Virus record (IMG/VR): IMGVR_UViG_2936514734_000001
Location: 1-64,000 of that record
DNA from: a virus
Taxonomy: Duplodnaviria > Caudoviricetes
Direction: 5' to 3' (one strand)
Length of the DNA: 64,000 nucleotides
Positions 1-64,000 of this stretch are shown one piece after another. Within the stretch, counting starts at the first letter, position 1, and each line of letters starts with the position of its first letter. The notes below the pieces were generated by a model. It had not been told where the DNA came from. It saw only the letters and a list, made by a program, of their open reading frames with translations, and did not search any database. The translations under genes and the position numbers were made by a program.

Positions 1-1
1 T

Positions 2-2488
2 CAAATAGCTGAACAAAACTATGCACTTGCTCAACAAGCAAAAGGGGTAGAAGCTGCACCTATTTATCAATTGCATAAATTGAAAAACATGACTATTGAG
101 CAAAATCTATCTGATATGGAACAAGTAGATACAATAGCTGGTTCCGCTCTTGATGCGTTCTATAGTGCATCTGAATTAGGAGGTATCTATGGTTTCTTAA
201 CCAAAACTGGTATTGGATATGAAGAATCATGGCGTGGTACAACACTTGCACCTTCAAGCTTGATGTCTTCTCCAAGTCGTGCGTTTTGGGATATGAACCT
301 TGGTGGTCTTGGAGGTTCATTATCAGAGATTGGTCGTCGTTATGTTCCTCGTGACCCTAACAAAGATTATTATTCTCCAATTCGAAATACAATGCCTGAT
401 TGGTTGCCTGGTCTAGGAGAACAAGAAGACTTTTTGCATGGTGACCCTTACACTAAAATTCAAAAAGGTGAAATAAGACTCCCAGGTAAAGCATATGAAA
501 AACTCTATAAGCTTCATCCAGATGGTACAGGTACAGGTGAGTTTGCAAACTACGGTGTTTTTGACCGCTTCCGTATTTTAGCTGATGTTGCGCCAGATAG
601 TGAACAATACAGTGTAGCTAAACACCAAGTTACATTGTTGAGACAAGCTGGTGGCATGACAGAGGATATGGAAAAAGAATTTGACGAAATCACAGATCAA
701 GTTCATAACAAGCAAGATACAATGCGTTGGTATGATAAGAAATTCTCTCATGCTGAAATTAAAAAAGAGACAGTTACTATCTCTAAAGTTATTGATGCAA
801 ATACCTTCATGGTTAGAGAGTATGATACACCAATCAAACTTGCAGGTGTTAAGCTGACTAAGAAAGACAACCAAGATGTTATTGATTGGCTTGGACAGTA
901 TTTAAAAGTAGGCGAAAAGATTAAAATCGGAGTTGCTGAAGATCCGGGTGCAAGGTACAACAATGACACTTATAACACGGTATCTGCTGTTGTTTATGCA
1001 AATAAAAATGAGGATGGCCGCTTCTGGTTTGAATCTAATAAAGGTCAATCACTGAATGCTCTTATTGCTAATCGTACATGGAATAAACCAGTTCAGATAA
1101 AAGATGATGGAAGTCCAACTTCAACTGCTGCTCTTTATTCTAATGATATGATTACAGTCGGTAAGTATATGGAGACATTAACACACGATATCTTACCTAA
1201 AGTACCTTTTGTCGGTATCTTAGCGGATAAGTTCTTACAAGTCCGAACTCCTGTTGAAAGCTATGAACGTGAACAGGTTTATGGTTCAGATTGGAGACCT
1301 TGGCAACATCCATATGAAGGATGGATTAAGCCAATGGTCAATACTGTTGCTTCTCAAAACCCATTAGTAGCGGGGGCTGAGATGGCCGCTATTGGTCATA
1401 TGTTTGGTCGAGGGACTAAGATGACAGGTTTAGGACGTGTTGCAGGATTCTTTATTGGTGCAGGTTTCGCTTCTCTGAGAGTGCTTGATGAACAAGCGGA
1501 AAAGGTAGTGCCGGGTGCTGATGGTGTATGGTTGCCTAAAGAACGTGAAAAAGAGCGTGAAATAAACGAGTACTTTGACCGTTTAAAATACGTTAAATAT
1601 CGAGGCCTATATGAGCAAGCACGAAAAATGGCAATGCAGGAAGAAGGCATTGATGTTGAAGAATTTTTCGATGCTGCCGCTGAAAAAGGCGAAAAAAATA
1701 AAGGTCTTAAGCGTTTCTTAACAGAGAAGAAAAGAATGTTGTCCTTCGCTAAAAAAATGGGTTATGGTGATACCGACGCCGTTAAGTCGCAAATTAGTGA
1801 ACTCTCCGACGGATTAGATGAAATCTCTTCCGCAAAAGAAGCGTATCAAGCAGGCAAATATACGTCACTTGCTATTAAATATCGTAAGGAGTATGAAGGT
1901 ACTTTCTATGGTATGGGTGAGTATGGTGCTTCTGATCGTACCGCGTTAATGAGAGCCTTAACACCAAAAGAGCGAGAATACATTCCTCGTTTCCTTGAAA
2001 CTACAGATAGCAAGGAACGCCAAGAGATTCTTAAATATGTTCCAAAAGACATTAAGAGAATCTTACAAGGTAGCTGGGGATTGAAGGTAGATAAACAAGA
2101 AAACATTAAAGCATATTTTGATGATCATTATCTACCAAGTGAAAATTGGGGTGGTTGGTCTGCAGGTGTAAACCTTGATGATATTAAAATTAAGGTAATG
2201 AAGAAAGAGGGCGTTAACCCTACTCAATCTGGTTATTGGGGTAAAGACCAAGCTAGAGCTGAAAAGTCAGGGCAGAAAGCAATTCCTATTCATTCGCTTA
2301 GCGGAAAAATCGATACCAATCGCTTAAATGAAGTGTTAGCAGGCATGGGACTATCTGATGTAGATGTCCAATTAACTACTTCTTATGGAGATGGACCGGG
2401 TGGAATTAATACCTCCATCAACATTTTAAATGATGTACACAATGAAATTGTTGATACAATCAATGACAGTGTACACTCACTTTTCTAA
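2..2488 (+). CDS. 5'-truncated large virion/ejected protein with a degenerate thermonuclease (SNase-like) domain and a glycine-rich hydrophobic segment
   Basis: Frame is open from position 2 (QIAEQNYALAQQ...), so the TTG at 71 is internal. SNase-like pattern TISKVIDANTFMV...IKLAGVKL...DTYNTVSAVVY lacks the DGDT, R and DxPE residues. Hydrophobic segment LGRVAGFFIGAGFASL. Confidence 0.6.
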   Translation, partial: QIAEQNYALAQQAKGVEAAPIYQLHKLKNMTIEQNLSDMEQVDTIAGSALDAFYSASELGGIYGFLTKTGIGYEESWRGTTLAPSSLMSSPSRAFWDMNLGGLGGSLSEIGRRYVPRDPNKDYYSPIRNTMPDWLPGLGEQEDFLHGDPYTKIQKGEIRLPGKAYEKLYKLHPDGTGTGEFANYGVFDRFRILADVAPDSEQYSVAKHQVTLLRQAGGMTEDMEKEFDEITDQVHNKQDTMRWYDKKFSHAEIKKETVTISKVIDANTFMVREYDTPIKLAGVKLTKKDNQDVIDWLGQYLKVGEKIKIGVAEDPGARYNNDTYNTVSAVVYANKNEDGRFWFESNKGQSLNALIANRTWNKPVQIKDDGSPTSTAALYSNDMITVGKYMETLTHDILPKVPFVGILADKFLQVRTPVESYEREQVYGSDWRPWQHPYEGWIKPMVNTVASQNPLVAGAEMAAIGHMFGRGTKMTGLGRVAGFFIGAGFASLRVLDEQAEKVVPGADGVWLPKEREKEREINEYFDRLKYVKYRGLYEQARKMAMQEEGIDVEEFFDAAAEKGEKNKGLKRFLTEKKRMLSFAKKMGYGDTDAVKSQISELSDGLDEISSAKEAYQAGKYTSLAIKYRKEYEGTFYGMGEYGASDRTALMRALTPKEREYIPRFLETTDSKERQEILKYVPKDIKRILQGSWGLKVDKQENIKAYFDDHYLPSENWGGWSAGVNLDDIKIKVMKKEGVNPTQSGYWGKDQARAEKSGQKAIPIHSLSGKIDTNRLNEVLAGMGLSDVDVQLTTSYGDGPGGINTSINILNDVHNEIVDTINDSVHSLF

Positions 2489-2496
2489 ACACATAA

Positions 2497-2535
2497 AACG
2501 GCGCTCATTCTTTTTAGGATGGCGTCGTTATTTTT
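2497..2535 (+). terminator. Intrinsic terminator-like hairpin
   Basis: aacggcgc...gcgtcgtt stem followed by attttt, just after a stop codon. Confidence 0.55.
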
Positions 2536-2553
2536 ATAGGAGGGTATTTATAT

Positions 2554-5500
2554 ATGGATGAAATCAAACGCGTACCTCTGAAAAACAGAAACTTATTGCC
2601 TGTATTCGAATCAGCTGATGGTTCCGGTACTATTAAAATGTTAAATGAACAAGAAAGAACCGCTGCTAAACAAAGACAAGAAGCGGTTTCTCAAACATAC
2701 AATGCACTTATAGAATCACACCGAATTAAGTCTATGGGGATATGGGAATCAGCACGTACTCCAAATGGCTTTAATGTAAATGCTCAACAAGCTTTAGATC
2801 CCTTTATGAAATTAAAGGCAAAAGAGAATGTGAGCTTCTTTGATATTGAAGCAATTGGTACTCCTGAGCATATGAGAAAAGGCACAAAAGGTCTTGATTT
2901 ATTTGCTATTACCGAATTGTCTTTCGGTGGAACGCAATTTACGGGTAAGGACTTTGTTAGCAATAAAGGCCAAATCATGTCATTAGCGATTGCACCAGGA
3001 AAACATGAGTATGAACGGTTAAAATCACAAATTAATCAGTTGAAGCAAAATCCTATGATGTCTATTTCTCAAGATATGCACCGTACACTACTTGATCTTT
3101 CTAAGTACTCAGATGATAAAAAGTTTCAGCGTTTCACAAAGACAGGTGAAAGACTACTTCAAGATGGTAAAGAATATACTCTTTTGTCTGGACATGCTCG
3201 TGTTCCGGCTGCTAATACGGCTTTTACACGAAATACAGTTGAAGAAATTGAAGCAGGGTTAAATAACCTATATAAGCATGGAACTAAGCTCAAGGATGCC
3301 CTCTCTATCTTCAAAACACATATTGAATCTACAGATTCAAAATTAGGTGGATACAATATTCATCATTATGATCTTCCAGCTATACTGGGATCAATAAAGG
3401 ATAAGGATACTAAAGACTTCTTTACTGCCGCTTCTAAAAACTCACTAGATTTTTATCACGGATACTCCGCTACTGCTAAAGACCCTTATTCTCTAACGGG
3501 TGCGAGTTTACGGCAAGAACATATCCACCAAAGTTTATTGAATAAAAAAGTTATTAAGGGAGCTCAAAACAAATACCTTTATCACTTGGCCAAAGATGAT
3601 ATTCAAGCGAATATTGATATTGCTGGATTCACTTACAATCAAATTAATAAGTTTATTGAAGAAGATAAAAAATCTCCTGCAGATTATGCTCTTACCCCAT
3701 CTACCTTAAAAACCGATATTCTTCAACAAGGACAGGAATTGTTCTCTTTTCAAAGTGGTTTCTTTGATAAAGATAAACATAAGTACAATTTAGTTGCTAC
3801 AGCACAAGAAGATGGTAAATTAAAGCCACGTTGGTCAAACCTCAACACATCTCTTCCTTCAAATGAAAGCTTCATCATTAATGAATTCCTAAAAGATGTA
3901 CCTCTTCCTGGAACTGATAAAACAGGCTATGGAGTAAGACTTGATTCTAAGGATATTAAAGGGAAAAGTCTTCTATTGATGTCGGAAACTCAAGAAGATT
4001 TAGCACAGCAAATACATGGCTCATTTGTTCCATTAAATGATGAAATCGGAAAGGGACTTAGAGATTTAAAAGTAAAACACGATGCATCATTCCGTGAGTA
4101 TGAAAGAATGTTCGACAGTAATGGCTGGAAGAAAATGAATGAGTACTATGGATACCTAAATAGTGCTGGTGAAGTAGGGAAAGATTTTGACTGGACTAAA
4201 CATGTACTAGCGAATGGTGGTACAGAAGAACTTGCAATTAAGTTTCCTCACATGGTTGAAAGATTAAAAGGAGAACGACAAATTTGGCAAAAGGTGCAGG
4301 AGCAATTAGCTCAATCCAGATTAGATGACAACCAAAAATCTATTGCTCTACGACACTTTAAAAACAAATTTGATCAACTAGGTGATAACAAAGCAGAAGT
4401 ATCTGCCGAAGGAAATAAGTTCTTTAACTTTAAGTTTGGTAAAAGCGATGAAACTATTTTTAACGCTAAAAATACAGACCAAATAAAGAATGCTTTCAGA
4501 AGCTATATCCGAGGAAGCAAACGTGGAGATCGTGTAGGAGAACCTGAAAAATCTTACAAGATAGCTCGCATTGATGAATTAAGTAATTTTGTTCTTGATA
4601 ACTTTGGCTTTGAAAAAGATAGCGTAGAGGCCAATAAGGTCAGAGCTATTGCAGATGGAATGAAAAGTGAGGTTTATTCAGGTAATAAAATTGAAACTGC
4701 TTTAACAAGTATCTCTAACTTTGTTCGTGATCATGTGGAGTCAAAAGGAAAAAGTAGCTTTGTACGTGAGGTAACAAATGAAGTAACTAGTAATCGCTTA
4801 TCAGCCATTTCAAAGCTTCAAGAGAAGTTACCGGAAGTACTACAGGAAAGTATTCAGCATTCACAATCGTACTCCAAAGCTAAAGAAGCTATTAATGGAA
4901 ATTCGAAATTAAAGAACTTCCTTCAACAGCAAGATAAATACATCAAGCAATTGTTCGCTAAAAACTTTGGTGCACATGGCATGAATGATCCTGAAAGCAT
5001 TCATAAAGCAAGTCGTATGGCTTCTAAGTATGAAGATTTAGTAGGGAAAATCATGTCTGCCTATAGTAATGATTTTAATACTCAAATCCGTTTCACTGAA
5101 GAAGGAAAACCTTTATTCGTTTTAGCAGATAAGAAAAGCGGAATGGATTTAAGTCAAATTAAGACATATGAAGAATTAGTTAATAATGCAAAAGTGGCCG
5201 CTATTGAGTTACCACATTTCGATGAAGACTTAAAAGTAAGATATGGTGGAAATCGAAAAGCAGCGGTTATCCGTTCAGGTGTTAGTAATTCTAAGGGTGT
5301 TTATCATAGCACTACCGTTACCGATGCATTAAATATGATTCTTGATTACTCAAAAAAAGCCAAAGAACTAGCTGAGATTGCAGAAGGAACTGGACGAAAA
5401 AATCAGTTTGTTGAAATCAGACAAGGGCTTCGTTATAGAGTTGGTAGACAAGTAGACCCTGTTCCTACAGATGCTAACCGTAAGTTAAGCTTCGACGATA

Positions 5501-8500
5501 AAGAAATGTTTGAACTAAAATCTGCAATTAGTGGAGAAGTTCGTTCAAGTAAATGGGATATTACAGGCTATGCTGAATCTTGGTATCGTCAAAATTCTAA
5601 GCGTTTAGGTTTACATGCGACAGCAGATGTAATTGCTGAAAACGCAAAAGAAAAAGGTATCTCTTTCTATGAAGCAATGGGGCCACGAGCTCAAGGTTAC
5701 GCAACTAGCGGTGGATTACTTGAACATGCTAAAAACATGTCTGGATTAAAAGGAAGTATGTTTGGTATCAACAACCGTTCTGCTTCTAGAGGATATGTTG
5801 GTACGGCATTAACTGATGCTCGTACTTATATGGCATTAGGTAACTACTATTCTGATTCTGTAGAGAACCCGCACAAAACGGTAAACTACAGAGCTGTTGA
5901 TAAAGAATATGCTGACAAAGCTTTGAGCAAAGCGGGGAAAAATCAATCGTTCCGTACAAATAACAGCTTTGTTTCATCTGCTGCTTATAAGGCATTGAAA
6001 GATGGCGAAGAGATACGTGGTATCACAATGCAAACTGGTTACATGACCGATGAAGAGATTGCTCTTAAATTAAAAGATGCAAACAATATTTCTCGCTATA
6101 AACAGATGATTGATAAAGCTGAACGTAAAAATCAACTTTCTCCAAAAGAAGCTAAGCAAATGAAAAAAGCTTTAGATATGGGGATGCTTTCTACAAGTGA
6201 AGGTCTTGCATTTATGGATCATACCTTATTGAAAGCCTTTGATGGTATGGATGAAGTGCGTGTCAATATGAACGCTGACGATGTTAGATTCAATAATTCT
6301 ATTGAAGCAGCTATTGAAAAAGAAGCTGAGAAACAAGGTCTTGGTAATGGGCTCTGGAAAGAAAAAGGAGTCACTTTTGAAAAGCCTGTAAAAATTGATG
6401 TATCAGACATGATGGATGAAAAGGATACGTTGACTCTAGGTAAGTACTGGAACAACAACATCGAGAACACCATTGTGGATGAAAAACGTTTCCGTAAGGG
6501 AGATAAAGTTCATATTCTTGGGTTCAGTGCAGATGATATTGCTAAGAAATCACTAATTCTTGGCAGGGAACGTAAGACAGGTCAAGGTTTCAAAGCGGTT
6601 ACTGAAGGTGGATTCCGTGCTACTATGACACCTATGCTCAGTGAGATCATGAGTGATCTTTATGGTGTAGAAGGAGTAGAGCAAGTTATTTCCCATCTTG
6701 GAGAGAAAAAAGGAGCTACAGATTTACCTGCTTTAATCCGTGGTTACGATACTCAAATTCGTCAACAATTTAGCGGTACAGCATCTAAGAAGATTGAAGG
6801 TTATTCTTCTGAAGAAGAAGCATTAGCCGCTTTCTATAAAGATGTTGAAGATATGGTTGGTATTAAAACAACTAACAGAGAAGGGCAATATGTTGTAGAT
6901 TCAAACTTTGGTTTAGATGGAAAGCAAATTAAGTACGAAGATCGCCAACGACTTTCTGAAAAATGGAAAGGCGAATTGGGTCTAAACCGTGAAGTATTTG
7001 CCGACATTACAATGGCTCACGATGTATGGAATCGTCAAGGTGGAAAAGATCGAGGCAAAATCACTGTTAAAGAGATTGACATGTTGGACCGCTCATATAT
7101 ACGTACTGGTTTGTATGCTCCAGGTGAAACCTCTGCTCATGCAAGCTTTATGCGTGATATGGTATATGGTTCTCAGACTACTCCAGAAATAAAAGCTCAG
7201 AAAAAAGTCTTCTCTGAAATGGTTAAAGCTGTTGGGAATTATGAAGATGGCTGGACACCAAAAGCAGGAGATGCTGTTATTGATTATACTACTGATGGTA
7301 TGGGATTAATGACAGATGTGAACGCACAATTAAAAGACGGTGTGCTTCATGTGAGTAAGGACTCTTTCCAGCCTGTTCCTCAAAAATCAGGTCATAATCA
7401 AACCTTCACAGTTGGTGATTATAACAAAACCATTATTAATGCAGGAGCTATGGAAGTTAAGCTTGAAGCTGGTGGAGAAGGTAAGAAGCTTCAGAACTAC
7501 CTTATGGAGCACAAAGGAACAGCTTACTTAAAGTTGCCTGAATTCGCTGCTAATCAATATGTTCCTCTTCTTGATACTGAATCAATGAAACTGCCTGGTG
7601 ACGTAAACTTTGTTGAGAAAACAGAGTTCTTGGATACTCTTAAAGGTCATTATGCTAATATCTCTCGCAAAACAGAAGAATACAATAATCTTTTTGTGAA
7701 TGATAAATTCTCTGAAGCTCAAGTCGCTGAACGTCGTGGAGTACTAGAGAAAGAAATCAATCGAGAAGTATCTAATCTTATTACTACTTTAGGTGATTCT
7801 ACATCTAAAGAAGGAATGTCTAAGATTATGGCAAGACGTCTGCCAATGTCTTCTCAGTATCAATTTGGAAGCGTAAACCCGGCTTTAGCCTATCAGAAAG
7901 ATGATGGCAAGTGGGTAAATAACGGCATTGTAAAAGAAGGCGAAATCTACATGAATGAAAAAGATATTCGTAACTTAGTAGGCGATAAAGCTGAAAACAT
8001 TGCGAAGTCTTGGAATGTAGATGTTGATAACATCAAGGCGTCTGATGTCGGATTAAAACAGAGAAAAAATGAAAATAATGAAGCCTTTAAAAATCGTGTA
8101 ACTACAGAGTATGTAATGAAAAACTGGAACCAAAATGACACATTCTCTACTACGATTCGTTATCCATCAATTGACGTGGGAACCACTCAAGCTTTAAAAG
8201 TAAAAATGAGTGATGCTGTTGGCGAAGGACAAGTAGTTGGTTTACGAGGTATGGCTGAACGTATCTCTGGTGACTTTGATGGAGATAATCTAGCTGTCTT
8301 CCTTACTCATTATGGAATTGATGACGAGAAACAGCGTGAAGCTGTATTGAAAGATGTAACAAAATTGCATGATTTCGATAAAGCAAAGAACGAATTAGCG
8401 GCTGATGTCATTATGAACAAAATGGAGAAAGACTTCCGGACTAACCTTTCTGAAGCAACTGGACTTGATGTAAACCACAAAGACATCTCAAAAGTAACAG

Positions 8501-9915
8501 ACCGCTTCTTCTCAGGTGAAAATATTGCAAAAGACCTGACACTAGGTAATTTACATGGTTCACAGGCAGAAGAAACAATCCAAAAAGCCCTCTCTAGTAG
8601 CGGAGCATATGAAGATTGGGGTACTGTTAAAAATGGTAAGTTTGGTTTAGGTGAAGCTGAGCATGAAAAATCCATTTTAGCTCGTGCTACTTCAACCACT
8701 ATCGGTAGTGTAGATAATACTCGTATGAGAATGTCAGCTGCATTCATGACAATGGCTGAAACAAAATATAAGTTATTTAATGATGCAGAAGGTCCAGCTA
8801 AGTACACGAAACAAGACTATGTACGAGAAACCGGTATGGTTGATGAATTCTTGCGTGAGTATTCTCAGAAATCTATTTCCGCTAAAAAAGTAGAAGGTTC
8901 TGACTCTACTGCTGAAGACATCATGAAGGATCTTTACAAGATGATTGATGATGTTAATAATCCGAGCAACAAACTGGATTATGATACAGCGGCCGCTCAA
9001 CTTGTTGATCGAGGACTATTCAAAAATGAGCCTTTCTTAGAAATTGGAAAAGGGGAAGTCTACAAAGGTTCAAGTCATGAGTTCATTAAGAAATCCCTAT
9101 CTATCTTAGGTGGAGCTGAAGAAGCTTACTCAGAAATGGGTATCAAGGGTTATAGAGAATCTAGCTTACTTGTAGCTGCTTCTCAAGGTATTGGGTTTCA
9201 CAACTTCTCTCACATGGTTAAAACAGGTGAACATATTCCTGGCATGGATGCTGTTAATGAGATTAGTAATATTGCTAAAGAATACGGCAATGACAGAATG
9301 GCTAAACATCAAGAATTCTTTGAGAAAACAGTTGAGCGTGTTCATGAACGTAGAGCAGCTAACGTATCTGGTCGATTAGAAGATGCAAGTAGCTCTTTAG
9401 AAATCATGAATAGTAACAAGCATGTAGAGCCTAAAATCCTAGAGAATAGTGCAATGCCTATCCATAAAACAATACGTGACCAAATGGATGATTCATTTGC
9501 AGAATTAGCTACAGCTGCAAAACATACCTTCCATGGTTCTGCTGCTAGTTTAGCAGGGGTAGGTGCATTAGGTTTTGGAGCAATATGGGCAACTAATGCT
9601 TTAACAAAGAACGCACCAACACCAGAAGGATTGCAGGAAATGGCTCCTGTAAATCCAGAGGTGCTAGGAGCTCCTACAGCCCGCGTAACGCCGAATCAAA
9701 ACGGTGAATATATAAATATATCTATTAGTGCAAAAGCCGCTCAGCGCCTAGATCATAACGATTTGGCAGCCATGATTAACAATGAAGTCATGAGCATGTC
9801 GAATGTTAAGATGAACACCAGTGTAAATGTAAATGACAATTCTAAAAAGATTGATCGAAACTGGTTGGAGGGAGCTGTTGCAAATGCAATGAATAATGGT
9901 TATGCATATAAATAG
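2554..9915 (+). CDS. Single-polypeptide two-barrel RNA polymerase (beta+beta'-like) with N-terminal DEDDh 3'-5' exonuclease; probable virion RNA polymerase
   Basis: TIRYPSI...QA...ISGDFDGDNLAV aligns with beta' NRAPTL...QA...NADFDGDQMAV; GFKAVTEGGFRA aligns with beta GDKMAGRHGNKG; exonuclease motifs FFDIE, GYNIHHYD and HLAKDD; RBS aggaggg. Confidence 0.85.
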   Translation: MDEIKRVPLKNRNLLPVFESADGSGTIKMLNEQERTAAKQRQEAVSQTYNALIESHRIKSMGIWESARTPNGFNVNAQQALDPFMKLKAKENVSFFDIEAIGTPEHMRKGTKGLDLFAITELSFGGTQFTGKDFVSNKGQIMSLAIAPGKHEYERLKSQINQLKQNPMMSISQDMHRTLLDLSKYSDDKKFQRFTKTGERLLQDGKEYTLLSGHARVPAANTAFTRNTVEEIEAGLNNLYKHGTKLKDALSIFKTHIESTDSKLGGYNIHHYDLPAILGSIKDKDTKDFFTAASKNSLDFYHGYSATAKDPYSLTGASLRQEHIHQSLLNKKVIKGAQNKYLYHLAKDDIQANIDIAGFTYNQINKFIEEDKKSPADYALTPSTLKTDILQQGQELFSFQSGFFDKDKHKYNLVATAQEDGKLKPRWSNLNTSLPSNESFIINEFLKDVPLPGTDKTGYGVRLDSKDIKGKSLLLMSETQEDLAQQIHGSFVPLNDEIGKGLRDLKVKHDASFREYERMFDSNGWKKMNEYYGYLNSAGEVGKDFDWTKHVLANGGTEELAIKFPHMVERLKGERQIWQKVQEQLAQSRLDDNQKSIALRHFKNKFDQLGDNKAEVSAEGNKFFNFKFGKSDETIFNAKNTDQIKNAFRSYIRGSKRGDRVGEPEKSYKIARIDELSNFVLDNFGFEKDSVEANKVRAIADGMKSEVYSGNKIETALTSISNFVRDHVESKGKSSFVREVTNEVTSNRLSAISKLQEKLPEVLQESIQHSQSYSKAKEAINGNSKLKNFLQQQDKYIKQLFAKNFGAHGMNDPESIHKASRMASKYEDLVGKIMSAYSNDFNTQIRFTEEGKPLFVLADKKSGMDLSQIKTYEELVNNAKVAAIELPHFDEDLKVRYGGNRKAAVIRSGVSNSKGVYHSTTVTDALNMILDYSKKAKELAEIAEGTGRKNQFVEIRQGLRYRVGRQVDPVPTDANRKLSFDDKEMFELKSAISGEVRSSKWDITGYAESWYRQNSKRLGLHATADVIAENAKEKGISFYEAMGPRAQGYATSGGLLEHAKNMSGLKGSMFGINNRSASRGYVGTALTDARTYMALGNYYSDSVENPHKTVNYRAVDKEYADKALSKAGKNQSFRTNNSFVSSAAYKALKDGEEIRGITMQTGYMTDEEIALKLKDANNISRYKQMIDKAERKNQLSPKEAKQMKKALDMGMLSTSEGLAFMDHTLLKAFDGMDEVRVNMNADDVRFNNSIEAAIEKEAEKQGLGNGLWKEKGVTFEKPVKIDVSDMMDEKDTLTLGKYWNNNIENTIVDEKRFRKGDKVHILGFSADDIAKKSLILGRERKTGQGFKAVTEGGFRATMTPMLSEIMSDLYGVEGVEQVISHLGEKKGATDLPALIRGYDTQIRQQFSGTASKKIEGYSSEEEALAAFYKDVEDMVGIKTTNREGQYVVDSNFGLDGKQIKYEDRQRLSEKWKGELGLNREVFADITMAHDVWNRQGGKDRGKITVKEIDMLDRSYIRTGLYAPGETSAHASFMRDMVYGSQTTPEIKAQKKVFSEMVKAVGNYEDGWTPKAGDAVIDYTTDGMGLMTDVNAQLKDGVLHVSKDSFQPVPQKSGHNQTFTVGDYNKTIINAGAMEVKLEAGGEGKKLQNYLMEHKGTAYLKLPEFAANQYVPLLDTESMKLPGDVNFVEKTEFLDTLKGHYANISRKTEEYNNLFVNDKFSEAQVAERRGVLEKEINREVSNLITTLGDSTSKEGMSKIMARRLPMSSQYQFGSVNPALAYQKDDGKWVNNGIVKEGEIYMNEKDIRNLVGDKAENIAKSWNVDVDNIKASDVGLKQRKNENNEAFKNRVTTEYVMKNWNQNDTFSTTIRYPSIDVGTTQALKVKMSDAVGEGQVVGLRGMAERISGDFDGDNLAVFLTHYGIDDEKQREAVLKDVTKLHDFDKAKNELAADVIMNKMEKDFRTNLSEATGLDVNHKDISKVTDRFFSGENIAKDLTLGNLHGSQAEETIQKALSSSGAYEDWGTVKNGKFGLGEAEHEKSILARATSTTIGSVDNTRMRMSAAFMTMAETKYKLFNDAEGPAKYTKQDYVRETGMVDEFLREYSQKSISAKKVEGSDSTAEDIMKDLYKMIDDVNNPSNKLDYDTAAAQLVDRGLFKNEPFLEIGKGEVYKGSSHEFIKKSLSILGGAEEAYSEMGIKGYRESSLLVAASQGIGFHNFSHMVKTGEHIPGMDAVNEISNIAKEYGNDRMAKHQEFFEKTVERVHERRAANVSGRLEDASSSLEIMNSNKHVEPKILENSAMPIHKTIRDQMDDSFAELATAAKHTFHGSAASLAGVGALGFGAIWATNALTKNAPTPEGLQEMAPVNPEVLGAPTARVTPNQNGEYINISISAKAAQRLDHNDLAAMINNEVMSMSNVKMNTSVNVNDNSKKIDRNWLEGAVANAMNNGYAYK

Positions 9916-9917
9916 AC

Positions 9918-9955
9918 AGAAGAGAGTTAACTTTTTGTTAGCTCTTTTCTTTTAT
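9918..9955 (+). terminator. Intrinsic terminator-like hairpin
   Basis: agaagagagttaac-ttttt-gttagctcttttct followed by ttt. Confidence 0.65.
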
Positions 9956-9975
9956 CAGAAAAAAGAGGTGAGCAC

Positions 9976-12900
9976 ATGAAAGAGAAAATTTTAATTACCT
10001 CTCTAGCAAGAGTGTCAAAAAACACTCCTTGGCGTGTTGGTATTTATACAAATGATAACTATACATTCTTTAATGTGGGCGAAAAAGGAAATGTTGCAAT
10101 GAGCCCCCGTTTTAATATGTTTCTTGATGCAGTAGAAAAGAAGGTAACTCGATACCCTGTAGATGTTAGTTTTCATCCAATCAAGGACAATAGGGAGATG
10201 GAGATTACTAAAATTCGAGATCAAATTGTATATGTTGATTGTGGGTTTACAGCAAATCGGTTAATTCCTAATGCTCGTTTCTATTACGATAAAGAAGTAT
10301 TTTCAAATCCGCTTGCTATTAAACAGCAAAAGACGCAGGATACAAGTGGAATGTTTTCTGTAATGGATGTTTCAGAAAATATTGCTTCTACTGCCTTACA
10401 ATACATTGCTGTAGGACGTGTAGAGCAAGTAACTGACGGCGATACCATAGATGTAACTTTGCTCAAAACGTCTGATTTCTTATCCTCTCGTTTTGATACT
10501 AATGAAAAAGTTACGATAAGATTTAATGGTGTAGATACACCTGAAAAATATCAAGAAGGTGCAGAAGAGTATAAAGACCCTAAAAATACAAAGTTCGGTA
10601 AACTCTACGGTGTAACAATGCAAGACATGTACACTGTCGGAGGAGAAGCGTATGAGTATACGAAAAAGCTTCTAGGATGGAATAGCTCCAACAAACCGCT
10701 TGTTATCCTAAACTTTGATCGTCAAAAAGATGGGGATGACCCAATGATGGATGCAGGATATGGACGTTATGTAGCGGACGTATATGCAACAAGTGAAAAG
10801 AATGCTGAAATCGCTATGGAGAAAGTTGAACAAGGTAAGTCTTTTGTACACGTTCCAAAAACACTATTAACAACAAAATCTAAATCATTTCCTCAAGTTC
10901 CTCTTGGTTTATTTCAATACGAATTCGCTTATGACGGATCAAGCATTCTTAATCCTTTCGATTGGGTATCAGAACTAGGATTGAAAGGATTTGATCCAGG
11001 CAATCAGTATACTCCTGATAATCTACAATCTGATACTGATCCTGATGTTAGTTCGGGAGATGTACAAGTTTATGATACAAACTTAAACACTGATACTATT
11101 AATTTCTCTTCTACAGATGGTCCAACCTCTAATAACTTGGACTTCTTTGAGCCATACGATGATCGTCTTGGCGATTTCACAAAGGGAATTAAGAGCGTAG
11201 CGGATTTAAAGAAGCATTCAAAAGTTCGTATCGGTGACGTTATCTTAACTATTCCTCCAACTTCAATTGAAGTAAATAAAACTTCTAATATCTCTAAAGT
11301 AAAAACACTTCGTACTAAATCTTCTGTTTTAGTTAACCGTGGTCAAACACTAACTACACTTAGCCTAAATCTGTACTTCCATGATTTAGAATCCATTAAT
11401 GGTACTCAATATCCTTGGAGAAAGGATTATAAAAAAGGTGAAAAGCAGAAACACTTCTTCGTTGATGGATTACGTCCTCTACTTGCACAATTCACTAAAA
11501 CACCATTTGTACCTATTGATAACTATTATATTAATGATGTCTTAGGTATTCGTGATGTAGCTTTAATGGATATCGAAGTAACAACAGTGCCTAATTTCCC
11601 TGAATCCCTAACTGCTACTCTTACACTAGTTGAGTTTAACTGTGAAGCATATCTAATGGATCAAGGAACGTTAGGTGATTCTATAAACTATCCGCTAATG
11701 CGTTGGTTTTACAATCAAGCAATGGCTAACCGTGGAGAGAAATACCGCTACTTTAAAGGCTTAGATGCACCTATAAAAAGTGACATTAGCTTTACGCTTG
11801 CAGATGAAGAGTTTTTATCTAAACGTAAAGAAGCTATTCAGTATATTAAAAAAGCTGATTCACCTGAAAAAGTACGTGTAGAAATGAAAACTAAGAATAC
11901 TTCTTATAAAGCTAAGAAAGAAGATGAAAAGGTTCTCAGTAAGATTGTTTCACAGTATGAGGTGTACTCCAAAGCGAACATAAAAAAATATACGGTTATC
12001 GACTATTTCAACAAACCTGGATTAAACGGTCCGTCTAATAGTATTGCCGGTCAACTAATAGAGAAATATGGTATCAAAAAAGAGACAGCAGATAATGCAA
12101 TTCTTGAAGGAATTGAACTGTTTACCGAAATGTATGATGGTAAATATAAAAACGAAACAACTGTATTGAAAAATCAAAATATCTTCTTACCATATGAATC
12201 TCGTTTGTACTACAAGTCTCGTTTTGATTGGACTGGATTAGAAGGATTCTTTACTAACTATGATGAAGAGCCTCCTGTAGATTATTCAGAAGAGCCATAT
12301 AAAGGACAAGAGTCTAAAGGATTGGTGTTATTCGATAAGCTGACCGACATTGACAACCAAGCTAAACTTGAGAAGAAATTTAAAAAATACTATGACTCTG
12401 GTAAAGGCCGCTTTATGATTCCTGCAAGCTCTGATGCAATGAAGACAATTAAAGAAGTCGCGAACTCTGCTAAAGATATGATGGATAGTGTTGATGCATA
12501 CGAGGAAGAGTTTAATGAGATTCTAGGGATTATTGATGCAAGTGAAGCTGGTATCCCAATGAAAGAATTTGAAATCTCAGGTAGCATGATTCCTATTTCA
12601 CTTAATGCTCGATTCTCGAATGAATACAGTATCTCTCATGTTCAATCGGGAGAAGCAGCTACTTTGCAATATATGGGTGGAGGCGATCCTTACGTTGACC
12701 TTATTTTAGAAGTTGACGAAGATGCAGCTAAAGATATTAACAGACTTGTTGCTATTTCTGATTATTATGCAAAGACCTACAACCAAGGGATTACTAATGG
12801 TTATATAGGTATTCAAAATGACTTAGCTCAATTGTTCGGCATTCGATATATCATGTTTGAAAACTTATCCATCAATACAGTGCCTAATTTCCCTGACCGC

Positions 12901-15900
12901 TACCAAATTATGATTCGTGCTATTGGGTTTGACAAAACACAACGTCAACGTGAAGAATTAACTGCTTTACCAGGAAACACTGATCATATGGACATTGATA
13001 TGCTTACAGAGAATAAAGGTGCATTTGCAAGTGATAGAATGATTGAATCTCGTCTTCACCAGTTAGAAGTTTATCCAGATTTAGAGCTTCCTACTTATAA
13101 CCAATTGAATAAGGACTTGGCTGAATTTGATGCAGGTTCTATTAAAGAATATGTAAATCTAAACGGTGGTACATATGTAGATCCTGACTTTTATTTTTCT
13201 ACTGTAAGTACCTTCAGAAAAATGGTTGAAGAAGAATACACAAGCGAACATCGATTAAATATGTTTGATGCAACTGGTGTAGCTGCATACACAAGTAGTA
13301 CAGATGCAGAGCAGGTTTTCAATACAACAGATACAGACTGGAAAAAGCTTCAGGATATGCAAACTACTGAAGGCGTTGAACCTATTGGATGGGTGTTTAG
13401 ATGGGGAGAAGGACAGCAGGAGACTCAGGAAACAGCAACCGCTTCTACAGGTACTCTTGCAGCTGAACAGGGAGGTACTTTGTCAGCGCAAAACCCTGAT
13501 GTGCAATCATTCTTAACCGCACAAGAAAATGGGGCACCTACATATAATAAGTTTCCTACTCTTGAAGAATGGAATAAGTTATTCCCTAAAAACGATTATG
13601 TCTATAATCTCTATAGTTCACAGCCTGGTGCTGATGAAACTCTTATCTATCAAGAGCTTAGTTATCAAATTGATAAATACTTTAAGAAATACTATTCAGC
13701 TCCAAACTTTATTAAGGAGTGTCGTGGTGACTTAAAGGATGCTGACAAGTCTAAGAAGCGAGTTTCTTATTCAGTTCCTAATGATTTTTATGCTATGTAT
13801 TTTGATTATCAGCGACGTACTCAACGGTCGTTTAAAGAAGTAGCAAAAATTGATGAACTAACAAAGGATAAAAAGATTACAAGACCAAGTGAAACTGATA
13901 GTGTAGATGCAGCGGATTTCCGTAAGACCGATAAGAAAATCACAAAAGAACGTTTTATGACTCTTTTCAAAGCTTTCTTAGATAAAATGAGCGGTTGGCA
14001 ACATTACAAAGGAAAAGGTCCTTTGGTTAGCAAAACAGGGCGCGTTGGGTTAGCTCAGGTTGATATTACAGGTAAAGACATGACTGTTGATGAAGTAAAA
14101 CGACTAATGTACAACTGGAGATACAACCTTGAAGTAGCGGTGAAACAATTGTTAGGACACTTCAAAAAAGCTAAAAAGCTTAATGATGATTGTACTAACT
14201 TTGAAGTTTTTTGTCGTCCTTGGGATGCAATGTTTGCATTATATGAAAAACCGGACGCTAAGCTTCTTCGTTCATCAGATGTAGAAGATAGTGACTTTGC
14301 TAGTGGTATCATGAGTCGATTCACTGCATATGCAACAAAACCTTTTAATACATTCAGTGGTTTCAATGAAGAAGTGTACAAGCAGTTTGCTGGTCTATCA
14401 ATGGAAGAACAGACATCTGTAGGTGGAGGAAACGAGACTGATTACGTTAACTCGCTATTAGAGCTTGAATACTATGATCAATCAGTTCTTAAAAAAGCAG
14501 GTCTAACAATTAAGTCTGATAAGAAAAACATCAAAAAAGCTATGAAGAAATATCTAAGTGAACAAACCAAAGAGACACTTTATGAAATCTATCAAAAACA
14601 CTTGAAATTCCTGTATGAACTAGGTAAATCGGATAGTACTGCAGAGAAGGTTATAGATGGTGTTTCATGGCTTAACCCGGCAAACCTAGCGGGTGGAGTT
14701 GCACATAAGGTAACTGATAAAGCTACTGATTTTCTTTTCTCAGACAAAAAAGATAAGAATGGATATGAGTACAGCAAAGAGATTATCGAAAAAGGTAGTA
14801 AGCTTTACGAGTCAATTAGAAACCTCGATAAAACTGCTGAAAGCTCTCAAGCATCAACAGATACTCGTTTGTTTAATGATGTTGATCCTCATACCATTTA
14901 TCAAGAAATGTTCTACGACTTGAGATACCATGATCAAAGAGGACGTATGTTACGTGCATTCCCTGGATTCCAAATGTTTATCATTCAAGAGGGTGACTAT
15001 TTTGGTAAGTATAAGTTCTGGGACAACATGTACGGGTTCAATGCAATCCAAAGTATTGACGTACACCGTTCTCGTAAAATAGCAGCAGATACAGCGGTTA
15101 TTTCAATGACGAATGTATACTCAAACTTAACAACTCGTCGTACCGATGTTGACTATGTTGACCGTCAGTTAAAATGGTGGGACAACTATATATGGAATGA
15201 GATTCCTAAAGATCTTATTGATAAGAAGGAAAATGAAATCCATAAGAACATCTACCTCGAAACAGGTGCGAGAATACACCTTCGTATGGGATATGGTGCA
15301 AACGCAAGCTCACTACCAGTTGTCTTTAATGGAACAATCACTGAACTTGAAATAGGTGATTTAATTGATATCGTTGCTCAAGGTGATGGAGTCGAACTAG
15401 GAAACGTTATTTCTGGTGACCCTGACGATGATAACGACGGTCTATTCAATGTAACTGAACCTAGAGACTTAATTTGTAGCTTATTAAGCTCAAAAGGTAG
15501 CTGGTTTAAAGACTTCATGAATAATGTTTCAGATGGTCAATTGTTTAGACAAAACCCTCTAGGTATTATGCATTTCGGTCAACCTTTTGACACAAATGAT
15601 TCCACAGCTGCAAAACCTCTTGGAAATCTTCTATGGTACAACGATGAATATGGTGAAGTAGCCCAAAATATTTACTCTTCTAATGGATCACCAACCTTTT
15701 CTCAATGGCTACACCCGAATGGAGAAAGAAATGATATTTTCCATGATTTTAGTTGGAAACGTCTATGGGATAATAAGTTCAAAATTCTTAACCCAGGTGA
15801 TGAAAAGAACGTTGTTGTTAAGTTCTACAACAATACTGTATGGGACATCATTCAAACAATAGCATATACATCTCCTGACTATATTGCCGCTGTCATGCCT

Positions 15901-17307
15901 TTTGAATTACGCTCAACACTGTTTTTCGGAAAACCATATTGGAGAGCCGCTTATCAATATGATTCTCGATATGAGTTCGATGCTGCTAATAAGACATGGG
16001 CAAGACATCTAGTAAAAGAAGCTAGAAGACCATATATGCAACACAAGTTCTACACTTCAGCCTATGACATCATCGAAAACAATATTAGAGCTTCTGAAGA
16101 AAATATCTATACAAACGTAATTGTTAACTATGACGGTAAACAAACTCCTGTATTGTATGCTGATGCGGATATCCGTTATGACAAGCAAAAAACTCGTGTA
16201 GTAGAAGCGGATATTGTTGCTAAGTTTGCTGATTATTACACCTCTGAAGTAGTCGCTACTTACTACGGCAACTCTGCTCTTCGTGATAATCTAAAAGACA
16301 TGTACAAAGGTAATTTACTTGTTATGGGTGACCCAACAGTTAAGCCTCATGACATGATGTACATCGGTGATGAAATCAATGATTTACAAGGAAACTGCCT
16401 AGTGAAATCTGTAACCCACCATTTTAGTTTAGAGACTGGATTTGTTACATCAATTGAACCGGATTTACTTATTGTCAATGATGACCAAGTTATCCTTGAA
16501 CTAGGCAAGTGGTATTACAGTTTTGCAAGTTCGATAGGGGCTACACTGGCAATGCGTTATGCTGCTAAGAAAGCAACCCGTAACCTAGTGAATTGGTTAA
16601 TGAAGCCTAATGGTGTACCTGTAGGTGTTGGGAAATGGGTATCTACAAAAGGTTTAAGACACACAGTGAGTCTAGCAAGCGACGGCAGTAAAGATTTTCA
16701 AGACATCTTGAAAACAATTGATCAAATCATTGCTTCTGGTGATAAAGATGTAAGTGCATTGCAGACCAAGTTAGCAGGTCAATTTGATACAGCGGCGCAA
16801 AATCTACAAAAAGCAACGGGCAAAGCGGGTATTATAAAAGATACATCTAGAAAGGCTGTTCTTAAATCAGGTGCATCCTTTATGAGAACTCTCGGTGGTA
16901 CTTCAAATATTGCTAAAGTAGGTTTGAGTGCAACGAAAATAGTAAGAGGAGTAGCTTCAATAACTCCTGTTGGCTTCATTGTTAACTCTGCGTTATGGGT
17001 AGGAAGCGAAATGTTATTTGAACATTATCGTCGATACAAAGAAAACCTACAGTGTGTAATCTGTATTCCTCTGACATATCGAGGACAAGAGCTAACAGCT
17101 GGTATCAACAATCATGCAGGTATGGTTTATGGAGACAATCCGGGCCGTTACGATAGATTGTTTGACGCTACATTTGGTTCAGATGATGGTGAAGCTGAAG
17201 ATATCTTTGGTAACTCATTATTCGAACTCGCTAACTTCTTTAGTGGATCAGGTGGAGTATACTCTGACCCTGAGAAGACAAAAGAATTAAATAGTCTTGG
17301 TAAATAA
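9976..17307 (+). CDS. Giant baseplate hub fusion: thermonuclease + two tube-like domains + degenerate SLT + gp27/gpD-like hub
   Basis: VTDGDTIDV, IRFNGVDTPE and YGRYVADVY (SNase); ARIHLRMGYG...VFNGTITE and GDPTVKPHD...VKSVTHHFS...GFVTSI (hub); lies upstream of spike and wedge genes. Confidence 0.75.
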   Translation: MKEKILITSLARVSKNTPWRVGIYTNDNYTFFNVGEKGNVAMSPRFNMFLDAVEKKVTRYPVDVSFHPIKDNREMEITKIRDQIVYVDCGFTANRLIPNARFYYDKEVFSNPLAIKQQKTQDTSGMFSVMDVSENIASTALQYIAVGRVEQVTDGDTIDVTLLKTSDFLSSRFDTNEKVTIRFNGVDTPEKYQEGAEEYKDPKNTKFGKLYGVTMQDMYTVGGEAYEYTKKLLGWNSSNKPLVILNFDRQKDGDDPMMDAGYGRYVADVYATSEKNAEIAMEKVEQGKSFVHVPKTLLTTKSKSFPQVPLGLFQYEFAYDGSSILNPFDWVSELGLKGFDPGNQYTPDNLQSDTDPDVSSGDVQVYDTNLNTDTINFSSTDGPTSNNLDFFEPYDDRLGDFTKGIKSVADLKKHSKVRIGDVILTIPPTSIEVNKTSNISKVKTLRTKSSVLVNRGQTLTTLSLNLYFHDLESINGTQYPWRKDYKKGEKQKHFFVDGLRPLLAQFTKTPFVPIDNYYINDVLGIRDVALMDIEVTTVPNFPESLTATLTLVEFNCEAYLMDQGTLGDSINYPLMRWFYNQAMANRGEKYRYFKGLDAPIKSDISFTLADEEFLSKRKEAIQYIKKADSPEKVRVEMKTKNTSYKAKKEDEKVLSKIVSQYEVYSKANIKKYTVIDYFNKPGLNGPSNSIAGQLIEKYGIKKETADNAILEGIELFTEMYDGKYKNETTVLKNQNIFLPYESRLYYKSRFDWTGLEGFFTNYDEEPPVDYSEEPYKGQESKGLVLFDKLTDIDNQAKLEKKFKKYYDSGKGRFMIPASSDAMKTIKEVANSAKDMMDSVDAYEEEFNEILGIIDASEAGIPMKEFEISGSMIPISLNARFSNEYSISHVQSGEAATLQYMGGGDPYVDLILEVDEDAAKDINRLVAISDYYAKTYNQGITNGYIGIQNDLAQLFGIRYIMFENLSINTVPNFPDRYQIMIRAIGFDKTQRQREELTALPGNTDHMDIDMLTENKGAFASDRMIESRLHQLEVYPDLELPTYNQLNKDLAEFDAGSIKEYVNLNGGTYVDPDFYFSTVSTFRKMVEEEYTSEHRLNMFDATGVAAYTSSTDAEQVFNTTDTDWKKLQDMQTTEGVEPIGWVFRWGEGQQETQETATASTGTLAAEQGGTLSAQNPDVQSFLTAQENGAPTYNKFPTLEEWNKLFPKNDYVYNLYSSQPGADETLIYQELSYQIDKYFKKYYSAPNFIKECRGDLKDADKSKKRVSYSVPNDFYAMYFDYQRRTQRSFKEVAKIDELTKDKKITRPSETDSVDAADFRKTDKKITKERFMTLFKAFLDKMSGWQHYKGKGPLVSKTGRVGLAQVDITGKDMTVDEVKRLMYNWRYNLEVAVKQLLGHFKKAKKLNDDCTNFEVFCRPWDAMFALYEKPDAKLLRSSDVEDSDFASGIMSRFTAYATKPFNTFSGFNEEVYKQFAGLSMEEQTSVGGGNETDYVNSLLELEYYDQSVLKKAGLTIKSDKKNIKKAMKKYLSEQTKETLYEIYQKHLKFLYELGKSDSTAEKVIDGVSWLNPANLAGGVAHKVTDKATDFLFSDKKDKNGYEYSKEIIEKGSKLYESIRNLDKTAESSQASTDTRLFNDVDPHTIYQEMFYDLRYHDQRGRMLRAFPGFQMFIIQEGDYFGKYKFWDNMYGFNAIQSIDVHRSRKIAADTAVISMTNVYSNLTTRRTDVDYVDRQLKWWDNYIWNEIPKDLIDKKENEIHKNIYLETGARIHLRMGYGANASSLPVVFNGTITELEIGDLIDIVAQGDGVELGNVISGDPDDDNDGLFNVTEPRDLICSLLSSKGSWFKDFMNNVSDGQLFRQNPLGIMHFGQPFDTNDSTAAKPLGNLLWYNDEYGEVAQNIYSSNGSPTFSQWLHPNGERNDIFHDFSWKRLWDNKFKILNPGDEKNVVVKFYNNTVWDIIQTIAYTSPDYIAAVMPFELRSTLFFGKPYWRAAYQYDSRYEFDAANKTWARHLVKEARRPYMQHKFYTSAYDIIENNIRASEENIYTNVIVNYDGKQTPVLYADADIRYDKQKTRVVEADIVAKFADYYTSEVVATYYGNSALRDNLKDMYKGNLLVMGDPTVKPHDMMYIGDEINDLQGNCLVKSVTHHFSLETGFVTSIEPDLLIVNDDQVILELGKWYYSFASSIGATLAMRYAAKKATRNLVNWLMKPNGVPVGVGKWVSTKGLRHTVSLASDGSKDFQDILKTIDQIIASGDKDVSALQTKLAGQFDTAAQNLQKATGKAGIIKDTSRKAVLKSGASFMRTLGGTSNIAKVGLSATKIVRGVASITPVGFIVNSALWVGSEMLFEHYRRYKENLQCVICIPLTYRGQELTAGINNHAGMVYGDNPGRYDRLFDATFGSDDGEAEDIFGNSLFELANFFSGSGGVYSDPEKTKELNSLGK

Positions 17308-17336
17308 GAGAAGGGGTTTAATGCCTCTTCTTTTTT
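17306..17336 (+). terminator. Intrinsic terminator
   Basis: agaaggggt-ttaat-gcctcttct followed by a T run. Confidence 0.7.
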
Positions 17337-17363
17337 GTGTTAAGTATGGAAAAAATCTAAACA

Positions 17364-17377
17364 AATGGTTAGCTTAT
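17364..17377 (+). promoter_or_regulatory. Candidate phage-specific promoter motif (AATGGTTAgcttat)
   Basis: Recurring intergenic motif lying between a terminator and an RBS. Confidence 0.55.
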
Positions 17378-17400
17378 CGTAGAAGAAGGAGGCGAATACA

Positions 17401-18879
17401 ATGACCAAAATAGATAAGAAGGATTACAACCGAAAACAATATATAAAGAAGTTGTCAGAAGGAAAAGAAGTCTATGCTAAACGTAAGGACTTTGTAGCGA
17501 ACTTCTCTTTGAAGAAAACAAAGTCTACCAGTGAATCTACTAATGCAAGTGGAGAAACATCTGGTGGAGGTGGTAGTGTTCAACTTAATGGTGAAATGCC
17601 GACTGTATCTCAATATCAAGGCCCCGATAATTATTATGACAAATTAATTAATGGCAACTATCAAACTGGACTTAAGAACAAGATTGCTGGAACAGATAAA
17701 TGGAATAAAGATATTAAAGAGCAGTGTGCTAAAGCAGGCGTAAACCCTTTGTTGGTAAAAGTGATTATGGCTACTGAGTCAGGTGGAAATCATAGTTCAA
17801 AGCCTAACCCTTGGAACTGTGTAGGATTGATGCAAGTTCAGGGAGCAACAGCCAAAAGCTTAGGATTGAACTGGGATAAGGTTCGTAATGACCCTGTTTA
17901 TAATATTTATGCGGGGTGTATGGTGCTGATAAGTAAACATAAATACGCTGGCGACATAATCAGAAATAACGGAAGTAAATACGCTGGGTATAAAAACCGT
18001 GGGTTTGTACTTAAACAAAACTGTCATGGAGTCGCTTGGCTTTTCAATGGTTTTAGTGTACCTAGCGGAGGAAGTAATAAAGTTACTACCGGTGGTTATG
18101 TTTATGGAAATCAAATTGTAGCTATGCTTAAAGGGTTTGGACGTGACGGAAATACTGATACGGTTTACTCAACAGATGTTTTAGGAGGGAGCGGAAGTTC
18201 ATCAAGTTCTACTTCAAGTTCAACTTCAACCCCAAGTTCAACTAAGGCTTCTTCTAAATCAATTATGTCTATAATGGCTGATGAAACAAATACCTCTATA
18301 AACACCGATTATCCTATAAGAGAACCTTTAAGTAAGGAAGAAGAGGAATTTTTACAGAAAGAACGTTTCTCATATCGTGTACCTATAGGTTATCTAAAAG
18401 GTAATTATTTTTATCCTCCTAAGTATCTTCGAGAAAAGTATGTTGAAGACAGAAAGCTGTCGGATCTATTTGTTAATTTAACAAACTATTCTCCATTACC
18501 ATCAAATGAATTTATTCATATATCAGGTGCACAGGAAAACTTTTATTCCCAAGAAGCAAGGCAAGTATTTTTGTTGTTAAAACAACGACTAGGATATAAA
18601 CAAATGATGATAACCAGAGGGTTTGAGCCTGAAGGAAATAATAACGAGTCCTCACATTCTGTTGGAATAGCTATGGATATATATGTTGATTCTGCAAAAG
18701 AGGCAATTAGGATAGCAGACACTGCATGGTTATTGGGAATTAGGTCAATTGCTATTGGGCCAAAGTTTGTACATCTAGATGTTGGTCCGGAATCAGTTTG
18801 GGGGTACGACAAATTAGGAATATATAGAGGCCCTGGAACATTGAAGGTAGGTGGAATAGAACATGGCTTCAGACGATAA
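17401..18879 (+). CDS. Virion peptidoglycan hydrolase: SLT lytic transglycosylase + peptidase M15-like domain
   Basis: VIMATESGG, GLMQV, YNIYAG (SLT); SSHSVGIAMDI...FVHLD (M15). Confidence 0.85.
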   Translation: MTKIDKKDYNRKQYIKKLSEGKEVYAKRKDFVANFSLKKTKSTSESTNASGETSGGGGSVQLNGEMPTVSQYQGPDNYYDKLINGNYQTGLKNKIAGTDKWNKDIKEQCAKAGVNPLLVKVIMATESGGNHSSKPNPWNCVGLMQVQGATAKSLGLNWDKVRNDPVYNIYAGCMVLISKHKYAGDIIRNNGSKYAGYKNRGFVLKQNCHGVAWLFNGFSVPSGGSNKVTTGGYVYGNQIVAMLKGFGRDGNTDTVYSTDVLGGSGSSSSSTSSSTSTPSSTKASSKSIMSIMADETNTSINTDYPIREPLSKEEEEFLQKERFSYRVPIGYLKGNYFYPPKYLREKYVEDRKLSDLFVNLTNYSPLPSNEFIHISGAQENFYSQEARQVFLLLKQRLGYKQMMITRGFEPEGNNNESSHSVGIAMDIYVDSAKEAIRIADTAWLLGIRSIAIGPKFVHLDVGPESVWGYDKLGIYRGPGTLKVGGIEHGFRR

Positions 18880-20557
18880 GAAAAGAACCTATAATCTAGA
18901 AATCTATAAAAAGAAATTAAGAGAAGCAAAAGATGTTTATAAGAAACGAAAAGAGTTTATTGCTTCATTCCGATTACCTAAAACAGAGGAAGAGGAGGAA
19001 GAAGCAAACGCTGAAACAGGTAATGGTAACGCAGTAGGTGATCAAGGGCTTGGTAGTGAAGGTTCAGCGGCTGCCGCTACCTACTATCTAAACAACTTTC
19101 GTGTCTCTACTCCATTTGCTCCAGATGGAATTCAAGATGGCGTCCACAAAAACGGACATCGGGGTATAGATTTAGCTAGTAAGGATGGTAAATCAATTCT
19201 AGGAAAACCTATTGTATCTCTTACTGATGGAACTGTAGTTGAGGTCTTAATTAATAGTTCAGATGCAGGAAATGGTGCACGAATTAAAGCTCCTAATGGA
19301 TATCTGTATTCATATATTCACATGCAAGAAGCTCCTATGGTTAAGGTTGGCGACACAGTAACTGCTAACCAGCAAATTGGGAAAATCGGAAGCACCGGGC
19401 ACTCGACCGGGCCACATTTGGACCTCAAGGTAAAAAATGAGAAAAATGAGTACATAGACCCATACGCATTACTGCAAGAGTTAGCAAAAGGAAGTTCTAG
19501 CAACACAAGCGGCGGCGGTGGAGATGATGGTAAAGGTCTAATTTCTCTCGCAAAAACTAAGATGAAAGCTCCTTATGTATTTGGTGCAGCGGGGCCTAAC
19601 ACTTTTGACTGTTCAGGTTTTGTGTGTTGGGTTTACAACCAACGAGGTTACAAGTTTGGTAGATCAACAGCCGCTGGTTATTACTCAATGTTTCAAGCTA
19701 CATCCAATCCTAAACCTGGCGATCTTATATTCTTTAGTAATACGTATAAACCTGGTGTATCCCACATTGGTATATGGATGGGAGGAAATGAATTCATTCA
19801 TACTGCCAATAAAAGAAATGGTGTTCAAATTTCTCAATTGACTGGTTACTACAAAAATAAGTTTACTGGATTCAGAACAATTCAAAGCTCCTACTATAAA
19901 GGAGGAGGTTCTTCTAAAAGCCTAGCAATAAAGACAAGAGCAGAAAGTTTTGCCGCTTTAGATTCTGTAGGAGAAGTTGGAGATAGCGAAACATATCCTC
20001 CTATTGAAGAAGAAGGTTCGTATGAAAGCAAAAACAAAGTAGTTTATTCTTATAATCCAGTTCGCTTTATAGGAAATTCTATACGTCAATCAAGTGATAC
20101 AAGAGAAGTGTTCTTACATAACCGTGTAGGGTGGGCTAGATCCATAAACTACGAACAGTTTGAGTCATTAAATAAGGAATTGTTTATACATCAAGAACAT
20201 TATGATGGGCATGAAGGAAACTTATATTCTCCGGACGCAAAAAAGCTATTTGAAAACTTGCTTTTGAAAACTAAAAAACCTTACTTTGAAGTCATTAGCG
20301 GATTTAGATTTAGTAATCAAGGGCAGATTTCTCCACATGAAGCAGGGTGTGCCATAGATATACTCGTTAGAGAAATTGACGAAGTAAGAGAAATAGCGGA
20401 TTGTGCATGGATGCTTGGCGTAAGATCAATAGGCATAGGTGGAGATTTTGAGCAAAAGAAAGGGTTCATACATTTAGATATTGCACCAAAAGGTGATGAC
20501 TTTATGTACGATGGAATTCCTATTTATGGTGGACCCGGAAAGTGGGTGAGTCAATGA
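18863..20557 (+). CDS. Virion peptidoglycan hydrolase: M23 + NlpC/P60 + M15-like domains
   Basis: HRGIDL...YIHM...STGPHLD (M23); FDCSGF...HIGI...FIHT (NlpC/P60); SPHEAGCAIDI...FIHLD (M15). Confidence 0.88.
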   Translation: MASDDKKRTYNLEIYKKKLREAKDVYKKRKEFIASFRLPKTEEEEEEANAETGNGNAVGDQGLGSEGSAAAATYYLNNFRVSTPFAPDGIQDGVHKNGHRGIDLASKDGKSILGKPIVSLTDGTVVEVLINSSDAGNGARIKAPNGYLYSYIHMQEAPMVKVGDTVTANQQIGKIGSTGHSTGPHLDLKVKNEKNEYIDPYALLQELAKGSSSNTSGGGGDDGKGLISLAKTKMKAPYVFGAAGPNTFDCSGFVCWVYNQRGYKFGRSTAAGYYSMFQATSNPKPGDLIFFSNTYKPGVSHIGIWMGGNEFIHTANKRNGVQISQLTGYYKNKFTGFRTIQSSYYKGGGSSKSLAIKTRAESFAALDSVGEVGDSETYPPIEEEGSYESKNKVVYSYNPVRFIGNSIRQSSDTREVFLHNRVGWARSINYEQFESLNKELFIHQEHYDGHEGNLYSPDAKKLFENLLLKTKKPYFEVISGFRFSNQGQISPHEAGCAIDILVREIDEVREIADCAWMLGVRSIGIGGDFEQKKGFIHLDIAPKGDDFMYDGIPIYGGPGKWVSQ

Positions 20558-20919
20558 ATTTTAATAGTCAAATTCATCAATCAATCTATAAAAAAGTTGT
20601 TTTGCCTTCTTTGAATAGATTACAAGGAACAATCGAAGGATATGTAATTCAAGTTGATTATACAAAATTAGTTTGTGAAGTCGTTTATACAGACGAAAAT
20701 GCACATTCCCTAAGAACAATGAAAAACGTTGCTCTACCTAAAGATGCTGATGGTGTATTTACTCAATCAGTAAAGAATGGTGACCGCGTTACAATTTCCT
20801 TCAAAAACAAGTCAAAAGAATCCCCTTATATCTCAACTATCTATAAAGGAAATCATAGTGAGGAAGCCTATCTGAGTCCTTATGGTGGGCGTACTATTCG
20901 ACAATCACGTATTTTTTAA
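20554..20919 (+). CDS. Baseplate spike N-terminal OB-fold-like protein
   Basis: EGYVIQVDY...NVALP...GDRVTISFKN...PYI pattern of gp5/gpV OB domains; ATG at 20554 overlaps the upstream stop (ATGA). Confidence 0.6.
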   Translation: MNFNSQIHQSIYKKVVLPSLNRLQGTIEGYVIQVDYTKLVCEVVYTDENAHSLRTMKNVALPKDADGVFTQSVKNGDRVTISFKNKSKESPYISTIYKGNHSEEAYLSPYGGRTIRQSRIF

Positions 20920-20934
20920 GAAAGGAGAATTCCA

Positions 20935-21504
20935 TTGAGCGATGCATACGTAAATAAGACCTATAATGATGGTGATAAAGATATATACCTCCCTTATTGG
21001 CGGCAAGTCATACAAAAAGAATTAGTAAACTCTTCTCCCCAGAGTTTAGAAAAAGAGCAAGAGAAACGTCAATTCATTAGCGAAGATGAAATAGCACTCA
21101 AACACCCAATAACAGGATCGACTATTAAACTATGTGATGACGGATCATTTGAACTGTTTGTCAATGAAGATACAGGGATTCGTCTTGATCCTAAAGATAA
21201 TAGTATTATCTTCTATGGAGATTCTGTTCATTTTGCTACTAAAGAAATGCGAATGCATACTAAACCATATGGGCTTGTATGGAACAACCACAACTTTAAC
21301 CCATACCTCTATTATGGAGATAAAGTTGGAGAGAAGCGAAACATTCCTAAAGTTTCAATGGTTTCTAAAACAGAATCTGGTGAATCTACAATAAATGCAC
21401 CGCTATTTCAAGAGACAACACGTAAACAATATTTCGATAGCAAAGTAAACTCAATAATTGAGGAATTAGGCATTGAAACTTCAAGAATAAAGAGAGGAGG
21501 TTAA
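20935..21504 (+). CDS. Baseplate spike beta-strand-repeat (gpV C-terminal-like) protein
   Basis: LKHPITGSTIKLCDDGSFELF pattern; position between the OB-fold gene and gp25; TTG start with RBS aaggag. Confidence 0.5.
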   Translation: MSDAYVNKTYNDGDKDIYLPYWRQVIQKELVNSSPQSLEKEQEKRQFISEDEIALKHPITGSTIKLCDDGSFELFVNEDTGIRLDPKDNSIIFYGDSVHFATKEMRMHTKPYGLVWNNHNFNPYLYYGDKVGEKRNIPKVSMVSKTESGESTINAPLFQETTRKQYFDSKVNSIIEELGIETSRIKRGG

Positions 21505-21507
21505 ACA

Positions 21508-21996
21508 ATGAAAGTAGATTTTCGTTTTTCTTCTGAAGGAGATTTAGAATTAGGTTCTCCAAGCTTTAATGATTTAGGAGAGTTACTGTATGTTAATCCT
21601 CTTGGGGAAGTTTCCACTGATAGTTCGGAAGGTGAATTAATTAGAGACATACCGCTACAAGTCTCATATCTAAGTGAAAAGCAAGTTATTATCAATCGTC
21701 TAAGAACTGATAACCCTGATTGGTTGTTGCATCCTGAAATAGGAGCGAATTTATCTGACTTAGTTGGGCTACCAAATACAAGAGCCACAGGCGAAAAAGG
21801 AAGAGAACTTATTGAAAACAGTTTAACTAGTGATGGATTTATTAATATCAGTGACCTAACAGTGAGACCTGTGCCGATAAGTTCTAGTGAGATTTTATTT
21901 CATATAACTGTCAAAAGAAATACAACAGATTTAGTAATGCCTGTACTCTTTGATTTATCACATGGGTTACTAACTGAATACGAGGTGAACAACTAA
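21508..21996 (+). CDS. gp25/GpW-like baseplate wedge (sheath initiator)
   Basis: QVIINRLRTDNPDWLLHPEIGANL motif; size and position. Confidence 0.8.
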   Translation: MKVDFRFSSEGDLELGSPSFNDLGELLYVNPLGEVSTDSSEGELIRDIPLQVSYLSEKQVIINRLRTDNPDWLLHPEIGANLSDLVGLPNTRATGEKGRELIENSLTSDGFINISDLTVRPVPISSSEILFHITVKRNTTDLVMPVLFDLSHGLLTEYEVNN

Positions 21997-22796
21997 TGAG
22001 AAAGTCACAAAATGAAATGCTCGAAAGTGTTCTAACAAGATTGAGAACACAAGCTGGTATTACCGAAACAAGCCCTGGATCTATTGCACGAATGTTTGCA
22101 GAGATAATGATACAAGAGTTTAGTCCTTTTTATGATGAACTAGATTTAGCTACTTCTATGGGATTTGTTTCAACCGCTACTGGCACATATCTTGATTTGA
22201 TTGGTGAATTATTAGATTGTGCTAGAAATGAAAATGAAGACGACGAAAATTATCGCGCAAGAATCAGCAATCAAGTATCCGTGCAACAAACTGCAAATTT
22301 AATCTCCTTACGTTTAAAAGCCCTTCAAATAGACGGCGTAGCGGATGTTCAGTTCAAACGATTCACACAAGGTACAGGTTCGTTTACTTGCTACGTTATT
22401 CCCCAAGTATACCCCATTACTACAGATGTTCTAATCCAAGTAGAAAACGCTCTTAACGATACAGCAGGATATGGTACGGCTGTTGAAGTAAAGGTTAGCG
22501 ATTATAGCCCTGTAGACATCACCATGAATTTAATTTTCAACTCCAAAACAACTACCCTCGAAAGACAATATATCCGAAATCAAGTTGTTCAAAATGTAAG
22601 TGCCTATATGAAAGGGTTAAATATGGGTTCACCAATCATCATTAATGAGATTATACAGCGTGTCATGGAAACAAGTGAGCAGATTCTTGATATGGAAATC
22701 AAAGAGCTTGTTGTTTCGGACAAGCAGTACTTTATTAAGAATATTGAGCCTTCTATAGAAGAACGATATTTCTTACGTACAATCAATGTAGCTTAG
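21996..22796 (+). CDS. Baseplate J-like wedge protein (short form)
   Basis: PGSIAR...TATGTYLDLIG...EDDENYRARI...GVADV motifs. Confidence 0.82.
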   Translation: MRKSQNEMLESVLTRLRTQAGITETSPGSIARMFAEIMIQEFSPFYDELDLATSMGFVSTATGTYLDLIGELLDCARNENEDDENYRARISNQVSVQQTANLISLRLKALQIDGVADVQFKRFTQGTGSFTCYVIPQVYPITTDVLIQVENALNDTAGYGTAVEVKVSDYSPVDITMNLIFNSKTTTLERQYIRNQVVQNVSAYMKGLNMGSPIIINEIIQRVMETSEQILDMEIKELVVSDKQYFIKNIEPSIEERYFLRTINVA

Positions 22797-22813
22797 GAAG
22801 CAGGTGAATAGTA

Positions 22814-24397
22814 TTGTTAAACAAACACACAACAAGCATGATGTCTATGCTGCCGCAATGGATGAAGATGGCGAAAGATCCTGAATCTGTAGGAGCCAAT
22901 TTCTTAAATGCGTTTGGCATAGAACTAGCAGAAATGGAACAATACATTGAGCAAATGTGGAACAATATGTACATTGGAACAGCTGATTTAAAATCGGCTG
23001 ATTTCTGTTATAAAGTTCCGCTTGCTCTCCGTGATGTTGTAGATGTATCAACCTTAGAACTTCATGTTCGTATCGTTATTGATGGAGTAAGAACAGATTG
23101 TATGCCTGTAGATACTTTACGTATGTTCTTTGAAAACGATGAAAACTCGTACATGATCGATACTAATGAAGGATATGTTTACATCAAAGTCCGAGACTAT
23201 TACATGAAAGACAATATCTTCAAACCTTTCGATGCGATAGAAGTAGGAGACACCCTCCATTATGAATATATGCTTCATCAAATTTGGAATGTATTTGATG
23301 AGTTTGGAATGTTACTTGGTATCTATCGATTACCCGGTGAACGGAACGAAGCATTTAAAAATCGTATTTTAGATGTATTTAAAAATCCTGGTGGCTCTTC
23401 TAAACAAGGGCTAATTAATGGAATTAGTAGAGAGCTTGGTATTGAGCATTCTCAAGTCAAACTAGGCGCCCTAAGTGACAGCAACTATGTTCAGTCTGAA
23501 CTGATTAATCCGGATGGAACCCCTAGCGAAAAATACATTAATTATGTAAATCAAATTAACAGTAACCTTGGTTTTTCGTGGGATCACATGAACTGGGGAG
23601 AAGCTTATTGGAGAAGCGTTGAAGAAAACAATATGGGCTTTCATTATCTGCCTCACATATGGGATGGTTTTTCTGCTCAGTGGAAAGACAATGAAGTTCA
23701 GTCTGGTATCGGTAGTGGGGATGACCTGTTAGTAACCGCTCCAAAAGAAGAGTCTTCTGTAAGAGAGTTTAAGGCTTATGTAGGTCTTCATGGTACAGAA
23801 GAACAAGTAGAAGAAAACCATCCTGAAGTGCAGTTCAAATACAAGATTGTGGCTAAAGGAAAAATTCCTAATGATGAATATGAGTTAGAAGCTTATAAAC
23901 ATACGGTTTATGCTTCAGAAATTATTCCTCTTCATTATGTATTAGTAGCAATGAGGGAGTTTCTTTACCAGACACACATTAGTTGGGACAACCGCTATGG
24001 ATACACTTTTAGTGACAATACAACGCCCGGCATGGAAATTATCACAGGGGAAGATGTATTACACAATGAGGAAGAGAGATATGTAAGACTTCATGTAGGT
24101 ATGAAAACCACGGATAGAACAGTGACACCAGTTTTAGAAGAGCTTATAGTGAAGTGGACTGATAGTAATGATCAACCACAAACCTATACCCTAACTACTG
24201 ATAGCGATTTTACTTCAAATAGTACAATGGCTCAGGCTACTTTAAGTGATGTAGAAGTGGGCAACAACTCTATTACTCTTGGAAAAGGTTCTTTCTCCGC
24301 TGTTATTGATACAGAGGGTTCTTTCCTTAAAGGTACAACGGGTATTTCAGTGAAGGTAGATAGAGCTGGTTCCATATCTTTAAATCTACCAAATTAA
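22814..24397 (+). CDS. Baseplate wedge protein (gpI-like)
   Basis: MLPQWM N-terminus; FDEFGMLLGIYRLPGERNEAFKNRIL; follows the J-like gene. Confidence 0.55.
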   Translation: MLNKHTTSMMSMLPQWMKMAKDPESVGANFLNAFGIELAEMEQYIEQMWNNMYIGTADLKSADFCYKVPLALRDVVDVSTLELHVRIVIDGVRTDCMPVDTLRMFFENDENSYMIDTNEGYVYIKVRDYYMKDNIFKPFDAIEVGDTLHYEYMLHQIWNVFDEFGMLLGIYRLPGERNEAFKNRILDVFKNPGGSSKQGLINGISRELGIEHSQVKLGALSDSNYVQSELINPDGTPSEKYINYVNQINSNLGFSWDHMNWGEAYWRSVEENNMGFHYLPHIWDGFSAQWKDNEVQSGIGSGDDLLVTAPKEESSVREFKAYVGLHGTEEQVEENHPEVQFKYKIVAKGKIPNDEYELEAYKHTVYASEIIPLHYVLVAMREFLYQTHISWDNRYGYTFSDNTTPGMEIITGEDVLHNEEERYVRLHVGMKTTDRTVTPVLEELIVKWTDSNDQPQTYTLTTDSDFTSNSTMAQATLSDVEVGNNSITLGKGSFSAVIDTEGSFLKGTTGISVKVDRAGSISLNLPN

Positions 24398-24414
24398 TAA
24401 GGAGTGAATAGCCA

Positions 24415-25530
24415 ATGGCTGATAACGGATCAACAGCTAATGCAGTAGGGAACAGTATTTATCCTGATCTTATTCTTACTCGATTCCCTCAAACATTCGA
24501 CGAACGTAGCGGTTCTAAAAGTAATCCAAACTTGCTACGACAAACAAACTTAAAAGATTATAACATGGCAGAGCATGTCAACTCTCTGCAAGATGCAGTT
24601 ATGGCTATCCAACGTATGTTAGGTGAAATGGCTCAAATGCCTGCGAAGCCAACAGATGCACAGGGCAATCCAATAACTGACCCAACAGCTTTAACTAACT
24701 TAGCCAAAACATCGACTGTTAAAGGTCGAATAGATGCAATTGAAACGCATGACTGGTATGCAGATTTCGATAAGCGATACGGTGGCGATACTTGGACTTA
24801 TGATGAAAATAGAACTACGAATCCAACTATCCAAGAACACCGTCACTTAGGGGGAGCTTCCGGTATTCCGGGAATGCCTGAGAAGATTGTACTTACTCAA
24901 GAGGTTCAAGGTAAATTACCAAAGGCTAATGTGGACTTGTCTAAAACAGCTACAGGTATCACAGGAGCTGACGTTTATGTAGAGCCTACTTCTTCTACTA
25001 AAATTTCAGATGCAATTAATGATAAGATTTCTGAAACGACAGGTGGAACAATTAGTCAAACAGCTCAATTAAAAGTTCTAGGTAAAACAAATACTCGATG
25101 GACAAGAGAGTTTGACTCATTAGATGCTTCTACTACAGGAAATACATCTGTACAAGATGGTTCTACCCTACTCAATAAAGCTATTGAAAGTGGAGCAACT
25201 GCCGCTTCTGATTTATTAAATGTAAATCTATCAGGGATGTACTATGGACGATATGTAGCAATTGTTCGTTTATCCGCAAGTAGTCTTGCAGCCGGTGCTG
25301 TGGTTGAATTATCTGCTACCAATTCAAGTACAGGAGCTGTTATTAATAAAGTGACACTTAATGGTGATGACTTTGATACAGCCAGTAAGTACAAAACATT
25401 TTATTTAATTTTTAACCATGATGGTCAAACAAAATTACGTGTTCGTAAATTAAGTACAACTGCTTCTGTAAAGGTTCGATTCGACTATGCTTTAGTTGAG
25501 CCAGTTCATCCTGCAGTATTTGACCGATAA
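24415..25530 (+). CDS. Tail fibre/baseplate appendage protein
   Basis: N-terminal AEHVNSLQDAVMAIQRMLG motif; C-terminal beta-sandwich-like region. Confidence 0.5.
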   Translation: MADNGSTANAVGNSIYPDLILTRFPQTFDERSGSKSNPNLLRQTNLKDYNMAEHVNSLQDAVMAIQRMLGEMAQMPAKPTDAQGNPITDPTALTNLAKTSTVKGRIDAIETHDWYADFDKRYGGDTWTYDENRTTNPTIQEHRHLGGASGIPGMPEKIVLTQEVQGKLPKANVDLSKTATGITGADVYVEPTSSTKISDAINDKISETTGGTISQTAQLKVLGKTNTRWTREFDSLDASTTGNTSVQDGSTLLNKAIESGATAASDLLNVNLSGMYYGRYVAIVRLSASSLAAGAVVELSATNSSTGAVINKVTLNGDDFDTASKYKTFYLIFNHDGQTKLRVRKLSTTASVKVRFDYALVEPVHPAVFDR

Positions 25531-25546
25531 GAAGGAGGACATTTAG

Positions 25547-27727
25547 ATGGCGAAACGACCAGAAGGACTATCTCCAAACTTTAACTCTATTGTGTCTCCT
25601 CAAATTCCTTCATCATTAATCTTCTCTTGGACGTTTATTCGTGAAAATTCATCTGATTATCAAAAAGCAGCAGAGGTGAAAGTTTATTCAGAGGGCTCTA
25701 ATACAGCCCTCATTACCGTATCTGCAGGGACTTCTCAGGAAATAGACCTCACGACTCAACTAGGTAAACTTGACTTAGAGCAAGCATATGAATGGGAAGT
25801 TAAAATAACAGCAGCTAATAACACTACTGTGTACAGTGGAAGAAAACCATTCCAATATGTTTCAGTATTTATCACAAGCTCATTAGAATGGCCTACTGGT
25901 CCAGAGGCATACGAATACATTGGAACACGTCAATACTTCAATGAGATTCAAGCTAATGCCTTACAAGTTCTAGAAGATTATGTGGTGGATTCTAAAGAGG
26001 AACAGAATATGTATGCATCTGCTGAAGGATTATTTTCTGGAGATATCGTTCCTAGTAGAAATGACTTTGTCACAATTGAAAATATTCTAGGTTTAATTGC
26101 TAAGAAAGAAAGTACGTATAAAGATGAAGTTGATGACCTAATTGAGGATGGTCTAGGAGCACAAGATATTCATAAAATATATGCATTCTTTGACAGATTG
26201 ACTAAGATTCCGCCTCAAGCACCAGCTAATATTTCCTTATCGTTTAGTGATATTCCCCATCTTAATATTGCAGATGGAAGCGTTAGTAATAATGGCCAAT
26301 CAGATTTAACCGTAGATATTAAATGGAATCCTACGGATCTTGAAATAGGTACGTGTGCAATTAATATCGGTAGTGATTTAACAGAGGATATTTCATACTA
26401 CTCAATTGATTTAACAGTAGGCTTTACCGATTACTCTTGTACACATACGCTTATATATCGATTAGAGGATTTAGAAGCAATGAATAGGCAAATTGATGTT
26501 GCTATGGATCATATCAACTTTGAACATCTTTCATCTAGTAAGCAGACACGTTATGAATTTAATGCAGTCGCTGTAGATAAAAGAGGTGATGTATCAAGTC
26601 ACTATTCAAAACTCTACAATGTTGATGATGTACCATTAGGTGTAAAAAGCTATCAATTATGTGCACAGCAAAAAGACTTGCTTGACCAAAAAGTTATCAA
26701 GCAATATTACGACATTTACAACGGCACTGCTAAAGCTTATGTTCATAAGGTAACAGGTAATGTAGATGGTGTTTATCATTATGCAGTACGTTTATATGAT
26801 AAGAACGGCAGAATAAGCCCATGGTTCTACATTCCTGATAAGGTAAAACTAGATCCTTTAAAACCTCCCGCTGCACCAAAGCCATATGTAAAACAAGTAG
26901 ACACTGATTCTATGGTGTTCGAATGGCCTTATGTAAAAGATGCAGACCGATATGAAATAGACCCCTTGTATTCGACTGTACCTAACTGGATTATTACTTA
27001 TAATTCAAAAGAGATAAGCAGTCTACAGGAAAACACTTTGTACTCAGTAAGAATCAGAGCCATTAACAGAGCAGGAAGTTCTGCTTGGGTAACTGTTTCA
27101 GGTAGAACAAAAGCTAAACCTATTGTGACCTATACTCAAAAGAATATTCGAAGCAGAACATGGCGTACAGCTTATTTCATTCATAAGCAGAATGGAAGTA
27201 TTACAAGACCTGCAGCTGAATATCGCTACGAATTGGATAACAATGAAGTTATTCATGGAGAGTGGATAGAGTTAAGAGACAAGATAGAGAGTGGTATTGC
27301 TGTTAAGAAAGGCACAAAGTGGGGGAATCATAAATCCCTATACTTCCTTGATTATGCTGGATGGCAAAGCAGGTTAAAAGGAAAAGAAATTGTAGATGTG
27401 AAATTCTACATCAGACGTAAAACTACCCCGCACGGATACCCTGATGACGGACGTTTCTTGCATGTATGGTCTCATAACTATGCAAATGTAAATAGTTTAC
27501 CTCCTGAAAATAAGGGACCTAACCTAGCGGATCACTACAAAGTAGATAAGCTAGACTGGGATCGTGGACAATCTCACTGGGTTACACTACCTAAGTCATA
27601 TGGAGAAAAGATACGTGACGGAAAAATAAAAGGGTTTGCTTTTCATCACCCAACTTCTGATCGTGCTCCATATTCTTATATGCGTTTTGATGCAGATACA
27701 ATTCAATTTCAAATTAGATATAAGTAG
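25547..27727 (+). CDS. FN3-containing tail protein with C-terminal receptor-binding-like domain
   Basis: LQENTLYSVRIRAINRAGSSAW (FN3); C-terminal LKGKEIVDVKFYIRR...WVTLP...IKGFAF domain of the type seen in Bacillota phage tail proteins. Confidence 0.65.
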   Translation: MAKRPEGLSPNFNSIVSPQIPSSLIFSWTFIRENSSDYQKAAEVKVYSEGSNTALITVSAGTSQEIDLTTQLGKLDLEQAYEWEVKITAANNTTVYSGRKPFQYVSVFITSSLEWPTGPEAYEYIGTRQYFNEIQANALQVLEDYVVDSKEEQNMYASAEGLFSGDIVPSRNDFVTIENILGLIAKKESTYKDEVDDLIEDGLGAQDIHKIYAFFDRLTKIPPQAPANISLSFSDIPHLNIADGSVSNNGQSDLTVDIKWNPTDLEIGTCAINIGSDLTEDISYYSIDLTVGFTDYSCTHTLIYRLEDLEAMNRQIDVAMDHINFEHLSSSKQTRYEFNAVAVDKRGDVSSHYSKLYNVDDVPLGVKSYQLCAQQKDLLDQKVIKQYYDIYNGTAKAYVHKVTGNVDGVYHYAVRLYDKNGRISPWFYIPDKVKLDPLKPPAAPKPYVKQVDTDSMVFEWPYVKDADRYEIDPLYSTVPNWIITYNSKEISSLQENTLYSVRIRAINRAGSSAWVTVSGRTKAKPIVTYTQKNIRSRTWRTAYFIHKQNGSITRPAAEYRYELDNNEVIHGEWIELRDKIESGIAVKKGTKWGNHKSLYFLDYAGWQSRLKGKEIVDVKFYIRRKTTPHGYPDDGRFLHVWSHNYANVNSLPPENKGPNLADHYKVDKLDWDRGQSHWVTLPKSYGEKIRDGKIKGFAFHHPTSDRAPYSYMRFDADTIQFQIRYK

Positions 27728-27757
27728 GGGGAGAATTGCTCTCTCCCTTATTTTTTT
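27726..27757 (+). terminator. Intrinsic terminator
   Basis: agggggaga-attgc-tctctccct followed by tattttttt. Confidence 0.7.
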
Positions 27758-27773
27758 AAGGTGGTGACACAGA

Positions 27774-30700
27774 TTGGCTCAGTATCAAAAGAACTTTTAC
27801 TCTAGTTCATTGTATGGGCGCTTAAAAGCTTTTTATGGAGAGTATCAAACAGAGATATTTGATGCTGTTCAACCATTTAGCTCTACTGTTAACGCAGTTA
27901 TAGAAGCTCAGCTTCCTTCCTCATTTTATGCTGCTACTAGTACTGAGTTTACAAAACAAGACCCTACTAAATGGACTATTAGAGGAACAGATATTGTAAC
28001 AACCACAGCTAACTCTCCAGTAGAGTTTTTAGCAACAGGAGACAACCTCGAAGTACATGTAAGGTTACAAAGTAAAGGTTCTCAAACAATAGAAGCAAAG
28101 TTGTACAAAGAAGAAAATGTCTCAGGTACTTATACTTGGGTAGAAAAACAAACCAAGTCAATTAGTACCTTATCTTTAACAAGTCCGAACACGGTAGGAA
28201 AGATAATTTTCGACTCATTTGGTTTTGGGGATTACAAGGTTTCTATTTATGCAACTCAAACTACAGCGGAAGCAATTGTTGTAGGTGGTAAATTACGAAC
28301 TAGTGACTTTACTTTGGATATTCGAACTTCTGCAAATAAATCTACATGGTCTAACTGGGAAAGTGTTTCTCTTTCTAAGCAGCTACAGCAAGGTATTCAG
28401 TATAAGGTAACTGGTCAAAGTGCCACTAAATATACAAATATCCGCTATGTCCAAGGGAAAATTGTTATGCTTTCTTCAGATAATAAAACTTCTCCTATTA
28501 TTGATCGCGTGGAATTACGTTCTGAAGATAGCGGTCTTTATGAACAAGAAGGAACGTATATGATTCAGATTGATATGAATCAAGTAGCAACAAGTATTAG
28601 TAAGGAATTTAAGTATGCTAATAAAATTACCTGGACTCAAAAACAACCGACAGGCACTGAAATTAATATTCGTTCTTCATCAAGTCGTGACAATATCTTT
28701 TGGGGCCCAATATCAGCTCCTTATCGTCAGAACACAAAGAGACTCCGATTGAAGCGTGGAGTAACTAATCACAGTGTTACACTTGGTCCAATTAACGAAG
28801 GAAGTAAGTTCGCATTTAGTAAAACTACTTCATTAATTAATTGGGATACACAGGCTTTTTCTCCGAAAGATGCTTCAAATACAAGCATTTCATATGTCTT
28901 CTCCAAAACAAAGACAAATCAAAAGGATCCTCGCAATCTCCTTCAAACAATTAAAGACCCAATGAATGAGAAGAACAGAACTATGCAGTTTAATCCTCAA
29001 CCGTATTTCTTAACAGTTGAGATGACACGTTCAGCTCTTAGAGGTACACCAGTAGTCGATGTGATAGATATTTACCAAAAGATTGCTTACAACGAGAAAG
29101 TGAATGTGACTAGAAAGGATGTATCCGCTGTTGATGGTTCTGCCACAGGTATTAAAACACTTCAAAAAATTAGTGATTATGGATTTACTTATCCTAGCAC
29201 AACAGGTCAAATTGCTTTTAACCAGCAACAAATATCTACTGCTCCTCAAACTTACTCATTGCAAGATTTAACAAGAAGACCGTCTGATGTGATGCTGTAT
29301 TTCAAGTCTGAACAAAACAAGGGTACAAGAACAGGTATCTCTACTTCGGCTTCTGATGAAGTAATAGCAAAAGCGATTGCTAGGAAATTAGAGTATGGAG
29401 AAACAACAGGTGTATTGATGCATTATCAGTATGGTGCTGGTAAAGTTCAGTACTTACGTCCATATGAAAGAGAACTTGATTCTACGTTTACTCCTTTCTT
29501 AGAAGAAGATAAGAAATATCGCTATTACATTAAAAATGGGTGGCCTAGCGAAGTGCATACAGTAATTACAGGGCAAAAGGTAAGTGATGTTGCAGACATG
29601 TACGATGTCACTGTTTCTGAAATTACAGCTATCAATAAAGACCTTTTAATCAATGAGGATGGGACGCTTACGAGTGGACAGTTAGTGACTATACCCAACA
29701 AGTCATACAACTCAAAGGTATCTCTAATATTTAAAAGCGGTAGCGTGTACACTCAAAAATCTAGCCACAATGCTTTATATGACCAAAATCATGGGGTAAC
29801 AGTTACGGATTTTTCAAGTGAAAAGATTTCTGTAAGTGTGCCAGCAGCTCCTGCACAAGGATATGTAGATTGGGTTTCAGAGGAGAAAATTTATACAGGT
29901 GTAATCAATGCTAATGATGTTCGTGAAGAGTTTGTACGAACACAATATAATCGTTCTAGTTATTCTGACTTCAACAGAAGCTACACTGTTGTTAGTGGAG
30001 ACACATGGACAAGTATTGCCCTGAAATATGATGTTCATATTAATGATTTGAAACTAGCTAATGAATCAATAACTGACCTTAAAGTTGGTCAGGTTATCAC
30101 AATTCCTCCAAACATCATACTTCCTGAACTAGCTCCAGAAGCAGAATTCGAGAAAGAAAATCCATATGAGATTTCTATTATCGAAGATTCAGTTCACAAA
30201 AAAGATGGGACGCGTATTGATGATAGCTTTATTCCAATTAACTGGGAAGCTAAGCATTTACCGCTAGAGGTAACATATCGTGATTCTGTTGTACTCACTG
30301 CTGAAATGGTCAGAGGTACTGATAAGAATGGTATGGATCCATTACCATTAAGTAATGTGAAACAAATCATTTCGGTTAAACATAAAACAAAAACGATTAC
30401 TTATCATCAATGGGATGATGACTTGAAGACTGGTGACTTTAAATTAACGAGCAATTACATTGATTGGTCACCTACAACTGCAGGCACATTAGAACCTGAT
30501 GCAGGTGAAGAGTATATCGTTACTTATATTCGCAAAGAAGTAGATACAGTCCAAATCCATTTAGATACAACTTACTTCGAAAAAATGGGTACAGACATTG
30601 TTTGGCGCTCTCCTGAAGTAAAAGTATTTGACGGTGTATGTACACCATCAGAGGACTTTAAAATGGAGCTTCCAGCACCAACTTCCTTTGAAGGTTATGA

Positions 30701-31121
30701 TGCTATCTACAAGAATATTGGATATGTGATTGAAGATAATGATCTTTGGGTAGAAACAAAGATTCAGGAATCTGACGGAAAGACGTATTTAATAGGCACT
30801 TTGAATGGTAAAGACCCAAGTAAGAATTGGCATCCGACAATTAATACAGGATACTACTACTTAAAAGAGCAAGAGAACTACTTGTACTCTGAACCTATTA
30901 AAACCGTTCTTTCTGAAAAAGAACTTCCAACTGCTAAAAATATAGAGTATACAAATGGTTCAAGCGGAATAGGTGCATTATTGTTACCTTCTAGTCAAAA
31001 TATGGTTAAGGACTCTGTATTTGAAACTACTGAATGGAAGAAAACAAAAGTGTTTTCTGTGGACGATTATGCTAGTACTGCTTCAGTAGGAACATGGATT
31101 TTAGGTCTAGACAAGGTTTAG
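27774..31121 (+). CDS. Large virion structural protein with two LysM domains
   Basis: HTVITGQKVSDVADMYDVTVSEITAIN...GQLVTIP and YTVVSGDTWTSIALKYDVHINDLKLAN...LKVGQVITIP. Confidence 0.75.
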   Translation: MAQYQKNFYSSSLYGRLKAFYGEYQTEIFDAVQPFSSTVNAVIEAQLPSSFYAATSTEFTKQDPTKWTIRGTDIVTTTANSPVEFLATGDNLEVHVRLQSKGSQTIEAKLYKEENVSGTYTWVEKQTKSISTLSLTSPNTVGKIIFDSFGFGDYKVSIYATQTTAEAIVVGGKLRTSDFTLDIRTSANKSTWSNWESVSLSKQLQQGIQYKVTGQSATKYTNIRYVQGKIVMLSSDNKTSPIIDRVELRSEDSGLYEQEGTYMIQIDMNQVATSISKEFKYANKITWTQKQPTGTEINIRSSSSRDNIFWGPISAPYRQNTKRLRLKRGVTNHSVTLGPINEGSKFAFSKTTSLINWDTQAFSPKDASNTSISYVFSKTKTNQKDPRNLLQTIKDPMNEKNRTMQFNPQPYFLTVEMTRSALRGTPVVDVIDIYQKIAYNEKVNVTRKDVSAVDGSATGIKTLQKISDYGFTYPSTTGQIAFNQQQISTAPQTYSLQDLTRRPSDVMLYFKSEQNKGTRTGISTSASDEVIAKAIARKLEYGETTGVLMHYQYGAGKVQYLRPYERELDSTFTPFLEEDKKYRYYIKNGWPSEVHTVITGQKVSDVADMYDVTVSEITAINKDLLINEDGTLTSGQLVTIPNKSYNSKVSLIFKSGSVYTQKSSHNALYDQNHGVTVTDFSSEKISVSVPAAPAQGYVDWVSEEKIYTGVINANDVREEFVRTQYNRSSYSDFNRSYTVVSGDTWTSIALKYDVHINDLKLANESITDLKVGQVITIPPNIILPELAPEAEFEKENPYEISIIEDSVHKKDGTRIDDSFIPINWEAKHLPLEVTYRDSVVLTAEMVRGTDKNGMDPLPLSNVKQIISVKHKTKTITYHQWDDDLKTGDFKLTSNYIDWSPTTAGTLEPDAGEEYIVTYIRKEVDTVQIHLDTTYFEKMGTDIVWRSPEVKVFDGVCTPSEDFKMELPAPTSFEGYDAIYKNIGYVIEDNDLWVETKIQESDGKTYLIGTLNGKDPSKNWHPTINTGYYYLKEQENYLYSEPIKTVLSEKELPTAKNIEYTNGSSGIGALLLPSSQNMVKDSVFETTEWKKTKVFSVDDYASTASVGTWILGLDKV

Positions 31122-31122
31122 T

Positions 31123-31159
31123 AAAAGACGCACCTTAATGGGTGCGTTTTCTTTGTTTT
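31123..31159 (+). terminator. Intrinsic terminator
   Basis: aagacgcacc-ttaatg-ggtgcgtttt followed by a T-rich tail. Confidence 0.8.
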
Positions 31160-31198
31160 CAGAACTTGTCTAACAAAAACTAGACTCCTGATAATTTT

Positions 31199-31211
31199 AA
31201 TGGTTACTAAT
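31199..31211 (+). promoter_or_regulatory. Candidate phage-specific promoter motif (AATGGTTActaat)
   Basis: Recurring intergenic motif downstream of a terminator. Confidence 0.55.
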
Positions 31212-31270
31212 AGTTACATAGTCAAAGACACAAGGGGACTAAATATCTAAATTCAGAAGGTGGTGATTAT

Positions 31271-31600
31271 ATGCCGTATGAAAAAAAGTTTTGGACAAAC
31301 GGAGACATAGTTGGTGCCAATGATGTAAACAAATGGGAAAATACTCTCTCAAGTTTGGACAATAGTTCCCAACTTCTCCTTGGGACAAATAATAACCAAA
31401 TCGTGACTACTTATGAGGGCGGACGCCTCAAAAAAGTAGAAGAGAAGAATGGTTCTACTATCCTCAGTTCATCCACTTTAACTTATGACCCCAACGGTAA
31501 TCTTTCCAGTGTTACAGATGTCGTTAACGGCATCACAACAATATCAACATTAAATTATGACGACGGTGTTTTAACTTCAGTTACCCGTACTACTAGCTAG
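31271..31600 (+). CDS. Small virion protein with YD-like beta-hairpin repeats
   Basis: YEKKFWTNGDIVGANDVNKWE N-terminus typical of fibre/baseplate anchors; TYEGGRL, TYDPNGNL and NYDDGVL repeats. Confidence 0.55.
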   Translation: MPYEKKFWTNGDIVGANDVNKWENTLSSLDNSSQLLLGTNNNQIVTTYEGGRLKKVEEKNGSTILSSSTLTYDPNGNLSSVTDVVNGITTISTLNYDDGVLTSVTRTTS

Positions 31601-31614
31601 AGGAGGAATCGAAT

Positions 31615-32043
31615 GTGTCATTCCACATTACTTACGTTTCAAACGACAATTTGAATGTTGGATTAACAGAAAGCAATATTCAACTACCTACAGAAAAACA
31701 ATCTACTTTTACTAATACAATACAAACACATCCAGGTATTACAGTAGCAACAAATGGGAACAGCACAAATTCAGACTGGATTGATGCAGACGGCTTTTCG
31801 GAACTAGCTGTAACTGTTTTGAGTGATAATAACACAGCTCAATTTGCCGCTACAATCTTGTGGTCTAACGATAAAACAAATATTCATGGTGCAGAAACTG
31901 TACTTGGTAGTGCAGTAGCAGTATGGGCCAATGCTCGAAGTGGTCAAGTAACTACTAAAGCAAGGTATTTCAAACTGGTTCTAATAAACAGTGATTCATC
32001 TAACCCACACGTAATGTCTGCCTGGGCATATCTAAAAGCATAA
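31615..32043 (+). CDS. Small beta-sandwich virion protein (hypothetical)
   Basis: RBS gaggagga, GTG start; WIDADGFSEL...KARYFKLVLIN. Confidence 0.5.
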   Translation: MSFHITYVSNDNLNVGLTESNIQLPTEKQSTFTNTIQTHPGITVATNGNSTNSDWIDADGFSELAVTVLSDNNTAQFAATILWSNDKTNIHGAETVLGSAVAVWANARSGQVTTKARYFKLVLINSDSSNPHVMSAWAYLKA

Positions 32044-32056
32044 AGGAGGAAATCAC

Positions 32057-32317
32057 ATGGCTTTCAATTCGACTGACTATCTAAAACCCCCATTTACTAG
32101 CGGTCTAATGGATTTAACAGAAGAAGAGATTCTGTATGTTCAATCAGAACTAAAGAAAATAGCAGCAGATTTAGGAGTAGAGTTTTTTACATATGACATG
32201 TTATTAGCCTATTGCACCCCAAAACGTTGGCAAGAAGGAAAATGGGTTAATGAAGAAACCGCTAATTATTGCTTCTATTACTCTAATGAAGAAGAAGTTC
32301 CACTAGAGGAGGTGTAA
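32057..32317 (+). CDS. Hypothetical protein
   Basis: Strong RBS aaggagg; 86-aa ORF. Confidence 0.6.
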   Translation: MAFNSTDYLKPPFTSGLMDLTEEEILYVQSELKKIAADLGVEFFTYDMLLAYCTPKRWQEGKWVNEETANYCFYYSNEEEVPLEEV

Positions 32318-32335
32318 TTTCACCTCTTCTTTATT
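32305..32335 (+). terminator. Terminator-like hairpin overlapping a stop codon
   Basis: agaggaggtg-taattt-cacctcttct followed by ttatt. Confidence 0.5.
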
Positions 32336-32356
32336 AATTTAAAAGGAGGTAAAGCA

Positions 32357-35119
32357 ATGATATTAGAAAACAAAATCACCCATAAAGTTCCTAAAAAGAA
32401 TCTGGTTCCACCCTTAACAAGCTCAGAATGGAAGTTTCATTCATTAGCAAAGGTTGAGGATGATTATACATTAATAATGGATGCTACGACTTCAGGACAA
32501 TGGAACTCTATTGATATTCCTGTTGAAGTGGGTAAAACATACATCTTTTCTCATGAAGCTAATATGTCAATGTATATTGACGTTCGAAAAAACGATACTT
32601 ATAGAACAATGGTACAAAGTGGAGTAAAACCAAATACACCTTTAAAGGTAACACACCCTGAAGCGAAGTTTATACGAGTTGCTTATGGTTCTCCAAGTGC
32701 TGGTCATTTTGTTATGAAGAATATGCAATTAGAAGAAGGTTCTATAGTAACTCCATTTGAGCCTTATACTGAAGTCAATAAAGGGTTTGTAGGGAAACCT
32801 AAGAAGAACTTAATTCCTGATTGGAATAGTCCAAGGTGGTTCCAAGATTCAACAGTAGCTGGTGGAGTGGTAACAGTAGATCAAGATGACCCATACAAAA
32901 TGTCATTAAGTCTAAACCAGTCTGCTCAAGCTAGACTTATCCATATTCCTGTTGAGTTAGGAAAAGCTTATACATTCTCATTTGGTAAAATGACCGGTCT
33001 TTACCGTCTTTATAAGAGACGACAAACAGCACATGGAGGAACAGTGCTTGTCCAAGATTCCGACCCTAAACCTTTCACATTTGTTGTAGATGCCGAATAT
33101 GGTGGATGGGTTACTTTACGCGTAACACAAGGAATCACTGGAACATTTGCCTTTGAAAATCTTCAATTAGAAGAAGGGTGGTCTGGTACTTCTTTTGAAC
33201 CTTACAAAGAATTGAATAGTCTAGCTGCACTAGTTCCTAAGAGGAATATGCTTAATCCTAAAGCTTGGGTATCTGGTCGTATTTTTGACACAGCATTTAA
33301 ATCACAGAACGGGTATAGACTAAATGGAGACAACCTAATCATCATGTCTAACATAAATGGAATGGTGTCTCAAGTAGTAGATGTGAAACCTAATACTCTC
33401 TATACAGTTTTTCATGATAGTGATAATGATGGAAGTAGAGGTATTTACGTTTACTCTACATCTGGTGTAGACTTAACACCTTCTGTAAAGATAAGTCCAA
33501 ATGTTTTTAACAGCGCATACAATACTAAGGTAATTATAGGAATGTACAAGAGTACAAGTGCTAATGATCTTTCTGAAATTGAGTTTGTGAAACCTATGAT
33601 GGTAGAAGCTTCTGTTAAAGTTCCATTTGAACCTTTCCAACTTGTTAATAAAGCTGATACATTGGTTCCTAAAACTAATATAGCTCCTCCTTTAAGGTAC
33701 TGGTCAAGAACAGATGGTAACGCAGTTATCCTATCCGACTACGAAGGGGAGATAAATCCAGTAAGTAACTATACAGGATTTAAGTATTCGAATTCTTTAG
33801 GATTGAAACGAGACACTATATACACTCTTAGTATTGATGAAATCACTCCTGGAGCAACGTGCTTCTTAGCTTACTTAGACAGCGGTGGCACTAATAGATA
33901 TACGACCGTCAATTCAGATTCCCTCGTAAAGACCTTCTCTATTCCTTCTTCAGCTCAATACTATTGGATGGAAATGCACTTCCAAACTAATAGAGGGAAA
34001 GCTCGATTTAAGAATTTTATGCTTCAAGAAGGAACGATTAAACAACCATTCGAACCATTAATAATGGTTAAAGAAGAAAAAGAAGTTCTTCGAAAAGCTG
34101 CATATAGAAATTACCCATTTAGCTATAAACGAGAAAGCGTAGAATTTTTAGATGGTATTCAGTATAGTATCAATAATCCACGAATAAAAGATAACGGTCT
34201 TTTAATAGAAGAAGGAATTACTAATACTGTTTCCAATTCTGATCAAGTCTCCCGATTACGTGTAGTGAATAACGCTTATGGACAAGTAACTTACAATCAC
34301 TCTTTACCAAAGAAACTTGTTGCTCAAAGTAGCTCCGATACGTATTCTTTGCAATTTGAGGTGAAAATGTTAGGAGCTGCTTCTATTCCATTTAGAAGTA
34401 TCGTAGTAGGTGCTCAACCCCCAAAAGATAGTTGGAGTTGGAGGATATATTCCTCTGATTTTTCTTCAGATGAAATTGAGGATTTAGGAAGTGGCTGGTT
34501 TAGGTACAAGAAAACATTCACAATCAACGGGAGTAAAGGTGAGTATCTTCAATCCTTTATCAAATTTATTTGTGAAGTATATGACACCGATATAGATACT
34601 CTTATTCGAAATGTTCAGATTGAGGAAAGAATTTCACCTTCTTCTTATACAACTGGATACAGAAAGAATGAAATAGTAACTGTTCCAAATACCACTGGAT
34701 TTATTGATTCAACAAAAGGTTCGATCTACTCTAAATTCTCTTATTTGGATTTAAAGTATACGATGGCTGTTAGTGCTTTTCTTTTCGATACAACTTCTAA
34801 TACTAGATGGTTCTGTAACTACGATTCTGTATTAGGGAAATTCCAAGTGGTTGTTAACGGTTTAAGTCTCATTCAATTTCCTAAAGAAACTCTAAGGGAG
34901 AAAGATAACGAATTACTTGTAGAATGGAATGGTTCAAGCATGGCAGTTACTTTGAATGGTGTTGTTCAAAATTCTTCCGCTGGTACTTCCTCTGCAAGAC
35001 CTGACCTTGGTATGTTAACTTTAGGTTGTCGATTTACTAGAGATATTGCATGGCTAAATGGCATAATTAAAGAGTTTGTAATTAAAGATAGAAACGGAAA
35101 CACAACATATAAAATCTAA
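32357..35119 (+). CDS. Fibre/adhesin with tandem carbohydrate-binding-like repeats and a LamG-like C-terminus
   Basis: Four repeats of PK(K/R/T)N...(QLEEG/MVEA)...FEP(Y/F/L), then GLLIEEGITN...QIEE...KGSIY...WLNGIIKEF. Confidence 0.7.
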   Translation: MILENKITHKVPKKNLVPPLTSSEWKFHSLAKVEDDYTLIMDATTSGQWNSIDIPVEVGKTYIFSHEANMSMYIDVRKNDTYRTMVQSGVKPNTPLKVTHPEAKFIRVAYGSPSAGHFVMKNMQLEEGSIVTPFEPYTEVNKGFVGKPKKNLIPDWNSPRWFQDSTVAGGVVTVDQDDPYKMSLSLNQSAQARLIHIPVELGKAYTFSFGKMTGLYRLYKRRQTAHGGTVLVQDSDPKPFTFVVDAEYGGWVTLRVTQGITGTFAFENLQLEEGWSGTSFEPYKELNSLAALVPKRNMLNPKAWVSGRIFDTAFKSQNGYRLNGDNLIIMSNINGMVSQVVDVKPNTLYTVFHDSDNDGSRGIYVYSTSGVDLTPSVKISPNVFNSAYNTKVIIGMYKSTSANDLSEIEFVKPMMVEASVKVPFEPFQLVNKADTLVPKTNIAPPLRYWSRTDGNAVILSDYEGEINPVSNYTGFKYSNSLGLKRDTIYTLSIDEITPGATCFLAYLDSGGTNRYTTVNSDSLVKTFSIPSSAQYYWMEMHFQTNRGKARFKNFMLQEGTIKQPFEPLIMVKEEKEVLRKAAYRNYPFSYKRESVEFLDGIQYSINNPRIKDNGLLIEEGITNTVSNSDQVSRLRVVNNAYGQVTYNHSLPKKLVAQSSSDTYSLQFEVKMLGAASIPFRSIVVGAQPPKDSWSWRIYSSDFSSDEIEDLGSGWFRYKKTFTINGSKGEYLQSFIKFICEVYDTDIDTLIRNVQIEERISPSSYTTGYRKNEIVTVPNTTGFIDSTKGSIYSKFSYLDLKYTMAVSAFLFDTTSNTRWFCNYDSVLGKFQVVVNGLSLIQFPKETLREKDNELLVEWNGSSMAVTLNGVVQNSSAGTSSARPDLGMLTLGCRFTRDIAWLNGIIKEFVIKDRNGNTTYKI

Positions 35120-35147
35120 AGCTACAGCTTATTGCTGTAGTTTTTTT
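35118..35147 (+). terminator. Intrinsic terminator
   Basis: gctacagc-ttatt-gctgtag followed by ttttttt. Confidence 0.85.
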
Positions 35148-35178
35148 CTGTTTCTCTTCATTTACAAAAATAAAAGGT

Positions 35179-35192
35179 AAAGGTTAGATTAT
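35179..35192 (+). promoter_or_regulatory. Candidate promoter motif, one-mismatch variant (AAAGGTTAgattat)
   Basis: Same position between terminator and RBS as the other copies. Confidence 0.45.
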
Positions 35193-35223
35193 CAAAAGAA
35201 ATTAGATAAAAGGTGGTGCGACA

Positions 35224-37719
35224 ATGTTTACACAGCCAGGAATAGTTAAAAGACATGATACTATAGCAGAAGCTATCGTATTTCAAAATGCAGGGTATGT
35301 TTCTGTCTCACAGGAATTGTACGAAGATAGTAGGATAACATTTTCTTTTGCTACACCTACTAATAAGTTAGTGTTAATTCCAAAATACCTTAGTGACGGC
35401 AACTTTTTATTTGTTTCACTAGATAAAGATAAAACATTGCATATTGGTGGCTTTGTTAAAGATTCGGAAAAGGTTTATGGAGACATAGTAGTCTCTGATC
35501 TAATTGCTTCTACAAATGAACTTGTAGTTACTTCAAATGGCACTCATTTTACTGTGAAGTTTAATAATAAAGAAGTGTTTAAGTTTGAATCCGCTCTATT
35601 TGCAAAGGGGCAAGTAAGGTTGTATGGAGAGGTTGGTGAAATCTTTTATTCTTGCTCAATAGAAGAACCTCAATCAACAAGTTGGTCAAACAATGGGGGG
35701 GAGAATGGCGTAGAAATCAAAACAGTTAAGATAGAAGACCAGAACTTTATTAAGCTAATTGGATCTTCTGCTAAAAAAGCCTATATCTCTCAAAGTATTT
35801 CATTAACATCAGGGACAAAAACTGTATCATTTTCAGCAAAAGGAAATGGTTCATGTGTCGTAAAGAAATCAGATAACACGGTTCTTCAGACATTTTCTAT
35901 TTCAAAATCTGAAGTCACAGAGCTAAGTTTCTCATTTCCTGTTTCAACTGCCCAAACTATTAATCTTGTGTTTGAAACAAATAATACATTGACCGTAGGT
36001 AAATCTCAAATCGAGAACATGGTAAACGCAACAGGGTATATACCGAATGAGAGCACAACGTCCGCTGCTATACGAAATACCTCTCAATTAATCTATCCAC
36101 TTAAAGATAGTTTCCCCAATCAGTCAGGAAGTATCTATGTAAAGGTTACAGCTCCTGAAGGATTCGAAGAAGCTGCTACGACTACAAATAAGCAAATGAT
36201 TCTACGAACAGATAATGGTGCACTCCGACTAGATTATAAAAATGGAAGTTTCCTTTTCTTTATAGGAGCCAAGTCATTGAGTGTTCCTACAAGTCTATCC
36301 CAGGTAGGCACTGCTGAAGTGATTATTAGTTGGAATGAAGTAGAAATGGAACTCACTGTAAATGGAAATACAGTTTCATTAGGAGATGCTCCATTACTTA
36401 CATCAAATGTATCTAGTTTAATTTTTGCAGAAGAAGGTTCTATAAAAGATCCAGTTATCTTAGAAGAATGGGCATTGTTCCACAATAAGGTAAAACCGGA
36501 TTCGGATATTCAAGCCATTTTACCACAAGCCATTATGCAATCTTTATTTGACGGTGGTATTAGCGGTCAAAATGTAACTTGGTCAGAAATCCCTGTTGCT
36601 CCAATAGATCACTCGCCAATTCTTGTACAAAAAGAAGATGGTAAAACACTTCAAAAAGTTTCGTTCTTTGATTATGAAACTGGTGAATACAAAACATGGA
36701 ATCAAGAGCCGTTTGTGTATGATGGCAGAAGTGATTTCGTGGAAGTTACCTATAATAATCTTGATGAACAGTTTAGAGACATTGCTATTCGTACTGAAGA
36801 TGGTGAAAAGATAGGTGAGCCGTACCGTATCGATGGAAAGCGATTCTATTTTTCTCTCTATTCAAGTTTGAAGCCAACTCTAAAAAACAAAACACTTTAT
36901 GCTACATATCAGGTCAATGACACATACACCGTAGATTACAATATCAAAGCAGTGGATGGTTATCGCATTAATTTCGCTAAACATGATGGTGGAAAAAGGA
37001 TTGTTTATCAAGAAGGAAACCGTTATGGTGAACCAAAGAAATTAGCGACTATGATTGATTTGAACCCGATTCAAAATCAAAATCATGAAGGATTTTTGTA
37101 TGTAACAAATACAATCAATAAAACCGATAGCTTCCGTATAACAGTTACCCCCGATAGATTACCTGCTGATGGTGCGAGTTTTTCTACGCTAATTATCGAA
37201 CCGCTTGATTATCAAGGAAACTTTCTTTCTCACTCTAATTTAGAAATTGTGTCCGAAAGGGGTTTCATTACTCGACACATTTCAAAAGACGCGGTGGAGG
37301 CCCAAAAGCGTTCAGGACAATACTTGTATCAGTACTATGCTCCTTATATCTATTCGAGCAAACAAGGGGAGGTCATCGAAGACCATATCTGGATTACAGA
37401 TTTAGATAATCAGATTGGTATCTGTTACAAAATTCTATTGAGTCCAGTACAAAAGGCAAGTAACGTTCAAATTACGAGAAGCCAAAAAAACACCTTAACC
37501 GCTAAGACGAAAATCATTGATTATATCTTAATGTATGAAGGAGTAGAGAAGTATGAGGATGAAACCTTATTCTCTATTTTAGATTTAAACCAAGATGGAC
37601 GTGTTACAACTGATGAAGTGCTTGTATTAGAAACTAATCAAAAAGATTCAGACTTAACCGTTATCTTGAATCAGTTACAAAAATGGGAGGCTACAAACAA
37701 TGGCACTGCAACCACATAA
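35224..37719 (+). CDS. Virion structural protein with LamG-like, Ig (Big-1-like) and EF-hand/dockerin-like segments
   Basis: QIENMVNATGYIP...GSIYV; ITVTPDRLPADGASFSTLIIEPLDYQGN; DLNQDGRVTTDE. Confidence 0.6.
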   Translation: MFTQPGIVKRHDTIAEAIVFQNAGYVSVSQELYEDSRITFSFATPTNKLVLIPKYLSDGNFLFVSLDKDKTLHIGGFVKDSEKVYGDIVVSDLIASTNELVVTSNGTHFTVKFNNKEVFKFESALFAKGQVRLYGEVGEIFYSCSIEEPQSTSWSNNGGENGVEIKTVKIEDQNFIKLIGSSAKKAYISQSISLTSGTKTVSFSAKGNGSCVVKKSDNTVLQTFSISKSEVTELSFSFPVSTAQTINLVFETNNTLTVGKSQIENMVNATGYIPNESTTSAAIRNTSQLIYPLKDSFPNQSGSIYVKVTAPEGFEEAATTTNKQMILRTDNGALRLDYKNGSFLFFIGAKSLSVPTSLSQVGTAEVIISWNEVEMELTVNGNTVSLGDAPLLTSNVSSLIFAEEGSIKDPVILEEWALFHNKVKPDSDIQAILPQAIMQSLFDGGISGQNVTWSEIPVAPIDHSPILVQKEDGKTLQKVSFFDYETGEYKTWNQEPFVYDGRSDFVEVTYNNLDEQFRDIAIRTEDGEKIGEPYRIDGKRFYFSLYSSLKPTLKNKTLYATYQVNDTYTVDYNIKAVDGYRINFAKHDGGKRIVYQEGNRYGEPKKLATMIDLNPIQNQNHEGFLYVTNTINKTDSFRITVTPDRLPADGASFSTLIIEPLDYQGNFLSHSNLEIVSERGFITRHISKDAVEAQKRSGQYLYQYYAPYIYSSKQGEVIEDHIWITDLDNQIGICYKILLSPVQKASNVQITRSQKNTLTAKTKIIDYILMYEGVEKYEDETLFSILDLNQDGRVTTDEVLVLETNQKDSDLTVILNQLQKWEATNNGTATT

Positions 37720-40700
37720 AGACCTTGTTCGTGACGGTCAGCGTAACCGCGGATACGCTATTCGTATAGGTAAAAAAGTTCCTAAAAATAGTGCGAACTT
37801 AGCTTATGTACAGTCCAAACCAGTATCACCGGAGGAGAACATCTTATTAGAAGATGTCTCTTCTCAAATCAAGGAAAATGGATTGTCTAGTTTTATAGAT
37901 AGAGATTACATCGTTTATCCGGATAATGATTATCTGCTAGAGACAGAAACAGGACAAGCGGTATTTCCCACAGATGCAATTAGTGTGACAGACGAGTTTA
38001 CTGTACGAAAAAATAGACAAGATAAACCAAGTCCTGTTTTTTATAAGATGGAACTACGAGGAAGATTTGATGCTCGATCTGCACAGGTCCTTCCATACAT
38101 CGGGGGTTATTCATCTGAATCAGAACAAGAAGCTGTTTCATTAGAAGATATCGTGATTGATAAACGTAATGAGCTTGTCTATGTAGGAAATAGCATACGT
38201 ATAGAAGCCAATGGTGCTCCACTGCAAGACGGTAATGTTTTTAAGGTTCAATTAGTCAGAGAATCGAACTTCATTTACAGAGTCATTGTATTTACGAATT
38301 TCCGCAATGAAGACGATGTGACATATAAAGTTATTTATCCAAATTACAATAGCGATACAAAGCAATCTGAGCTGTCTGAAGAAGTATTGAACGCATATCC
38401 ATTCTTCGAGCAAGTTACAAAGGATGAATTTGATACGATTGTTGCAGATATGGAGAGCAACCCTGATAACTACAAACACCTTAAAGTGTATTCAGTAGAG
38501 CAGAAGGGGAATGACTTTGCTTTCTATGCAACCTCAGATGTTATGATTGCTAATTATCAAACACGCACCCCTCAACTATTTAAGCATCGTGTTGAAGCAA
38601 AACTAAAAACAAAATTGAGTGAAACAAATCCAGGGAAGTTAAATATCGGTTTTTATTTTGCTCAAGATGTAGTCGGAGTTGAAAACTTATCTTCTACAGG
38701 AAAAGCGATCAACGAACATTCTTTACTTCCTAAATACCTCGAACTAATTAATCCCCATCCGACAGAACTTGACCTTTTAAAACGTGATATTCGTTACTGG
38801 ACAATTGATTTAGAAATGGCAGAACACCAATATGAAGACTATGATCTAATTATTATTACTGGCTATGGCAAAACTGACTTATCAATGTACAAAGATAAGC
38901 TGCAGCATTTCTTAAAAAATGGAGGAACGATATGGGTAGACAATGCTGGTAGTCAGACAAAAGTTCTTGATTTCTCTACTAGTAAAGGTACTTCTTTTGT
39001 TTCTGATATTGGCTTTTCAACTAGTAGTAATGAGTTTGGTATTAAACAAATTAAAATAGATTCTCCATACACGAGTCGATTATTCCCTATTACAAACATG
39101 GAAGGGTTAGGGTACTCTAATGTTTCGCCTACTATCGTATTTGGACAAGACGAAGAAAAAGCTCAATGGACAATTCTTGTGTCACACCTAAATGGCGGAC
39201 CTTCAATTATGAAGAAAACCCTCTTTAATAAAGGAACAGTTATTGTTTCTAACAGCGGGATTTTTAGAGGTTTTTATCATAATCAAACTGAAAACGTAAA
39301 CCTTGTTCTAAATACAATCTTGTATCATGCAGAGGAACAATGGGTGTTTACGCCTTGGAGAAATGAATTTGTTTACCATAGAGACAATCTTTTCGCTCAA
39401 GAGTATAAAGTAAACAATAAAGATGTCTACATTAACGACCGTAATGACTACAACATCAATCAAATTGTAGCCAAAAAGATTCTTGCTCCTAATATGAAAG
39501 AGTACGTAAAAGCATATTGTAAGCCTTGGTTTTACAACGCTACAGGAAGTTATGAACATGCAATTGATGGAGATAAAAATATCCCTGTTAATAATAGCGG
39601 TTTTGAAAGTGGAAATGTAGATGCTCAAGGTCAGCCTGTTACTCAATGGACAGCCTCTACAGTAAATGCTATTCCATCATGGAACACAAAGAAGTTAGCG
39701 GGACAAACTGTTACATTCACCCACGACTCAACCACTAGTTTGTTTGGAGTACGTCAGATTTCTATTAATTCCACAAATGCTAGTACAGGAGCACAGGCTT
39801 TTTGGGAAAGTGAAGATATTTATCTTCCTGTTGATGATTATAAGCTGACGGTATGGGCTACGACAGATCAAGTTAATGGCATTACGACTGACGGTATTAA
39901 AATAGGGGTTTATAAATTAAGTGGAGAGCAAATTTCATCATCTATTGCTTTATCAGGTAAGAAGAATGCTGTGAAACTTGAAACCTCATTCCATATTGAT
40001 CAACCTCAAAGTGTCGAAATACGATTAGGTTTTATTGATGGAAATGGCTTCGGAAAGGCCAGCTTCGACAATCTTACTTTAGATACAGTAGGTGCAGTTA
40101 GAGGGGTTCCTCAAAATGAAGGAGAAAAATCTCTTTATGTATTTAGCACAAAACCAAATGCTACAACTATCGATATTGAAGCAGAAGGATTCGGTACGGC
40201 AAATATAACAAGAGCAACACCTGAAATCTCATATACTTACACAATCATGCCTTTTATATATGAGTGGATTTCATTCGGGGTTGATAGTACAACAGGCATT
40301 GAGTATGGACGTTATGAGCGTAAATATGGTGCTCCTGTATCTTATCAGGACAAAGTTCGAAAATCAGATGGATTAAAGAGTCTAGGCTATCTCCACACTT
40401 TACTACCTCCAATCCCAAGCGGTAAAGAATGGTATGACAAAAATAAAATCTTTTATTTAATTGCTTTAGGTTCTCAAGATTTAGCTGAAAACAACTTAAT
40501 TAATCTTAAATTGTTTGACAGAAAAACTGGTGCTGAATGGTTCTATGGAGATGAACTAGTTATCGGACATAAAGATATTTTCTGGGCTACAGATAAACCA
40601 AGTTTTGCTCTTCATTCAGAAACAACATTTGAGACTATTCGCGCTTCTAAACGTGACTTTGGTTTAAAATTAGTCGATGATCGTCGAGTGTTTGCAGAAC

Positions 40701-42214
40701 TTCCACAAACTAAAGATGCTAAAGAAAACTGGTATTTACGTATTCATAACGGACAGTTTTTAAAAGATAGCCTTAGCTACAATGAGTGGTCTGGACTTTA
40801 TAAAGCTAATGATCCTGCATTAGTAAATCAATACAAAGAACGTGTCATGAAAAAAGAAAGGTACGAGATTAAAGAGTACGATTCTCAAATATTTAATCCT
40901 TCAGTTGGCATTATGACAGTTGAAAATGAGATTGAATATGTTAGCCCTTCAGTTGTAAAGGTACCGCACAATAATCTTTACGTACTTAAAGGCTCTGTGA
41001 AGAAGGAGCAGTTGGTTTCTGAAGGATACTCACAAACTGCTGGTACAGTTTTTCAATCTGTACAAAAAAATTGGTTGAGAAACAGTAATCTTCATATCTA
41101 CATTGACCGCTCGAATAATGGGAATGTAGTAGAAATATTTGAAGAGTACCCTTATGAAATTGATTTTGATAAAGGTTCAGTATTTTTCCCTAATCAAAAT
41201 ATTACAGGCAAGGTGTATGCAACTTACGATTATTGCAACTTCCGTTTAAATAAGCGGATTTATAAAAATGCAAAGGTCACAAATGATTTGCTTGAAAATA
41301 AATATCATGATCCTGTTACTAAAGAGGCTGTGATGTATAGTTCAAAAGAGAATTGGCTAACACATCCTGTGCCAATCTTAAAAACAACAAAGGGTAAACC
41401 AACTTCTGAAAATACAATTCCAGCTACTAATTATCGTATTGATTATGAAAAAGGAAAAGTTATGTTCAAGTATGAACCTGTGGGTGCGGTTTATGCTGAC
41501 TTTGGTTACTATGAAAACCAAGAACTATCCGTAAATGATTACGACATTCAAAACGGAATCTTTTTCTTAAATGAGAATGTGACATTTAAAGATGATTTAT
41601 ATGCTCAATATTCTTATTATGAAGATTTTTATGAGTACAAAGGCTACTATAATGAACAGCAAAAGACCTTTTTCCACCTCGATCTCAATCCTTCTGTAGG
41701 ACATTATTCTACTTTGCCGACTACAACATATGTTAATGGCATTCAAAAAGTAGAGTATAGAAATGCTCCGTCCGCTAAGCTTCTCAATAAATTGATTCAT
41801 GTATATATTGTTCCTAGCTCAGAAAGCGGGAATTCTATTCGCCACTGTTTTAGTGCTGAAGAATGGAGAAACATTCAACGTTCTAATCCTATGTACTTGC
41901 TAATAGCTAAGGTACAGGTAAGAGAGCACACTAATGTTAACGAAGTAGTTGTTATGGATGCCCGTGTACGCGGCGGTGGAGTATCAGAATCATTATCTGT
42001 AAAAGCAATTGATGAAAGAGTAAAAGGTAAACAACGTTACTGGGATATTGGTAACTGGGACGGTAAGGCATTTTATCGAAACGGTGTCCTAATTGTTACT
42101 CTGCCAAAATCTATCCTCAGTGAATATGGGGGAACTTTATCAGAAGATTATGTTCGAGAATCCATTGATAAGTACGTAGCATACGGAACGTACTACATTA
42201 TTGAATGGGAGTGA
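37700..42214 (+). CDS. Large virion structural protein (baseplate appendage) with CBM-like and flavodoxin/GATase-like domains
   Basis: YDLIIITG...LQHFLKNGGTIWVD; NSGFESG...FDNLTL; repeated Y.IDF/Y..G.V.F hairpins. Confidence 0.55.
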   Translation: MALQPHKDLVRDGQRNRGYAIRIGKKVPKNSANLAYVQSKPVSPEENILLEDVSSQIKENGLSSFIDRDYIVYPDNDYLLETETGQAVFPTDAISVTDEFTVRKNRQDKPSPVFYKMELRGRFDARSAQVLPYIGGYSSESEQEAVSLEDIVIDKRNELVYVGNSIRIEANGAPLQDGNVFKVQLVRESNFIYRVIVFTNFRNEDDVTYKVIYPNYNSDTKQSELSEEVLNAYPFFEQVTKDEFDTIVADMESNPDNYKHLKVYSVEQKGNDFAFYATSDVMIANYQTRTPQLFKHRVEAKLKTKLSETNPGKLNIGFYFAQDVVGVENLSSTGKAINEHSLLPKYLELINPHPTELDLLKRDIRYWTIDLEMAEHQYEDYDLIIITGYGKTDLSMYKDKLQHFLKNGGTIWVDNAGSQTKVLDFSTSKGTSFVSDIGFSTSSNEFGIKQIKIDSPYTSRLFPITNMEGLGYSNVSPTIVFGQDEEKAQWTILVSHLNGGPSIMKKTLFNKGTVIVSNSGIFRGFYHNQTENVNLVLNTILYHAEEQWVFTPWRNEFVYHRDNLFAQEYKVNNKDVYINDRNDYNINQIVAKKILAPNMKEYVKAYCKPWFYNATGSYEHAIDGDKNIPVNNSGFESGNVDAQGQPVTQWTASTVNAIPSWNTKKLAGQTVTFTHDSTTSLFGVRQISINSTNASTGAQAFWESEDIYLPVDDYKLTVWATTDQVNGITTDGIKIGVYKLSGEQISSSIALSGKKNAVKLETSFHIDQPQSVEIRLGFIDGNGFGKASFDNLTLDTVGAVRGVPQNEGEKSLYVFSTKPNATTIDIEAEGFGTANITRATPEISYTYTIMPFIYEWISFGVDSTTGIEYGRYERKYGAPVSYQDKVRKSDGLKSLGYLHTLLPPIPSGKEWYDKNKIFYLIALGSQDLAENNLINLKLFDRKTGAEWFYGDELVIGHKDIFWATDKPSFALHSETTFETIRASKRDFGLKLVDDRRVFAELPQTKDAKENWYLRIHNGQFLKDSLSYNEWSGLYKANDPALVNQYKERVMKKERYEIKEYDSQIFNPSVGIMTVENEIEYVSPSVVKVPHNNLYVLKGSVKKEQLVSEGYSQTAGTVFQSVQKNWLRNSNLHIYIDRSNNGNVVEIFEEYPYEIDFDKGSVFFPNQNITGKVYATYDYCNFRLNKRIYKNAKVTNDLLENKYHDPVTKEAVMYSSKENWLTHPVPILKTTKGKPTSENTIPATNYRIDYEKGKVMFKYEPVGAVYADFGYYENQELSVNDYDIQNGIFFLNENVTFKDDLYAQYSYYEDFYEYKGYYNEQQKTFFHLDLNPSVGHYSTLPTTTYVNGIQKVEYRNAPSAKLLNKLIHVYIVPSSESGNSIRHCFSAEEWRNIQRSNPMYLLIAKVQVREHTNVNEVVVMDARVRGGGVSESLSVKAIDERVKGKQRYWDIGNWDGKAFYRNGVLIVTLPKSILSEYGGTLSEDYVRESIDKYVAYGTYYIIEWE

Positions 42215-42219
42215 TGTCT

Positions 42220-42417
42220 ATGAATTATCCTTTAGGAGCTTTTCAGTACTATGACAAAGAAAATGATAAAACTCATATTCAGTGGAGTTATGTAGATGAC
42301 CCTAATTTAACTCATTTTGAAATTGAAGTTTACGATGAAAATTTAAGAAAATGGGTTAAGGCTGATGGACGTAATGGAGTTTATCCAAAACAATCGAAAA
42401 GAGGTAGTAATTATTAG
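42220..42417 (+). CDS. Small FN3-fragment-like hypothetical protein
   Basis: THIQWSYVDDPNLTHFEIEVYD; RBS gggagtg; the start could alternatively be 42214. Confidence 0.5.
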   Translation: MNYPLGAFQYYDKENDKTHIQWSYVDDPNLTHFEIEVYDENLRKWVKADGRNGVYPKQSKRGSNY

Positions 42418-42445
42418 GGGGGCGGTTAATTCCGTCCTCTTTTTT
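42416..42445 (+). terminator. Intrinsic terminator
   Basis: aggggggcgg-ttaatt-ccgtcctct followed by ttttt. Confidence 0.75.
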
Positions 42446-42463
42446 ATAGAAAAGAAAACTTTA

Positions 42464-42476
42464 AATGGTTATATAT
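42464..42476 (+). promoter_or_regulatory. Candidate phage-specific promoter motif (AATGGTTAtatat)
   Basis: Recurring motif between a terminator and RBS aggtga; the ORF caller's ATG lies inside it. Confidence 0.55.
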
Positions 42477-42506
42477 GATTCATATCTAAGAAAAGTAGGT
42501 GAGTAC

Positions 42507-45500
42507 ATGGAACAGGAATTAGAGTTTCCTCTAGCTTATTCCTCATTTATACGTAAAAAAGATGCTGCCTATGACGGAGACCCTAATGGGGATTATGTTA
42601 TGGCGGAAGATGTCAATGAACTGCAAGAGTCTCTTGAAAGACTAGAACAGGTTGTTGGTGTCGAAGAATTAGATAATCCAGTTTCAACTGAACTGAAGAA
42701 GAAAGTAGATAAGGATGCAATTAGTGATTTTGGTAGTCCCTTATTTATAAACTACAACGGTTCTTCTATTAACACATACGATACGATAGAAAAACGTATC
42801 AGTGCCTTCAGTTACATTCCTCATGTAATGATAAAGAAAGAAACATCCTCTACTTTTGATTATTTCATTCAAGAAGTAAAAAGAAGCGGGACATTGCTAT
42901 ACGGTATTATTAATTGTAGCGGAGCCACTGCTAATGCTATCGAAGCAGATATTGATTGGTTTAAATCAAAAGGCTTTTATGGAATTGTCTTTTCTAACTT
43001 CGGTTTTGAAAATGGATTAACAAGAAGTCTGCAAAATACTGTTTTACAATATGCCCACACTAAAGGTCTAGTGGCGATCATAACAGGCGAAATTGAAACA
43101 ACACTCTTCAATAAACCTCATGCAAAAAATCCTCTACAAGAAGACCTCCACACTGCAAAAGGCGATATTTATTTAGCCCAAGACATTTTTATTATAAACG
43201 GAGCTAAGAATGATCCTTCTGTTATTACAAACCAACTCATTAACCTAAATAAAGCTCAACAGGAAAAAGGTGTACAAGTATTTGTAGAAGATGTAGCGGA
43301 TATAAGTACAGATAATGGTCCAAATTATTTATATGGGAAACTCTTGTCTACCCTCTACAATTTAGACGGTTATAGCCTTGCACCTAAGAGTCGATATGCT
43401 TTAAACGAGAAAGTTGAAAAGTATATTCATGGTTTTGAATTAGGTCAATGGAAAACGGAAAGTCCAATATATGTAGAAGATACCACGTCTGTCTCTCGTA
43501 CATTCTCTAAAGGTAATATCGTATTCGATAAGGTCAAGAATGAATGCTTTGTAGAAGGAGTAGGTCTTGCACCGACTTTATATACTTGGCAAGATAAGCA
43601 GATTCCTGGAGCTGCAGTTGACTTAAAGACATCTGATTACGATGATGGTGTAGTAAATGCCATTGTAAAAGCCATTAACGAACACGATGAATTAATTCAC
43701 TACACAAAGATTGACGGACTGAACTCTGACGGTTCAACTCCTGATGTTATTAAAGACATTGTAATTAGAGCGATCAATAACTCTCCTGCAGCTGTCCTAA
43801 AAAATCCTCCTAATGGTTATGACGAAATAGCGGGCAATAATTTTATTCATGGTGGAGTTATTGACTGGATTGATGCAGGCTCAATTAAGACAGGTACACT
43901 AAATATCGATCATATCAAAGCAAACATTATCGAAGCTATTAATGCCTATATTGGTACTGCTCGTATTGATTCTGCTCGTATTGGTGAACTATCAGCAGAC
44001 CACATTGCTGCTAATGTAGTGGATGCAATTAATATCTATGCAACGAATGCAAGCATTGAACATGCAAAAATCAACAATGCTGTTATTGGTGAATTATCAG
44101 CAGAACATATACAAGCCTCTGTTGTAGAAGCTATTAATCTATATGCCGGAAACGCTACAATTGATTCTGCAAAAATAGGAATATTAGAAGCAGATAAAAT
44201 CACTACAAATGTTATTAAGGCGATTAACGCTTACGTTGGAAATGCAGTTATAGATTCTGCGAAGATTGGAACACTTGAAGCTAGTCATATCAAAGGCATG
44301 GTTATTGATGCGATTAACCTATATGCTGGTTCAGCTAAAATTGAATCCGCTCAAATTGGTGCATTAAAAGCTGAGAATATTGAAGCAGGACTTATTGAAG
44401 CTTTTAAAGTTTCTGCAACTAGTGGACAGTTTGATAATTTACAAGCGGCAGTTATAGATGCGATTAATGCGAGTGTACAGAACGCATTTATCAATGGAGC
44501 CCTTATTGAAAAAGGCTCGATAGGTAATGTTCAAATTGCTGAAGGTAGTATTACTGATGCTCAGATCGTAGACTTAACTGCTAACAAGATTAAGTCAGGT
44601 ACTATCGATACTGGACAAGTTACTCTTCAAGGTAAGAATGGGCATCTAAGAATTACAGGAAATAGATTGCAAGTTTTTGATGATCAAGAAGTTCCTGTAG
44701 AACGTGTAAGTATTGGTGACGTAGATGTAGATGGAAGTCTTTATGGACTTCGTGTACGTGGTGCTGATGGTAAAACTGTTCTCTATGATGAAAATGGAGT
44801 TTATTCAGAAGGTATCACAGATGGAGCAATTACTAATCCAAAGATTAAAGAAGGCGCAATCGATGGAGATAAACACATTGCTGCAAATACAATTTCTGCT
44901 GATAAGCTAGTAGCCGAAACAATAACTGCTAGAGAAATTAAAGCAAAAAGCATAACGGCTAATGAGATCATGGCAAATGCGATAACTGCATCTAGCGGTA
45001 TTATCGCAAAAGGTGCGATTGGAACAGCTGAGATTGCTGAAGCTTCAATTGTTGATGCCCACATTAAAGAATTAAATGCTACTAAAATTACTGCTGGTTC
45101 AATGCAGATGACTAGTCGAAACATGCTATCCAATGCTAGTTTCAAGAAAGGTTTTCTTGATTGGACGGTAGATCCTCGTTTTAATATTGCGGAAGTAAAT
45201 GAAATTAACAAATTAAACGGAAGCAATAGCATTCATATTGTAACCCTCAATTTAACTACTCAACCATACTACAGTGTTTACTCAAATTATTTTCCTGCTA
45301 GTGAAGAAGAGAGCTATTCTGCTTCTGTTTACGTAATGACAAAAGACCTCAGTTCTTATCAAGGAAAACAACCATCTGTACGTCTTGAATATTACAATGA
45401 TACAGATCGTTTGTCTTATAAGTACACGACAGCTGAACTTACTGGAACAGATACTTGGGTTCGAATCAGCGTAACAGACAAGGCTCCCGCTGGAACAACG

Positions 45501-46028
45501 AGAGTTCGATTCCGCCTATGTACGCCTCAAAATGGTGACACATATTATGCGAGACCAATGTTACAGAAAGGTACTATTGTGACAGAGTGGACTGGTGACG
45601 GTTCATTTATGTCTGAAGACGGTATCTATACTGGTGAATTAAACGCGGAGCAAATCGTTGCCGGAAAAATTAAAGCAGAATTAATTGAAGTTGGGGCTGA
45701 CACTAACTTCCAAGATGGATATAGTCCTGACGATCTTCGTGAGGAGATGGAAAATCGCATTCCATATCGAGTAGAAATTATCAGCACCAACGGATTGATG
45801 TTTAGACGTAACACTGTCAATACGACTTTAAAAGCAACAGTCTATAGAGGCCCTGACAATGTTACTGATCAAATCGATGCTAGCAACTTTGTCTGGAAAC
45901 GAGTTGGTGCAGATGGTGAAGATGATGCACTTTGGAATGAAGCACATAAAGGGATGAAATCGGTCACAATCACGAAAGATGATGTGTACCAAAGAGCTAC
46001 CTTTTTATGTGAAATATTGGATAGTTAA
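42507..46028 (+). CDS. Fibre base protein: anchor motif, degenerate glycoside-hydrolase-like barrel, pentapeptide-periodic shaft, CBM-like domain, C-terminal incomplete Ig domain
   Basis: Start reassigned to ATG 42507 (RBS aggtga); MAEDVNELQ; 30-aa IDSA.IG.L.A.HI...V..AIN.Y repeats; NMLSNASF; ends ATFLCEILDS. Confidence 0.65.
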   Translation: MEQELEFPLAYSSFIRKKDAAYDGDPNGDYVMAEDVNELQESLERLEQVVGVEELDNPVSTELKKKVDKDAISDFGSPLFINYNGSSINTYDTIEKRISAFSYIPHVMIKKETSSTFDYFIQEVKRSGTLLYGIINCSGATANAIEADIDWFKSKGFYGIVFSNFGFENGLTRSLQNTVLQYAHTKGLVAIITGEIETTLFNKPHAKNPLQEDLHTAKGDIYLAQDIFIINGAKNDPSVITNQLINLNKAQQEKGVQVFVEDVADISTDNGPNYLYGKLLSTLYNLDGYSLAPKSRYALNEKVEKYIHGFELGQWKTESPIYVEDTTSVSRTFSKGNIVFDKVKNECFVEGVGLAPTLYTWQDKQIPGAAVDLKTSDYDDGVVNAIVKAINEHDELIHYTKIDGLNSDGSTPDVIKDIVIRAINNSPAAVLKNPPNGYDEIAGNNFIHGGVIDWIDAGSIKTGTLNIDHIKANIIEAINAYIGTARIDSARIGELSADHIAANVVDAINIYATNASIEHAKINNAVIGELSAEHIQASVVEAINLYAGNATIDSAKIGILEADKITTNVIKAINAYVGNAVIDSAKIGTLEASHIKGMVIDAINLYAGSAKIESAQIGALKAENIEAGLIEAFKVSATSGQFDNLQAAVIDAINASVQNAFINGALIEKGSIGNVQIAEGSITDAQIVDLTANKIKSGTIDTGQVTLQGKNGHLRITGNRLQVFDDQEVPVERVSIGDVDVDGSLYGLRVRGADGKTVLYDENGVYSEGITDGAITNPKIKEGAIDGDKHIAANTISADKLVAETITAREIKAKSITANEIMANAITASSGIIAKGAIGTAEIAEASIVDAHIKELNATKITAGSMQMTSRNMLSNASFKKGFLDWTVDPRFNIAEVNEINKLNGSNSIHIVTLNLTTQPYYSVYSNYFPASEEESYSASVYVMTKDLSSYQGKQPSVRLEYYNDTDRLSYKYTTAELTGTDTWVRISVTDKAPAGTTRVRFRLCTPQNGDTYYARPMLQKGTIVTEWTGDGSFMSEDGIYTGELNAEQIVAGKIKAELIEVGADTNFQDGYSPDDLREEMENRIPYRVEIISTNGLMFRRNTVNTTLKATVYRGPDNVTDQIDASNFVWKRVGADGEDDALWNEAHKGMKSVTITKDDVYQRATFLCEILDS
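43870..44470 (+). repeat. About six imperfect 30-aa (90-bp) coding repeats
   Basis: IDSARIGELSADHIAANVVDAINIYA / IDSAKIGILEADKITTNVIKAINAYV / IDSAKIGTLEASHIKGMVIDAINLYA; boundaries approximate. Confidence 0.75.
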
Positions 46029-46156
46029 ATATTGCACAGTTCAGTAGCAATTGCTTACTTTCTATGAGCCACCAAAAAAATAAGACAGAAGGGTGGAGGA
46101 CTATGAGAATCGGAGACTCATTACCTAGCATACTCAGTACAGACGGAGGTAATCAA

Positions 46157-47896
46157 ATGACAATTGCTACTGGACAAATTAGTATCGTAGACTTTAACGA
46201 TGCTCCCTCGTTAACCGCATTTGTTTCAACAACTTCCCCAAAAACACAAATTTGGGACCCAGCAACACAAAAATTCACACCAGACTGGACATCTTCTAGT
46301 CCTACTCTACAACCCTCACTTTTTGTATCCTCAGAAGGTACAACAGACCAAATTGCAACTGCAAAATCAGTTAAGTGGTTTGACTCAGCTGACCTCACTA
46401 CAGCTCTTGTGACTGGTGGAGCTTATACAGTCACTGGCTCTACATTAAAGGTTTCTCAAAACATTATGACTGGATCTATTTACGCTAAGACATTTATTTG
46501 TGAAATTATTTGGACAGACCCAGCTACACTTGTTGATTTAACAGTTCGTGCTGAATTCACATTTAACCGAGCGGACAATGGTAAAACTGGTCCAAGTGCT
46601 ATTTCAGCCGTATTAAGTAACGACTCTGACGTTATTCCAACGGATAGTGCTGGTAACAACGGAAACTTCACAGGTGCACTTTCTACAATGTATATCTATG
46701 AAGGTGCAACAGATGTAAGTTCTAGCTGGACAGTTACAGCGAATGCTGTTGATGTTACTGGTACACTATCAGGTAGAACATATACAGTAACTGGATTTGC
46801 ATCAGGTAAAGATACAGGCTATGTAGACCTTACAGCTTCAAGATCAGGCTACGCTTCTATTACAAGACGTTTTGCTTTAAGTAAAAGTAAACAAGGTACA
46901 GCGGGTACAACACCAACTCTTTACCGCTTAATTCCTAGCGTAAATGCAATTGCTAAAAACATCTCAGGGGTTTACAATCCAACAACTCTTACTTTGACAG
47001 CTAAATCGCAAACAGGTAACGGTGCTTATGGTGATTACTCAGGTAGATACCAAATCTGGGAAACTACTGATGGAACAAACTGGGGCACTGCTAAATATAC
47101 AAGTACTGCAAACGAGGCCTCAAAAACTTGGACGCCAACAGCAGGCATTAAAGCAATTAAAGCACAGCTTTATATTGCAGGTTCTACACCAAATGGAACA
47201 GGGTTCTTAGATGAACAAATTATCCCTGTAGTTTCTGACGGTGCCACTGGTGCGGCCGGTGCCGATGCAGTATTAGTATCCGCTTGGGCTCCATCAGGTA
47301 ACCTATTCAAGAATGACTTAAGTACATCCCTAACAGCTCAAGCTGATCTATACAAAGGTGCTACTGTTCAAACATCTGGTGTAACATACGAATGGTTTGT
47401 TCAAAAATCAGGAAATGCAGATGAAGGAGCAGGTGCAGGTTGGGATAAGCTAGATTCTACTAACCAAGCTTCATATGGTGTAACAGGTGCTGTTAATACT
47501 TCTACTATTACAGTTACAGCTGCAGGTATCGTTAACTTAGCTGCTTTTAAAGTTAAAGCAACGTATGGCGGTAAAGCATACTATGACACTATTATTTTCT
47601 ATGACCAAACTGATCCAATCATGGTTGTAGTTGAAAGTAGTAACGGAAATATCTTTAAAAATGGACAAATTTCTTCTCAATTACTTTGCCGCTTATATCA
47701 AAATGGTGAAGAAATTGATCCGAAACAATCAACTGCTACGACAGGCTATAAGTATACATATACTTGGACAAAGCTTGGGCGTGACGGAAACCAAGATATG
47801 ACGTTCGGTGGTTCTGGTACTAAAAAAGGAAAATGGATTGATATTACTGATGCAGATATCTATCAAAAAGCCGTATTTAAAGTTGAAATTACTTAA
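46157..47896 (+). CDS. Multi-Ig-domain fibre subunit (putative polymerising shaft)
   Basis: Start reassigned to ATG 46157 (RBS ggaggt); N-terminus MTIATGQISIVDFND; five Ig-like units; ends AVFKVEIT. Confidence 0.7.
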   Translation: MTIATGQISIVDFNDAPSLTAFVSTTSPKTQIWDPATQKFTPDWTSSSPTLQPSLFVSSEGTTDQIATAKSVKWFDSADLTTALVTGGAYTVTGSTLKVSQNIMTGSIYAKTFICEIIWTDPATLVDLTVRAEFTFNRADNGKTGPSAISAVLSNDSDVIPTDSAGNNGNFTGALSTMYIYEGATDVSSSWTVTANAVDVTGTLSGRTYTVTGFASGKDTGYVDLTASRSGYASITRRFALSKSKQGTAGTTPTLYRLIPSVNAIAKNISGVYNPTTLTLTAKSQTGNGAYGDYSGRYQIWETTDGTNWGTAKYTSTANEASKTWTPTAGIKAIKAQLYIAGSTPNGTGFLDEQIIPVVSDGATGAAGADAVLVSAWAPSGNLFKNDLSTSLTAQADLYKGATVQTSGVTYEWFVQKSGNADEGAGAGWDKLDSTNQASYGVTGAVNTSTITVTAAGIVNLAAFKVKATYGGKAYYDTIIFYDQTDPIMVVVESSNGNIFKNGQISSQLLCRLYQNGEEIDPKQSTATTGYKYTYTWTKLGRDGNQDMTFGGSGTKKGKWIDITDADIYQKAVFKVEIT

Positions 47897-47924
47897 TTAA
47901 AGGGTTTCTATATAAGCAAAGCAT

Positions 47925-47955
47925 AACTCCACTATCAATTTAGTGGAGTTTGTTT
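47925..47955 (+). terminator. Intrinsic terminator
   Basis: Perfect stem aactccacta-tcaatt-tagtggagtt followed by tgttt. Confidence 0.7.
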
Positions 47956-47978
47956 ATTATTGAAAAGGGTGTGAAACT

Positions 47979-50900
47979 ATGCCTCTAGCAAATGGACAAA
48001 TAACCATTGTCGATTTAAATGATGCAATATTGTCAGGTACTGCACCTGCTAACCCCGTAGAAGGAACTCTATGGATAGACACAAGTGTTGATCCAAATAA
48101 ATTATATAGCTGGAACGGCTCTAACTGGATTGAACAGACACTTTCAGTCTCAGCTCTTGATCCGGATTTCGATCAACAGGTACAAGACTTAAAAGACTTT
48201 GCAAAGAATGCAGCAGACGATGGGATGCTTTCTTCTGGTGAAAAACTAAATATCAAACTTTTATTAGTAGAGATCACAGGTGAAACTATTTTTGATTCTA
48301 CTTTACCAACCTTAACCGAAATAGATGCTTCTAAGGCAGGGCAGGTATACATGATTAGAGCTGAAGCAAAGGCAGCGGGTATTCCTACTAATCAATCAGA
48401 CTATACTGCTTTTGAGACTGCTTATGCCGATTTAAAGGTATATTTAGAATCTTTAACACCTAGACCGTGGGATAAAGGAAACACTGTTATTGACCCTGTA
48501 GATTGGGCAAATGCTTGGGACTCGTATTATGACAAGCTAACAAAGCTCCAAGTTACTACCTCTACCTACCTTGCAAACAGTGTAAAACCTGGAGAAGATT
48601 ATAACGGTGTAAAAATGACTAAAGAACAAGGGGTTGTAGTTTTAAGAGGTGACAATTTATTTAGAACTACTCTTAATGCAACTCAAGGTTTAGCTATTGA
48701 AAAAAACAATTCAGGTACATGGGTTAAAGTTTTCTATACAAACACAGACGGTAAGATGTATGCAACTAGTTTAGTAATTGACTCAACCTCAACTATTGCT
48801 GGTACAACTGCAAGTACAGTTAGAGATAATGCGGCTAATGGTTTAGCAAATGCTAATACAGCGAATGATAAAATATCTTTAAATACAGATACAAATAACT
48901 ACAACCCAAATCCTTCATTTGAGGGTAAGAAGAACACGTATTACACAGCATGTACTGCTTTTGCAGCCAGCGATTCAGGTGTTCCAGCAGGCGCACCTAA
49001 GCCGTATGTAGGTCGTCAAACTGGACGTGATAATTACATTAGTGACTTCTTCTCTGTTAAAGCAGGTGAGAAGTTTATTGTAGAAGGTTGGATTGCAAGT
49101 ACTGATAGTGCGTACAATTTTGGTTTAGGTTTAAATGCACAAGATAATGTAGGAACTAATACATGGCTTGTAAGTAACCATAAACCCAAAGGAGATGGAA
49201 CGTGGCAATATTTCAGTAACACGTATACAATCCCTTCAACCGCTACTAAAGCACGATTCTTTTCTCAAATTAATGCAACTTCTAGTTTTGGTAACTGGTT
49301 CTTTACTGATGTAAGAATTACAAAAGTAATTGTAGATGATGTAATTTCAAGTGCTTCAACATGGAATACAGCAAAAGATAACGTCAATGACATGCTGAGC
49401 GATCTAAAAGTGACACCTCTCGAAAAGAGTCAATTGAGTCGAGATTGGGAAGCAATAAAAGCTGAGTATACTTCATTGATAGGATTAGCTAATTCCGTGT
49501 CATCCACTTTATCAACCCCTATTTCTTCTTCTGCTTACACTAATGCCTATAACAATCTTAATGGGTCATCTCCAAAGATTCAGTCTGAAATCCTAGCAAA
49601 TATGAATACCACTTATACGTTTGCTTCTACAAGTGCTAGAGATACTTTCAAAACTCAAATGAATACGTATTTCTCTGAATCCGAAAAGCTAAAAACAACG
49701 ATAAACGACAAGATTAACGGTACAGCTAAAGGTGCAAGTGATAAGATTGATAACCTTAAAGTTGGTGGTAGTAATATTATGCCTAACTCTTCTGGTGAGA
49801 TTGATAGCGATGGAGATGGTATACCTGATAACTGGTCCATCTTTCAACAAGCAAGCAATTTAACTAGGGACGTTGGAAGGCTAAGCGGTTACTCTCTTAA
49901 GGCAACAGCTAATGCTAACCCGGGATCTGCAATTAGAAGTCCTTCAACCAGTATCAGAGGTGGAGAAACATATACTGTTTCTTTATGGATGAAGCGAAGC
50001 AATGATGGTGATTTATCTAATTTAATTAAATTTCGAAATGCTTCTGGCACTGAGTCTAATCCATTCCCAGCACCTACTGTTCAAGCAACAGCAGGAACAT
50101 GGACATTTATATCTCAAACAGTAACTGCTCCAAGTGATGCCGTGCTTATGTATCAAACACCACGAATGAACACATCACCAGATGGTACTAACTTTTGGGT
50201 AGATGATGTTCAAGTTGAAGTAGGTAATGTCGCTACAGATTGGAGTGCGGCTCAAGCTGACATAGATTACTTTATTAGTAGTGTACAATCAGCTGCAGAT
50301 AGCGCACAGAATACTGCGAACACTGCGATTAAACAAGGATATGTTGTAACGAACCCTATCTTTTCAGATTGGAAAGGAACATTCCCAAATTATTTTTCCG
50401 CTTGGTCCAATTCTACTGTTGCTAAAGAAACATCTCTAACACGAACGGGATCAGCAATGCGTTTCAATGTAGCGGCAGATACGAGCCAAGTTGGGGCACA
50501 AATTACAAGTGGGTTCTTCATTCCGAAGCTACCAAATAATAAATATTACGCCATGGAACTAGACTTTATGTTAGTTAGCGGATCTATTACAGGGGCCGCT
50601 GTTCTACTTGATTGGAATGGAATGAATCCATATCGAGCTACAGTGAATTTATCCGAGTATATCTCAAACCCTTCATTAAACACATGGTATACAGTAAGGG
50701 CTATAGTAAAAAGACCTACTGATACTCTCACTGGATATACAGCTATGTCTGGTTATTTAATGGCTAACTACTCCGGATCAACAACCAATAAAGCAAAGAA
50801 CATAATTTATGACCGATTAGTTTTCAGAGAACCTACTTCTGAAGAAATAGCTGCATACGAAGTAACTCAGATTGTGAACGGTCGAGTGGAAGTAGATGGT

Positions 50901-52736
50901 GGTAGACTAACAGCCAATTCTGTTAAAGCTGAATCTATTGATGCAAAAAGGTTAAGTGTGAAAGATAACAATGGAACACAAACCTTTTTAATCGATAATA
51001 ATGGACAAGTAACAGTTAACGGCAAAGTGTATATTAACAGTAATTCAATCTTTGCTGAGGGCTACGATCCTTCAATTACTCCGGGTGGGCGTAACGTTCT
51101 ATTAAATTCTCGATTCTCTACAGCAGACTTTACAGGATGGACACCATGGAACAGCCCTGCCACAAAAGAAGTAATTGATATTACAGACTTGCCAGGTTTT
51201 GATAAAGCAGTTAAGTTTGTGCTAACTGATAAAAACCAAGGTTTACTTCAAAACGTATCCGTTATAAAAGGTAATAAATATACTATCTCAGCTTATGTAA
51301 AGGCAGATAGTGGACAGCCTGTTCTACAGGTTTTTGATGGTTCTGCTTGGCCTAATGTTGCTATGTCTACGTCTGATGTCGGAACAGGGAATTGGGTGAG
51401 ACTATCCAAAGTCTTCGTTGCAAACGCAACAACTGTTCAGGCACAAATCGGTCGAGGCGGTGGCGGAGCCAACGGAACATGCTACTTCACCGGGGTTAAG
51501 ATTGAAGAAGGGGATAAAACAACTGGTTGGTCTGCATCTCCTGAAGATATTGATAAATTATTTGATGCAGTGGTTTCACCTGATGGGACAATTAAAGCTC
51601 GTGATATTGCTTCTTCATTAGCCGTTACACCTGAAGCAATTCAATTTATCAGTCAAGCAATTGACTTAAAGGGTAAAGTAACATTTAGTGATTTAGCTCA
51701 AGGATGGGCTTATGACGAAAATGGTAATAAGATTAATAACTCTGACCAGCCTGACTATGATCCCGCTAATCCTCTTTACCTCACAACAGATGGATATTAT
51801 CGCCCGCTTTCAGATGAAAACCTATTCCTTTCTAGTGTATTCACAACTGACGATGCAGGTAAAACTGTTATCGATGGTAACTTCATTAAGACAGGTACAA
51901 TCCAAGCAAAATATGCAGACTTCATGGATTTACAAGTGTTTAATGCTAATGGAGAGTTATCGTTATGGATTGATACTAATGGAAACCTTTCAACGGTTGG
52001 TACTTCTAAATCAGCAGGATATGAAGCAGGAAAGAAAGGATGGAAGATCGATGCTAACGGAGAAGCAGAATTTAACTCTGCATTATTCCGTGGAGATATT
52101 GAGTTAGGCTATTATGATGCAGCTACAGATACTTTTAAAGTGTCTGGTGGAGTACAAAGTGGTCAAGATGCATCTGGAAGAGCTCTTCGCTTCTGGGCAG
52201 GAGATAGTATAGACAATGCACCTTTCAAAGTGTTTTCTGATGGTAGCCTCTATGCAACAGAAGGTACTTTTACAGGAACCTTCTCAGGGGTTGTTCAAGT
52301 TGGTAACGTTACAATCCAAGATAACCCTAATGTAGCAGGCGATGCTTCAATCACTATCACAGACAATGCTCTTATTGAAAAGGTTGTACTATCTGAATCA
52401 CAAGTTTCAATTAATACAAACACTACGTTTGGTAATTTCATGAACATAGACATCGATAAACAAAAGTTGTTATTTGGTGATTCAAGTTTTCAACTAGATT
52501 ATCAAAATAATTTAATTCAAATGAATCAATACACAATTCAAGGTACTTCAAGTTTGAACTTTATCTCAGATGGTTCGACTGGTAATGACTTCGTATTTAA
52601 AAGTACACAAGGAGATACAACAGTTTACGCTGAAGGTTCATTTAGTGTACGTGATGATATTTCATTTCTAAATACGATGGTTATGAGAAAAGCATCTGAT
52701 TCAGGTAACAAAGGAATTGACTTTGTGTTGATTTAA
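47979..52736 (+). CDS. Large fibre tip/adhesin with four CBM-like domains and a gpJ-like C-terminal region
   Basis: N-terminus MPLANGQITIVDLND; NPNPSFE, NIMPNSSGE, TNPIFSDW and NVLLNSRF modules; GWKIDANGEAEFNS. Confidence 0.7.
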   Translation: MPLANGQITIVDLNDAILSGTAPANPVEGTLWIDTSVDPNKLYSWNGSNWIEQTLSVSALDPDFDQQVQDLKDFAKNAADDGMLSSGEKLNIKLLLVEITGETIFDSTLPTLTEIDASKAGQVYMIRAEAKAAGIPTNQSDYTAFETAYADLKVYLESLTPRPWDKGNTVIDPVDWANAWDSYYDKLTKLQVTTSTYLANSVKPGEDYNGVKMTKEQGVVVLRGDNLFRTTLNATQGLAIEKNNSGTWVKVFYTNTDGKMYATSLVIDSTSTIAGTTASTVRDNAANGLANANTANDKISLNTDTNNYNPNPSFEGKKNTYYTACTAFAASDSGVPAGAPKPYVGRQTGRDNYISDFFSVKAGEKFIVEGWIASTDSAYNFGLGLNAQDNVGTNTWLVSNHKPKGDGTWQYFSNTYTIPSTATKARFFSQINATSSFGNWFFTDVRITKVIVDDVISSASTWNTAKDNVNDMLSDLKVTPLEKSQLSRDWEAIKAEYTSLIGLANSVSSTLSTPISSSAYTNAYNNLNGSSPKIQSEILANMNTTYTFASTSARDTFKTQMNTYFSESEKLKTTINDKINGTAKGASDKIDNLKVGGSNIMPNSSGEIDSDGDGIPDNWSIFQQASNLTRDVGRLSGYSLKATANANPGSAIRSPSTSIRGGETYTVSLWMKRSNDGDLSNLIKFRNASGTESNPFPAPTVQATAGTWTFISQTVTAPSDAVLMYQTPRMNTSPDGTNFWVDDVQVEVGNVATDWSAAQADIDYFISSVQSAADSAQNTANTAIKQGYVVTNPIFSDWKGTFPNYFSAWSNSTVAKETSLTRTGSAMRFNVAADTSQVGAQITSGFFIPKLPNNKYYAMELDFMLVSGSITGAAVLLDWNGMNPYRATVNLSEYISNPSLNTWYTVRAIVKRPTDTLTGYTAMSGYLMANYSGSTTNKAKNIIYDRLVFREPTSEEIAAYEVTQIVNGRVEVDGGRLTANSVKAESIDAKRLSVKDNNGTQTFLIDNNGQVTVNGKVYINSNSIFAEGYDPSITPGGRNVLLNSRFSTADFTGWTPWNSPATKEVIDITDLPGFDKAVKFVLTDKNQGLLQNVSVIKGNKYTISAYVKADSGQPVLQVFDGSAWPNVAMSTSDVGTGNWVRLSKVFVANATTVQAQIGRGGGGANGTCYFTGVKIEEGDKTTGWSASPEDIDKLFDAVVSPDGTIKARDIASSLAVTPEAIQFISQAIDLKGKVTFSDLAQGWAYDENGNKINNSDQPDYDPANPLYLTTDGYYRPLSDENLFLSSVFTTDDAGKTVIDGNFIKTGTIQAKYADFMDLQVFNANGELSLWIDTNGNLSTVGTSKSAGYEAGKKGWKIDANGEAEFNSALFRGDIELGYYDAATDTFKVSGGVQSGQDASGRALRFWAGDSIDNAPFKVFSDGSLYATEGTFTGTFSGVVQVGNVTIQDNPNVAGDASITITDNALIEKVVLSESQVSINTNTTFGNFMNIDIDKQKLLFGDSSFQLDYQNNLIQMNQYTIQGTSSLNFISDGSTGNDFVFKSTQGDTTVYAEGSFSVRDDISFLNTMVMRKASDSGNKGIDFVLI

Positions 52737-52761
52737 GAAGTAATAAGGAAAGGGGAATAAT

Positions 52762-55452
52762 ATGGCTACTTTGTTTAGCAACTTGTCGTCGGGGTCAAAC
52801 CCGACGATGCTTTATACTGTTACAGCAAACGAGACATCTCGTGCCGCTACATCCGTAACATTTAGTGTCACAGTACAAGCTAGATTAGAAGATCAAACTT
52901 ATGGTTATTTTAGTGCTCATGTATATCCTAAAATCAAAATGGGTGGAACAACTGTATCATTTGATTCTCTTGGTACATTTCCAAGAGGAGCGGGTACAAA
53001 ATCAAGTACGAAAACCGTAACAGTTACAGGTCTATCTTCATCAACGAAATCTGTATCATATACGTTTTCAGCAACTAGTGAACTAGGAGGAACATCAAGT
53101 TCCACTACTGGTTATGTAGGTGGTAAATCAGGGACAGTATCCATTTCAGCTTATGCAACCGCTCCTTCTCTTAGTGGAAGTGTAACAATTAAAGATGGAA
53201 GCACAGTCGTTTCTTCTTACTTTAGAGAAAACATAGGAAGCGGATCTTTCTCTTTAAGTTGGCCTAGCCAAAGTGGAGGTAATGGTACTATAAGATATGA
53301 ACTAGAGCGATCAGTTAATGGCGGTTCATATGTAGATGTAAACAACTCCCTAACTTCAACCTCTACGACACATGCTCCTGGAAGTGTAGATGTGATTCGT
53401 TATCGTGTTCGTGCTAAAAATACGGTAGGTACAGATGTTTTATATTCGGGGTGGATTTACTCTCCTTCAGTTAAAAAGAATGAATTAACGCCTCCGTCAC
53501 TAAGTTCAGGTGCTACAGTTACTTACAATACGAACACGCTCACTCTCTCATTAGGGGCTTCTACTGACAACCTTGGAAGATCAATTAGCTATACGCTAAC
53601 TCATAAAAGCGGTTCTAAAACAACACTAAATGGCTCTGGCGGTTCCGTTAGTCCAGGCTCTATCACAGTCAATACAAACAACGGAACATCTGGATTTTAT
53701 ATAACCCTTGCTAACCTAAAAACAGCAGCTCTAGGATCAACTACGCATTCAGATACTAATCCATATAAGGGTGTACTAGAATTTACGGTAACAGCAAACA
53801 ATGGATACAGTACTAAATCGACTAACGTTTCTGTCCCATTAGATTTAGGCAAGGATGCTCCTGTAAGCGGAACCCCGAGTGTTTCTATTGCTTCTAGCTC
53901 TTACTTTGTTATTAACTCAACAAATGTCGCTTTCCCAGAATACAAGCCTATTACACTAACTATACCTGCAAATGTTCAAGATGTTTTGGGAAGAAACTGT
54001 AGTTTTGATATTGTCATCAAAGAAGGGACTACTGAAAAAGCTATTAAAAACACAGGTATTATTACTTCTACTTCAGGAACAACAGCTACTGTTAATAACG
54101 TAGAGGCAGGCTTGTTAACGGCTAAGAAAACTGTATCTTTTTATGTGAAAGCAAAGACATACAATGGTGTAACTAAATCCTCTACAGCTACCCCTAACCA
54201 AGATCTTCATTATTATAAGAAACCTACAGTAACTTCAAGTAGTCTTTCTCGTGTTTCAGGTTCCGCTTCTTTTGTTACTAAGATTACAGCAAACACTTCT
54301 CTTGGCGGCTCTACAAATACGTCAACTATGCCAAGTGGATGGACAAAAGGAACTTCAACTACTTCTGGTTCAACTGAAACATACACAGTTAGTAGAAGCG
54401 GTTTAGCAGATTCATATTCTGCAAAAATATCACTTGTAATTCGTGACTCAATTGGTTTTATTTTAAAAGGGGATGGAAGTAACGACGTAACAATGCCCGT
54501 TACGATTCCATCATTTAGCCCAATGCTTTCTATTCGTGAAAAGGGTGTAGGTATTAATGCCTTTGCAACGGATGCAGAAATGCTTAAAGTAGGCGGAAAT
54601 ATAACGCTTGCTAATAATGGAACAATCAAAACAAGAGGTGTCTATGGAAATAGCATGGATGCTTCAATGCTTTATGATCATCTAAATGGAAATGTGACGC
54701 TTAGTGCGTTAGGTGCGGATCTATATATTGGATACACAAATACATCACGAGTAAGATTATGGTCAGGATTGTGGGATAAGAACGTTACCCAAGAAATCAT
54801 TTCAAACACAGGTGACTTTAGAGCAAAAAATAAAGTTACAGCTAATGAGTATTGGTTAAAAGATGACACAAACTCTGATAGAAAATTCATGTCTAGCTAC
54901 AAAAATGATGCTAATGGATACGGTCTATCAATAGGTGCCGGATGGGAAACGGTTATTGGTGGAGGCGAAGGAGACACTACGTACCAGGCTAATGCTACTG
55001 GTCAGATGGAGCAAATTGTTCTTGCGTCAGATAACAGTATAAAACTCTTCACAAACATCCAACAAGGATGGGCTAGTAATAAAGAATGGAAATTTGGGAC
55101 CGACGGAATCATTACTATGCCTCGATACAAATATCCTCATGGTTATAATATGGCTGCGGTCAGGGATCCGTCTGGTGCCCATGACGATACGATGCTCATT
55201 CAAAACGTTCAGGAAACTGCAACATTCACTGGTGGAGAAGGTTATGCGGATATTACTTTTGGAGTCCAGTTTGCAGCGGCCCCGGTTTGGATTCTAGCAA
55301 CACCAATAAATGCTAAGTCGTTAGACTACACTGCCGCTGTTTATAATGCAACCACCACAGGATGCAGAGTTTATATGAAAAACATAAACGGTGTAGGTGG
55401 AACGACTAGTGTTAGTATTGGCGTACAAGTAGTAGCTTGTGGTAGAAAGTAA
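52762..55452 (+). CDS. Ser/Thr-rich distal fibre/receptor-binding protein
   Basis: FN3/Ig-like YELERSVNGGSY...YRVRAKN; PMLSIREKGVGIN; lectin-like C-terminus DITFGVQFAAAP. Confidence 0.6.
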   Translation: MATLFSNLSSGSNPTMLYTVTANETSRAATSVTFSVTVQARLEDQTYGYFSAHVYPKIKMGGTTVSFDSLGTFPRGAGTKSSTKTVTVTGLSSSTKSVSYTFSATSELGGTSSSTTGYVGGKSGTVSISAYATAPSLSGSVTIKDGSTVVSSYFRENIGSGSFSLSWPSQSGGNGTIRYELERSVNGGSYVDVNNSLTSTSTTHAPGSVDVIRYRVRAKNTVGTDVLYSGWIYSPSVKKNELTPPSLSSGATVTYNTNTLTLSLGASTDNLGRSISYTLTHKSGSKTTLNGSGGSVSPGSITVNTNNGTSGFYITLANLKTAALGSTTHSDTNPYKGVLEFTVTANNGYSTKSTNVSVPLDLGKDAPVSGTPSVSIASSSYFVINSTNVAFPEYKPITLTIPANVQDVLGRNCSFDIVIKEGTTEKAIKNTGIITSTSGTTATVNNVEAGLLTAKKTVSFYVKAKTYNGVTKSSTATPNQDLHYYKKPTVTSSSLSRVSGSASFVTKITANTSLGGSTNTSTMPSGWTKGTSTTSGSTETYTVSRSGLADSYSAKISLVIRDSIGFILKGDGSNDVTMPVTIPSFSPMLSIREKGVGINAFATDAEMLKVGGNITLANNGTIKTRGVYGNSMDASMLYDHLNGNVTLSALGADLYIGYTNTSRVRLWSGLWDKNVTQEIISNTGDFRAKNKVTANEYWLKDDTNSDRKFMSSYKNDANGYGLSIGAGWETVIGGGEGDTTYQANATGQMEQIVLASDNSIKLFTNIQQGWASNKEWKFGTDGIITMPRYKYPHGYNMAAVRDPSGAHDDTMLIQNVQETATFTGGEGYADITFGVQFAAAPVWILATPINAKSLDYTAAVYNATTTGCRVYMKNINGVGGTTSVSIGVQVVACGRK

Positions 55453-55475
55453 TAATACAAAAGAGGTAATTCGAA

Positions 55476-55964
55476 ATGATTAATACACAAATTACTTATG
55501 GGGAAAATTATTTTATGGAAGGTTTTGAGGTTTCAATACCCCAAGACCTCCTTATAGAAGTATCATCAGGTAAATTTTTCACTATACAAAAAACTACGAA
55601 AGAACAAACTGTAGAAAAAGAACTAGAAGATGGTTCAATTACTCAAGTAACAGAGATGATTGAAGTCGAAGAAATATCTAGTGATGAATACTCCCCATTT
55701 TCCTTTAAAATTGAATCCGACGATTTCTTTAATGTTACTTATGATGTTTACTTATTAGAACTTCCTACAAACAATGAATACCAAATCCATATAGATCGAA
55801 CAGAAATGGATGGCGATACCGTTCCTTTTTATAGCGGAAAAGAAACTATTAGGTTTCTATTAATGTCATTCATCGTTCCACCAAATACACAATCCTTAGA
55901 TGATGTACAAATTAACGTAAAAAGGGTTGTGAGAAACGGTGATTATGATCCAGCCGAACAATAA
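55476..55964 (+). CDS. Acidic hypothetical protein, possible fibre assembly factor
   Basis: RBS gaggt; directly follows the distal fibre gene. Confidence 0.5.
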   Translation: MINTQITYGENYFMEGFEVSIPQDLLIEVSSGKFFTIQKTTKEQTVEKELEDGSITQVTEMIEVEEISSDEYSPFSFKIESDDFFNVTYDVYLLELPTNNEYQIHIDRTEMDGDTVPFYSGKETIRFLLMSFIVPPNTQSLDDVQINVKRVVRNGDYDPAEQ

Positions 55965-56526
55965 AACTATAAGTGAACGAAGAAAAGCGGAGCTTAGAGG
56001 GGAATTAGAACTAGACTTTATCAATCAAATTATTATCGAACAAGGATATAACGCACTGTCTGTATATCAAAAGGAAGTTGTTAGTGACAAAGTTTCAGAT
56101 GGTGCAATACGTATTCTTGAAGTAGAAGATGATGAAATATTAGAATATGTAAAATCCATCAAGATTGAATTCTTTAAAAAGACATGTGAAGAACAAATAG
56201 AGCTTGGATTTACTTCTAGTAATGGACACTTCTATAGAACAAATCGTGATGACCAAGTTAATATGATTGGACAAAAAGATTCGTTAGTTGATGATCCATC
56301 AATTACTTATGTGGATTGGAAGACGGAAGATGTAGGATACATTCGTCATACAAAAGAGCAGTGGATGCAAGTTTACAACGAAGCTTTTGCTCATAAAAAA
56401 GATCAATTATTTAAATATGAAGCGTTAAAGCAACAAGTATTAGCAGCTACAAATCAAGATGAAGTCGCTTTAATACAATGGACAGAAGCTAAAATGGAAG
56501 TAAAAGTTCAAATGCTTGCTTCTTGA
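55939..56526 (+). CDS. DUF4376-like tail fibre assembly protein
   Basis: YRTNRDDQVNM...WKTED...LKQQVLAAT...IQW pattern. Confidence 0.6.
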   Translation: MIMIQPNNKTISERRKAELRGELELDFINQIIIEQGYNALSVYQKEVVSDKVSDGAIRILEVEDDEILEYVKSIKIEFFKKTCEEQIELGFTSSNGHFYRTNRDDQVNMIGQKDSLVDDPSITYVDWKTEDVGYIRHTKEQWMQVYNEAFAHKKDQLFKYEALKQQVLAATNQDEVALIQWTEAKMEVKVQMLAS

Positions 56527-56561
56527 GAAACTATGTTCCAAATATTCAATAGGAGGAAAAA

Positions 56562-56783
56562 ATGATGGCTACACAAGTGGATTACTTAAACGAACCAATT
56601 AATGCGAACTTATATATTAAGGAGTTAGAAGAAGAGGTAACTCGATTAACGACTCAGAATTTAAAATTGAGAAGTTTAGTACAGCAATATGGAATAAAAG
56701 CAAATCAACATCCAGCACCACCTGCTCCAGAAGCAATACCGGAACAGCCAGTTCCAGCAGAGCCAAGAGTGGTTAAACAATAG
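56562..56783 (+). CDS. Small coiled-coil protein with Pro-rich tail
   Basis: RBS aggagg; IKELEEEVTRLTTQNLKLRSL. Confidence 0.55.
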   Translation: MMATQVDYLNEPINANLYIKELEEEVTRLTTQNLKLRSLVQQYGIKANQHPAPPAPEAIPEQPVPAEPRVVKQ

Positions 56784-56800
56784 TTGACTGGTATATAGCG

Positions 56801-56815
56801 AATGGTTACGTTCAT
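56801..56815 (+). promoter_or_regulatory. Candidate promoter motif (AATGGTTAcgttcat)
   Basis: Recurring motif, here immediately upstream of a hairpin. Confidence 0.45.
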
Positions 56816-56849
56816 GAGGGAGCAGATTAGCTCCCTCTTATTTTATTTT
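56816..56849 (+). terminator. Terminator-like hairpin
   Basis: gagggagc-agatta-gctccctc followed by ttattttatttt. Confidence 0.65.
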
Positions 56850-56861
56850 GGAGGTGTTTTC

Positions 56862-57236
56862 GTGACACAGATTCGTATTCGTTCCATTGTAAATGGCGAA
56901 GCTTCTCCTTGGTTATATACTCAAGACGAAATTAAGCAGGAGACTCCAAAAGCTAAAGTTTTTAAAATTGAAGCAACTCCTGTTACAGTACAACGTTCAC
57001 GAGTAAATCAATACGGACGTTTTCGTTATAGTGAAATGCAATATGGAGAAATTGAGAGACTATTAAATTCTTCAATAGAAGTAAGCACAACACCTATACG
57101 TATTAAAGCTCCTAATGGTAGCTGGATCTATTCACAGCAAGCAGTAGTTGACGGAGCTTGTCCGGCTATTCGTATTAGAAGTAAATATGGTAACAGTTTA
57201 AGTCCATGGGTTTATATCCAACAAGAGGAGGTGTAA
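56862..57236 (+). CDS. Small protein with three IRI(R/K)...W(L/I/V)Y.Q repeats
   Basis: Start reassigned to GTG 56862 (RBS ggaggtg); internal repeats. Confidence 0.6.
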   Translation: MTQIRIRSIVNGEASPWLYTQDEIKQETPKAKVFKIEATPVTVQRSRVNQYGRFRYSEMQYGEIERLLNSSIEVSTTPIRIKAPNGSWIYSQQAVVDGACPAIRIRSKYGNSLSPWVYIQQEEV

Positions 57237-57238
57237 GT

Positions 57239-58009
57239 ATGGAGTACTTGCAAAATTACCTATCTGTTTTACCTGACTACGATAGAAAAGAAGTAGAGCA
57301 GCTTATTCAGGACAATATGGATTTATTCGATGTAAAAGCAATCACAAAAGAAGAATTCGAAGCCCTTTTAAATCAATTAGCTAATCGAAGTGAAAAGGTT
57401 ACAACCTTAGAACCTACAGGTGACAAAGTAGATGCAGAACATTTTAACACAATGCACTCTAACGTCGCGCTTGATTTAAAACGCTTATATAATTCTCACT
57501 CTATTTTAGAGAAAGTAATTGCAAACTACGACAGGATTTTAAGAGGTACACTCGATGATGTAAAAAGAGAAGTGGATTCTCTTGCCACTCGTGTAGAGGA
57601 ACTAAACCTTAAAGCAAAAGGTGAGGATGGGTTAGTTATTAAAACATATGGTTTTGATGAAAAAGAAAAGAATCTTTACATGGAAACAGACCGAAATAAA
57701 TATGCTCATTTGTTTTTAGATAGAGACGACAAACCCCTACCTAATGCAGAATTAAACCGTAGTTTTCAACAGCATTATTTATCTTTACCTATACGTGAAG
57801 TAGAAAATGCATTACAAGATAGTAGTGGAAAAGTAACCGCTAAAATTGAAGTTCAAACAGTTAGTCCTAATGTTATTACAGATGAAAATCATCCGCTTAA
57901 ATATGCAATCGATGAATCCAAAGATACGTATTGGGCACAAGCAGTTAAACTGAGTGAACCAGCCTATACTGAAACAACGAAAATATTTAAAGACATACAA
58001 AAGATGTAG
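57239..58009 (+). CDS. Virion protein: N-terminal coiled-coil third of a split paralog
   Basis: Start reassigned to ATG 57239 (RBS gaggaggtg); DLKRLY coiled coil; ends soon after YAIDESKDTYW. Confidence 0.6.
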   Translation: MEYLQNYLSVLPDYDRKEVEQLIQDNMDLFDVKAITKEEFEALLNQLANRSEKVTTLEPTGDKVDAEHFNTMHSNVALDLKRLYNSHSILEKVIANYDRILRGTLDDVKREVDSLATRVEELNLKAKGEDGLVIKTYGFDEKEKNLYMETDRNKYAHLFLDRDDKPLPNAELNRSFQQHYLSLPIREVENALQDSSGKVTAKIEVQTVSPNVITDENHPLKYAIDESKDTYWAQAVKLSEPAYTETTKIFKDIQKM

Positions 58010-58024
58010 AAAGGAGGATTTTAA

Positions 58025-58975
58025 GTGAATAGTGTTACGTATATTGAGCAGCAGTTTTCATTTTCTGTATCTGAATTTGAAGGTTTGTGGTCAATGACAT
58101 TTATGCATCCTTACAATAGGGAAGAACATCTGAGTATTTATTTGGTTGCTCCTAATAGTGATTATGACGAAAGTAAGATAACCGACGACAAACCTATTGT
58201 AGAAGCAGGGCCAAGGTTAACTGACTTTTTAAATCATCTATTATATAAGATTGAATACTATCCATATACTTGGGATTTAGCCGGTAAGAAAATTGTATCG
58301 TTTGGATATGACTTTGAATGTGACTATAATGGTACGTCTCTAACTGAGATTGATTTTACAGAAATCGCATTTAAAGAAGTAAACGAATACTACAACTTCT
58401 TCTCACCGCTTGAAGCAGATATAGTGACCCCTGACGAAACAGTAAGTGGAAAAGGTGTTATGGCAAAATTAAAGATTACATTGGATAAACCAAAGTATGT
58501 CAATCACTTAAACATTGATTATTTTACAGAATATCCAATCGAATTATTAACCCTTATGTATAGAGCAGATGAAAGTTCAGATGCTACTATCTATGAAATT
58601 CCGCTATCTAAAGCTGTTCAAACAAACAGTTCTATTCATCTTCATTTCTCCCCGGTTTTCGCTAAGACTTTTTATCTAATCATCAAGCAAGAATCTTATA
58701 CCCTATTAGATGGTTCTAAATCTGAGGCAGATATCAGTAAAGAAGAAATATGGAAGCAAGCTTCTACAGTAAGCAAATCTATGTATGAAGCCGCTGTTGG
58801 TGATTACATTAGTCAATTATTCGCAACAAAATCTGCTGTTGATCTACATCAAACGATTATGGATAGTTACCAAAACATAAACAAAAATCTCACTGATCCT
58901 TCAATGGAACCTATGAATGAATATAGAAATGATTTTAATAAAATCAAGACAGTTCTTGATAGTCAACAAAGATAG
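58025..58975 (+). CDS. Virion protein: discoidin-like middle third of a split paralog
   Basis: LKITLDKPKYVNHLNID...FSPVFAKTFYLIIKQ. Confidence 0.55.
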   Translation: MNSVTYIEQQFSFSVSEFEGLWSMTFMHPYNREEHLSIYLVAPNSDYDESKITDDKPIVEAGPRLTDFLNHLLYKIEYYPYTWDLAGKKIVSFGYDFECDYNGTSLTEIDFTEIAFKEVNEYYNFFSPLEADIVTPDETVSGKGVMAKLKITLDKPKYVNHLNIDYFTEYPIELLTLMYRADESSDATIYEIPLSKAVQTNSSIHLHFSPVFAKTFYLIIKQESYTLLDGSKSEADISKEEIWKQASTVSKSMYEAAVGDYISQLFATKSAVDLHQTIMDSYQNINKNLTDPSMEPMNEYRNDFNKIKTVLDSQQR

Positions 58976-58989
58976 AGAGGAGGATACCT

Positions 58990-60210
58990 TTGGGTACAAA
59001 TAATTTTGAATATGCAAGCAAACCAAAAACAGTATCTGTTCAGAACCAAACAACTCAAGCGAGTAGCAAAACTCCTGGTCCGCTGCCTTCCTTACTAAAT
59101 GGAGAGACAGCTAGTAAAAAGATAAATAGTTCAACAGGCTATGTATACCAATATGGCATTAAGAATATCGGATTAAGTCATTCTCTATACAGCCAAGCAG
59201 GAATCTTTGTAACTAAGCCAATTGATGTAGAAGGTAACATTGTAGAGGTTTCATTGTCTACATCTGAAGACCATCCTTTATTTAATGAATTAGATGGAAT
59301 GGCTACAGATCGTGTCACCTCAATCGAATACTATATTTCTTTAGAAGAAAATCCTTCACCAAATGATTGGGTTCCTATTCTTCCAGAAGAAACTAAAACA
59401 GTTAAATGCGAGAAGCTTTTCTTTCAGGGTTCTAGTGCAAGGCTTAGATTTACAGCTGATATAAGCGATGAAGAAAATACAGATGTATATAAAAACAACA
59501 TCTTAATTAGTAAGGATGACTGGTACTTTACAGATCGTGGAGCATCTATTCAACTCTCTGCTCCCCGTGATCAAAGTGCAATATACACAATCGATTATGT
59601 ACCTGACTCTGATTTATTAGATCCTTGGACAGTTAAAGTAGGAGATAGGTTCTCTAAAAGAGTTAGACAAACTGAACACTTCCCGAACGGAACGGATTCT
59701 AACAACACTATTAAGCTTTCTAAGTATCCTTTCATTGATTACGACCTAGTGAATCAATCTTCAAATTATGACCCAAATAAGAGTGATTACAGGCCCATAG
59801 ATGTATTCCTAACTGACGCAACAATTACTTCTGGTAACGGTCAAATCCAGAAAGAGTTTTATCCAATGGCGTACTCTAATAAGGAAGAGTTTATTACTAA
59901 GAACTGTACCGACTATAAAAACAGCAAAGATGCTTCATTGAATAAATACAGTATTAATCCTGATTCAACTTATAAAGTAATGGAGTATAAACAGGAAAAG
60001 AATAAGCTTATCTTTACAGAGAGCTTTAACCGTTCAAATCTATACTACAACGAAGCTACAAATCACGGGAATGCTACTATTGTCGTTCAATATGATTACC
60101 TTGTAACAAGTTTCCGCTTGAAAATTATCCTTAGAAAGAATACAGGTGATGAACTGGTAGTGACACCTTTAACAAACAGCTACCAGTTAAAATTCAAAGT
60201 TATGAAGTAA
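58990..60210 (+). CDS. Virion protein: C-terminal third of a split paralog
   Basis: YQYGIKNI...FVTKP...IEYYIS...WVPILP...FRLKIILR. Confidence 0.55.
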   Translation: MGTNNFEYASKPKTVSVQNQTTQASSKTPGPLPSLLNGETASKKINSSTGYVYQYGIKNIGLSHSLYSQAGIFVTKPIDVEGNIVEVSLSTSEDHPLFNELDGMATDRVTSIEYYISLEENPSPNDWVPILPEETKTVKCEKLFFQGSSARLRFTADISDEENTDVYKNNILISKDDWYFTDRGASIQLSAPRDQSAIYTIDYVPDSDLLDPWTVKVGDRFSKRVRQTEHFPNGTDSNNTIKLSKYPFIDYDLVNQSSNYDPNKSDYRPIDVFLTDATITSGNGQIQKEFYPMAYSNKEEFITKNCTDYKNSKDASLNKYSINPDSTYKVMEYKQEKNKLIFTESFNRSNLYYNEATNHGNATIVVQYDYLVTSFRLKIILRKNTGDELVVTPLTNSYQLKFKVMK

Positions 60211-60223
60211 AGGAGGTGCTAGC

Positions 60224-62005
60224 ATGGAAGCTCCTGTTATTGAATCAAAGATTCTAGAACAACAAAAAGAATATTTACTAGAGCAAGCTAAAGTAAGACT
60301 AGGTAGTGCCGCTACTCAAGAAGAAGTATCTCAATTAGCCGATGAAATTTTTTATCGTTATCAGTCTTGTATCGGTAGACCTTTATTTCAAGCCAGACAG
60401 GTAGTGTATGGAGAATTACCTTTCTTGGAAGATTACTATGAGAACAATAAAGAAATGGAGAAAGATTTAGCCATTCTTTTTTCAGAGTTAAACACGATTG
60501 CTACTTATCTAGTTGACTACTTTAATTATTCTCAATCTGAAAAAGAACGCATTATGACGATTGTGAGAGGGATTAATGGTGTAGTGACAGATCTTCAAAT
60601 GTTAACAGAAGAAACTACACCTAACACAGTATATCTAAAGGAGTCATTTACGAACTACGATAATGTAGATGTTGACCTTACGGATATTGAAAACCGCTGT
60701 ATGATCCACACCGAAGAAGGGGTTTTAACTTTACGCCGTACAGGTGCAACAAATCGAAGCATCGGAAGTAAAGTCCGAACCATTCAAGGAAATGGAATGA
60801 AGGGTACATATTATTTAGCTCGTAAAATATCTGCAGAAACCGATTACGATAATTATGAATATGTTTCTACTCAGATAACAAATGATTCCGAAGATGCATT
60901 GATTGATGGTAACGTTGATACTGTTTATGAATATCAACTAGTAAACATTCCTGAAAGCTATAAAAAACAAGCATCTTATTATGATGTAGAGTGGGCAAAA
61001 GGGGATGAACATAATGATTTGTTAAGATTGAAAATTGTTGTTCAACTACCAGAAGTTCAAACAATTAACTGGATTGACTTAAAACCCTATCATGCCGCGG
61101 GAAGTCCTGGTACTGTCAATGTCTATTCTGTTCGTACATCCGCTGATGGAATTAACTACAAAGGCTTATTCCAAGATGATGAATTTGTTTTGAGTCAGCA
61201 GGTTAACGGAACTCCACAAAGCTACCGAGCTGAAGACTTATTTGACGGTAGTGAAGATTTTGCTAATACGAAATTCACAGGGCAGGGCGTATGGAGTTTT
61301 CCTTCAAGAGAAGCTAAATACATTGAATTTGTATTAGAGCAACCTAACTCATACAAAGAACTATTAGGACAGGAAGCATACTATAGAAGAAAAGCGGATT
61401 CTGGTTCGTGGACACGTATTCCCAAACAAGAAGTTCCTAGTAATATCGTAGATGAAAAATACGGTATTCATACAGTTAACGGAGATTATGAAATTAAAAA
61501 AGTTTTAGAGACTGTTGAAGGTTGGCGTTATGCTATTGGTGTTCGTGACATCCAAATCATGAGCTTTGAATTTGATGAAGCAAGTGAATATATTAGTAAG
61601 CCTTTTAGAGTGGAAGATGGCATTAAAAAGTTATTACTTTATGCCAATGAAAAAGTTCCTTCTATTTATAAAGATACAGTAAGTGAGTCGAACGATTGGA
61701 TTCAATACGCTGTATCTTTTGATGATATTGATTGGTACCGTATCTCTCCACAACATCATCAACCTGTAAATGATTCTTTCCCCGCTAAGATTCTTTCTAT
61801 AAATGACAATGAATCCGACATAGCAAGCGCATTTGAGCTTCATAAACAAAATATAAAGTTAGGTGAATTACCTACTCAAGTACGCCTTAAGATTACAATG
61901 AAGCGCCCTGAGAAGAGTAAAGAAGATGAAATTCCGCTTCTTAACACAACGCCTATGGTTGAAGACTTTGCTTTAAAAATTCTCACAGAACAGAAAGAGG
62001 TGTAG
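60224..62005 (+). CDS. Virion protein with coiled coil and discoidin-like domain
   Basis: DLAILF; ALIDGNVDTVY; SFPSREAKYIEFVLEQ; YAIGVRDI; WYRISP; VRLKITMK. Confidence 0.6.
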   Translation: MEAPVIESKILEQQKEYLLEQAKVRLGSAATQEEVSQLADEIFYRYQSCIGRPLFQARQVVYGELPFLEDYYENNKEMEKDLAILFSELNTIATYLVDYFNYSQSEKERIMTIVRGINGVVTDLQMLTEETTPNTVYLKESFTNYDNVDVDLTDIENRCMIHTEEGVLTLRRTGATNRSIGSKVRTIQGNGMKGTYYLARKISAETDYDNYEYVSTQITNDSEDALIDGNVDTVYEYQLVNIPESYKKQASYYDVEWAKGDEHNDLLRLKIVVQLPEVQTINWIDLKPYHAAGSPGTVNVYSVRTSADGINYKGLFQDDEFVLSQQVNGTPQSYRAEDLFDGSEDFANTKFTGQGVWSFPSREAKYIEFVLEQPNSYKELLGQEAYYRRKADSGSWTRIPKQEVPSNIVDEKYGIHTVNGDYEIKKVLETVEGWRYAIGVRDIQIMSFEFDEASEYISKPFRVEDGIKKLLLYANEKVPSIYKDTVSESNDWIQYAVSFDDIDWYRISPQHHQPVNDSFPAKILSINDNESDIASAFELHKQNIKLGELPTQVRLKITMKRPEKSKEDEIPLLNTTPMVEDFALKILTEQKEV

Positions 62006-62008
62006 GAA

Positions 62009-64000
62009 ATGTCCATTAACATTAGACAAAAACGATTTACTGTAGCAGTTAATCAAATACTTCAAGAAGAATTACAAAAAGGAAATCTTCCTACATCAAA
62101 AGAATTCGCTACACGTTTAAATAAGTTACTCAGAGAGCAGGATCTAGCTGCTCCTGAGTATGACTTTAGACGCGTGCGTAATAGTGAATTAGCTGAATCT
62201 GCATTCTACAATGAAGTAGTTACAAAGATTCAAAAAGACCTCATGATTCTTTATGAAAATACGATTGCTGTTCATAATGAATTACAAGGTAAGTTTAATT
62301 GGTTTGAAGTAGAGAAAAATCGCTTGGAGTATACAGCTAGAAAATTAGAGGCCGAGCTTAAAGAGAAGATTCTTCTGTACGGGAAAACAGGTTATTTAGC
62401 TAGTGTATTTGACACTTTCGATGATGTATCAAAGATAGATACAGAAGATAATGTTTCTATAGATATTAAAAACCATCAAGTAACACTTAAGCAGCAGGAA
62501 AATACATCGTTCCTTATTACACCTACAAGTAAGATTAGCTTTTCTATGCCGAGTACCGCTACATCCACTTTTAAAAAGATTCCTATTTCCGGCAAGATCG
62601 AACACGCTCTCAATACAAATAACAACGAAACATTTCAAGAGGTCTGGTTGGCTAAGTCAGAAGGGCCGGCAGATGGATTTATCAATATCGATTTTCAAGA
62701 GAAGCAGGTCTTAAACCGAATAGATGTAAGTGTTCATACTTTAAAAGATGTAACAATATACGTGGAATTTACATCTGATGGAACTAACTATTATCACCTT
62801 CCTTACTATCCTGAAGGTAAAATCACAAACAACAGTCTTTCATTCTTTTTCCCTACAACGGAAATGAAGAGTATGCGTATATGGATTAGAAAACAAGAAA
62901 GCGATAAAGAAGTCGTTCACCCTCAAGGGTATTCGTATCAATATTTATTCGGCGTTAAAAAGATTCAATTCTTTCAACTAAGCTTTCCCGCTAGTGGAAA
63001 GATTGTCACTAAGATGCTCACACCTAACACTGACGAGAACTTCTCAATAGGCAAAGTATCCTTGGTAACAGAAGAAGAAATCCCCGATGGTACAGATATT
63101 GAATACTTTGTACGTGTAGATGAAAACGAAAACTGGAAACCTATTTCACCTGTTAATCGTGAAAGCGCAAAGGCTCCAAGTATTATTGATTTCAAATATG
63201 TAGTAAAGGGAAGTCCTACTAGTCTAGGCATTACTAGTAATACCAGCGGTCAAGAAGCTGAAATTATTGAGTTACAAGCTAATGGCATTTCGTTTTATTC
63301 TTTAGGTTCAATTGAGAAGCGCAAAATCATTCCTCGTACAGAGCGTTTATATATAGGAAAAGATGCTTGGAGTATTCAAAAAACAGAGCAAGATTTTGGT
63401 GCTACTCATATTCCTACTATGAATGATTGGAAGCAGCCCCCTAATGAAATTACTAAGTCTGTGATGCCCATTAAAGAGGGTAATCGCGGTGTTATCTTAC
63501 AGGAAGAAACTTTCACAAAACATACTCAACTTTATTATGGAATGGGTATTTATTATGAAGGGCAAGAGCAAGTTCTTTCTACAATTCCATCCTCAACAGA
63601 ACCTATTGCTATTTTCTTAAATGGTGAAAAACTATTTGAAGGCATTCCTTCTGCACAAACAAATGTTAACTACAAGTTCAAGCAGGGGTGGAATGACGTA
63701 ACAGTTTTAGTTTACGTACAAAGCTTAAGTAGATCCTGTACGATTGACCTAGGATTTGACCCAATTACAGTTAGTACACACTGCTATGCATCTAGTCAGC
63801 CACTAGAAAATGTCTCTGTATTTGACCTTCGTTATAATACAAAGAATAACGATTGGTCTAAGTACGCGCTTTACGAGAAAGATGGAAAAGTCTATATTGT
63901 GGTTAATCATTCGTTACCAGGTGTAACTTATGATTTTTATTATGACTATGTAGATGAAGTAGAACATCGAGAAGTTCAATTAAAAATCTCTTTAAAACAA
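62009..64000 (+). CDS. 3'-truncated paralog of the preceding virion protein (absent from the ORF track)
   Basis: ATG at 62009 with RBS gaggtg; MSINIRQKRF...DLMILYE...YLFGVKKI...IEYFV...WKPISP...VQLKISLKQ; frame spot-checked to the window end. Confidence 0.75.
   Translation, partial: MSINIRQKRFTVAVNQILQEELQKGNLPTSKEFATRLNKLLREQDLAAPEYDFRRVRNSELAESAFYNEVVTKIQKDLMILYENTIAVHNELQGKFNWFEVEKNRLEYTARKLEAELKEKILLYGKTGYLASVFDTFDDVSKIDTEDNVSIDIKNHQVTLKQQENTSFLITPTSKISFSMPSTATSTFKKIPISGKIEHALNTNNNETFQEVWLAKSEGPADGFINIDFQEKQVLNRIDVSVHTLKDVTIYVEFTSDGTNYYHLPYYPEGKITNNSLSFFFPTTEMKSMRIWIRKQESDKEVVHPQGYSYQYLFGVKKIQFFQLSFPASGKIVTKMLTPNTDENFSIGKVSLVTEEEIPDGTDIEYFVRVDENENWKPISPVNRESAKAPSIIDFKYVVKGSPTSLGITSNTSGQEAEIIELQANGISFYSLGSIEKRKIIPRTERLYIGKDAWSIQKTEQDFGATHIPTMNDWKQPPNEITKSVMPIKEGNRGVILQEETFTKHTQLYYGMGIYYEGQEQVLSTIPSSTEPIAIFLNGEKLFEGIPSAQTNVNYKFKQGWNDVTVLVYVQSLSRSCTIDLGFDPITVSTHCYASSQPLENVSVFDLRYNTKNNDWSKYALYEKDGKVYIVVNHSLPGVTYDFYYDYVDEVEHREVQLKISLKQ

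Follow-up and report, generated by a model that had tools for sequence, protein, structure and literature searches.

[quoted passage not shown] Experimental demonstration of a polymerase carried in the tail is so far limited to one lineage of Thermus siphoviruses, in which gp96 of P23-45 (also in P74-26, G20c, and TSP4; PDB 8H2M/8H2N) is a virion two-barrel RNA polymerase fused to the tape measure protein; Chaban et al. (2024, PMC10770324) proposed that it is ejected, associates with the membrane, and acts at the entry pore, where it transcribes the first genes. In 0305phi8-36 and its relatives BtI1 and BwK1, a block of three genes (gp145-gp146-gp147) lies behind a two-gene chaperone; gp146 was assigned as a "hypothetical tape measure protein," and the hub of BtI1 already has an N-terminal staphylococcal nuclease (SNase) domain (Hardies et al. 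2007, PMC2147016). The window analyzed here, the first 64,000 nucleotides of a viral record of 239,374 bp (IMGVR_UViG_2936514734_000001), opens with the same block, as three consecutive giant genes (ORF1, ORF2, and ORF3) that are all on the + strand within 2..17307. The second of these encodes a putative RNA polymerase that the phage probably delivers through its own tail.

ORF1 (2..2488, +) is open at its 5' end and contributes the C-terminal 828 of 2168 aa to the window; the N-terminal 1339 aa lie at the opposite end of the record (235356-239374), and the last 4019 nt of the record together with nucleotide 1 of the window join ORF1 in frame. ORF2 (2554..9915, +; 2453 aa) takes the slot of 0305phi8-36 gp146, and ORF3 (9976..17307, +; 2443 aa) belongs to the family of gp147. 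ORFs of this length that are conserved in hundreds of protein clusters cannot be attributed to chance. Along the locus, a sheath gene is followed by three tube paralogs, two chaperone paralogs, ORF1, ORF2, ORF3, wall lysins, and baseplate genes; the three giants sit in the tail-lumen/hub position, with tube and chaperone genes before them and lysin and baseplate genes after them. Downstream of ORF3 are genes for an SLT lytic transglycosylase (17401..18879, +) and an M23 + NlpC/P60 lysin (18863..20557, +), followed by Baseplate_J (21996..22796). The initial annotation had proposed that the three genes form a module, an idea that would fall if they were not syntenic in relatives; their synteny was kept in every relative examined, down to ~20-25% identity in the ORF2 core, and the same gene order was also seen in Enterococcus-, Virgibacillus-, and Acinetobacter-type relatives. 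The glycine-rich hydrophobic segments that it had described in all three giants are indeed Gly/Ala-rich and hydrophobic, at positions conserved in each of the three families, and its four calls of nucleic-acid enzyme domains (a dead SNase, an exonuclease, an RNA polymerase, and an intact SNase) were borne out by profile, fold, and conserved residues. Homologs have been deposited as virion or structural proteins, including the ORF2 homologs KLEB27-3 gp034 ("structural protein") and WH1 gp095 ("virion structural protein"), and gp145 and gp146 were found in 0305phi8-36 virions by mass spectrometry. A crAss-like or N4-like identity of the window was considered and rejected, as its context is a myovirus tail module. 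The explanation that best fits the locus as a whole, and that we consider probable, is that the source is a Bacillus-type jumbo phage of Bacillaceae (or a phage-plasmid) with a contractile tail, in the lineage of 0305phi8-36.

ORF2 contains what is predicted to be a complete single-chain two-barrel RNA polymerase core (6571..8523, +; aa ~1340-1990), consisting of a beta-like barrel, a beta' N-terminal-like segment, and a beta' barrel. The NRxPT...DxDGD signature reads IRYPSI...DFDGD at aa 1868-1911 and ends in the metal-binding motif DFDGD (8272..8286, +; aa 1907-1911). R1869, P1871, and D1907-x-D1909-G-D1911 are invariant in 41 sequences, whereas two mutated copies (P0011 and P0016) have NFSRD or NFSGD where the others have DFDGD; K1347, G1353, and R1355 of the first barrel are nearly invariant in the family. 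DxDGD, NRxPT, and the first-barrel K/G/R are kept across ~20% identity in the main ORF2 family. The ORF2 profile matched the phiKZ beta' chain (E 0.006) exactly on the NRxPT...DxDGD signature, and the same stretch aligned to the beta'/RPB1 of phiKZ, AR9, and ASFV. When a predicted model of the core (pLDDT 76.8) was compared with known structures, the best Foldseek matches were all beta' chains (E ~2e-6); VIA matched it to Rpb1/A'/beta' (Z 11.5), to QDE-1 (Z 10.5; rmsd 3.2 A, 149 aligned, model residues 55..654, spanning both barrels), to P74-26 gp62 (Z 8.8), to P23-45 gp96 (Z 7.6), and to phi14:2 gp66 (Z 6.8). At the fold level, this model also points to a beta-type second barrel: the span matching QDE-1 additionally matches P23-45 gp96, P74-26 gp62, RDR2, and gp66, and what lies between the two modeled barrels superposes on the clamp-side, N-terminal region of beta'/Rpb1. 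HMMER found no link of ORF2 to gp96, QDE-1, or YonO, so that the likeness to single-chain polymerases is one of fold, and an exhaustive profile search recovered only the ~2400-aa family itself.

ORF2 additionally carries a DEDDh (DnaQ-like) 3'-5' exonuclease domain (2731..3813, +; aa ~60-420). D97, E99, D273, H344, and D349, which correspond to ExoI DxE, ExoII D, and ExoIII HxxxxD, are invariant in 34 ORF2 relatives, and the family profile matched DEDDh exonucleases in the PDB (E 1.7e-5), as well as ExoI, DnaQ, and the exonuclease of RB69 polymerase. The single sequences of ORF1 and ORF2 had no match in Pfam or PHROGs, and phmmer against the PDB was likewise empty; four distant ORF2 homologs gave a single weak Pfam match (RNase_H_2), on the exonuclease, and the middle part of ORF2 (aa 430-1290) gave no lead in Atlas (score 0.81). 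The C-terminal module of ORF2 (9391..9912, +), which includes a Gly/Ala-rich hydrophobic segment (9541-9603, +), is common to 0305phi8-36 gp146 and to a variant in L012 that lacks the polymerase; the C-terminal 170 aa scored 82 against gp146, compared with 34 +/- 5 for shuffles. Two giants occupy the ruler slot, since ORF1 is the first giant directly behind the two chaperone paralogs and ORF2 and gp146 have the C-terminal module in common. Under the same overall explanation, both would probably be tape-measure-like proteins with glycine-zipper hydrophobic segments.

The initial annotation had pointed out that the polymerase has no accompanying sigma factor, and this extends beyond the window, as no sigma-70 region 2 was found anywhere in the genome. 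When k-mers were searched for a promoter specific to the phage, only nine GGGGCGTTAGCCCC terminator-type hairpins were found. A candidate second polymerase gene (206169..210554; 1461 aa; ADHDGD) reached only 17 bits on PF05183, was without support in Pfam hmmscan, PHROGs, the PDB, and tblastn against phages, and had no homolog in KLEB27-3, WH1, 0305phi8-36, or ME3; a later-acting second polymerase in this phage is weakly supported.

ORF1 is homologous to 0305phi8-36 gp145 (E 1.6e-99), and its family comprises >200 clusters. Its SNase-like OB-fold domain (734..1150, +; aa 1585-1725) had to be settled with a fold model, because sequence searches gave no clear SNase link: the domain profile found nothing relevant in the PDB, the ORF1 and ORF3 SNase profiles aligned in hhalign with 1.3% probability, and PF00565 was touched by only 5 of 68 family members (E at least 0.023). 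In an AF2 model (P0001:90-480; pLDDT 72), residues 156-294 matched only staphylococcal nuclease among the best 50 Foldseek results (E 2.5e-4, TMt ~0.6). In VIA, the domain scored Z 9.6 both to SNase 1sta and to Tudor-SN; the best 15 matches consisted solely of SNase or extended-Tudor folds, after which Z dropped to 4.9. The catalytic positions read DANT and AGVKLTKKD where SNase has DGDT and VDTPE, and the catalytic set is lost across ~120 homologs, with DTPE in none of them, including two that JGI labels "thermonuclease family." Based on the model, the domain is predicted to be an SNase fold without the catalytic set, and it is retained in every family member. Also conserved in the ORF1 family is a Gly/Ala-rich hydrophobic segment of the glycine-zipper type (1349..1486, +), and a highly conserved block (284..706, +; RRYxPRDPNK..NPIRNTMPDWLPG..GDPY..GExRLPG..) matches no known family.

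The SNase/thermonuclease domain of ORF3 (10393..10875, +; aa ~140-300) has the complete catalytic set (DGDT, R..GVDTPE at aa 187-190, and GR), which was taken as the equivalents of SNase D21, R35, D40, T41, E43, and R87. DGDT, IRFNGVDTPE [R..GxD(T/S)PE], and GRY do not vary among 10 sequences whose identity goes down to 28%. The domain profile retrieved 90 SNase entries from the PDB and nothing else, ORF3 matched the endonuclease family phrog_452 (1.5e-9), and close homologs are named "thermonuclease family protein" by NCBI; the single sequence scored 16.5 bits on PF00565, against a gathering cutoff of 21. Farther along the protein is a conserved hub core (14833..16515, +; aa ~1620-2180), which appears to be of the Mu gp44/P2 gpD/T4 gp27 type by Atlas features (0.95, gp44/gpD clusters only) and by its homology to gp147 and the ME3 hub (tblastn of ORF3 to 0305phi8-36 ORF147, 1e-40; to the ME3 hub, 2e-11), and there is a C-terminal hydrophobic segment (16939..17001, +). 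The hub core profile had no match in the PDB or Pfam. Homology to assigned hub proteins and the hub position of the gene identify ORF3, at the sequence level, as the baseplate hub protein. The N-terminal slot of the hub varies among relatives: the Ca-ligand Asp of the SNase is Gln in KLEB27-3 and WH1, the SNase is degenerate in L013 and in an Enterococcus-type relative, and the slot holds a lysozyme-like domain in L014, LysM/M23 in L012, and transglycosylase/NlpC/M23, with no SNase, in 0305phi8-36.

By analogy with P23-45 gp96, tail delivery of the phage's own polymerase is the best explanation for these results, and we consider it probable. ORF2 would be built into the tail, carrying the DEDDh exonuclease and the RNA polymerase core as cargo, and would be expelled by sheath contraction; its hydrophobic C-terminal module might then insert into the membrane, and the polymerase could transcribe the first entering DNA without a sigma factor, as proposed for gp96. 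The intact SNase of the hub would be a separate, exchangeable tip enzyme that may cut nucleic acid met at entry, and the dead SNase fold of ORF1 may be an ancient binding or structural module. It is not obvious how a folded polymerase of ~800 aa would fit inside the lumen of the tail tube, which counts against tail delivery. The initial annotation had envisaged a co-ejected, membrane-associated module; the tail/hub position, the virion homologs, and the analogy to gp96 make the delivery part of this idea plausible, but not a single joint machine. In particular, an obligate machine of three enzymes is not supported by the relatives: the second giant is without exonuclease and polymerase in L012 and without the polymerase in 0305phi8-36, with the C-terminal module kept, and in other lineages the hub SNase has degenerated or given way to lysins.

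The same losses, together with the varied contents of the hub N-terminal slot (intact, Gln-variant, or degenerate SNase, or lysins), are what would be expected if the enzymes were unrelated add-ons in exchangeable tail-protein slots, each with its own job and with no joint machine, and similar domain swapping in "hyperplastic" regions has been described (Hardies et al. 2007, PMC2147016). The hub SNase might then remove nucleic acid that is outside the cell or bound to its wall, trimming of DNA ends might be the task of the exonuclease, and the polymerase might serve to draw in DNA or to synthesize primers instead of expressing early genes. We regard this explanation as unlikely, although it deserves to be taken seriously. 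It does not sit well with the constant pairing of exonuclease and polymerase in the 30+ full-length ORF2-family members, all of which keep every catalytic residue, or with the presence of the dead SNase in every ORF1-family member. This conservation indicates strong selection on these parts of the proteins and is not in itself a sign of co-operation between them.

A more elaborate form of tail delivery, which we think quite doubtful, is an entry machine in which ORF1 and ORF2 would leave the lumen together and form the membrane pore, the dead SNase would hold on to the incoming DNA, the polymerase of ORF2, sharing its chain with an exonuclease for proofreading or end processing, would transcribe the genome and so help to pull it in, and the hub SNase would destroy competing nucleic acid. 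If true, three cooperating proteins would give contractile tails an equivalent of the strategies of N4, crAss, and P23-45. Fainter still is the case for a co-ejected, membrane-bound complex in which the dead OB-fold of ORF1 would help the sigma-less ORF2 polymerase to bind DNA or to recognize specific promoters and the hub SNase would degrade host DNA. The strict synteny, the conserved hydrophobic segments in all three proteins, and the lack of a sigma factor gene are consistent with such a complex, and catalytically dead SNase folds act as binding modules in other proteins, such as Tudor-SN and extended Tudor, the best structural matches. However, P23-45 gp96 and crAss gp66 recognize promoters without such a partner (PMC10770324), and the dead SNase cannot exist solely to serve the polymerase, because it is equally conserved where the second giant has none (L012 and 0305phi8-36, the latter with gp145). 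That the polymerase-like module is a noncatalytic relic serving only as tail bulk or a plug is very improbable: the fold is matched by the BFVD model of a protein from Acinetobacter phage ME3 (E 3.9e-8) and the same-slot gene ME3_36 is without DxDGD, as are P0011 and P0016, but relics do not keep metal ligands, and the (near) invariance of DxDGD, NRxPT, and the first-barrel K/G/R over ~20% identity in the main family speaks against a relic.

Tail delivery of the polymerase, the reading that we prefer, can be placed among the known systems as follows. The SN-like domains of Tudor-SN and extended Tudor (Z 8.7-9.6 to ORF1) are SNase folds without the catalytic set that act as binding scaffolds; both belong to proteins of eukaryotic RNA silencing, and their likeness to the ORF1 domain is claimed for the fold alone. 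Like ORF2, phi14:2 gp66 and N4 gp50 have the polymerase domain inside a protein of >2000 aa; gp66 is a single-chain two-barrel enzyme, whereas gp50 is T7-like, and both are podovirus capsid cargo rather than products of a tail tube/hub block and are without an exonuclease domain. P23-45 gp96 is closer: both it and ORF2 are giant tail-module proteins that combine a DFDGD two-barrel polymerase with hydrophobic membrane segments, and the fold similarity extends across both barrels, although no homology between them was found at the sequence level. Gp96 belongs to a siphovirus with a noncontractile 800-nm tail, and ORF2 to a contractile tail. The gp96 polymerase is N-terminal and is described as flat and clampless, whereas that of ORF2 lies in the C-terminal half, behind the exonuclease, with an inter-barrel segment that superposes on clamp-side beta'/Rpb1; the gp96 chain carries a metallopeptidase, whereas here the M23 peptidase is a separate gene, and, unlike gp96, ORF2 shares its slot with a second giant. 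In 0305phi8-36, gp146 has neither DxDGD nor a match to the polymerase profile, and the hub carries wall hydrolases in place of the SNase; this phage has a stand-alone polymerase of the RdRP/YonO type (PF05183, 69 bits), whereas KLEB27-3 and WH1 are without one. The comparison suggests two alternatives among relatives, a polymerase fused to a tail protein or a stand-alone one, and this pattern would offer a natural experiment in which virion and non-virion polymerases can be compared. ORF2-type proteins are also present in the isolated, culturable phages KLEB27-3, WH1, and Edson, annotated just as "structural" or "hypothetical," so that storage of such a polymerase in the tail, its exit, and its first transcripts are testable in Bacillus. 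The strategy known from Thermus siphoviruses would thereby reappear in contractile-tailed jumbo phages of Firmicutes, in a different layout: the exonuclease is fused ahead of the polymerase, a segment resembling the beta' N terminus is present, and the ruler slot is occupied by two giants.

Profile and structure comparisons bear out both enzymes that the initial annotation had placed in ORF2 (2554..9915, plus strand; 2453 aa), the second of three neighboring giant tail genes. A two-barrel RNA polymerase core, recognized by motif, profile, and model, occupies aa ~1340-1990. An exhaustive profile search retrieved 44 representative proteins, nearly all of ~2400 aa, and the sole residues invariant among the 41 that were aligned are R1869 and P1871 (in an NRYPTI-type motif), D1907, D1909, G1910, D1911, and Y1920; this set is the β' signature NRxPT...NADFDGD, with a motif spacing that we take to be similar to that of E. 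coli β'. The best PDB match to the profile was the β' piece of the phiKZ nonvirion polymerase (E 0.006), exactly on the NRxPT...DFDGD stretch, followed by AR9 β' and ASFV RPB1 with marginal E values. For an AlphaFold2 model of aa 1292-2060 (pLDDT 76.8), the top Foldseek matches were exclusively β'/Rpb1 chains (E ~2e-6); VIA-align gave Z 11.5 against Rpb1 and archaeal A' (236-248 residues aligned), and both barrels matched single-chain QDE-1 (Z 10.5, rmsd 3.2 Å), P74-26 gp62 (Z 8.8), P23-45 gp96 (Z 7.6), RDR2 (Z 7.0), and crAss phi14:2 gp66 (Z 6.8). The segment between the barrels overlays the N-terminal part of β'/Rpb1. The best BFVD matches to the model were a family member (presumably WH1 gp095), an uncultured siphovirus "minor tail protein," and an uncharacterized protein of Acinetobacter phage ME3 (E 3.9e-8); viral polymerase subunits ranked lower. 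The DEDDh exonuclease lies at aa ~60-420, as identified by profile and motifs: 34 relatives all retain D97 and E99 (FFDIEAIG), D273 (GYNIHHYD), and H344 and D349 (HLAKDD), and a PDB search with the family profile brought up DEDDh exonucleases, ExoI, DnaQ, and the exonuclease domain of RB69 polymerase, at E 1.7e-5 for the best match.

Some relatives depart from this pattern. Three ORF2 variants of ~2083 aa from Bacillus mycoides-type contigs (P0011, P0016, and P0051) have a ~130-residue deletion before the active site and NFSRD or NFSGD replacing DFDGD, and they are probably decaying copies. ME3_36 (L015:5948-10759; 1603 aa), in the second-giant slot of ME3, is without DxDGD; it may be the ME3 protein matched in BFVD and may represent a degenerate module of the polymerase type, in this case from a phage that infects a Gram-negative host.

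ORF2 is part of a plus-strand block that fills 2..17307, together with ORF1 (2..2488, its 5' end open in the window) and ORF3 (9976..17307; 2443 aa). ORF1 is interrupted by the ends of the 239,374-bp IMG/VR record, of which the window is the first 64 kb, and comprises window positions 1-2488 and G000:C1:235356-239374 of the whole record (L003:15957-19975). The terminal 4019 nt of the record form an open frame with 2 nt over, and the window has 1 nt ahead of the frame; these complete a codon, so that both pieces are one gene of 2168 aa, and the identical protein is recorded elsewhere (P0063). Because the ends join in frame, the record behaves as a circular or circularly permuted assembly, though it is labeled linear. 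Genes for the major capsid protein, sheath, and three tube paralogs, with two small paralogs occupying the chaperone slot, lie upstream of ORF1 at the far end of the record, while an SLT transglycosylase gene, an M23 and NlpC/P60 lysin gene, and a Baseplate_J gene lie downstream of ORF3; these neighbors place the block in a contractile-tail module, of which it forms the interior and hub. Elsewhere in the record (G000:C1 104113-203406), the hairpin GGGGCGTTAGCCCC occurs in nine copies, beside A/T runs and in a single orientation; they probably act as intrinsic terminators for genes on the minus strand.

The closest deposited phages are Bacillus phages vB_BauM_KLEB27-3, vB_BceM_WH1, and Edson, and more remote relatives are 0305phi8-36, Moorella phage MTATph1, and ME3. 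Synteny of the three genes held in every contig of sufficient length: three tube genes, two chaperone genes, genes of ~2000, ~2450, and ~2300-2450 aa, and a lysin gene recur in the same order, which persists at ~20-25% identity in the ORF2 core and is also kept in Enterococcus- and Virgibacillus-type relatives. The loss of synteny that the initial annotation had named as refuting its proposal was thus not seen. The relatives' records name the three proteins "structural protein," "virion structural protein," "putative baseplate protein," "hypothetical tape measure protein," or "baseplate hub protein," and 0305phi8-36 gp145 and gp146 were detected in virions by mass spectrometry.

The final ~170 aa of ORF2, a module that combines a hydrophobic, Gly/Ala-rich segment with a W(L/F)E...GY motif at its terminus, align with the C terminus of gp146 (score 82 versus 34 ± 5 for shuffles). 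In gp146, DxDGD is absent, the polymerase profile has no match, and weak exonuclease-like motifs lie in midprotein. In more distant relatives, the second giant has both enzymes in Enterococcus- and Virgibacillus-type contigs and neither in one JGI contig, which retains the C-terminal module. Since this module is kept while the enzymes vary, ORF2 looks like a tape-measure-like scaffold carrying exchangeable cargo.

The flanking giants carry the two staphylococcal nuclease (SNase) domains expected from the initial annotation, degenerate in ORF1 and intact in ORF3. ORF1 is homologous to gp145 (E 1.6e-99) and belongs to a family of >200 protein clusters, all of ~1900-2200 aa. Its SNase domain went unrecognized by sequence methods; in a model of P0001:90-480 (the ORF1 part encoded in the window; pLDDT 72 overall, 84-93 within the domain), staphylococcal nuclease alone was among the top 50 Foldseek matches to residues 156-294. 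In VIA, SNase 1sta and Tudor-SN both reached Z 9.6; rows 1-15 contained nothing but SNase or extended-Tudor folds, and the fold after them dropped to Z 4.9. Judged by motif, the domain has lost its catalytic positions (IDANTF versus IDGDT; IKLAGVKLTKKD versus R....VDTPE), a loss shared by ~120 homologs, two of them labeled thermonuclease by JGI. The dead fold is ancient and conserved and is therefore under selection for a noncatalytic role. A strongly conserved block directly ahead of it (RRYxPRDPNK...GDPY...RLPG) matched no known family. KLEB27-3 has its ORF1 homolog in two pieces, gp031 (matching ORF1 aa 5-1475) and gp033 (matching aa 1498-2168), on either side of gp032 (L001:12354-12989), a gene for a 211-aa Cys-rich protein that looks like a homing-endonuclease or intron insertion. 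PF14528 (LAGLIDADG) in the family member P0147 (2472 aa) suggests an intein.

ORF3 is homologous to gp147, which Hardies et al. (PMC2147016) placed in the T4 gp27/P2 gpD hub family, noting an N-terminal SNase in its BtI1 homolog; the conserved core (aa ~1620-2180) adjoins Mu gp44/gpD hub clusters in the Atlas (0.95). In its SNase domain (aa ~140-300), DGDT, IRFNGVDTPE, and GRY are invariant across ten sequences at identities down to 28%, the profile retrieved SNase entries exclusively, and NCBI names close homologs "thermonuclease family protein." KLEB27-3 and WH1 have Gln where the Ca-ligand Asp would be (ATQTPE, GVQAPE), and the site is further degenerate in the Enterococcus-type relative, so the hub nuclease may, judging from these sequences, be active in some clades only. 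Wall hydrolases occupy the slot in others, and the domain makes most sense as an exchangeable tip enzyme.

Each family has a moderately hydrophobic segment at a fixed place (Kyte-Doolittle ~0.8-1.6): near the N terminus and at aa ~1815 in ORF1, ~120 aa from the C terminus in ORF2, and at aa ~2322 in ORF3. The glycine-rich character claimed for all three applies best to the ORF1 and ORF2 families (Gly/Ala/Ser mostly ~0.4-0.6) and less to ORF3 (~0.2-0.4). Such segments, of the glycine-zipper kind, are a usual feature of the tape measure proteins that build entry channels, T5 pb2 being one example. They are also described in PMC10770324. By analogy with P23-45 gp96, ORF2 would be stored in the tail and driven out on contraction, its C-terminal module would go into the membrane, and its polymerase, sigma-free, would transcribe the first-entering DNA; the exonuclease, being part of this chain, could serve in proofreading or in end processing. 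The absence of a sigma factor, previously noted for the window, extends to the genome, where sigma-70 region 2 was not found. That all three proteins might form a single co-ejected takeover machine is a weakly supported hypothesis.

A possible second, nonvirion polymerase is encoded on the minus strand at G000:C1:206169-210554 (L004; 1461 aa). The product has an ADHDGD motif and scores 17 bits on PF05183 (RdRP/YonO-type), below threshold, and no relatives were detected in four related phage genomes, the PDB, or PHROGs; a hand-over to it from ORF2 is uncertain. Records OM634661.1, LC597490.1, and EF583821.1 complement one another in this respect: a stand-alone PF05183 polymerase is clear in 0305phi8-36 (69 bits), whose gp146 has no polymerase, whereas KLEB27-3 and WH1 give no match to PF05183 and carry a polymerase in the tail module. 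Among known systems, the virion polymerase that P23-45 carries fused to its tape measure protein comes closest (PMC10770324); the portion of that paper's supplementary text that includes the table of viral two-barrel polymerases does not mention KLEB27-3, WH1, or 0305phi8-36. A 2026 jumbo-phage review names no enzyme of this kind beyond phiKZ-type phages, and our literature search found no paper on KLEB27-3 or WH1. Distinctive here are the contractile tail, the Firmicute host, the exonuclease-polymerase fusion, and the location of the polymerase in the second of two giants.

Follow-up and report, generated by a model that had tools for sequence, protein, structure and literature searches.

We analysed a 64,000-nucleotide window from the circularly permuted record of a 239-kb jumbo phage of Bacillus type and focused on one gene of its tail module, designated P0001, whose open reading frame translates to 2453 amino acids (Table 1). 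The protein is laid out as an exonuclease domain, a region of unknown function, a putative RNA polymerase core and an anchor-like C-terminal module. The gene lies within a co-directional operon of late structural genes, between those for sheath, tube and chaperone-like proteins and that for a giant baseplate hub. A second giant gene, upstream, is itself preceded by genes for the sheath, three tube paralogues and two chaperone-like paralogues. The downstream hub is homologous to the ORF147 hub of phage 0305phi8-36 and matched an endonuclease family (phrog_452, E 1.5e-9) and Pfam SNase (E 0.012).

Table 1. Coordinates of the P0001 gene, its domains and motifs, and the flanking genes (positions in the window; E. 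coli counterparts by residue)
Feature	Residues	Positions	Strand	Remarks
Upstream giant gene (~2168 aa), 3' part		1..2488	+	Frame open across the record's end; alternative tape-measure candidate
P0001, whole gene		2554..9915	+	Open reading frame, 2453 aa
DEDDh (DnaQ-like) 3'-5' exonuclease domain	~60-400	2731..3753	+	ExoI D97/E99, ExoII D273, ExoIII H344/D349
Region of unknown function	~401-1211	3754..6186	+	Family-conserved, no recognisable domain
Beta-like double-psi barrel region		6187..6708	+	E1216 (ST-x-[ED]-G), K1347, R1355, VEQVISHLG 1375-1383; model beta-rich
STSEGLAFM	1213-1221			Beta counterpart NFED 811
GFKAVTEGGFRA	1345-1356			K1347 and R1355, 8 residues apart; beta counterpart GDK..NKG 1063-1074
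VEQVISHLG	1375-1383			Beta counterpart VDIVLNPLG 1094
GKITVKEIDML	1501-1511	7054..7086	+	Family consensus G-L-V-R-Y/W-G-x-K-E
SKEGMSKIMARRLPMS	1751-1766			Beta'-like motif
Switch-2-like segment		7804..7881	+	Consensus S-A-x-M-D-M-S-G-R-F-R-I-Q-G-V-N-P versus beta' G-K-R-V-D-Y-S-G-R-S-V-I (family alignment, rpoC)
Beta'-like double-psi barrel		8143..8313	+	R1869-x-P1871...Q1879, catalytic D1907-F-D1909-G-D1911
IRYPSI	1868-1873			Beta' counterpart NRAPTLH 424
GDFDGDNLAV	1906-1915			DFDGD at 8272-8286; beta' counterpart NADFDGD 458
Bridge-helix-like segment, A-R-x-x-x-x-x-I-G-S-x-D-N-x-R-x-R		8680..8739	+	Consensus ARLGK..VG.LDN.R.K versus beta' GARKGLADTALKTA
YSQKSISAKK	2103-2112	8860..8889	+	S-Q-x-x-I-S-x-K-K motif, trigger-loop-like candidate (beta' TQLTMRTFH)
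C-terminal module	2301-2453	9454..9915	+	Gly/Ala-rich hydrophobic stretch 2328-2350
Downstream giant baseplate hub, 2443 aa		9976..17307	+	N-terminal nuclease-like domain; phrog_20474, E 7e-189

The P0001 family comprises about 55 cluster representatives, nearly all of 2400 to 2560 amino acids, and its named homologues come from Priestia, Gottfriedia, Cytobacillus and Bacillus; KLEB27-3, WH1 and Edson are isolated relatives. These hosts, together with the sheath and baseplate genes and the adjoining giant hub, bear out the initial annotation, which had placed the gene in the tail cluster of a Bacillota myophage; it belongs to a Bacillaceae jumbo myophage. The expectation that automated annotation would leave such proteins hypothetical was likewise met, the homologues carrying only the labels "hypothetical" or "structural protein." Single-sequence searches with P0001 against Pfam, PHROGs and PDB sequences returned nothing meaningful. 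In the literature we found neither biochemical or proteomic data for P0001 or its polymerase-bearing homologues nor any publication on KLEB27-3 and vB_BceM_WH1. Bacillus chromosomes contain decayed copies of the gene in which NFSRD or NFSGD replaces DFDGD; since these motif-less copies also have deletions, they resemble decaying prophage genes.

At the N terminus, the criteria for a DEDDh exonuclease were met by an ExoI D-x-E, an ExoII D and an ExoIII H-x4-D in the expected order, together with profile similarity. Residues D97, E99, E121, D273, H344 and D349 were invariant in 41 sequences. Searched against the PDB, a profile of 41 homologues matched chains deposited as "exodeoxyribonuclease III" (best E 3.7e-5) and then Exonuclease I (E 1.5e-4 to 3.5e-4), with only weak matches to DnaQ and TREX1 chains (E 0.05 to about 2). 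The region that follows had no Pfam or PHROG match. A mostly helical prediction for residues 1000-1211 carries little weight because the first structural model had poor confidence there, and the rest of this region was not covered.

The initial annotation had inferred a hidden polymerase in this gene from a series of short motifs, all of which were found at the residues and nucleotides given for them. Compared with the actual rpoB and rpoC sequences, their order is collinear with E. coli beta and then beta', as had been claimed; further E. coli reference positions are RFGEME (beta 1269), switch 2 (beta' 333-353), the bridge helix (beta' 778) and the trigger loop (beta' 928). The proposed likeness of K1347 and R1355 to beta K1065 and K1073 held in spacing and in alignment, the second basic residue being Arg in P0001 and Lys in E. 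coli. R1869 and P1871 precede D1907 by 38 residues, compared to 35 in E. coli. The beta-like barrel also has an insert of ~130 residues, possibly a flap-like sandwich-barrel hybrid domain. Across 44 homologues that were 16 to 81% identical, K1347, R1355, R1869, P1871, D1907, D1909, G1910 and D1911 were invariant, and position 1216 was E or D in every one. A lack of DFDGD conservation in homologues had been named in advance as grounds for refutation; DxDGD was invariant in all 44. The eight residues described as universal to two-barrel RNA polymerases include R-x-P and an acidic residue in the beta-like barrel (PMC2919709), and the set is present in P0001 as the Asp triad, the two basic residues, R-x-P and the acidic residue 1216.

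Conservation extended beyond the barrels. Q2105, I2108, S2109 and K2111 were invariant in the 44 sequences, K1506 and E1507 were shared by at least 90% of family members, and R2044, G2051 and D2054 were conserved in the bridge-helix-like segment, in part of which model confidence was low. Judging from the family consensus, YSQKSISAKK plausibly represents a trigger helix, its functional equivalence being inferred, and GKITVKE is a plausible equivalent of RFGEME (beta 1269-1274) by motif resemblance only; no residue-level superposition supports either assignment.

A PDB sequence search with the family profile returned large subunits of RNA polymerases as 8 of its 10 top matches, with the alignments falling on the barrel motifs; a profile of only 10 family sequences gave no match. 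With HMMER, the beta-like stretch aligned to Xanthomonas and E. coli beta at GDKMAGRHGNKG...VDIVLNPLG, and the beta'-like barrel aligned to phiKZ gp55, AR9 beta', ASFV Rpb1 and E. coli beta'. P0001 itself had no Pfam match at all and so reached the gathering threshold of neither PF00623 nor PF00562, nor did it match PF05183. Among its homologues, PF00623 (Rpb1 domain 2) was matched weakly and below threshold by 14 of 44 (best E 1.2e-5). Of the 52 Pfam families matched by the 44 homologues, 25 were listed; among these 25, no family other than PF00623 was matched by more than 2 members, and PF00562 and PF05183 were absent. When four related phage genomes were searched in six frames with PF00623, the giant homologue was the sole match in each, at 17 to 21 bits against a cut-off of 25.3.

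An AlphaFold (AF2) model of residues 1180-2125 reached a pLDDT of 80.8 and a pTM of 0.75; a first run, on a 10-sequence alignment, was too poor for use (pLDDT 56). Foldseek comparison of the model with the PDB gave 329 matches at E<=1e-3, the top 50 of which consisted entirely of RNA polymerases (beta', phage or eukaryotic) and QDE-1, with the non-virion beta' chains of AR9 and phiKZ among the top matches. By VIA, QDE-1 scored Z 13.3 (model residues 36-946, with 263 residues across both barrels aligned at rmsd 3.7), alongside Rpb1 homologues (Z 10-11), RDR2 (Z 9.9), P74 gp62 (Z 9.7) and P23-45 gp96 (Z 8.2), and single-chain two-barrel enzymes aligned across model residues 33-946. The best rows of an Atlas fold search were single chains with both PF00562 and PF00623 (TM 0.49/0.50, 597 residues, model residues 30-819). 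The QDE-1 alignment starts at model residue 36 against chain residue 708, beside QDE-1 D709; from this range alone, acidic residue 1216 may be inferred to correspond to D709. The structural check suggested at the outset thus returned RNA polymerases, with a pair of double-psi barrels on the predicted model, the coordinates of which were not inspected. Taken together, sequence profiles, conservation and predicted structure support the claimed homology to single-chain two-barrel RNA polymerases. That P0001 holds a complete, though very divergent, core of this kind is largely supported; catalysis is inferred, and the active-site geometry is unchecked. Separately, a language-model neighbour search with the core returned unnamed viral clusters and one RdRP cluster at 0.89, a lead only.

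The C-terminal module was the most conserved part of the family, with 33 to 38% identity to distant members versus about 17% elsewhere. Its Gly/Ala-rich stretch is not designated a membrane helix here, as a hydropathy scan found no segment at the standard transmembrane threshold. The last ~67 residues align with gp146 of 0305phi8-36 (E 2e-5), a virion protein by mass spectrometry that is called a "hypothetical tape measure protein." P0001 occupies the gp146 slot directly upstream of the giant hub, but another giant gene separates it from the chaperone-like genes. The two proteins are also alike in size (gp146 has 2537 amino acids) and in having a DEDDh exonuclease. In contrast to P0001, gp146 has no DxDxD and no polymerase-profile match, and its exonuclease lies mid-protein, at about residues 1199-1722. 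Because gp146, the sole counterpart by position with virion proof, lacks the polymerase domain, packaging of the polymerase-bearing form is an extrapolation. No tape-measure family of Pfam or PHROG matched any part of P0001, whose globular enzyme domains take up at least about 1250 residues. Enzyme domains that exceed 1300 folded residues fit a tail lumen poorly unless unfolded or located elsewhere.

The same genome encodes, in its non-structural arm, a second polymerase candidate of YonO/RdRP type, P0069, with a DHDGD motif and a PF05183 match (E 1.3e-4); RdRP-type proteins made up 66 of its 100 nearest Atlas neighbours. P0069 is kept in close relatives, and no second polymerase was detectable in the distant family members G002 and G003. 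Searches of KLEB27-3, WH1 and two distant complete relatives detected neither P0069 nor PF05183, which, given the divergence, is no proof of absence. Comparisons of P0069 with the P0001 family profile by hhalign and with 0305phi8-36 gp99 by BLASTP were not significant, and tblastn of P0069 against the phage collection returned nothing.

The closest precedent for P0001 is gp96 of Thermus phage P23-45, an active virion polymerase that carries DFDGD and is fused to a tape measure (Chaban et al. 2024, PMC10770324; PDB 8h2m/8h2n). Both are single-chain two-barrel proteins with this triad inside a giant tail-module protein, both genomes have a second, non-virion two-barrel polymerase elsewhere (here the candidate P0069), and the P0001 core matches gp96 in fold across model residues 33-946. 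No sequence relationship to gp96 was recovered: hhalign of the family profile against gp96 residues 327-1124 gave a probability of 0.3%, and hmmsearch gave no match in the polymerase region. In gp96 the polymerase is N-terminal in a 5002-aa siphovirus tape measure that also has a metallopeptidase, whereas in P0001 it lies in the C-terminal two thirds of a myovirus protein and the exonuclease comes first. The motifs of P0001 are closer to cellular beta/beta' than those of gp96, and a tape-measure role is unproven for P0001. Proteins of the P0001 type were absent from the supplementary tables of PMC10770324, a study with 23 curated families of two-barrel polymerases, in the available, possibly truncated form of those tables.

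Over the whole core, the best matches in structure were mini RNA polymerases with beta fused to beta' (PF00562 Rpb2_6 plus PF00623 Rpb1_2), which have the same motif order. However, they are free-standing, about 900 to 1000 amino acids long and above the Pfam thresholds, whereas the P0001 core is below both and embedded in a far longer chain. P0001 resembles QDE-1, RDR2 and YonO in having its polymerase in a single polypeptide, and QDE-1 had the highest VIA score; unlike these PF05183 enzymes, its family has cellular-type switch-2-like and bridge-helix-like motifs, and the YonO-like protein of this genome is a separate gene. Virion-carried two-barrel enzymes for early transcription are also known as gp66 of the crAss-like phage phi14:2 and as the virion RNA polymerases of phiKZ and AR9. 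Unlike P0001, gp66 is presumed to travel in the phage head, in a virus resembling podoviruses, and the phiKZ and AR9 enzymes are multisubunit; none of these has an exonuclease or lies in a tape-measure slot.

The presence of a polymerase core and an exonuclease in a tail-gene protein suggests that this phage probably brings a polymerase of its own into the host and begins infection with it. We consider it probable that P0001 is a late-made virion protein of a 0305phi8-36-like Bacillaceae jumbo myophage, with an active, early-transcribing polymerase. The computations establish the fold, the catalytic residues with their conservation, the homology of the exonuclease, the location of the gene and the second polymerase gene; catalysis, use of a DNA template, packaging, ejection and timing are all inferred. 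According to this hypothesis, residues ~1212-2125 would form the single-chain enzyme, with E1216, K1347 and R1355 supplied by the beta-like barrel, R1869, P1871 and the Mg-binding D1907, D1909 and D1911 by the beta'-like barrel, and putative switch-2-like, bridge-helix-like and trigger-like elements in cellular order. The conserved C-terminal module would anchor P0001 at the hub or inside the tail lumen, and upon tail contraction the protein would exit the virion with or ahead of the DNA. The core could then transcribe the first-entering phage genes without the host polymerase, and P0069 could take over transcription afterwards. An intergenic ATTCTAG(T/G)GGAAT element at 148-192 kb is one candidate for a motif shared by the earliest transcripts. 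The N-terminal exonuclease would be injected as well, as an additional activity that perhaps trims 3' ends or attacks nucleic acid of the host.

Other readings of these data must be weighed. Motif matches could arise by chance in a large protein of unrelated fold: the D.DGD pentapeptide occurs 4 times in the proteome versus 0.9 expected and alone is not beyond chance, and the single-sequence searches were empty. The significance of the motifs rests instead on the invariance of the catalytic set in 44 homologues, on profile alignments at the motifs and on fold matches from three independent searches, all of which point to RNA polymerases; chance resemblance is effectively refuted. It remains conceivable, though unlikely, that the region is a genuine homologue that is catalytically idle, a structural remnant in a tape-measure or tail-lumen protein that serves tail assembly or channel formation. 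Such a remnant would be in keeping with the tape-measure slot, the C terminus as the best-conserved part of the family, an equivalent 0305phi8-36 protein that does without a polymerase domain, and the decayed NFSRD/NFSGD copies in Bacillus chromosomes. However, every catalytic residue is invariant in 44 sequences whose identity is otherwise only about 17-25%, as selection on catalysis predicts, and the chromosomal copies look like prophage genes in decay.

An active two-barrel polymerase might also not be an early transcriptase: it could be RNA-dependent, make primers, or be a DNA polymerase proofread by the exonuclease, archaeal PolD being an example of a two-barrel DNA polymerase. QDE-1, the top individual match in structure, has both RdRP and DdRP activity (PMC9508822), a DEDDh exonuclease typical of proofreading DNA polymerases is in the same chain, and the residue two before the Asp triad (N in beta') is variable in the family. 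We find this improbable because motifs resembling switch 2, the bridge helix and the trigger element are conserved, and switch 2, like the funnel, is said to mark DNA-dependent RNA polymerases (PMC2919709); in addition, sequence matches go to PF00623 rather than PF05183. Moreover, the exonuclease is ~800 residues from the polymerase and occurs polymerase-free in gp146, so the two modules look independent. The chances also seem slim that P0001 is an active RNA polymerase made and acting only in the cell, its tail-module location being incidental. Direct proteomic evidence is lacking for any polymerase-bearing member, and in KLEB27-3 and WH1 the label "structural protein" may have been assigned by analogy; yet the gene is embedded in a late structural operon that runs from chaperone-like genes to the hub, its C-terminal module is common to the mass-spectrometry-proven gp146, an unpackaged late-expressed polymerase would have little to transcribe, and a separate polymerase candidate already lies in the non-structural arm.

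A phage that carries an RNA polymerase can launch its programme independently of the host enzyme and evade host-directed control. To our knowledge, few such designs have been described: N4, crAss-like gp66, the multisubunit enzymes of phiKZ and AR9, and P23-45 gp96. If P0001 acts as proposed, it would be a second, unrelated polymerase in a tail-module giant, this time in jumbo phages with contractile tails that infect Bacillaceae of soil and rhizosphere, and delivery through the tail would count as a repeated strategy instead of an oddity. The largest "hypothetical/structural" gene in an entire phage lineage would gain a function, and the tape-measure annotation of 0305phi8-36-like phages would need revision. 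P0001 would further offer a minimal beta/beta'-like core on which to examine the requirements of two-barrel polymerases, and raise the question of what a fused 3'-5' exonuclease does beside a transcriptase. A broader claim is evenly balanced in our judgment: that the ~2400-2560-aa family is an unrecognised group of tail-borne injected proteins of 0305phi8-36-like Bacillaceae jumbo myophages, combining a beta/beta'-derived polymerase with a DEDDh exonuclease in the tape-measure slot, in which polymerase and tail-lumen protein were fused independently of P23-45 and a two-barrel polymerase was for the first time physically coupled to an exonuclease.

The same fold was also observed in a "minor tail protein" from an uncultured siphovirus, as well as in proteins from Microcystis phage MaMV-DC and from Acinetobacter phage ME3, which hints that tail-delivered polymerases may be widespread.

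Every peptide that the initial annotation quoted from P0001, the putative single-chain two-barrel RNA polymerase, was found in the translation at the residue and nucleotide positions assigned to it. As a single query, P0001 had no meaningful match in Pfam, PHROGs, or PDB sequences, so automated annotation would assign it no name, as had been anticipated. Its database relatives are called either "hypothetical protein" or "structural protein." A word-indexed search recovered 13 relatives at 43-98% identity on contigs of ~220-246 kb from Priestia, Gottfriedia, Cytobacillus, and Bacillus, and searching all 1.84 billion representatives exhaustively with a profile yielded 55 clusters, nearly all of 2400-2560 residues. 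P0001-type copies were present on ten IMG/VR contigs and in three isolated Bacillus jumbo phages: vB_BauM_KLEB27-3 (gp034, triad motif DYDGD), vB_BceM_WH1 (gp095, DHDGD), and Edson. In the family members P0009 and P0010 (2082-2083 residues), found on Bacillus chromosomal contigs (Bacillus mycoides and Logan assemblies; one contig of 538 kb), NFSRD or NFSGD plus a deletion replaces the triad and the R-x-P strand is lost; these are probably decaying prophage copies. DNA near-identical to window positions 5900-9900 occurs in metagenome runs from rhizosphere, roots, and soil, as well as in several isolate runs (14 studies); no RNA run was listed among these public runs.

To assess conservation of the core, P0001 residues 1180-2125 were aligned with 43 homologues (44 sequences, the majority sharing just 16-26% identity). 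No substitution occurred at G1217, T1294, K1347, R1355, R1869, P1871, D1907, D1909, G1910, D1911, Y1920, G2051, Q2105, I2108, S2109, and K2111; the DFDGD residues among them thus met the conservation on which the polymerase proposal had been staked. Position 1216 was Glu or Asp in every aligned sequence. Eight residues have been described as universal to two-barrel polymerases, namely, three Asp, one further acidic, two basic, and R-x-P (PMC2919709), and the family's conserved columns together supply all eight. Further motifs, compared with the actual E. coli sequences, were clearer in the family consensus than in P0001 alone: S-A-x-M-D-M-S-G-R-F-R-I-Q-G-V-N-P (versus beta' switch 2, G-K-R-V-D-Y-S-G-R-S-V-I), A-R-L-G-K-x-x-V-G-x-L-D-N-x-R-x-K (versus the bridge helix, G-A-R-K-G-L-A-D-T-A-L-K-T-A), the trigger-like F-S-Q-D-x-I-S-S-K-K-F (versus the trigger loop, T-Q-L-T-M-R-T-F-H), and V-R-Y-G-x-K-E (versus beta R-F-G-E-M-E). 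All nine motifs lie in the cellular order, beta and then beta', bearing out the collinearity claimed earlier.

Profile searches pointed to the same sites. With the 44-sequence profile, 8 of the 10 best PDB-sequence matches were RNA polymerase large subunits (phiKZ gp55, E 0.015; AR9 beta'; ASFV Rpb1; Xanthomonas beta), each alignment falling exactly at R-x-P...DxDGD or GDK..G..K...VDIVLNPLG, and E. coli RpoB and RpoC aligned to the family profile there as well. Scanned member by member, 14 of the 44 sequences matched PF00623 (Rpb1 domain 2; best E, 1.2e-5), and any other Pfam family was matched by at most two. A six-frame search of four related phage genomes gave one PF00623 match per genome, always within the giant homologue. 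Every PF00623 score was under Pfam's threshold, and we read these scores as evidence of homology, not of Pfam-family membership.

A structure model from 10 sequences was unusable (pLDDT 56). With 44 sequences, residues 1180-2125 were modeled at pLDDT 80.8 and pTM 0.75, and the structural comparison suggested by the initial annotation returned RNA polymerases from the PDB: Foldseek gave 329 matches at E<=1e-3, the best 50 all being beta' subunits, AR9 or phiKZ polymerases, QDE-1, or Pol I. With VIA-align, a method independent of Foldseek, QDE-1 came top (263 residues within model 36-946; Z 13.3, rmsd 3.7), followed by Rpb1 and beta' homologues (Z 10-11), ZmRDR2 (Z 9.9), the P74 non-virion polymerase gp62 (Z 9.7), and P23-45 gp96 (Z 8.2). 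Its single-chain enzymes cover both barrels of the model, so the predicted fold agrees with the proposed two-barrel architecture, with active-site geometry unverified. The two top-ranked ESM Atlas rows were single chains with both PF00562 (beta barrel domain) and PF00623; of these, the viral cluster matched over 597 residues (query 30-819; TM 0.49/0.50). Behind the WH1-type homologue, the best BFVD matches came from an uncultured siphovirus (A0A8S5SD80_1, labeled "minor tail protein"; E 1e-16, TM 0.48) and, as uncharacterised proteins, from Microcystis phage MaMV-DC and Acinetobacter jumbo phage ME3, with giant-virus, nudivirus, and phiKZ-type polymerases next in line. Judging from these fold matches (A0A8S5SD80_1, A0A075BUT7_2, A0A172Q021_2, A0A172Q0S6), the tail-associated type of two-barrel polymerase may occur more widely.

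Outside the core, residues 60-400 form a DEDDh exonuclease; across 41 sequences, none of D97/E99, E121, D273, and H344/D349 varies. The best PDB matches of its profile were chains deposited as "exodeoxyribonuclease III" (E 3.7e-5) and then Exonuclease I; DnaQ and TREX1 chains matched weakly (E 0.05 to ~2). No recognisable domain was found in residues ~401-1211, and the Gly/Ala-rich stretch 2328-2350 is below the transmembrane hydropathy threshold. The C-terminal 150 residues are the best-conserved part of the family.

The placement of P0001 within a tail cluster also held. The gene order runs from the major head protein through the tail sheath, three tube paralogues, two small chaperone-like paralogues, and a 2168-residue protein to P0001, then to the 2443-residue hub P0002, muralytic tail proteins, and baseplate wedge genes. 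The virus record (239,374 bp, rated complete; its first 64 kb make up the window) is circularly permuted, the ~2168-residue gene spanning both ends. Because it directly follows the chaperone-like paralogues, this gene is an alternative tape-measure candidate, and either of the two giant proteins might set the tail length. At the N terminus of the hub there may be a domain resembling staphylococcal nuclease. Phage 0305phi8-36 has the same gene plan, with ORF146 in the slot before the hub (2537 residues, annotated "hypothetical tape measure protein," virion-detected by mass spectrometry [PMC2147016]). Only the C-terminal ~67 residues align with P0001 (E 2e-5). Unlike P0001, ORF146 lacks DxDxD and any polymerase-profile match, and its DEDDh domain lies mid-protein rather than at the N terminus. 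Across the lineage, therefore, the shared elements are the slot, the C-terminal module, and an exonuclease; the polymerase is in one branch only.

Features located in this analysis (G000:C1, coordinates on the whole virus record)
Feature	Location	Strand	Remarks
P0001 ORF	window 2554-9915	+	uninterrupted, 2453 residues
DFDGD of P0001	residues 1907-1911, nt 8272-8286	+	peptide located in translation
~2168-residue wrap-round gene	window 1-2488 joined to G000:C1:235356-239374		window part is the 3' part
Hub nuclease-like domain	window 10387-10854, P0002 residues ~138-293		phrog_452 endonuclease, E 1.5e-9; Pfam SNase, E 0.012 (weak)
DEDDh exonuclease-like region, 0305phi8-36 ORF146 (P0070)	L006:3863-11476, residues ~1199-1722		YLDIETTG...
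P0069, polymerase candidate	G000:C1:206169-210554 (L004:3170-7555)	minus	1461 residues, R-F-P...GADHDGD
Hairpin copies, examples	G000:C1 107958, 126313, 157998, 191026	minus	T-run after each, read on coding strand
ATTCTAG(T/G)GGAAT copies, examples	G000:C1 165204, 183467, 188287, 191845

A second gene, P0069, lies outside the window in the opposite-strand, non-structural arm. It matches PF05183 weakly (E 1.3e-4), RdRP-type clusters make up 66 of its 100 nearest language-model (Atlas) neighbours, and two close relatives retain a copy ~77% identical to it. These similarities make P0069 a candidate for a YonO-like RNA polymerase of the non-virion type. Distant relatives of the phage yielded no second polymerase, which is weak evidence of absence at such divergence. 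0305phi8-36 has its own YonO-like gp99 (PF05183, E 1e-20; PMC2147016, PMC7824862), and a 2021 survey credited that phage solely with a YonO-like enzyme.

The best-supported reading is that P0001 is a virion-carried RNA polymerase. Computation showed the fold, the catalytic set, the exonuclease, the gene position, and the second polymerase gene; that P0001 is active, what template it uses, and how and when it is packaged and ejected are inferences. P0001 would be delivered through or together with the tail and would transcribe the first-entering phage genes, after which the YonO-like enzyme would take over, a scheme of two polymerases for which P23-45 provides experimental evidence (PMC10770324). 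It is not excluded that the polymerase domain is idle, or that it has another specificity and acts with its exonuclease; however, the catalytic residues and the switch-2 and bridge-like motifs are strictly conserved, which argues against both. A polymerase that is not packaged in the virion likewise remains possible.

The known virion polymerases fused to a tail protein come from a single group of Thermus siphoviruses, and our literature search found no paper on such an enzyme in Bacillus jumbo phages or on one joined to an exonuclease. Since the P0001 family has no detectable sequence relationship to P23-45 gp96 and its motifs look beta/beta' derived, its origin is probably independent.

Two repeated elements were observed elsewhere in the record. 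Eleven copies of a near-identical hairpin, (A/G)GGGCGTTAGCCC(C/T), mostly intergenic, occur at G000:C1 104-203 kb; they resemble intrinsic terminators, although their stem-loop sequence is conserved to an unusual degree. The partly palindromic ATTCTAG(T/G)GGAAT recurs about a dozen times between genes of the non-structural arm (148-192 kb) and is a possible promoter or operator specific to the phage.

Follow-up and report, generated by a model that had tools for sequence, protein, structure and literature searches.

The closest described system is gp96 of Thermus phage P23-45, an experimentally validated virion RNA polymerase (RNAP) fused to a tape measure (Chaban et al., Nat Commun 2024, PMC10770324; PDB 8H2M, 8H2N). 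A second reference is phage 0305phi8-36, in which the orf146 slot was assigned to the tape measure by Hardies et al. 2007 and gp146, a virion protein by mass spectrometry, is annotated as a 'hypothetical tape measure protein' (PMC2147016). The gene order of that slot is chaperonins 143 and 144, gp145, gp146, and hub gp147. ORF146 is reportedly described in Thomas 2007 as well. Tape-measure C-termini anchor on the spike (PMC11329794), and lambda gpH, T4 gp29, T5 pb2, and diffocin CD1366 are all encoded upstream of hub or tip genes.

Here, we analyzed a 64,000-nt window (positions 1 to 64,000 of IMG/VR record IMGVR_UViG_2936514734_000001) from a Bacillus-type, contractile-tailed phage that has a 239-kb genome and carries sheath genes. 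Positions 9480-9915, which a preliminary description had singled out, encode residues ~2310-2453 of a giant protein, B, whose gene lies between two other giant genes, A and C. The features listed here are all on the plus strand:

2..2488, plus strand: C-terminal 828 residues of giant gene A (whole gene 2,168 aa, starting at genome position 235356 and spanning the record ends)
2405..2434, plus strand: INTSINILND strand near the C-terminus of A, GGINTSINILND, which the preliminary description had likened to the ending of B
2554..9915, plus strand: gene B, 2,453 aa, a giant virion-type protein with exonuclease motifs, a two-barrel RNAP core, a hydrophobic helix, and an end domain
2842..3600, plus strand: DEDDh-type exonuclease motifs of B (D97, E99, D273, H344, D349)
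6151..8553, plus strand: single-chain two-barrel RNAP core of B, residues 1200-2000 (AlphaFold2, Foldseek, VIA-align)
6592..6618, plus strand: basic pair K1347...R1355 of the beta-like barrel, invariant in 38 diverse sequences
8158..8310, plus strand: beta'-like barrel RYPS...SGDFDGDNLAVF (R1869, P1871, D1907, D1909, G1910, D1911)
9535..9600, plus strand: Gly-rich hydrophobic helix GSAASLAGVGALGFGAIWATNA (Kyte-Doolittle; family consensus GAxxFGxxWAASALxRxG)
9616..9684, plus strand: PTPEG, a variable Pro-rich linker, and PTAR, invariant in 26 diverse tails
9703..9912, plus strand: C-terminal end domain of ~70 residues, a putative hub or spike docking domain
9976..17307, plus strand: giant hub-type gene C, 2,443 aa, immediately 3' of B

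Gene B is flanked by a chaperone pair and gene A on one side and by gene C on the other; it adjoins C directly and is separated from the chaperone pair by A. Gene C matches 0305phi8-36 ORF147 ('baseplate hub protein'), a 'putative baseplate protein' of KLEB27-3, and phrog_20474. The preliminary description had placed B directly upstream of hub, spike, gp25, and J. This is accurate for the hub (9976-17307) only, as two lysin genes follow C before a gp25-like gene (21508) and J (21996). Tubes, two chaperone-like paralogues, A, B, C, lysins, and baseplate follow one another in this order in the source genome, L005, L006, KLEB27-3, and 0305phi8-36. L010, a contig that begins inside B, keeps the B, C, lysins, and baseplate part, and the succession of B and C is retained in L005, L006, and L010. 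B occupies the chaperones-to-hub position of a tape measure in five lineages and, in part, in a sixth contig. This is the slot of 0305phi8-36 orf146, which bears out the tape-measure position proposed for B earlier. The B family is very divergent, comprising 48 clusters at 50% identity, yet its length is tightly held: 41 full-length members span 2366-2541 aa, and their length of 2451 +/- 37 aa stays within 1.5%.

Searches with gene B against Pfam and PHROGs and by megablast against phage records gave no match, and the Pfam models of beta' (PF00623) and beta (PF00562) found nothing in the whole genome, even at E 10. The RNAP core is apparent in the predicted structure. An AlphaFold2 model of residues 1200-2000 based on 38 sequences (pLDDT 84.1, pTM 0.75) has the fold of a mixed alpha/beta enzyme; it replaces a poor model from 13 sequences (pLDDT 60; Foldseek E 0.025), for which the VIA-align result was dominated by a helical hairpin. 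Foldseek with the new core model returned 200 PDB matches at E <= 0.001, and all of the top 50 are RNAP large subunits of the beta'/Rpb1 type (probability 0.91-1.00, with 1.00 in 43 of them). With VIA-align, the core aligned to QDE-1 (Z 13.0), RDR2 (Z 10.9), P74-26 gp62 (Z 10.7), and P23-45 gp96 (Z 8.7); the single-chain enzymes align over model residues 13-750, which comprise both barrels.

The catalytic residues are located in two stretches. The profile of the beta-like stretch, K1347...R1355, aligns weakly (E 0.37) to the GDKMAGRHGNKG region of bacterial beta. The beta'-like double-psi beta-barrel (DPBB) carries the DxDxD metal-binding triad, and R1869, P1871, D1907, D1909, G1910, and D1911 are invariant in 38 sequences. 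This stretch aligns to beta' of the phiKZ non-virion polymerase (HRNPTL...NADFDGDQL) at E 0.0055 in a HMMER search of PDB sequences. The core of B is a single-chain two-barrel enzyme in which all catalytic residues are invariant and, at the level of its modeled fold, gene B is an RNAP, in agreement with the identity given in the preliminary description. The phage encodes a second, YonO-like polymerase (genome 206169-210554, minus strand), which the B profile does not match. Near the N-terminus of B, the five exonuclease residues D97, E99, D273, H344, and D349 are invariant in 13 homologues; a Pfam search for an exonuclease domain in B or gp146 detected none. For gp146, the exonuclease is read from motifs only. 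B. mycoides-type forms of the protein (2,083 aa) retain the N-terminus and the tail and have lost the RYPS...DxDGD stretch.

Translation of 9535-9912 (GSAASLAGVGALGFGAIWATNAL...PTPEG...PTARV...YINISISAK...DLAAMINNEV...KMNTSVNVND...GYAYK) confirms the hydrophobic Gly-rich helix followed by INISISA, DLAAMINNEV, and MNTSVNVND that had been noted at the C-terminus. Residues 2328-2346 are the sole hydrophobic segment of the whole protein at Kyte-Doolittle >= 1.0. Downstream of the helix, P, T, P, and E of PTPEG and P, A, and R of PTAR are invariant among 26 diverse B tails; these elements may be a docking peptide or a processing site. The end domain, with secondary structure read from the residue pattern, comprises a strand (INISISAK), a helix (DLAAMINNEV), a second strand (MNTSVNVND), a second helix (WLEGAVANAM), and the end GYAYK. 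Its motif, hNhNxNVNDN(T/S)QxID..WLQG, is strongly conserved in the B family. The last 125 residues, which hold the helix, PTPEG, PTAR, and the end domain, are the best-conserved part of the family: mean column identity is 42% over a 164-residue tail alignment containing the end domain vs 27% in the polymerase core.

The end domain of B and that of 0305phi8-36 gp146 are homologous (hhalign probability 80%, E 1.5e-5, 59 columns; BLASTP, E 0.002). At 2,537 aa gp146 is close to B in length, and the homology covers its last ~60 residues, in agreement with the observation that only the last 60 residues align among members of the lineage (Hardies et al. 2007, PMC2147016). Outside the tail gp146 does not align with B and, unlike B, it lacks a DxDxD motif and is not matched by the model of the polymerase core; length and tail are what is kept. 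B possesses both the end domain and the gene slot of the gp146-type lineage. When proteins of 288-2000 aa were searched for the B tail on other architectures, only fragments or same-family members were found, always beside a hub gene, and Pfam gave only scattered chance-level matches on 26 B-family tails.

The preliminary description had suggested that the polymerase is itself a tape measure or a cargo of the tail tube. The slot, the end domain, and a domain order like that of gp96 speak for this suggestion; composition and an equally well placed rival ruler, A, speak against it. Conventional tape-measure families (Pfam PhageMin_Tail, Pfam TMP_3, TIGR01760, and PHROG groups) are not detectable across the 239-kb genome, so that the refuting case named in the preliminary description, a conventional tape-measure gene elsewhere, was not encountered; neither B nor A matches any tape-measure profile. 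B has one conserved hydrophobic helix and a conserved end domain, which may anchor it at the tail tip. However, B is not the mostly alpha-helical, coiled-coil chain expected of a tape measure: it is not predominantly coiled-coil, at least 1,200 of its residues fold confidently into globular structure, and its helix-former content, a crude measure, is 0.40-0.47 throughout vs ~0.55-0.65 in most of the tape part of gp96. The classical helix-former-rich composition is seen in neither A nor B. The example of gp96 shows that a tape measure may in part be an enzyme. In 0305phi8-36, 2,537 aa and a 486-nm tail correspond to 0.19 nm per residue vs ~0.15 expected; at 0.15 nm per residue the protein would reach 380 nm, short of the measured length (PMC4113786). 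The tightly held length of B is compatible with a ruler and does not prove one.

The 'upstream ORF' to which the ending of B had been compared is a fragment cut by the record ends; when joined, it is part of one gene A of 2,168 aa. Gene A lies directly 3' of the two chaperone-like genes and is uninterrupted in the relatives L005 (2173 aa) and L006 (2227 aa). Its homologues are gp145 of 0305phi8-36 and gp031+gp033 of KLEB27-3, and the length of the family is 2097 +/- 72 aa (n=53). Inteins are present in some A-family members. Pfam and PHROG searches with A gave no match, and an ESM Atlas search with its N-terminal 1,339 aa gave no usable one. The likened ending, GGINTSINILND, is indeed present at 2405-2434, but the motif is weak in the A family: among 68 A tails the consensus is I.T...I.KD, with variants such as LDIDIDVYSD. 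Among the phage's own ORFs of >=100 aa (66.5 k residues), patterns modeled on the motif match only A and B, 17 and 25 residues from their C-termini, where shuffling predicts 0-0.2 matches; the pattern was set after both sequences had been seen, and the significance is therefore overstated. Profile-profile comparison of the two tails gave E 0.098 with shallow alignments and E 0.39 in a second comparison, and with 68 A and 26 B tails E was 0.11 (local) and 0.46 (global). Judged by sequence, the NTS ending common to A and B is a local resemblance without detected homology, and the idea of a shared (I/M)NTS(I/V)N(I/V)xxD loading signal is not supported.

The combination of a polymerase core, a tape-measure slot, and a tape-measure-style tail argues that B is probably ejected through the tail. 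By analogy with Thermus phage P23-45, for which this is known, it is probably shot into the cell to start phage transcription. That B is virion-borne and ejected we consider likely. We lean toward a reading in which B is a tail-borne ejection protein that carries a virion RNAP on a tape-measure-like chassis, and its residence in the tail lumen seems somewhat favored; B is probably not the sole length ruler. That role could fall to A, with B an ejected cargo of its own, bound to the hub through its end domain or kept at the end of the tube, that does not set length. Position directly after the chaperone pair is the canonical tape-measure slot, A (like gp145) has N-terminal and C-proximal Gly-rich hydrophobic segments, and B consists mostly of enzyme domains. 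We nevertheless find this assignment doubtful, because A is no more helix-rich in composition than B, is more variable in length (SD 72 vs 37 aa, with inteins in some members), shows no tape-measure profile match either, and fits the 486-nm tail less well (at 0.15 nm per residue, 1,930 aa correspond to 290 nm).

Two giant genes adjacent to each other behind two paralogous chaperones might also encode a mixed tape measure, in which A and B share the lumen, e.g. as three copies each, with their C-termini on the hub. Tape measures have been reported as trimers or hexamers (PMC11329794). Each of the two proteins finishes with an amphipathic strand, an Asp, a helix, and a hydrophobic C-terminus; the motif occurs in no other of the phage ORFs compared, and the likeness of the strand-then-Asp endings would stem from docking sites that are equivalent. 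The lack of profile homology between the tails in deep alignments, the poor conservation of the motif in A, and lengths that differ by ~350 residues make such sharing quite unlikely. In another arrangement B would be packaged in the capsid, its tail-module location being incidental. N4 and crAss-like phages carry their virion polymerases in the capsid, and folded polymerase domains are too wide for the tube lumen, which counts for a capsid location of B. The giant N4 and crAss-like enzymes are also fused to large regions of unknown function (PMC10770324). However, the chaperones-to-hub position of B is strictly conserved over a very divergent family, its tail and that of the tape-measure candidate in 0305phi8-36 are homologous, and the helix-plus-end layout of its C-terminus is typically seen in tape measures rather than in proteins inside the capsid; packaging in the capsid is very unlikely.

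If B is a tail-borne ejection protein, the following sequence of events can be envisaged. During tail assembly, the end domain would dock on the hub or spike, like the C-termini of the tape measures of diffocin, 80alpha, and T5, and the tube would polymerize around B, with or without A. Once the sheath has contracted, B would exit C-terminus first and its hydrophobic helix would insert into the membrane. The N-terminal enzyme parts would then fold on the cytoplasmic side and transcribe the DNA that enters first, before the YonO-like second polymerase takes over. A version that covers the whole lineage of long-tailed jumbo myophages seems unlikely to us: the ruler of their tails would be a protein without coiled-coil character (or an A+B pair), a chain of enzyme domains that stays unfolded or extended in the tube. 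If true, it would mean that a contractile tail delivers preformed transcription and nuclease machinery, which refolds on a membrane anchor, and that PTPEG...PTAR...end domain is a universal hub-docking signal of this class.

In the B family, an unrelated kind of protein would have reached the same solution as gp96, with a proofreading-type exonuclease as an addition, and would have done so in jumbo phages that have contractile tails and Bacillus-type hosts. The tape measure assigned to 0305phi8-36 in 2007 is opened to question again, and the long-standing problem of how a large folded enzyme is stored in a 4-nm tail tube and passes through it becomes testable. Natural chassis-only controls exist: gp146 and the B. 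mycoides-type forms lack the catalytic barrel but preserve length or tail, and the conserved end domain offers a defined handle for work on docking and cargo delivery.

With classical tape measures, B shares its place upstream of the hub and, beyond gene order, hydrophobic Gly-rich segment(s) and a small C-terminal region expected at the tip (PMC11329794); unlike them, it has no profile match and contains two nucleic-acid enzyme domains. With QDE-1, plant RDR2, crAss-like phi14:2 gp66, YonO, P74-26 gp62, and P23-45 gp64, it has in common both barrel folds and their order, beta-like and then beta'-like. B is alone among them in being encoded in a tape-measure slot, and the beta'-like motif of B (RYPS...DFDGDNLAVF) looks closer to cellular and jumbo-phage beta' than to the single-chain enzymes.

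The closest parallel in architecture is P23-45 gp96. Both are single-chain two-barrel polymerases with a DFDGD motif inside a giant tail-module protein, and in both the enzyme is N-terminal to hydrophobic segments and a short C-terminal end; the Gly-rich hydrophobic stretch of gp96, ~75-110 residues from its C-terminus, is comparable to the helix of B. Both phages encode a second, non-virion polymerase elsewhere in the genome, and both proteins have relatives with the chassis but without the polymerase (G18 and phiFa for gp96; 0305phi8-36 gp146 and the B. mycoides-type forms for B). The VIA-align superposition of the B core and gp96 covers 186 residues with an rmsd of 4.1. In contrast, gp96 is a 5,002-aa protein with ~3,800 residues of tape after the enzyme and a metallopeptidase, whereas B has 2,453 aa, of which only ~450 follow the core, and its DEDDh exonuclease precedes the core. 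The tail of P23-45 is non-contractile, whereas the source phage has sheath genes, and the giant protein A between the chaperones and B is a further difference from P23-45. Neither hhalign nor HMMER detects sequence similarity between B and gp96, and the B profile does not match gp96 residues 1-1200. An alignment of the two tails paired a strand and an 'LD' helix of both, but at E 0.31 it is not significant. The likeness of B and gp96 is one of architecture and fold rather than of demonstrated descent. To our knowledge, gp96 is so far the only experimentally studied virion RNAP fused to a tape measure. With this published precedent (PMC10770324), a tape-measure-fused virion polymerase is not new in kind; new in B are the different protein family, the contractile tail, and the added exonuclease.

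The record (239,374 bp) is rated complete by CheckV, and the window is its first 64 kb. Three giant tail-module genes lie in a row:

Gene A: genome 235356 to window 2488, across the record ends; 2,168 aa
Gene B: window 2554-9915, plus strand; the subject of this analysis; 2,453 aa
Gene C: window 9976-17307; hub-type gene; 2,443 aa

A is split by the record ends (window 1-2488 and genome 235356-239374, the latter L008:9357-13375); when the ends are joined, it reads as a single ORF, which makes the deposited 'linear' record either circularly permuted or a circular element. On its 5' side, at the far end of the record, A is preceded by a sheath gene, three genes of tube type and two chaperone-like paralogues (148 and 191 aa). 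C, which matches the 0305phi8-36 hub gp147, is followed 3' by an SLT lysin, an M23+NlpC/P60 lysin, small genes, a gp25-like gene and baseplate J. The gene order is common to two metagenomic relatives as well as to KLEB27-3 and 0305phi8-36; a third metagenomic contig, which begins within B, keeps the stretch from B through C and the lysins to the baseplate genes. The nearest named homologues come from Priestia, Gottfriedia and Cytobacillus, and the cultured relatives are the Bacillus jumbo myophages KLEB27-3, Edson and WH1, with 0305phi8-36 more distant. In KLEB27-3 (L002 8168-15321), A is in two pieces, gp031 (1,340 aa) and gp033 (677 aa), with the 211-aa gp032 between them; the break falls at a conserved MPDWLPG site and looks like an intron or homing-endonuclease insertion. 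Several metagenomic A homologues (P0132, P0134, P0135, P0138 and P0140; 2,269-2,520 aa) carry intein or LAGLIDADG domains (PF14528, PF14890, PF13403); inteins are unusual for a giant tail-module protein.

Sequence-library searches on B gave no polymerase match, and a profile run against 1.84 billion proteins returned only B's own family, which comprises 48 clusters with nearly all full-length members at 2,366-2,541 aa. Every full-length member carries D-x-D-G-D. In a 38-sequence alignment of the core (residues 1200-2000), T1294, K1347, R1355, K1506, P1662, R1869, P1871, T1877, D1907, D1909, G1910, D1911 and Y1920 are invariant. The AlphaFold model of the core built on this alignment is confident (pLDDT 84.1, pTM 0.75). 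Foldseek found 200 PDB matches to it at E <= 0.001; all of the top 50 are beta'/Rpb1-type subunits, including the AR9 and phiKZ non-virion polymerases, bacterial and archaeal enzymes, Pol I and the plastid enzyme. VIA-align ranked QDE-1 best (Z 13.0), with P74-26 gp62 at Z 10.7 and P23-45 gp96 at Z 8.7, and each alignment starts at model residue 13-16, ends at about 720-750 and so spans both barrels. With HMMER, the core profile matched phiKZ beta' first among PDB sequences (E 0.0055, RYPT...DyDGD on HRNPTL...NADFDGD); the second, weak match placed the bacterial beta GDKMAGRHGNKG stretch at the K1347/R1355 site. Because these three approaches agree, B is concluded to contain a single-chain two-barrel polymerase core. 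On the minus strand the phage encodes a second, YonO-like polymerase of 1,461 aa (genome 206169-210554; L007:170-4555), which has the motif ADHDGD and a weak PF05183 match (E 1.3e-4); it is the counterpart of 0305phi8-36 orf99, is probably a non-virion enzyme and has no profile similarity to B. An unrelated 968-aa protein, P0066, has eight tandem ~100-residue units, each matching positions 374-441 of the 801 in the B-core profile (B residues roughly 1575-1645), which suggests that between its two barrels B has acquired a mobile domain of repeat type.

All C-terminal features of B listed in the preliminary description are present in the translation. An alignment of 26 tails (relatives down to 32% identity to B over the tail) revealed a fixed architecture: a hydrophobic, Gly-rich helix (GAxxFGxxWAASALxRxG), which in B is the sole hydrophobic segment of the whole protein; invariant PTPEG; a variable Pro-rich linker; invariant PTAR; and a ~70-residue end domain, GExINIxISAK...IAALV..EL..M....MNMNxNVNDNTQxID..WLQGxVANA...G(F/Y)x(F/Y). 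Alignment columns average 42% identity in the tail and 27% in the polymerase core, making the tail the best conserved of the regions aligned across the whole family. PTPE and PTAR (window 9616-9684), which flank the linker unchanged in 26/26 diverse tails, match no known counterpart; they could form a protease site or docking peptide. The similar ending of the upstream ORF had been proposed as a shared loading signal. A does end with INTSINILND, and among the phage's ORFs motifs of this type occur only in A and B, near the C-terminus in both, but in 68 A-family tails the motif decays to h.h.h.h..D, and when deep alignments of the A and B tails were compared profile to profile, the match was not significant (E 0.11 local, 0.46 global). 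A common signal was rejected on these grounds; we read the resemblance as a like local pattern, in which an amphipathic strand is followed by Asp, a helix and a hydrophobic end, with no demonstrable common signal.

In 0305phi8-36, the gene slot of B is occupied by gp146, a virion protein annotated as tape measure (PMC2147016). It lacks a DxDxD motif and does not match the B core model. Its last ~60 residues are homologous to the B end domain (hhalign probability 80%, E 1.5e-5; BLASTP E 0.002); within the lineage, alignment is limited to the last 60 residues (Hardies et al., 2007, PMC2147016). At 2,537 aa, gp146 keeps the length of B with different content. DEDD-like motifs (YLDIETTG, NVADADW, HLARAD) lie mid-protein in gp146 (L004:17624-25237), with no polymerase motif; Pfam did not confirm an exonuclease. 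B. mycoides-type homologues of B (P0009, P0010; 2,083 aa, about 150 member sequences) possess the N-terminus and a near-identical tail and have lost the RYPS...DxDGD barrel, arguing that the tail is kept independently of catalysis. These forms are encoded, beside a shorter A (1,432-1,450 aa), by elements resident in the B. cereus group, which probably correspond to the BtI1/BwK1-type elements described in Hardies 2007.

The proposal that the polymerase is itself a tape measure or tube cargo gains from the conserved slot, the gp146 end-domain homology, the tail retained by the B. mycoides-type forms and a length held at 2451 +/- 37 aa (41 members; cores down to 15% identity to B's), compared with 2097 +/- 72 aa for the A family. 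Also in its favor, a search of the whole genome for a conventional tape-measure family gave no match. In solved systems the spike anchors tape-measure C-termini (PMC11329794), which would give the conserved end domain of B an obvious job. Against the proposal, A lies directly behind the chaperones, the canonical tape-measure position, the composition of both A and B is globular-type, at least 1,200 residues of B are predicted to be folded enzyme, and the 2,537-aa 0305phi8-36 protein fits a 486-nm tail only loosely (PMC4113786). Tail length may be set by B alone, by A alone or by both. On balance, we slightly favor a location of B in the tail lumen and doubt that B is the sole ruler of tail length. 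In the mechanism we favor, B would join the tail during assembly, its end domain docking on hub or spike; contraction would expel it, the single helix would anchor it in the membrane, and its polymerase, and probably its exonuclease, would then work on the incoming DNA.

A virion polymerase fused to a tape measure is a kind already known from P23-45, which gives the tape-measure/polymerase idea a direct experimental precedent. The 5,002-aa tape measure gp96 carries an active two-barrel polymerase in its N-terminal part (DFDGD at 779-783; PMC10770324) and transcribes pre-early genes, among them that of a second polymerase (Chaban et al. 2024, PMC10770324); the relatives G18 and phiFa are without the polymerase part (PMC10770324). 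The present analysis contributes the tape-measure evidence, the end-domain anatomy, the gp146 homology, the constraint on B's length and the finding against a shared A/B signal. A hydrophobic stretch rich in Gly also occurs in gp96, about 75 residues short of the C-terminus, and a strand-plus-helix segment comes after it; similarity between the two tails is not significant. What is new here is an unrelated family, in contractile-tailed jumbo phages, which differs from gp96 in having an exonuclease as well, only a short region after the enzyme part and a second giant neighbor, and in which natural polymerase-less variants exist.

Follow-up and report, generated by a model that had tools for sequence, protein, structure and literature searches.

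The window analyzed here is a stretch of 64,000 nt (positions 1 to 64,000) of the Caudoviricetes record IMGVR_UViG_2936514734_000001, and it carries three consecutive genes, g1, g2, and g3, whose coordinates and features are collected in Table 1. The reading frame differs between g1 and g2 and again between g2 and g3. At both gene boundaries, the cut falls within an Ig-like domain, between strands F and G: strands A–F stay with the upstream protein, where they are referred to here as a “socket,” and the downstream protein opens with the G strand and a short D-x-N-D linker, referred to as a “plug.” The g1–g2 pair is bracketed by the two hairpins listed in the table.

Table 1. Features of the g1–g2–g3 locus (positions refer to the window)
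Feature	Position	Strand	Description
Terminator-like hairpin 5′ of g1	42416..42441	+	ΔG −15.5 kcal/mol, z −2.95
g1	42507..46028	+	1173 aa, socket only; adaptor-like N-terminal segment, repeat region, CBM-like region, Ig unit at end
Spherulin4-like enzyme domain of g1	within 42507..46028	+	Possible, lead only
Socket 1	45747..46028	+	Last Ig-like unit of g1; ends 2–3 residues past F strand, without G strand
g2 leader	46029-46156	+	128 nt
GGAGG ribosome-binding site	46145..46149	+	7 nt 5′ of g2 ATG (46157)
g2	46157..47896	+	579 aa, plug plus socket; five Ig-like units (V-set-like); phrog_3267 “tail protein”
Plug 1	46166..46201	+	g2 residues 4–15, G-strand-type peptide; predicted partner, socket 1
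cis G strand of g2 internal unit 4	47573..47611	+	Residues 473–485; covalent counterpart of plugs
Socket 2	47603..47896	+	Last Ig-like unit of g2; ends one residue past F strand
Intrinsic-terminator-like hairpin and U-run, g2/g3 gap	47925..47950	+	ΔG −18.1 kcal/mol, z −5.5
g3	47979..52736	+	1585 aa, plug only; plug, small conserved β domain, CBM_4_9 modules
Plug 2	47988..48023	+	g3 residues 4–15; predicted partner, socket 2

A preliminary description of this DNA had proposed that g1 and g2 both end in a unit without its final strand and that this strand appears instead at the N termini of g2 and g3. The peptides quoted there were all found in the translations, and both parts of the proposal held up. 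According to the AlphaFold2 secondary structure and the alignment, the two last units stop 1 to 3 residues past the F strand, and the translations of g2 and g3 open with an identical 10-residue motif (residues 6–15). Internal unit 4 of g2 has its F strand at residues 461–470, followed by a G strand at residues 473–483, whereas the last unit (residues 487–579) consists of strands 489–494, 506–515, 535–540, 560–564, and 571–578. The last units of g1 and g2 can be aligned and are 28% identical. Sequence checks showed that g1 lacks a plug-type N terminus and that g3 lacks a C-terminal socket. When the socket profile was run against its own genome, it matched at 45747-46019 and 47603-47893, and the complete 239-kb genome contains exactly two plugs and two sockets. 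This inventory agrees with the earlier assignment of g1 as acceptor only, g2 as donor plus acceptor, and g3 as donor only. The g1 homolog at locus L196 is of nearly the same size (1172 aa).

The AlphaFold2 model of g2 shows five Ig units, the fifth of which lacks a G strand. Residues 4–12 form a strand in the full-length model (pLDDT of about 82) and are coil (pLDDT 58) when residues 1–146 are folded alone, with unit 1 otherwise unchanged. Because the order is lost in the shorter model, the strand of plug 1 lies outside unit 1 and needs a partner elsewhere; we infer by elimination that its partner in the full-length model is unit 5. One reading is that g2 caps itself, its plug returning to the socket at its own C terminus so that the monomer closes into a ring, and that the trio of proteins is held together by other contacts. 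The order of the plug only in the presence of the C-terminal part is compatible with such a monomer, but it is also what the method is expected to give, because a monomer model offers the plug no other socket. Under ring closure, moreover, neither socket 1 (in g1) nor plug 2 (in g3) would have a partner, though both are conserved together with g2 everywhere, and we regard it as highly improbable.

Residues 1–578 of g2 match positions 3–366 of phrog_3267 along the full length of the profile (E 3.6e-82), and Basilisk, Tsamsa-like phages, vB_BcoS-136, and Herelleviridae carry homologs in their tail modules. With the whole model, the Foldseek matches were unspecific multidomain chains of Ig, FN3, and cadherin type, Ca-dependent adhesins among them; with unit 1 alone, V-set Ig domains were best, at weak E-values. 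When a profile of the g2 family was run against PDB sequences, nothing significant came up, the only marginal match being an antibody VH domain (E 0.09). Pfam gave no match for g1 or g2, and PF06605 specifically is absent from the g1 of the window.

The arrangement recurs across phages. The donor profile lies within the first 40 residues of the ORF in 230 of 235 matches, and 180 of 198 distinct socket units end no more than eight residues from the C terminus. The socket profile yielded 3401 cluster representatives at 50% identity. In an unbiased search of a library of 1.84 billion proteins, the socket stood at the extreme C terminus in 129 of 143 representatives, and most of the others are naturally fused proteins, with the plug motif coming after the F strand within one chain. 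Adjacent genes in the order socket, plug plus socket, and plug were found at about 160 loci in viral, genomic, and metagenomic collections; these belong to phages of Bacillota, Bacteroidota, and Spirochaetes, and the split triple ORF1000/ORF373/ORF695 of Streptococcus thermophilus phage Sfi11 is another case. As judged from these profiles, the placement of plugs and sockets in phage proteins is beyond chance.

The fused forms indicate how the two halves relate. In seven proteins (P0236, P0238, P0250, P0255, P0256, P0305, and P0348), a single chain runs from the socket F strand through a short loop and the plug motif into a g3-type N-terminal domain, and P0366 has the same layout with a g2-type unit 1 after the plug motif. 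Tal proteins with PF06605 (P0128, P0133, P0140, P0151, and P0180–P0185) carry socket, plug motif, and collagen in cis, and in the g1-like proteins of loci L093, L098, L100, and L105, a plug motif comes after an internal socket. The opposite also occurs: at loci L148–L150, the middle protein is encoded by two genes, the second of which opens with a plug at the site that corresponds to the unit-1 G strand of the window's g2. Such extra natural splits always fall between F and G. A single broken gene was considered as the origin of the pieces and ruled out, since each piece has its own ribosome-binding site and start and the split is kept across phyla.

In these comparisons, each residue of the plug motif has a homologous counterpart in the G strand of internal units and of fused proteins, and the spacing to the next domain is equal. 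Sequence and models together make it well supported that a split Ig domain would be completed in trans. Conceivably, a terminal unit of six strands would be stable by itself, and one could then suppose that no fold is completed at all, the N-terminal peptide docking or trimerizing elsewhere, for instance as an interchain sheet in its own trimer. Covariation gives no help here: among 63 non-redundant genomes, where the signal is dominated by phylogeny, normalized mutual information between plug and socket (top-10 means) was 0.75 and 0.77 for cognate pairs versus 0.77 and 0.71 for non-cognate pairs, so that cognate covariation was not above the non-cognate controls. A few loci also have unmatched plugs or sockets: L143 has one plug and two socket-only proteins, L150 lacks a socket in the gene upstream of the first plug, and L017 lacks a plug in the gene after the plug-plus-socket gene. 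Docking elsewhere would, however, leave the homology of the plug to covalent G strands, spacing included, the fact that 90% of library representatives have a socket that stops with its F strand, and the co-occurrence of plugs and sockets in adjacent genes at about 160 loci to be accounted for; we consider it quite improbable.

The preliminary description envisaged a strand-complementation pilus, with g2 polymerizing into a shaft that is anchored by g1, capped by g3, and set in length by stoichiometry; in a head-to-tail chain, this would be the g2:g3 ratio. For this, the g2 plug would have to fit g2 as well as g1, and the product would be a chaperone-free and usher-free homopolymer of five-bead subunits, tuned by the terminator, a genuine pilus-like polymer on a virus if true. 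The head-to-tail joining itself is supported by the natural fusions, the F/G splits, and the order of the plug in the model; the self-polymerizing shaft is not.

The presence of both plug and socket on g2 would allow it to polymerize, and the order of the plug only with the rest of g2 is compatible with a g2 plug in a g2 socket. Yet a single plug-plus-socket gene is present at 157 of 173 loci, and together with the two plugs and two sockets of the 239-kb genome this count argues against a shaft length set by stoichiometry. The length of that gene varies by entire Ig units (sizes of about 340, 460, 580, 750, and 905 aa), which would be pointless if copy number set the length. At three loci, the chain is extended by two different plug-plus-socket genes in series, and at locus L088, a second paralog has a G strand of its own at its end. 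In favor of the polymer, the plugs of g2 and g3 have nearly the same strand core, but joint 1 and joint 2 form separate conserved sequence classes, with sockets of low identity in the window; one plug position in the clade of the window is always F in g2 and L or I in g3, and in Bacteroidota the whole second half differs between the two plugs. Some plugs are followed directly by collagen repeats, which points to fibres that are trimeric, have a fixed composition, and use one plug for each socket.

Expression signals bear on the same question. The preliminary description had named a strong ribosome-binding site, a long leader, and a terminator after g2, and all of these are present; the g2–g3 hairpin is also kept in three relatives whose g2 proteins are 60–81% identical. 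Together with the ribosome-binding site, a terminator 3′ of g2 would allow g2 levels to exceed those of g3, but alone it is no proof of a polymer, and it would not boost g2 over g1, because these two genes lie in one transcription unit. As a lead only, the tail of phage vB_EalM-132, which has a g2 homolog, is given as “161+160” nm (PMC6483233). Taking these observations together, we find a g2 homopolymer unlikely.

A defined three-part fibre, rather than a self-polymerizing pilus, is most likely, and split-Ig plug-and-socket joints probably make a fixed chain g1–g2–g3 within one tail fibre. In this contractile-tailed phage of Bacillus/Priestia type (roughly 240 kb), the three proteins would be consecutive segments of the fibre. 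After translation, the last unit of g1 would take up the g2 plug and that of g2 the g3 plug, giving joints that are noncovalent and yet integral to the fold, so that chain composition would be fixed; each fibre would most likely contain three chains of each protein. In such a fibre, g1 would be the proximal and possibly enzymatic part, presumably attached to the baseplate, g2 a spacer whose number of Ig units sets the length, and g3 an exchangeable carbohydrate-binding distal module. The description of g3 as rich in carbohydrate-binding modules was confirmed by three CBM_4_9 domains in Pfam. Among the relatives with a g2 60–81% identical, the protein behind the conserved plug measures 835, 1585, 2387, or 3034 aa and its binding domains differ, the distal module being exchanged wholesale. 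Because the plug is conserved and the distal protein is exchanged, the joint looks like a standard connector for swapping host-recognition modules.

Chaperone-usher pili (Fim, Pap, Caf1, Saf) are built from Ig-like subunits that lack the C-terminal G strand, which the N-terminal extension of a neighbor supplies. The last units of g1 and g2 show the same incomplete fold, and the pili likewise comprise acceptor-only, donor-plus-acceptor, and donor-only subunits. The two systems differ in that the host here is of Gram-positive type and assembly would be cytoplasmic, in a phage; no chaperone or usher families were found among the 20 window proteins scanned, and g2 and g3 have no signal peptides, their N termini being plugs without a hydrophobic segment. 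Pfam reveals no sequence relation between pilins and g1 or g2, the phage units being V-set-like, and the phage chain is most likely a fixed hetero-chain, unlike the chaperone-usher homopolymer. In type V pili of Bacteroidia, TasA fibres, and archaeal threads, a strand is likewise donated into the β-sandwich of a neighbor; these are homopolymeric extracellular filaments, some with proteolytic priming, whereas the g1–g2–g3 assembly would be a short hetero-chain in a virion appendage. Cadherin interdomain linkers carry the motif D-x-N-D-N-x-P, and a D-x-N-D followed by A or P likewise terminates both the plugs and the G strands of internal units, at the junction with the next unit. The Pfam cadherin domain gave no match, and only this linker motif is similar.

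The nearest solved precedent is the single BppU/BppA joint of the Lactococcus phage Tuc2009. In the crystal structure of its tripod, a C-terminal hairpin of BppU completes the sheet of BppA domain 2 to form a titin-like Ig domain (PMC4742702). There, strands of one protein finish the Ig-like sandwich of another in a phage adhesion device, as would happen here by analogy, but the Tuc2009 donor is a C-terminal two-strand hairpin in a single joint, whereas the donor here would be an N-terminal single G strand in two (sometimes three) serial joints, of a type that, unlike the Tuc2009 case, is conserved across phyla. The C-terminal extensions of Tal in S. thermophilus phages, described in an AlphaFold2 study as an Ig-like domain followed by collagen-like linkers (PMC9437275), correspond to the covalently fused form of the module, that is, a socket unit, a G strand, and collagen or further fibre; that study covers the domains, and the split joint and the attachment of a downstream protein are absent from its description. 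The curly fibres of phage 0305phi8-36 were also considered, but the candidates for these are other genes near the head module (PMC2147016, PMC4870245), with no link to the present genes. The phi812 baseplate paper contains no joint of a matching kind, and for g2 homologs, neither a usable stoichiometry nor a description of fibres is given in the papers on Tsamsa, Basilisk-like, and Lake Elmenteita phages.

In the searchable literature, we found no account of phage fibre proteins that donate N-terminal strands to one another in series. If they work as inferred, the joints account for the attachment of the unassigned Ig-like “tail proteins” that many phages place between Tal (or a baseplate fibre) and their receptor-binding protein; such phages include large Bacillus phages, dairy phages of S. 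thermophilus, and gut prophages of Bacteroides, Prevotella, and others. The plug–socket module is common and spans phyla and virion types, and its role as a connector bears on the evolution of host range.

The three consecutive tail-fiber genes g1, g2, and g3 lie in the beginning of a 239,374-bp virus record that was judged complete, and all large genes of the window are on the + strand. Because tail lysins and baseplate genes are found upstream, the surroundings are the tail/baseplate module of a large phage with a contractile tail, of the Bacillus/Priestia type. Close relatives lie on 235- to 241-kb contigs of Priestia megaterium, the B. cereus group, and Cytobacillus. A 2443-aa protein within 9976–17307 gave a match to a large "endolysin" phrog (E 7e-189) and is followed by the two tail lysins (SLT; M23 plus NlpC/P60; 17401–20557), a layout reminiscent of what has been described for the hub region of phage 0305phi8-36. 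Directly 3' of the gene for a 1504-aa protein, a 65-aa ORF (42220–42417) is itself followed by a terminator-like hairpin (42416–42441); it is kept as a 65-aa gene in two compared loci (L195 and L196), and a search for a family match to it found none.

Coordinates of the fiber genes, upstream tail genes, and alternative g3 genes of relatives
Feature	Locus	Position	Strand	Product or remark
g1	window	42507-46028	+	1173 aa
g2	window	46157-47896	+	579 aa
g3	window	47979-52736	+	1585 aa
Two ~2450-aa proteins	window			upstream of g1–g3
Tail lysin	window	17401-18879		SLT; upstream of g1–g3
Tail lysin	window	18863-20557		M23 + NlpC/P60; upstream of g1–g3
Baseplate_J	window	21996-22796		among baseplate genes upstream of g1–g3
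Alternative g3	L195	7835-13752		3034 aa, F5/F8 type C
Alternative g3	L196	7839-13758		2387 aa, CBM_4_9
Alternative g3	L198	3281-5788		835 aa

AlphaFold2 (42-sequence alignment) predicted g2 as five Ig-like units with a mean pLDDT of 83.8. In this model, the F strand of unit 4 (residues 461–470) is followed by a G strand (residues 473–483), and unit 5 (strands 489–494, 506–515, 535–540, 560–564, and 571–578) is devoid of a G strand, the chain stopping one residue after the last strand. The last unit of g1 can be aligned with unit 5 of g2 and likewise stops just past the F strand. These G-less last units are referred to as socket 1 (g1) and socket 2 (g2). The same ten-residue motif at residues 6–15 opens both g2 and g3 and matches, position for position, the G strand and linker of g2 unit 4; this N-terminal peptide is referred to as plug 1 (g2) and plug 2 (g3). 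The preliminary description had reported both the missing final strands and their reappearance at the N-termini of the downstream proteins, and every peptide it quoted for the split Ig units is present in the translations; the split-domain observation is confirmed.

Single g2 units are V-set Ig-like, with a weak match to an antibody VH profile and Foldseek matches to VNAR and nanobodies, and the full-length model is similar to strings of Ig, FN3, and cadherin domains. Both plugs and the internal G strands of g2 end in D-x-N-D, then A or P (46190–46207 and 48012–48029 for the ends of the plugs). This linker resembles the cadherin interdomain linker, which binds calcium, and the analogy suggests that the joints of the fiber may be stiffened by calcium. 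In g1, the proximal fiber protein, a repeat region is accompanied by a CBM-like one, and residues 1–460 (42507–43890) may contain a Spherulin4-like (PF12138) enzyme domain, a possible lead only, with an atlas (language-model) score of only 0.79 and no match in a Pfam search. The g3 protein, described earlier as CBM-rich, indeed carries three CBM_4_9 stretches.

The simplest alternative to strand donation is one of repeat phasing, in which the N-terminal strand would be the first strand of g2 unit 1. When residues 1–146 were folded alone (38-sequence alignment, pLDDT 88.8), the strands of unit 1 were exactly those of the full-length model. Residues 1–18, however, were coil (pLDDT 58) in this fragment, whereas residues 4–12 form a strand (pLDDT ~82) in the full-length model, so the strand, which takes on order only together with the remainder of g2, does not belong to unit 1, contrary to this alternative. 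By elimination, its predicted partner in the full-length model would be unit 5 with its open edge, because that is the only strand-deficient unit of g2. As a modeling result, the truncation would indicate that plug and socket are compatible, without bearing on the choice of socket in the virion.

Homologous proteins in which the same joints are fused, or cut once more, provide the strongest evidence for completion in trans. A 1.84-billion-protein library was searched exhaustively with a socket profile, yielding 3401 representatives. Among the best 143 of these, the socket ends at most 8 residues from the C-terminus in 129, 56 of which also start with a plug, and 14 carry a nonterminal socket. 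Seven of these 14 (P0236, P0238, P0250, P0255, P0256, P0305, and P0348) are natural g2–g3 fusions, in which a short loop links the F strand to the plug motif and a conserved N-terminal domain typical of g3 comes next; P0366 is a g1–g2 fusion in which the socket runs on into a g2-type unit 1. Tal proteins of the PF06605 family combine socket, plug motif, and collagen in a single chain, a module that AlphaFold2 work on S. thermophilus phages has described as an "Ig-like domain followed by collagen-like linkers" (PMC9437275). At three loci (L148–L150), the middle protein carries one further split. Its second half opens with a plug, and residue 16 of this half corresponds in the alignment to g2 residue 145 in the window, the plug falling exactly at the position of the unit-1 G strand. 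Gene cuts in these fibers always lie between F and G, with the G strand going with the downstream protein, a position that a trans-completed domain would predict and independent complete domains would not. Taken together, the anatomy, the truncation test, and the natural fusions and splits make the predicted strand-completion joints well supported.

The order socket-only, plug plus socket, plug-only is kept in vB_BcoS-136 and Basilisk and is found in the majority of the 80 viral contigs, 33 genome loci, and 79 metagenome loci compared, in siphovirus-type (TMP–Dit–Tal) and myovirus-type contexts alike. The hosts are Bacillota, Bacteroidota (Bacteroides, Prevotella, Alistipes, Segatella, and others), and Spirochaetes; the equivalents in S. 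thermophilus phage Sfi11 are ORF1000 (Tal), ORF373, and ORF695. A plug profile matched at N-termini in 230 of 235 cases. An exception to the order is locus L143 (302–10330), with two socket-only proteins in succession (890 and 1258 aa) and then one plug-only protein, which may represent a branch point or alternative sockets.

The preliminary description had also proposed that g2 self-polymerizes through its own plug and socket into a shaft. That g2 combines both elements, that the two plugs differ very little in their strand cores, and that the conserved terminator 3' of g2 would permit an excess of g2 over g3 all fit this idea, but we consider it unlikely. The complete genome holds only two plugs and as many sockets, a single middle gene is present at 157 of 173 loci, and the middle genes fall into length classes (~340, 460, 580, 750, and 905 aa) that differ by whole Ig units; at three loci, two different middle genes stand in series. 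The two sockets share only 28% identity in the window and form distinct classes conserved across large distances. The plugs differ as well: in the clade of the window, one position is invariably F in the g2 plug but L or I in the g3 plug, and in Bacteroidota the two differ along their entire second half. In several g3-type proteins, collagen repeats begin only a few residues after the plug, implying a trimer that would present three plugs to three sockets. A second g2 paralogue in a Segatella copri prophage (L088, 7526–8575) starts with a plug and extends ~16 residues past the F strand; these residues look like a G strand of its own, which would make this protein a natural chain terminator. 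Because of these points, a fixed chain g1–g2–g3 is favored over a polymer, probably with three copies of each protein per fiber. Mutual information between plug and socket failed to set cognate pairs apart from controls, so it gives no indication that a plug is specific for its socket. The myovirus vB_EalM-132, which has a g2 homologue, has its tail tabulated as "161+160" nm (Table 2, PMC6483233), an entry that hints at a long terminal appendage, which is absent from the text of that paper.

The RBS, leader, and hairpin reported for g2 are all as claimed. The hairpin (intergenic 47897–47978) is conserved in three relatives (L195, L196, and L198) despite diverged flanks, with the 10-bp stem sequence and U-run kept, and its position coincides exactly with the boundary of the distal g3 exchange between relatives. 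In these relatives, g3 is replaced wholesale, the proteins being wholly different behind a common N-terminal plug and small beta domain, so the joint would serve to connect distal modules that can be exchanged.

In the tripod structure of phage Tuc2009, a hairpin of BppU completes a sheet of BppA to give a titin-like Ig domain (PMC4742702); serial N-terminal strand donation between phage fiber proteins was not found described in the literature searched. Unlike chaperone-usher pili, with which the g1–g2–g3 joints have the principle of donor-strand complementation in common, the present system has no chaperone, usher, signal peptides, or sequence relationship to them.
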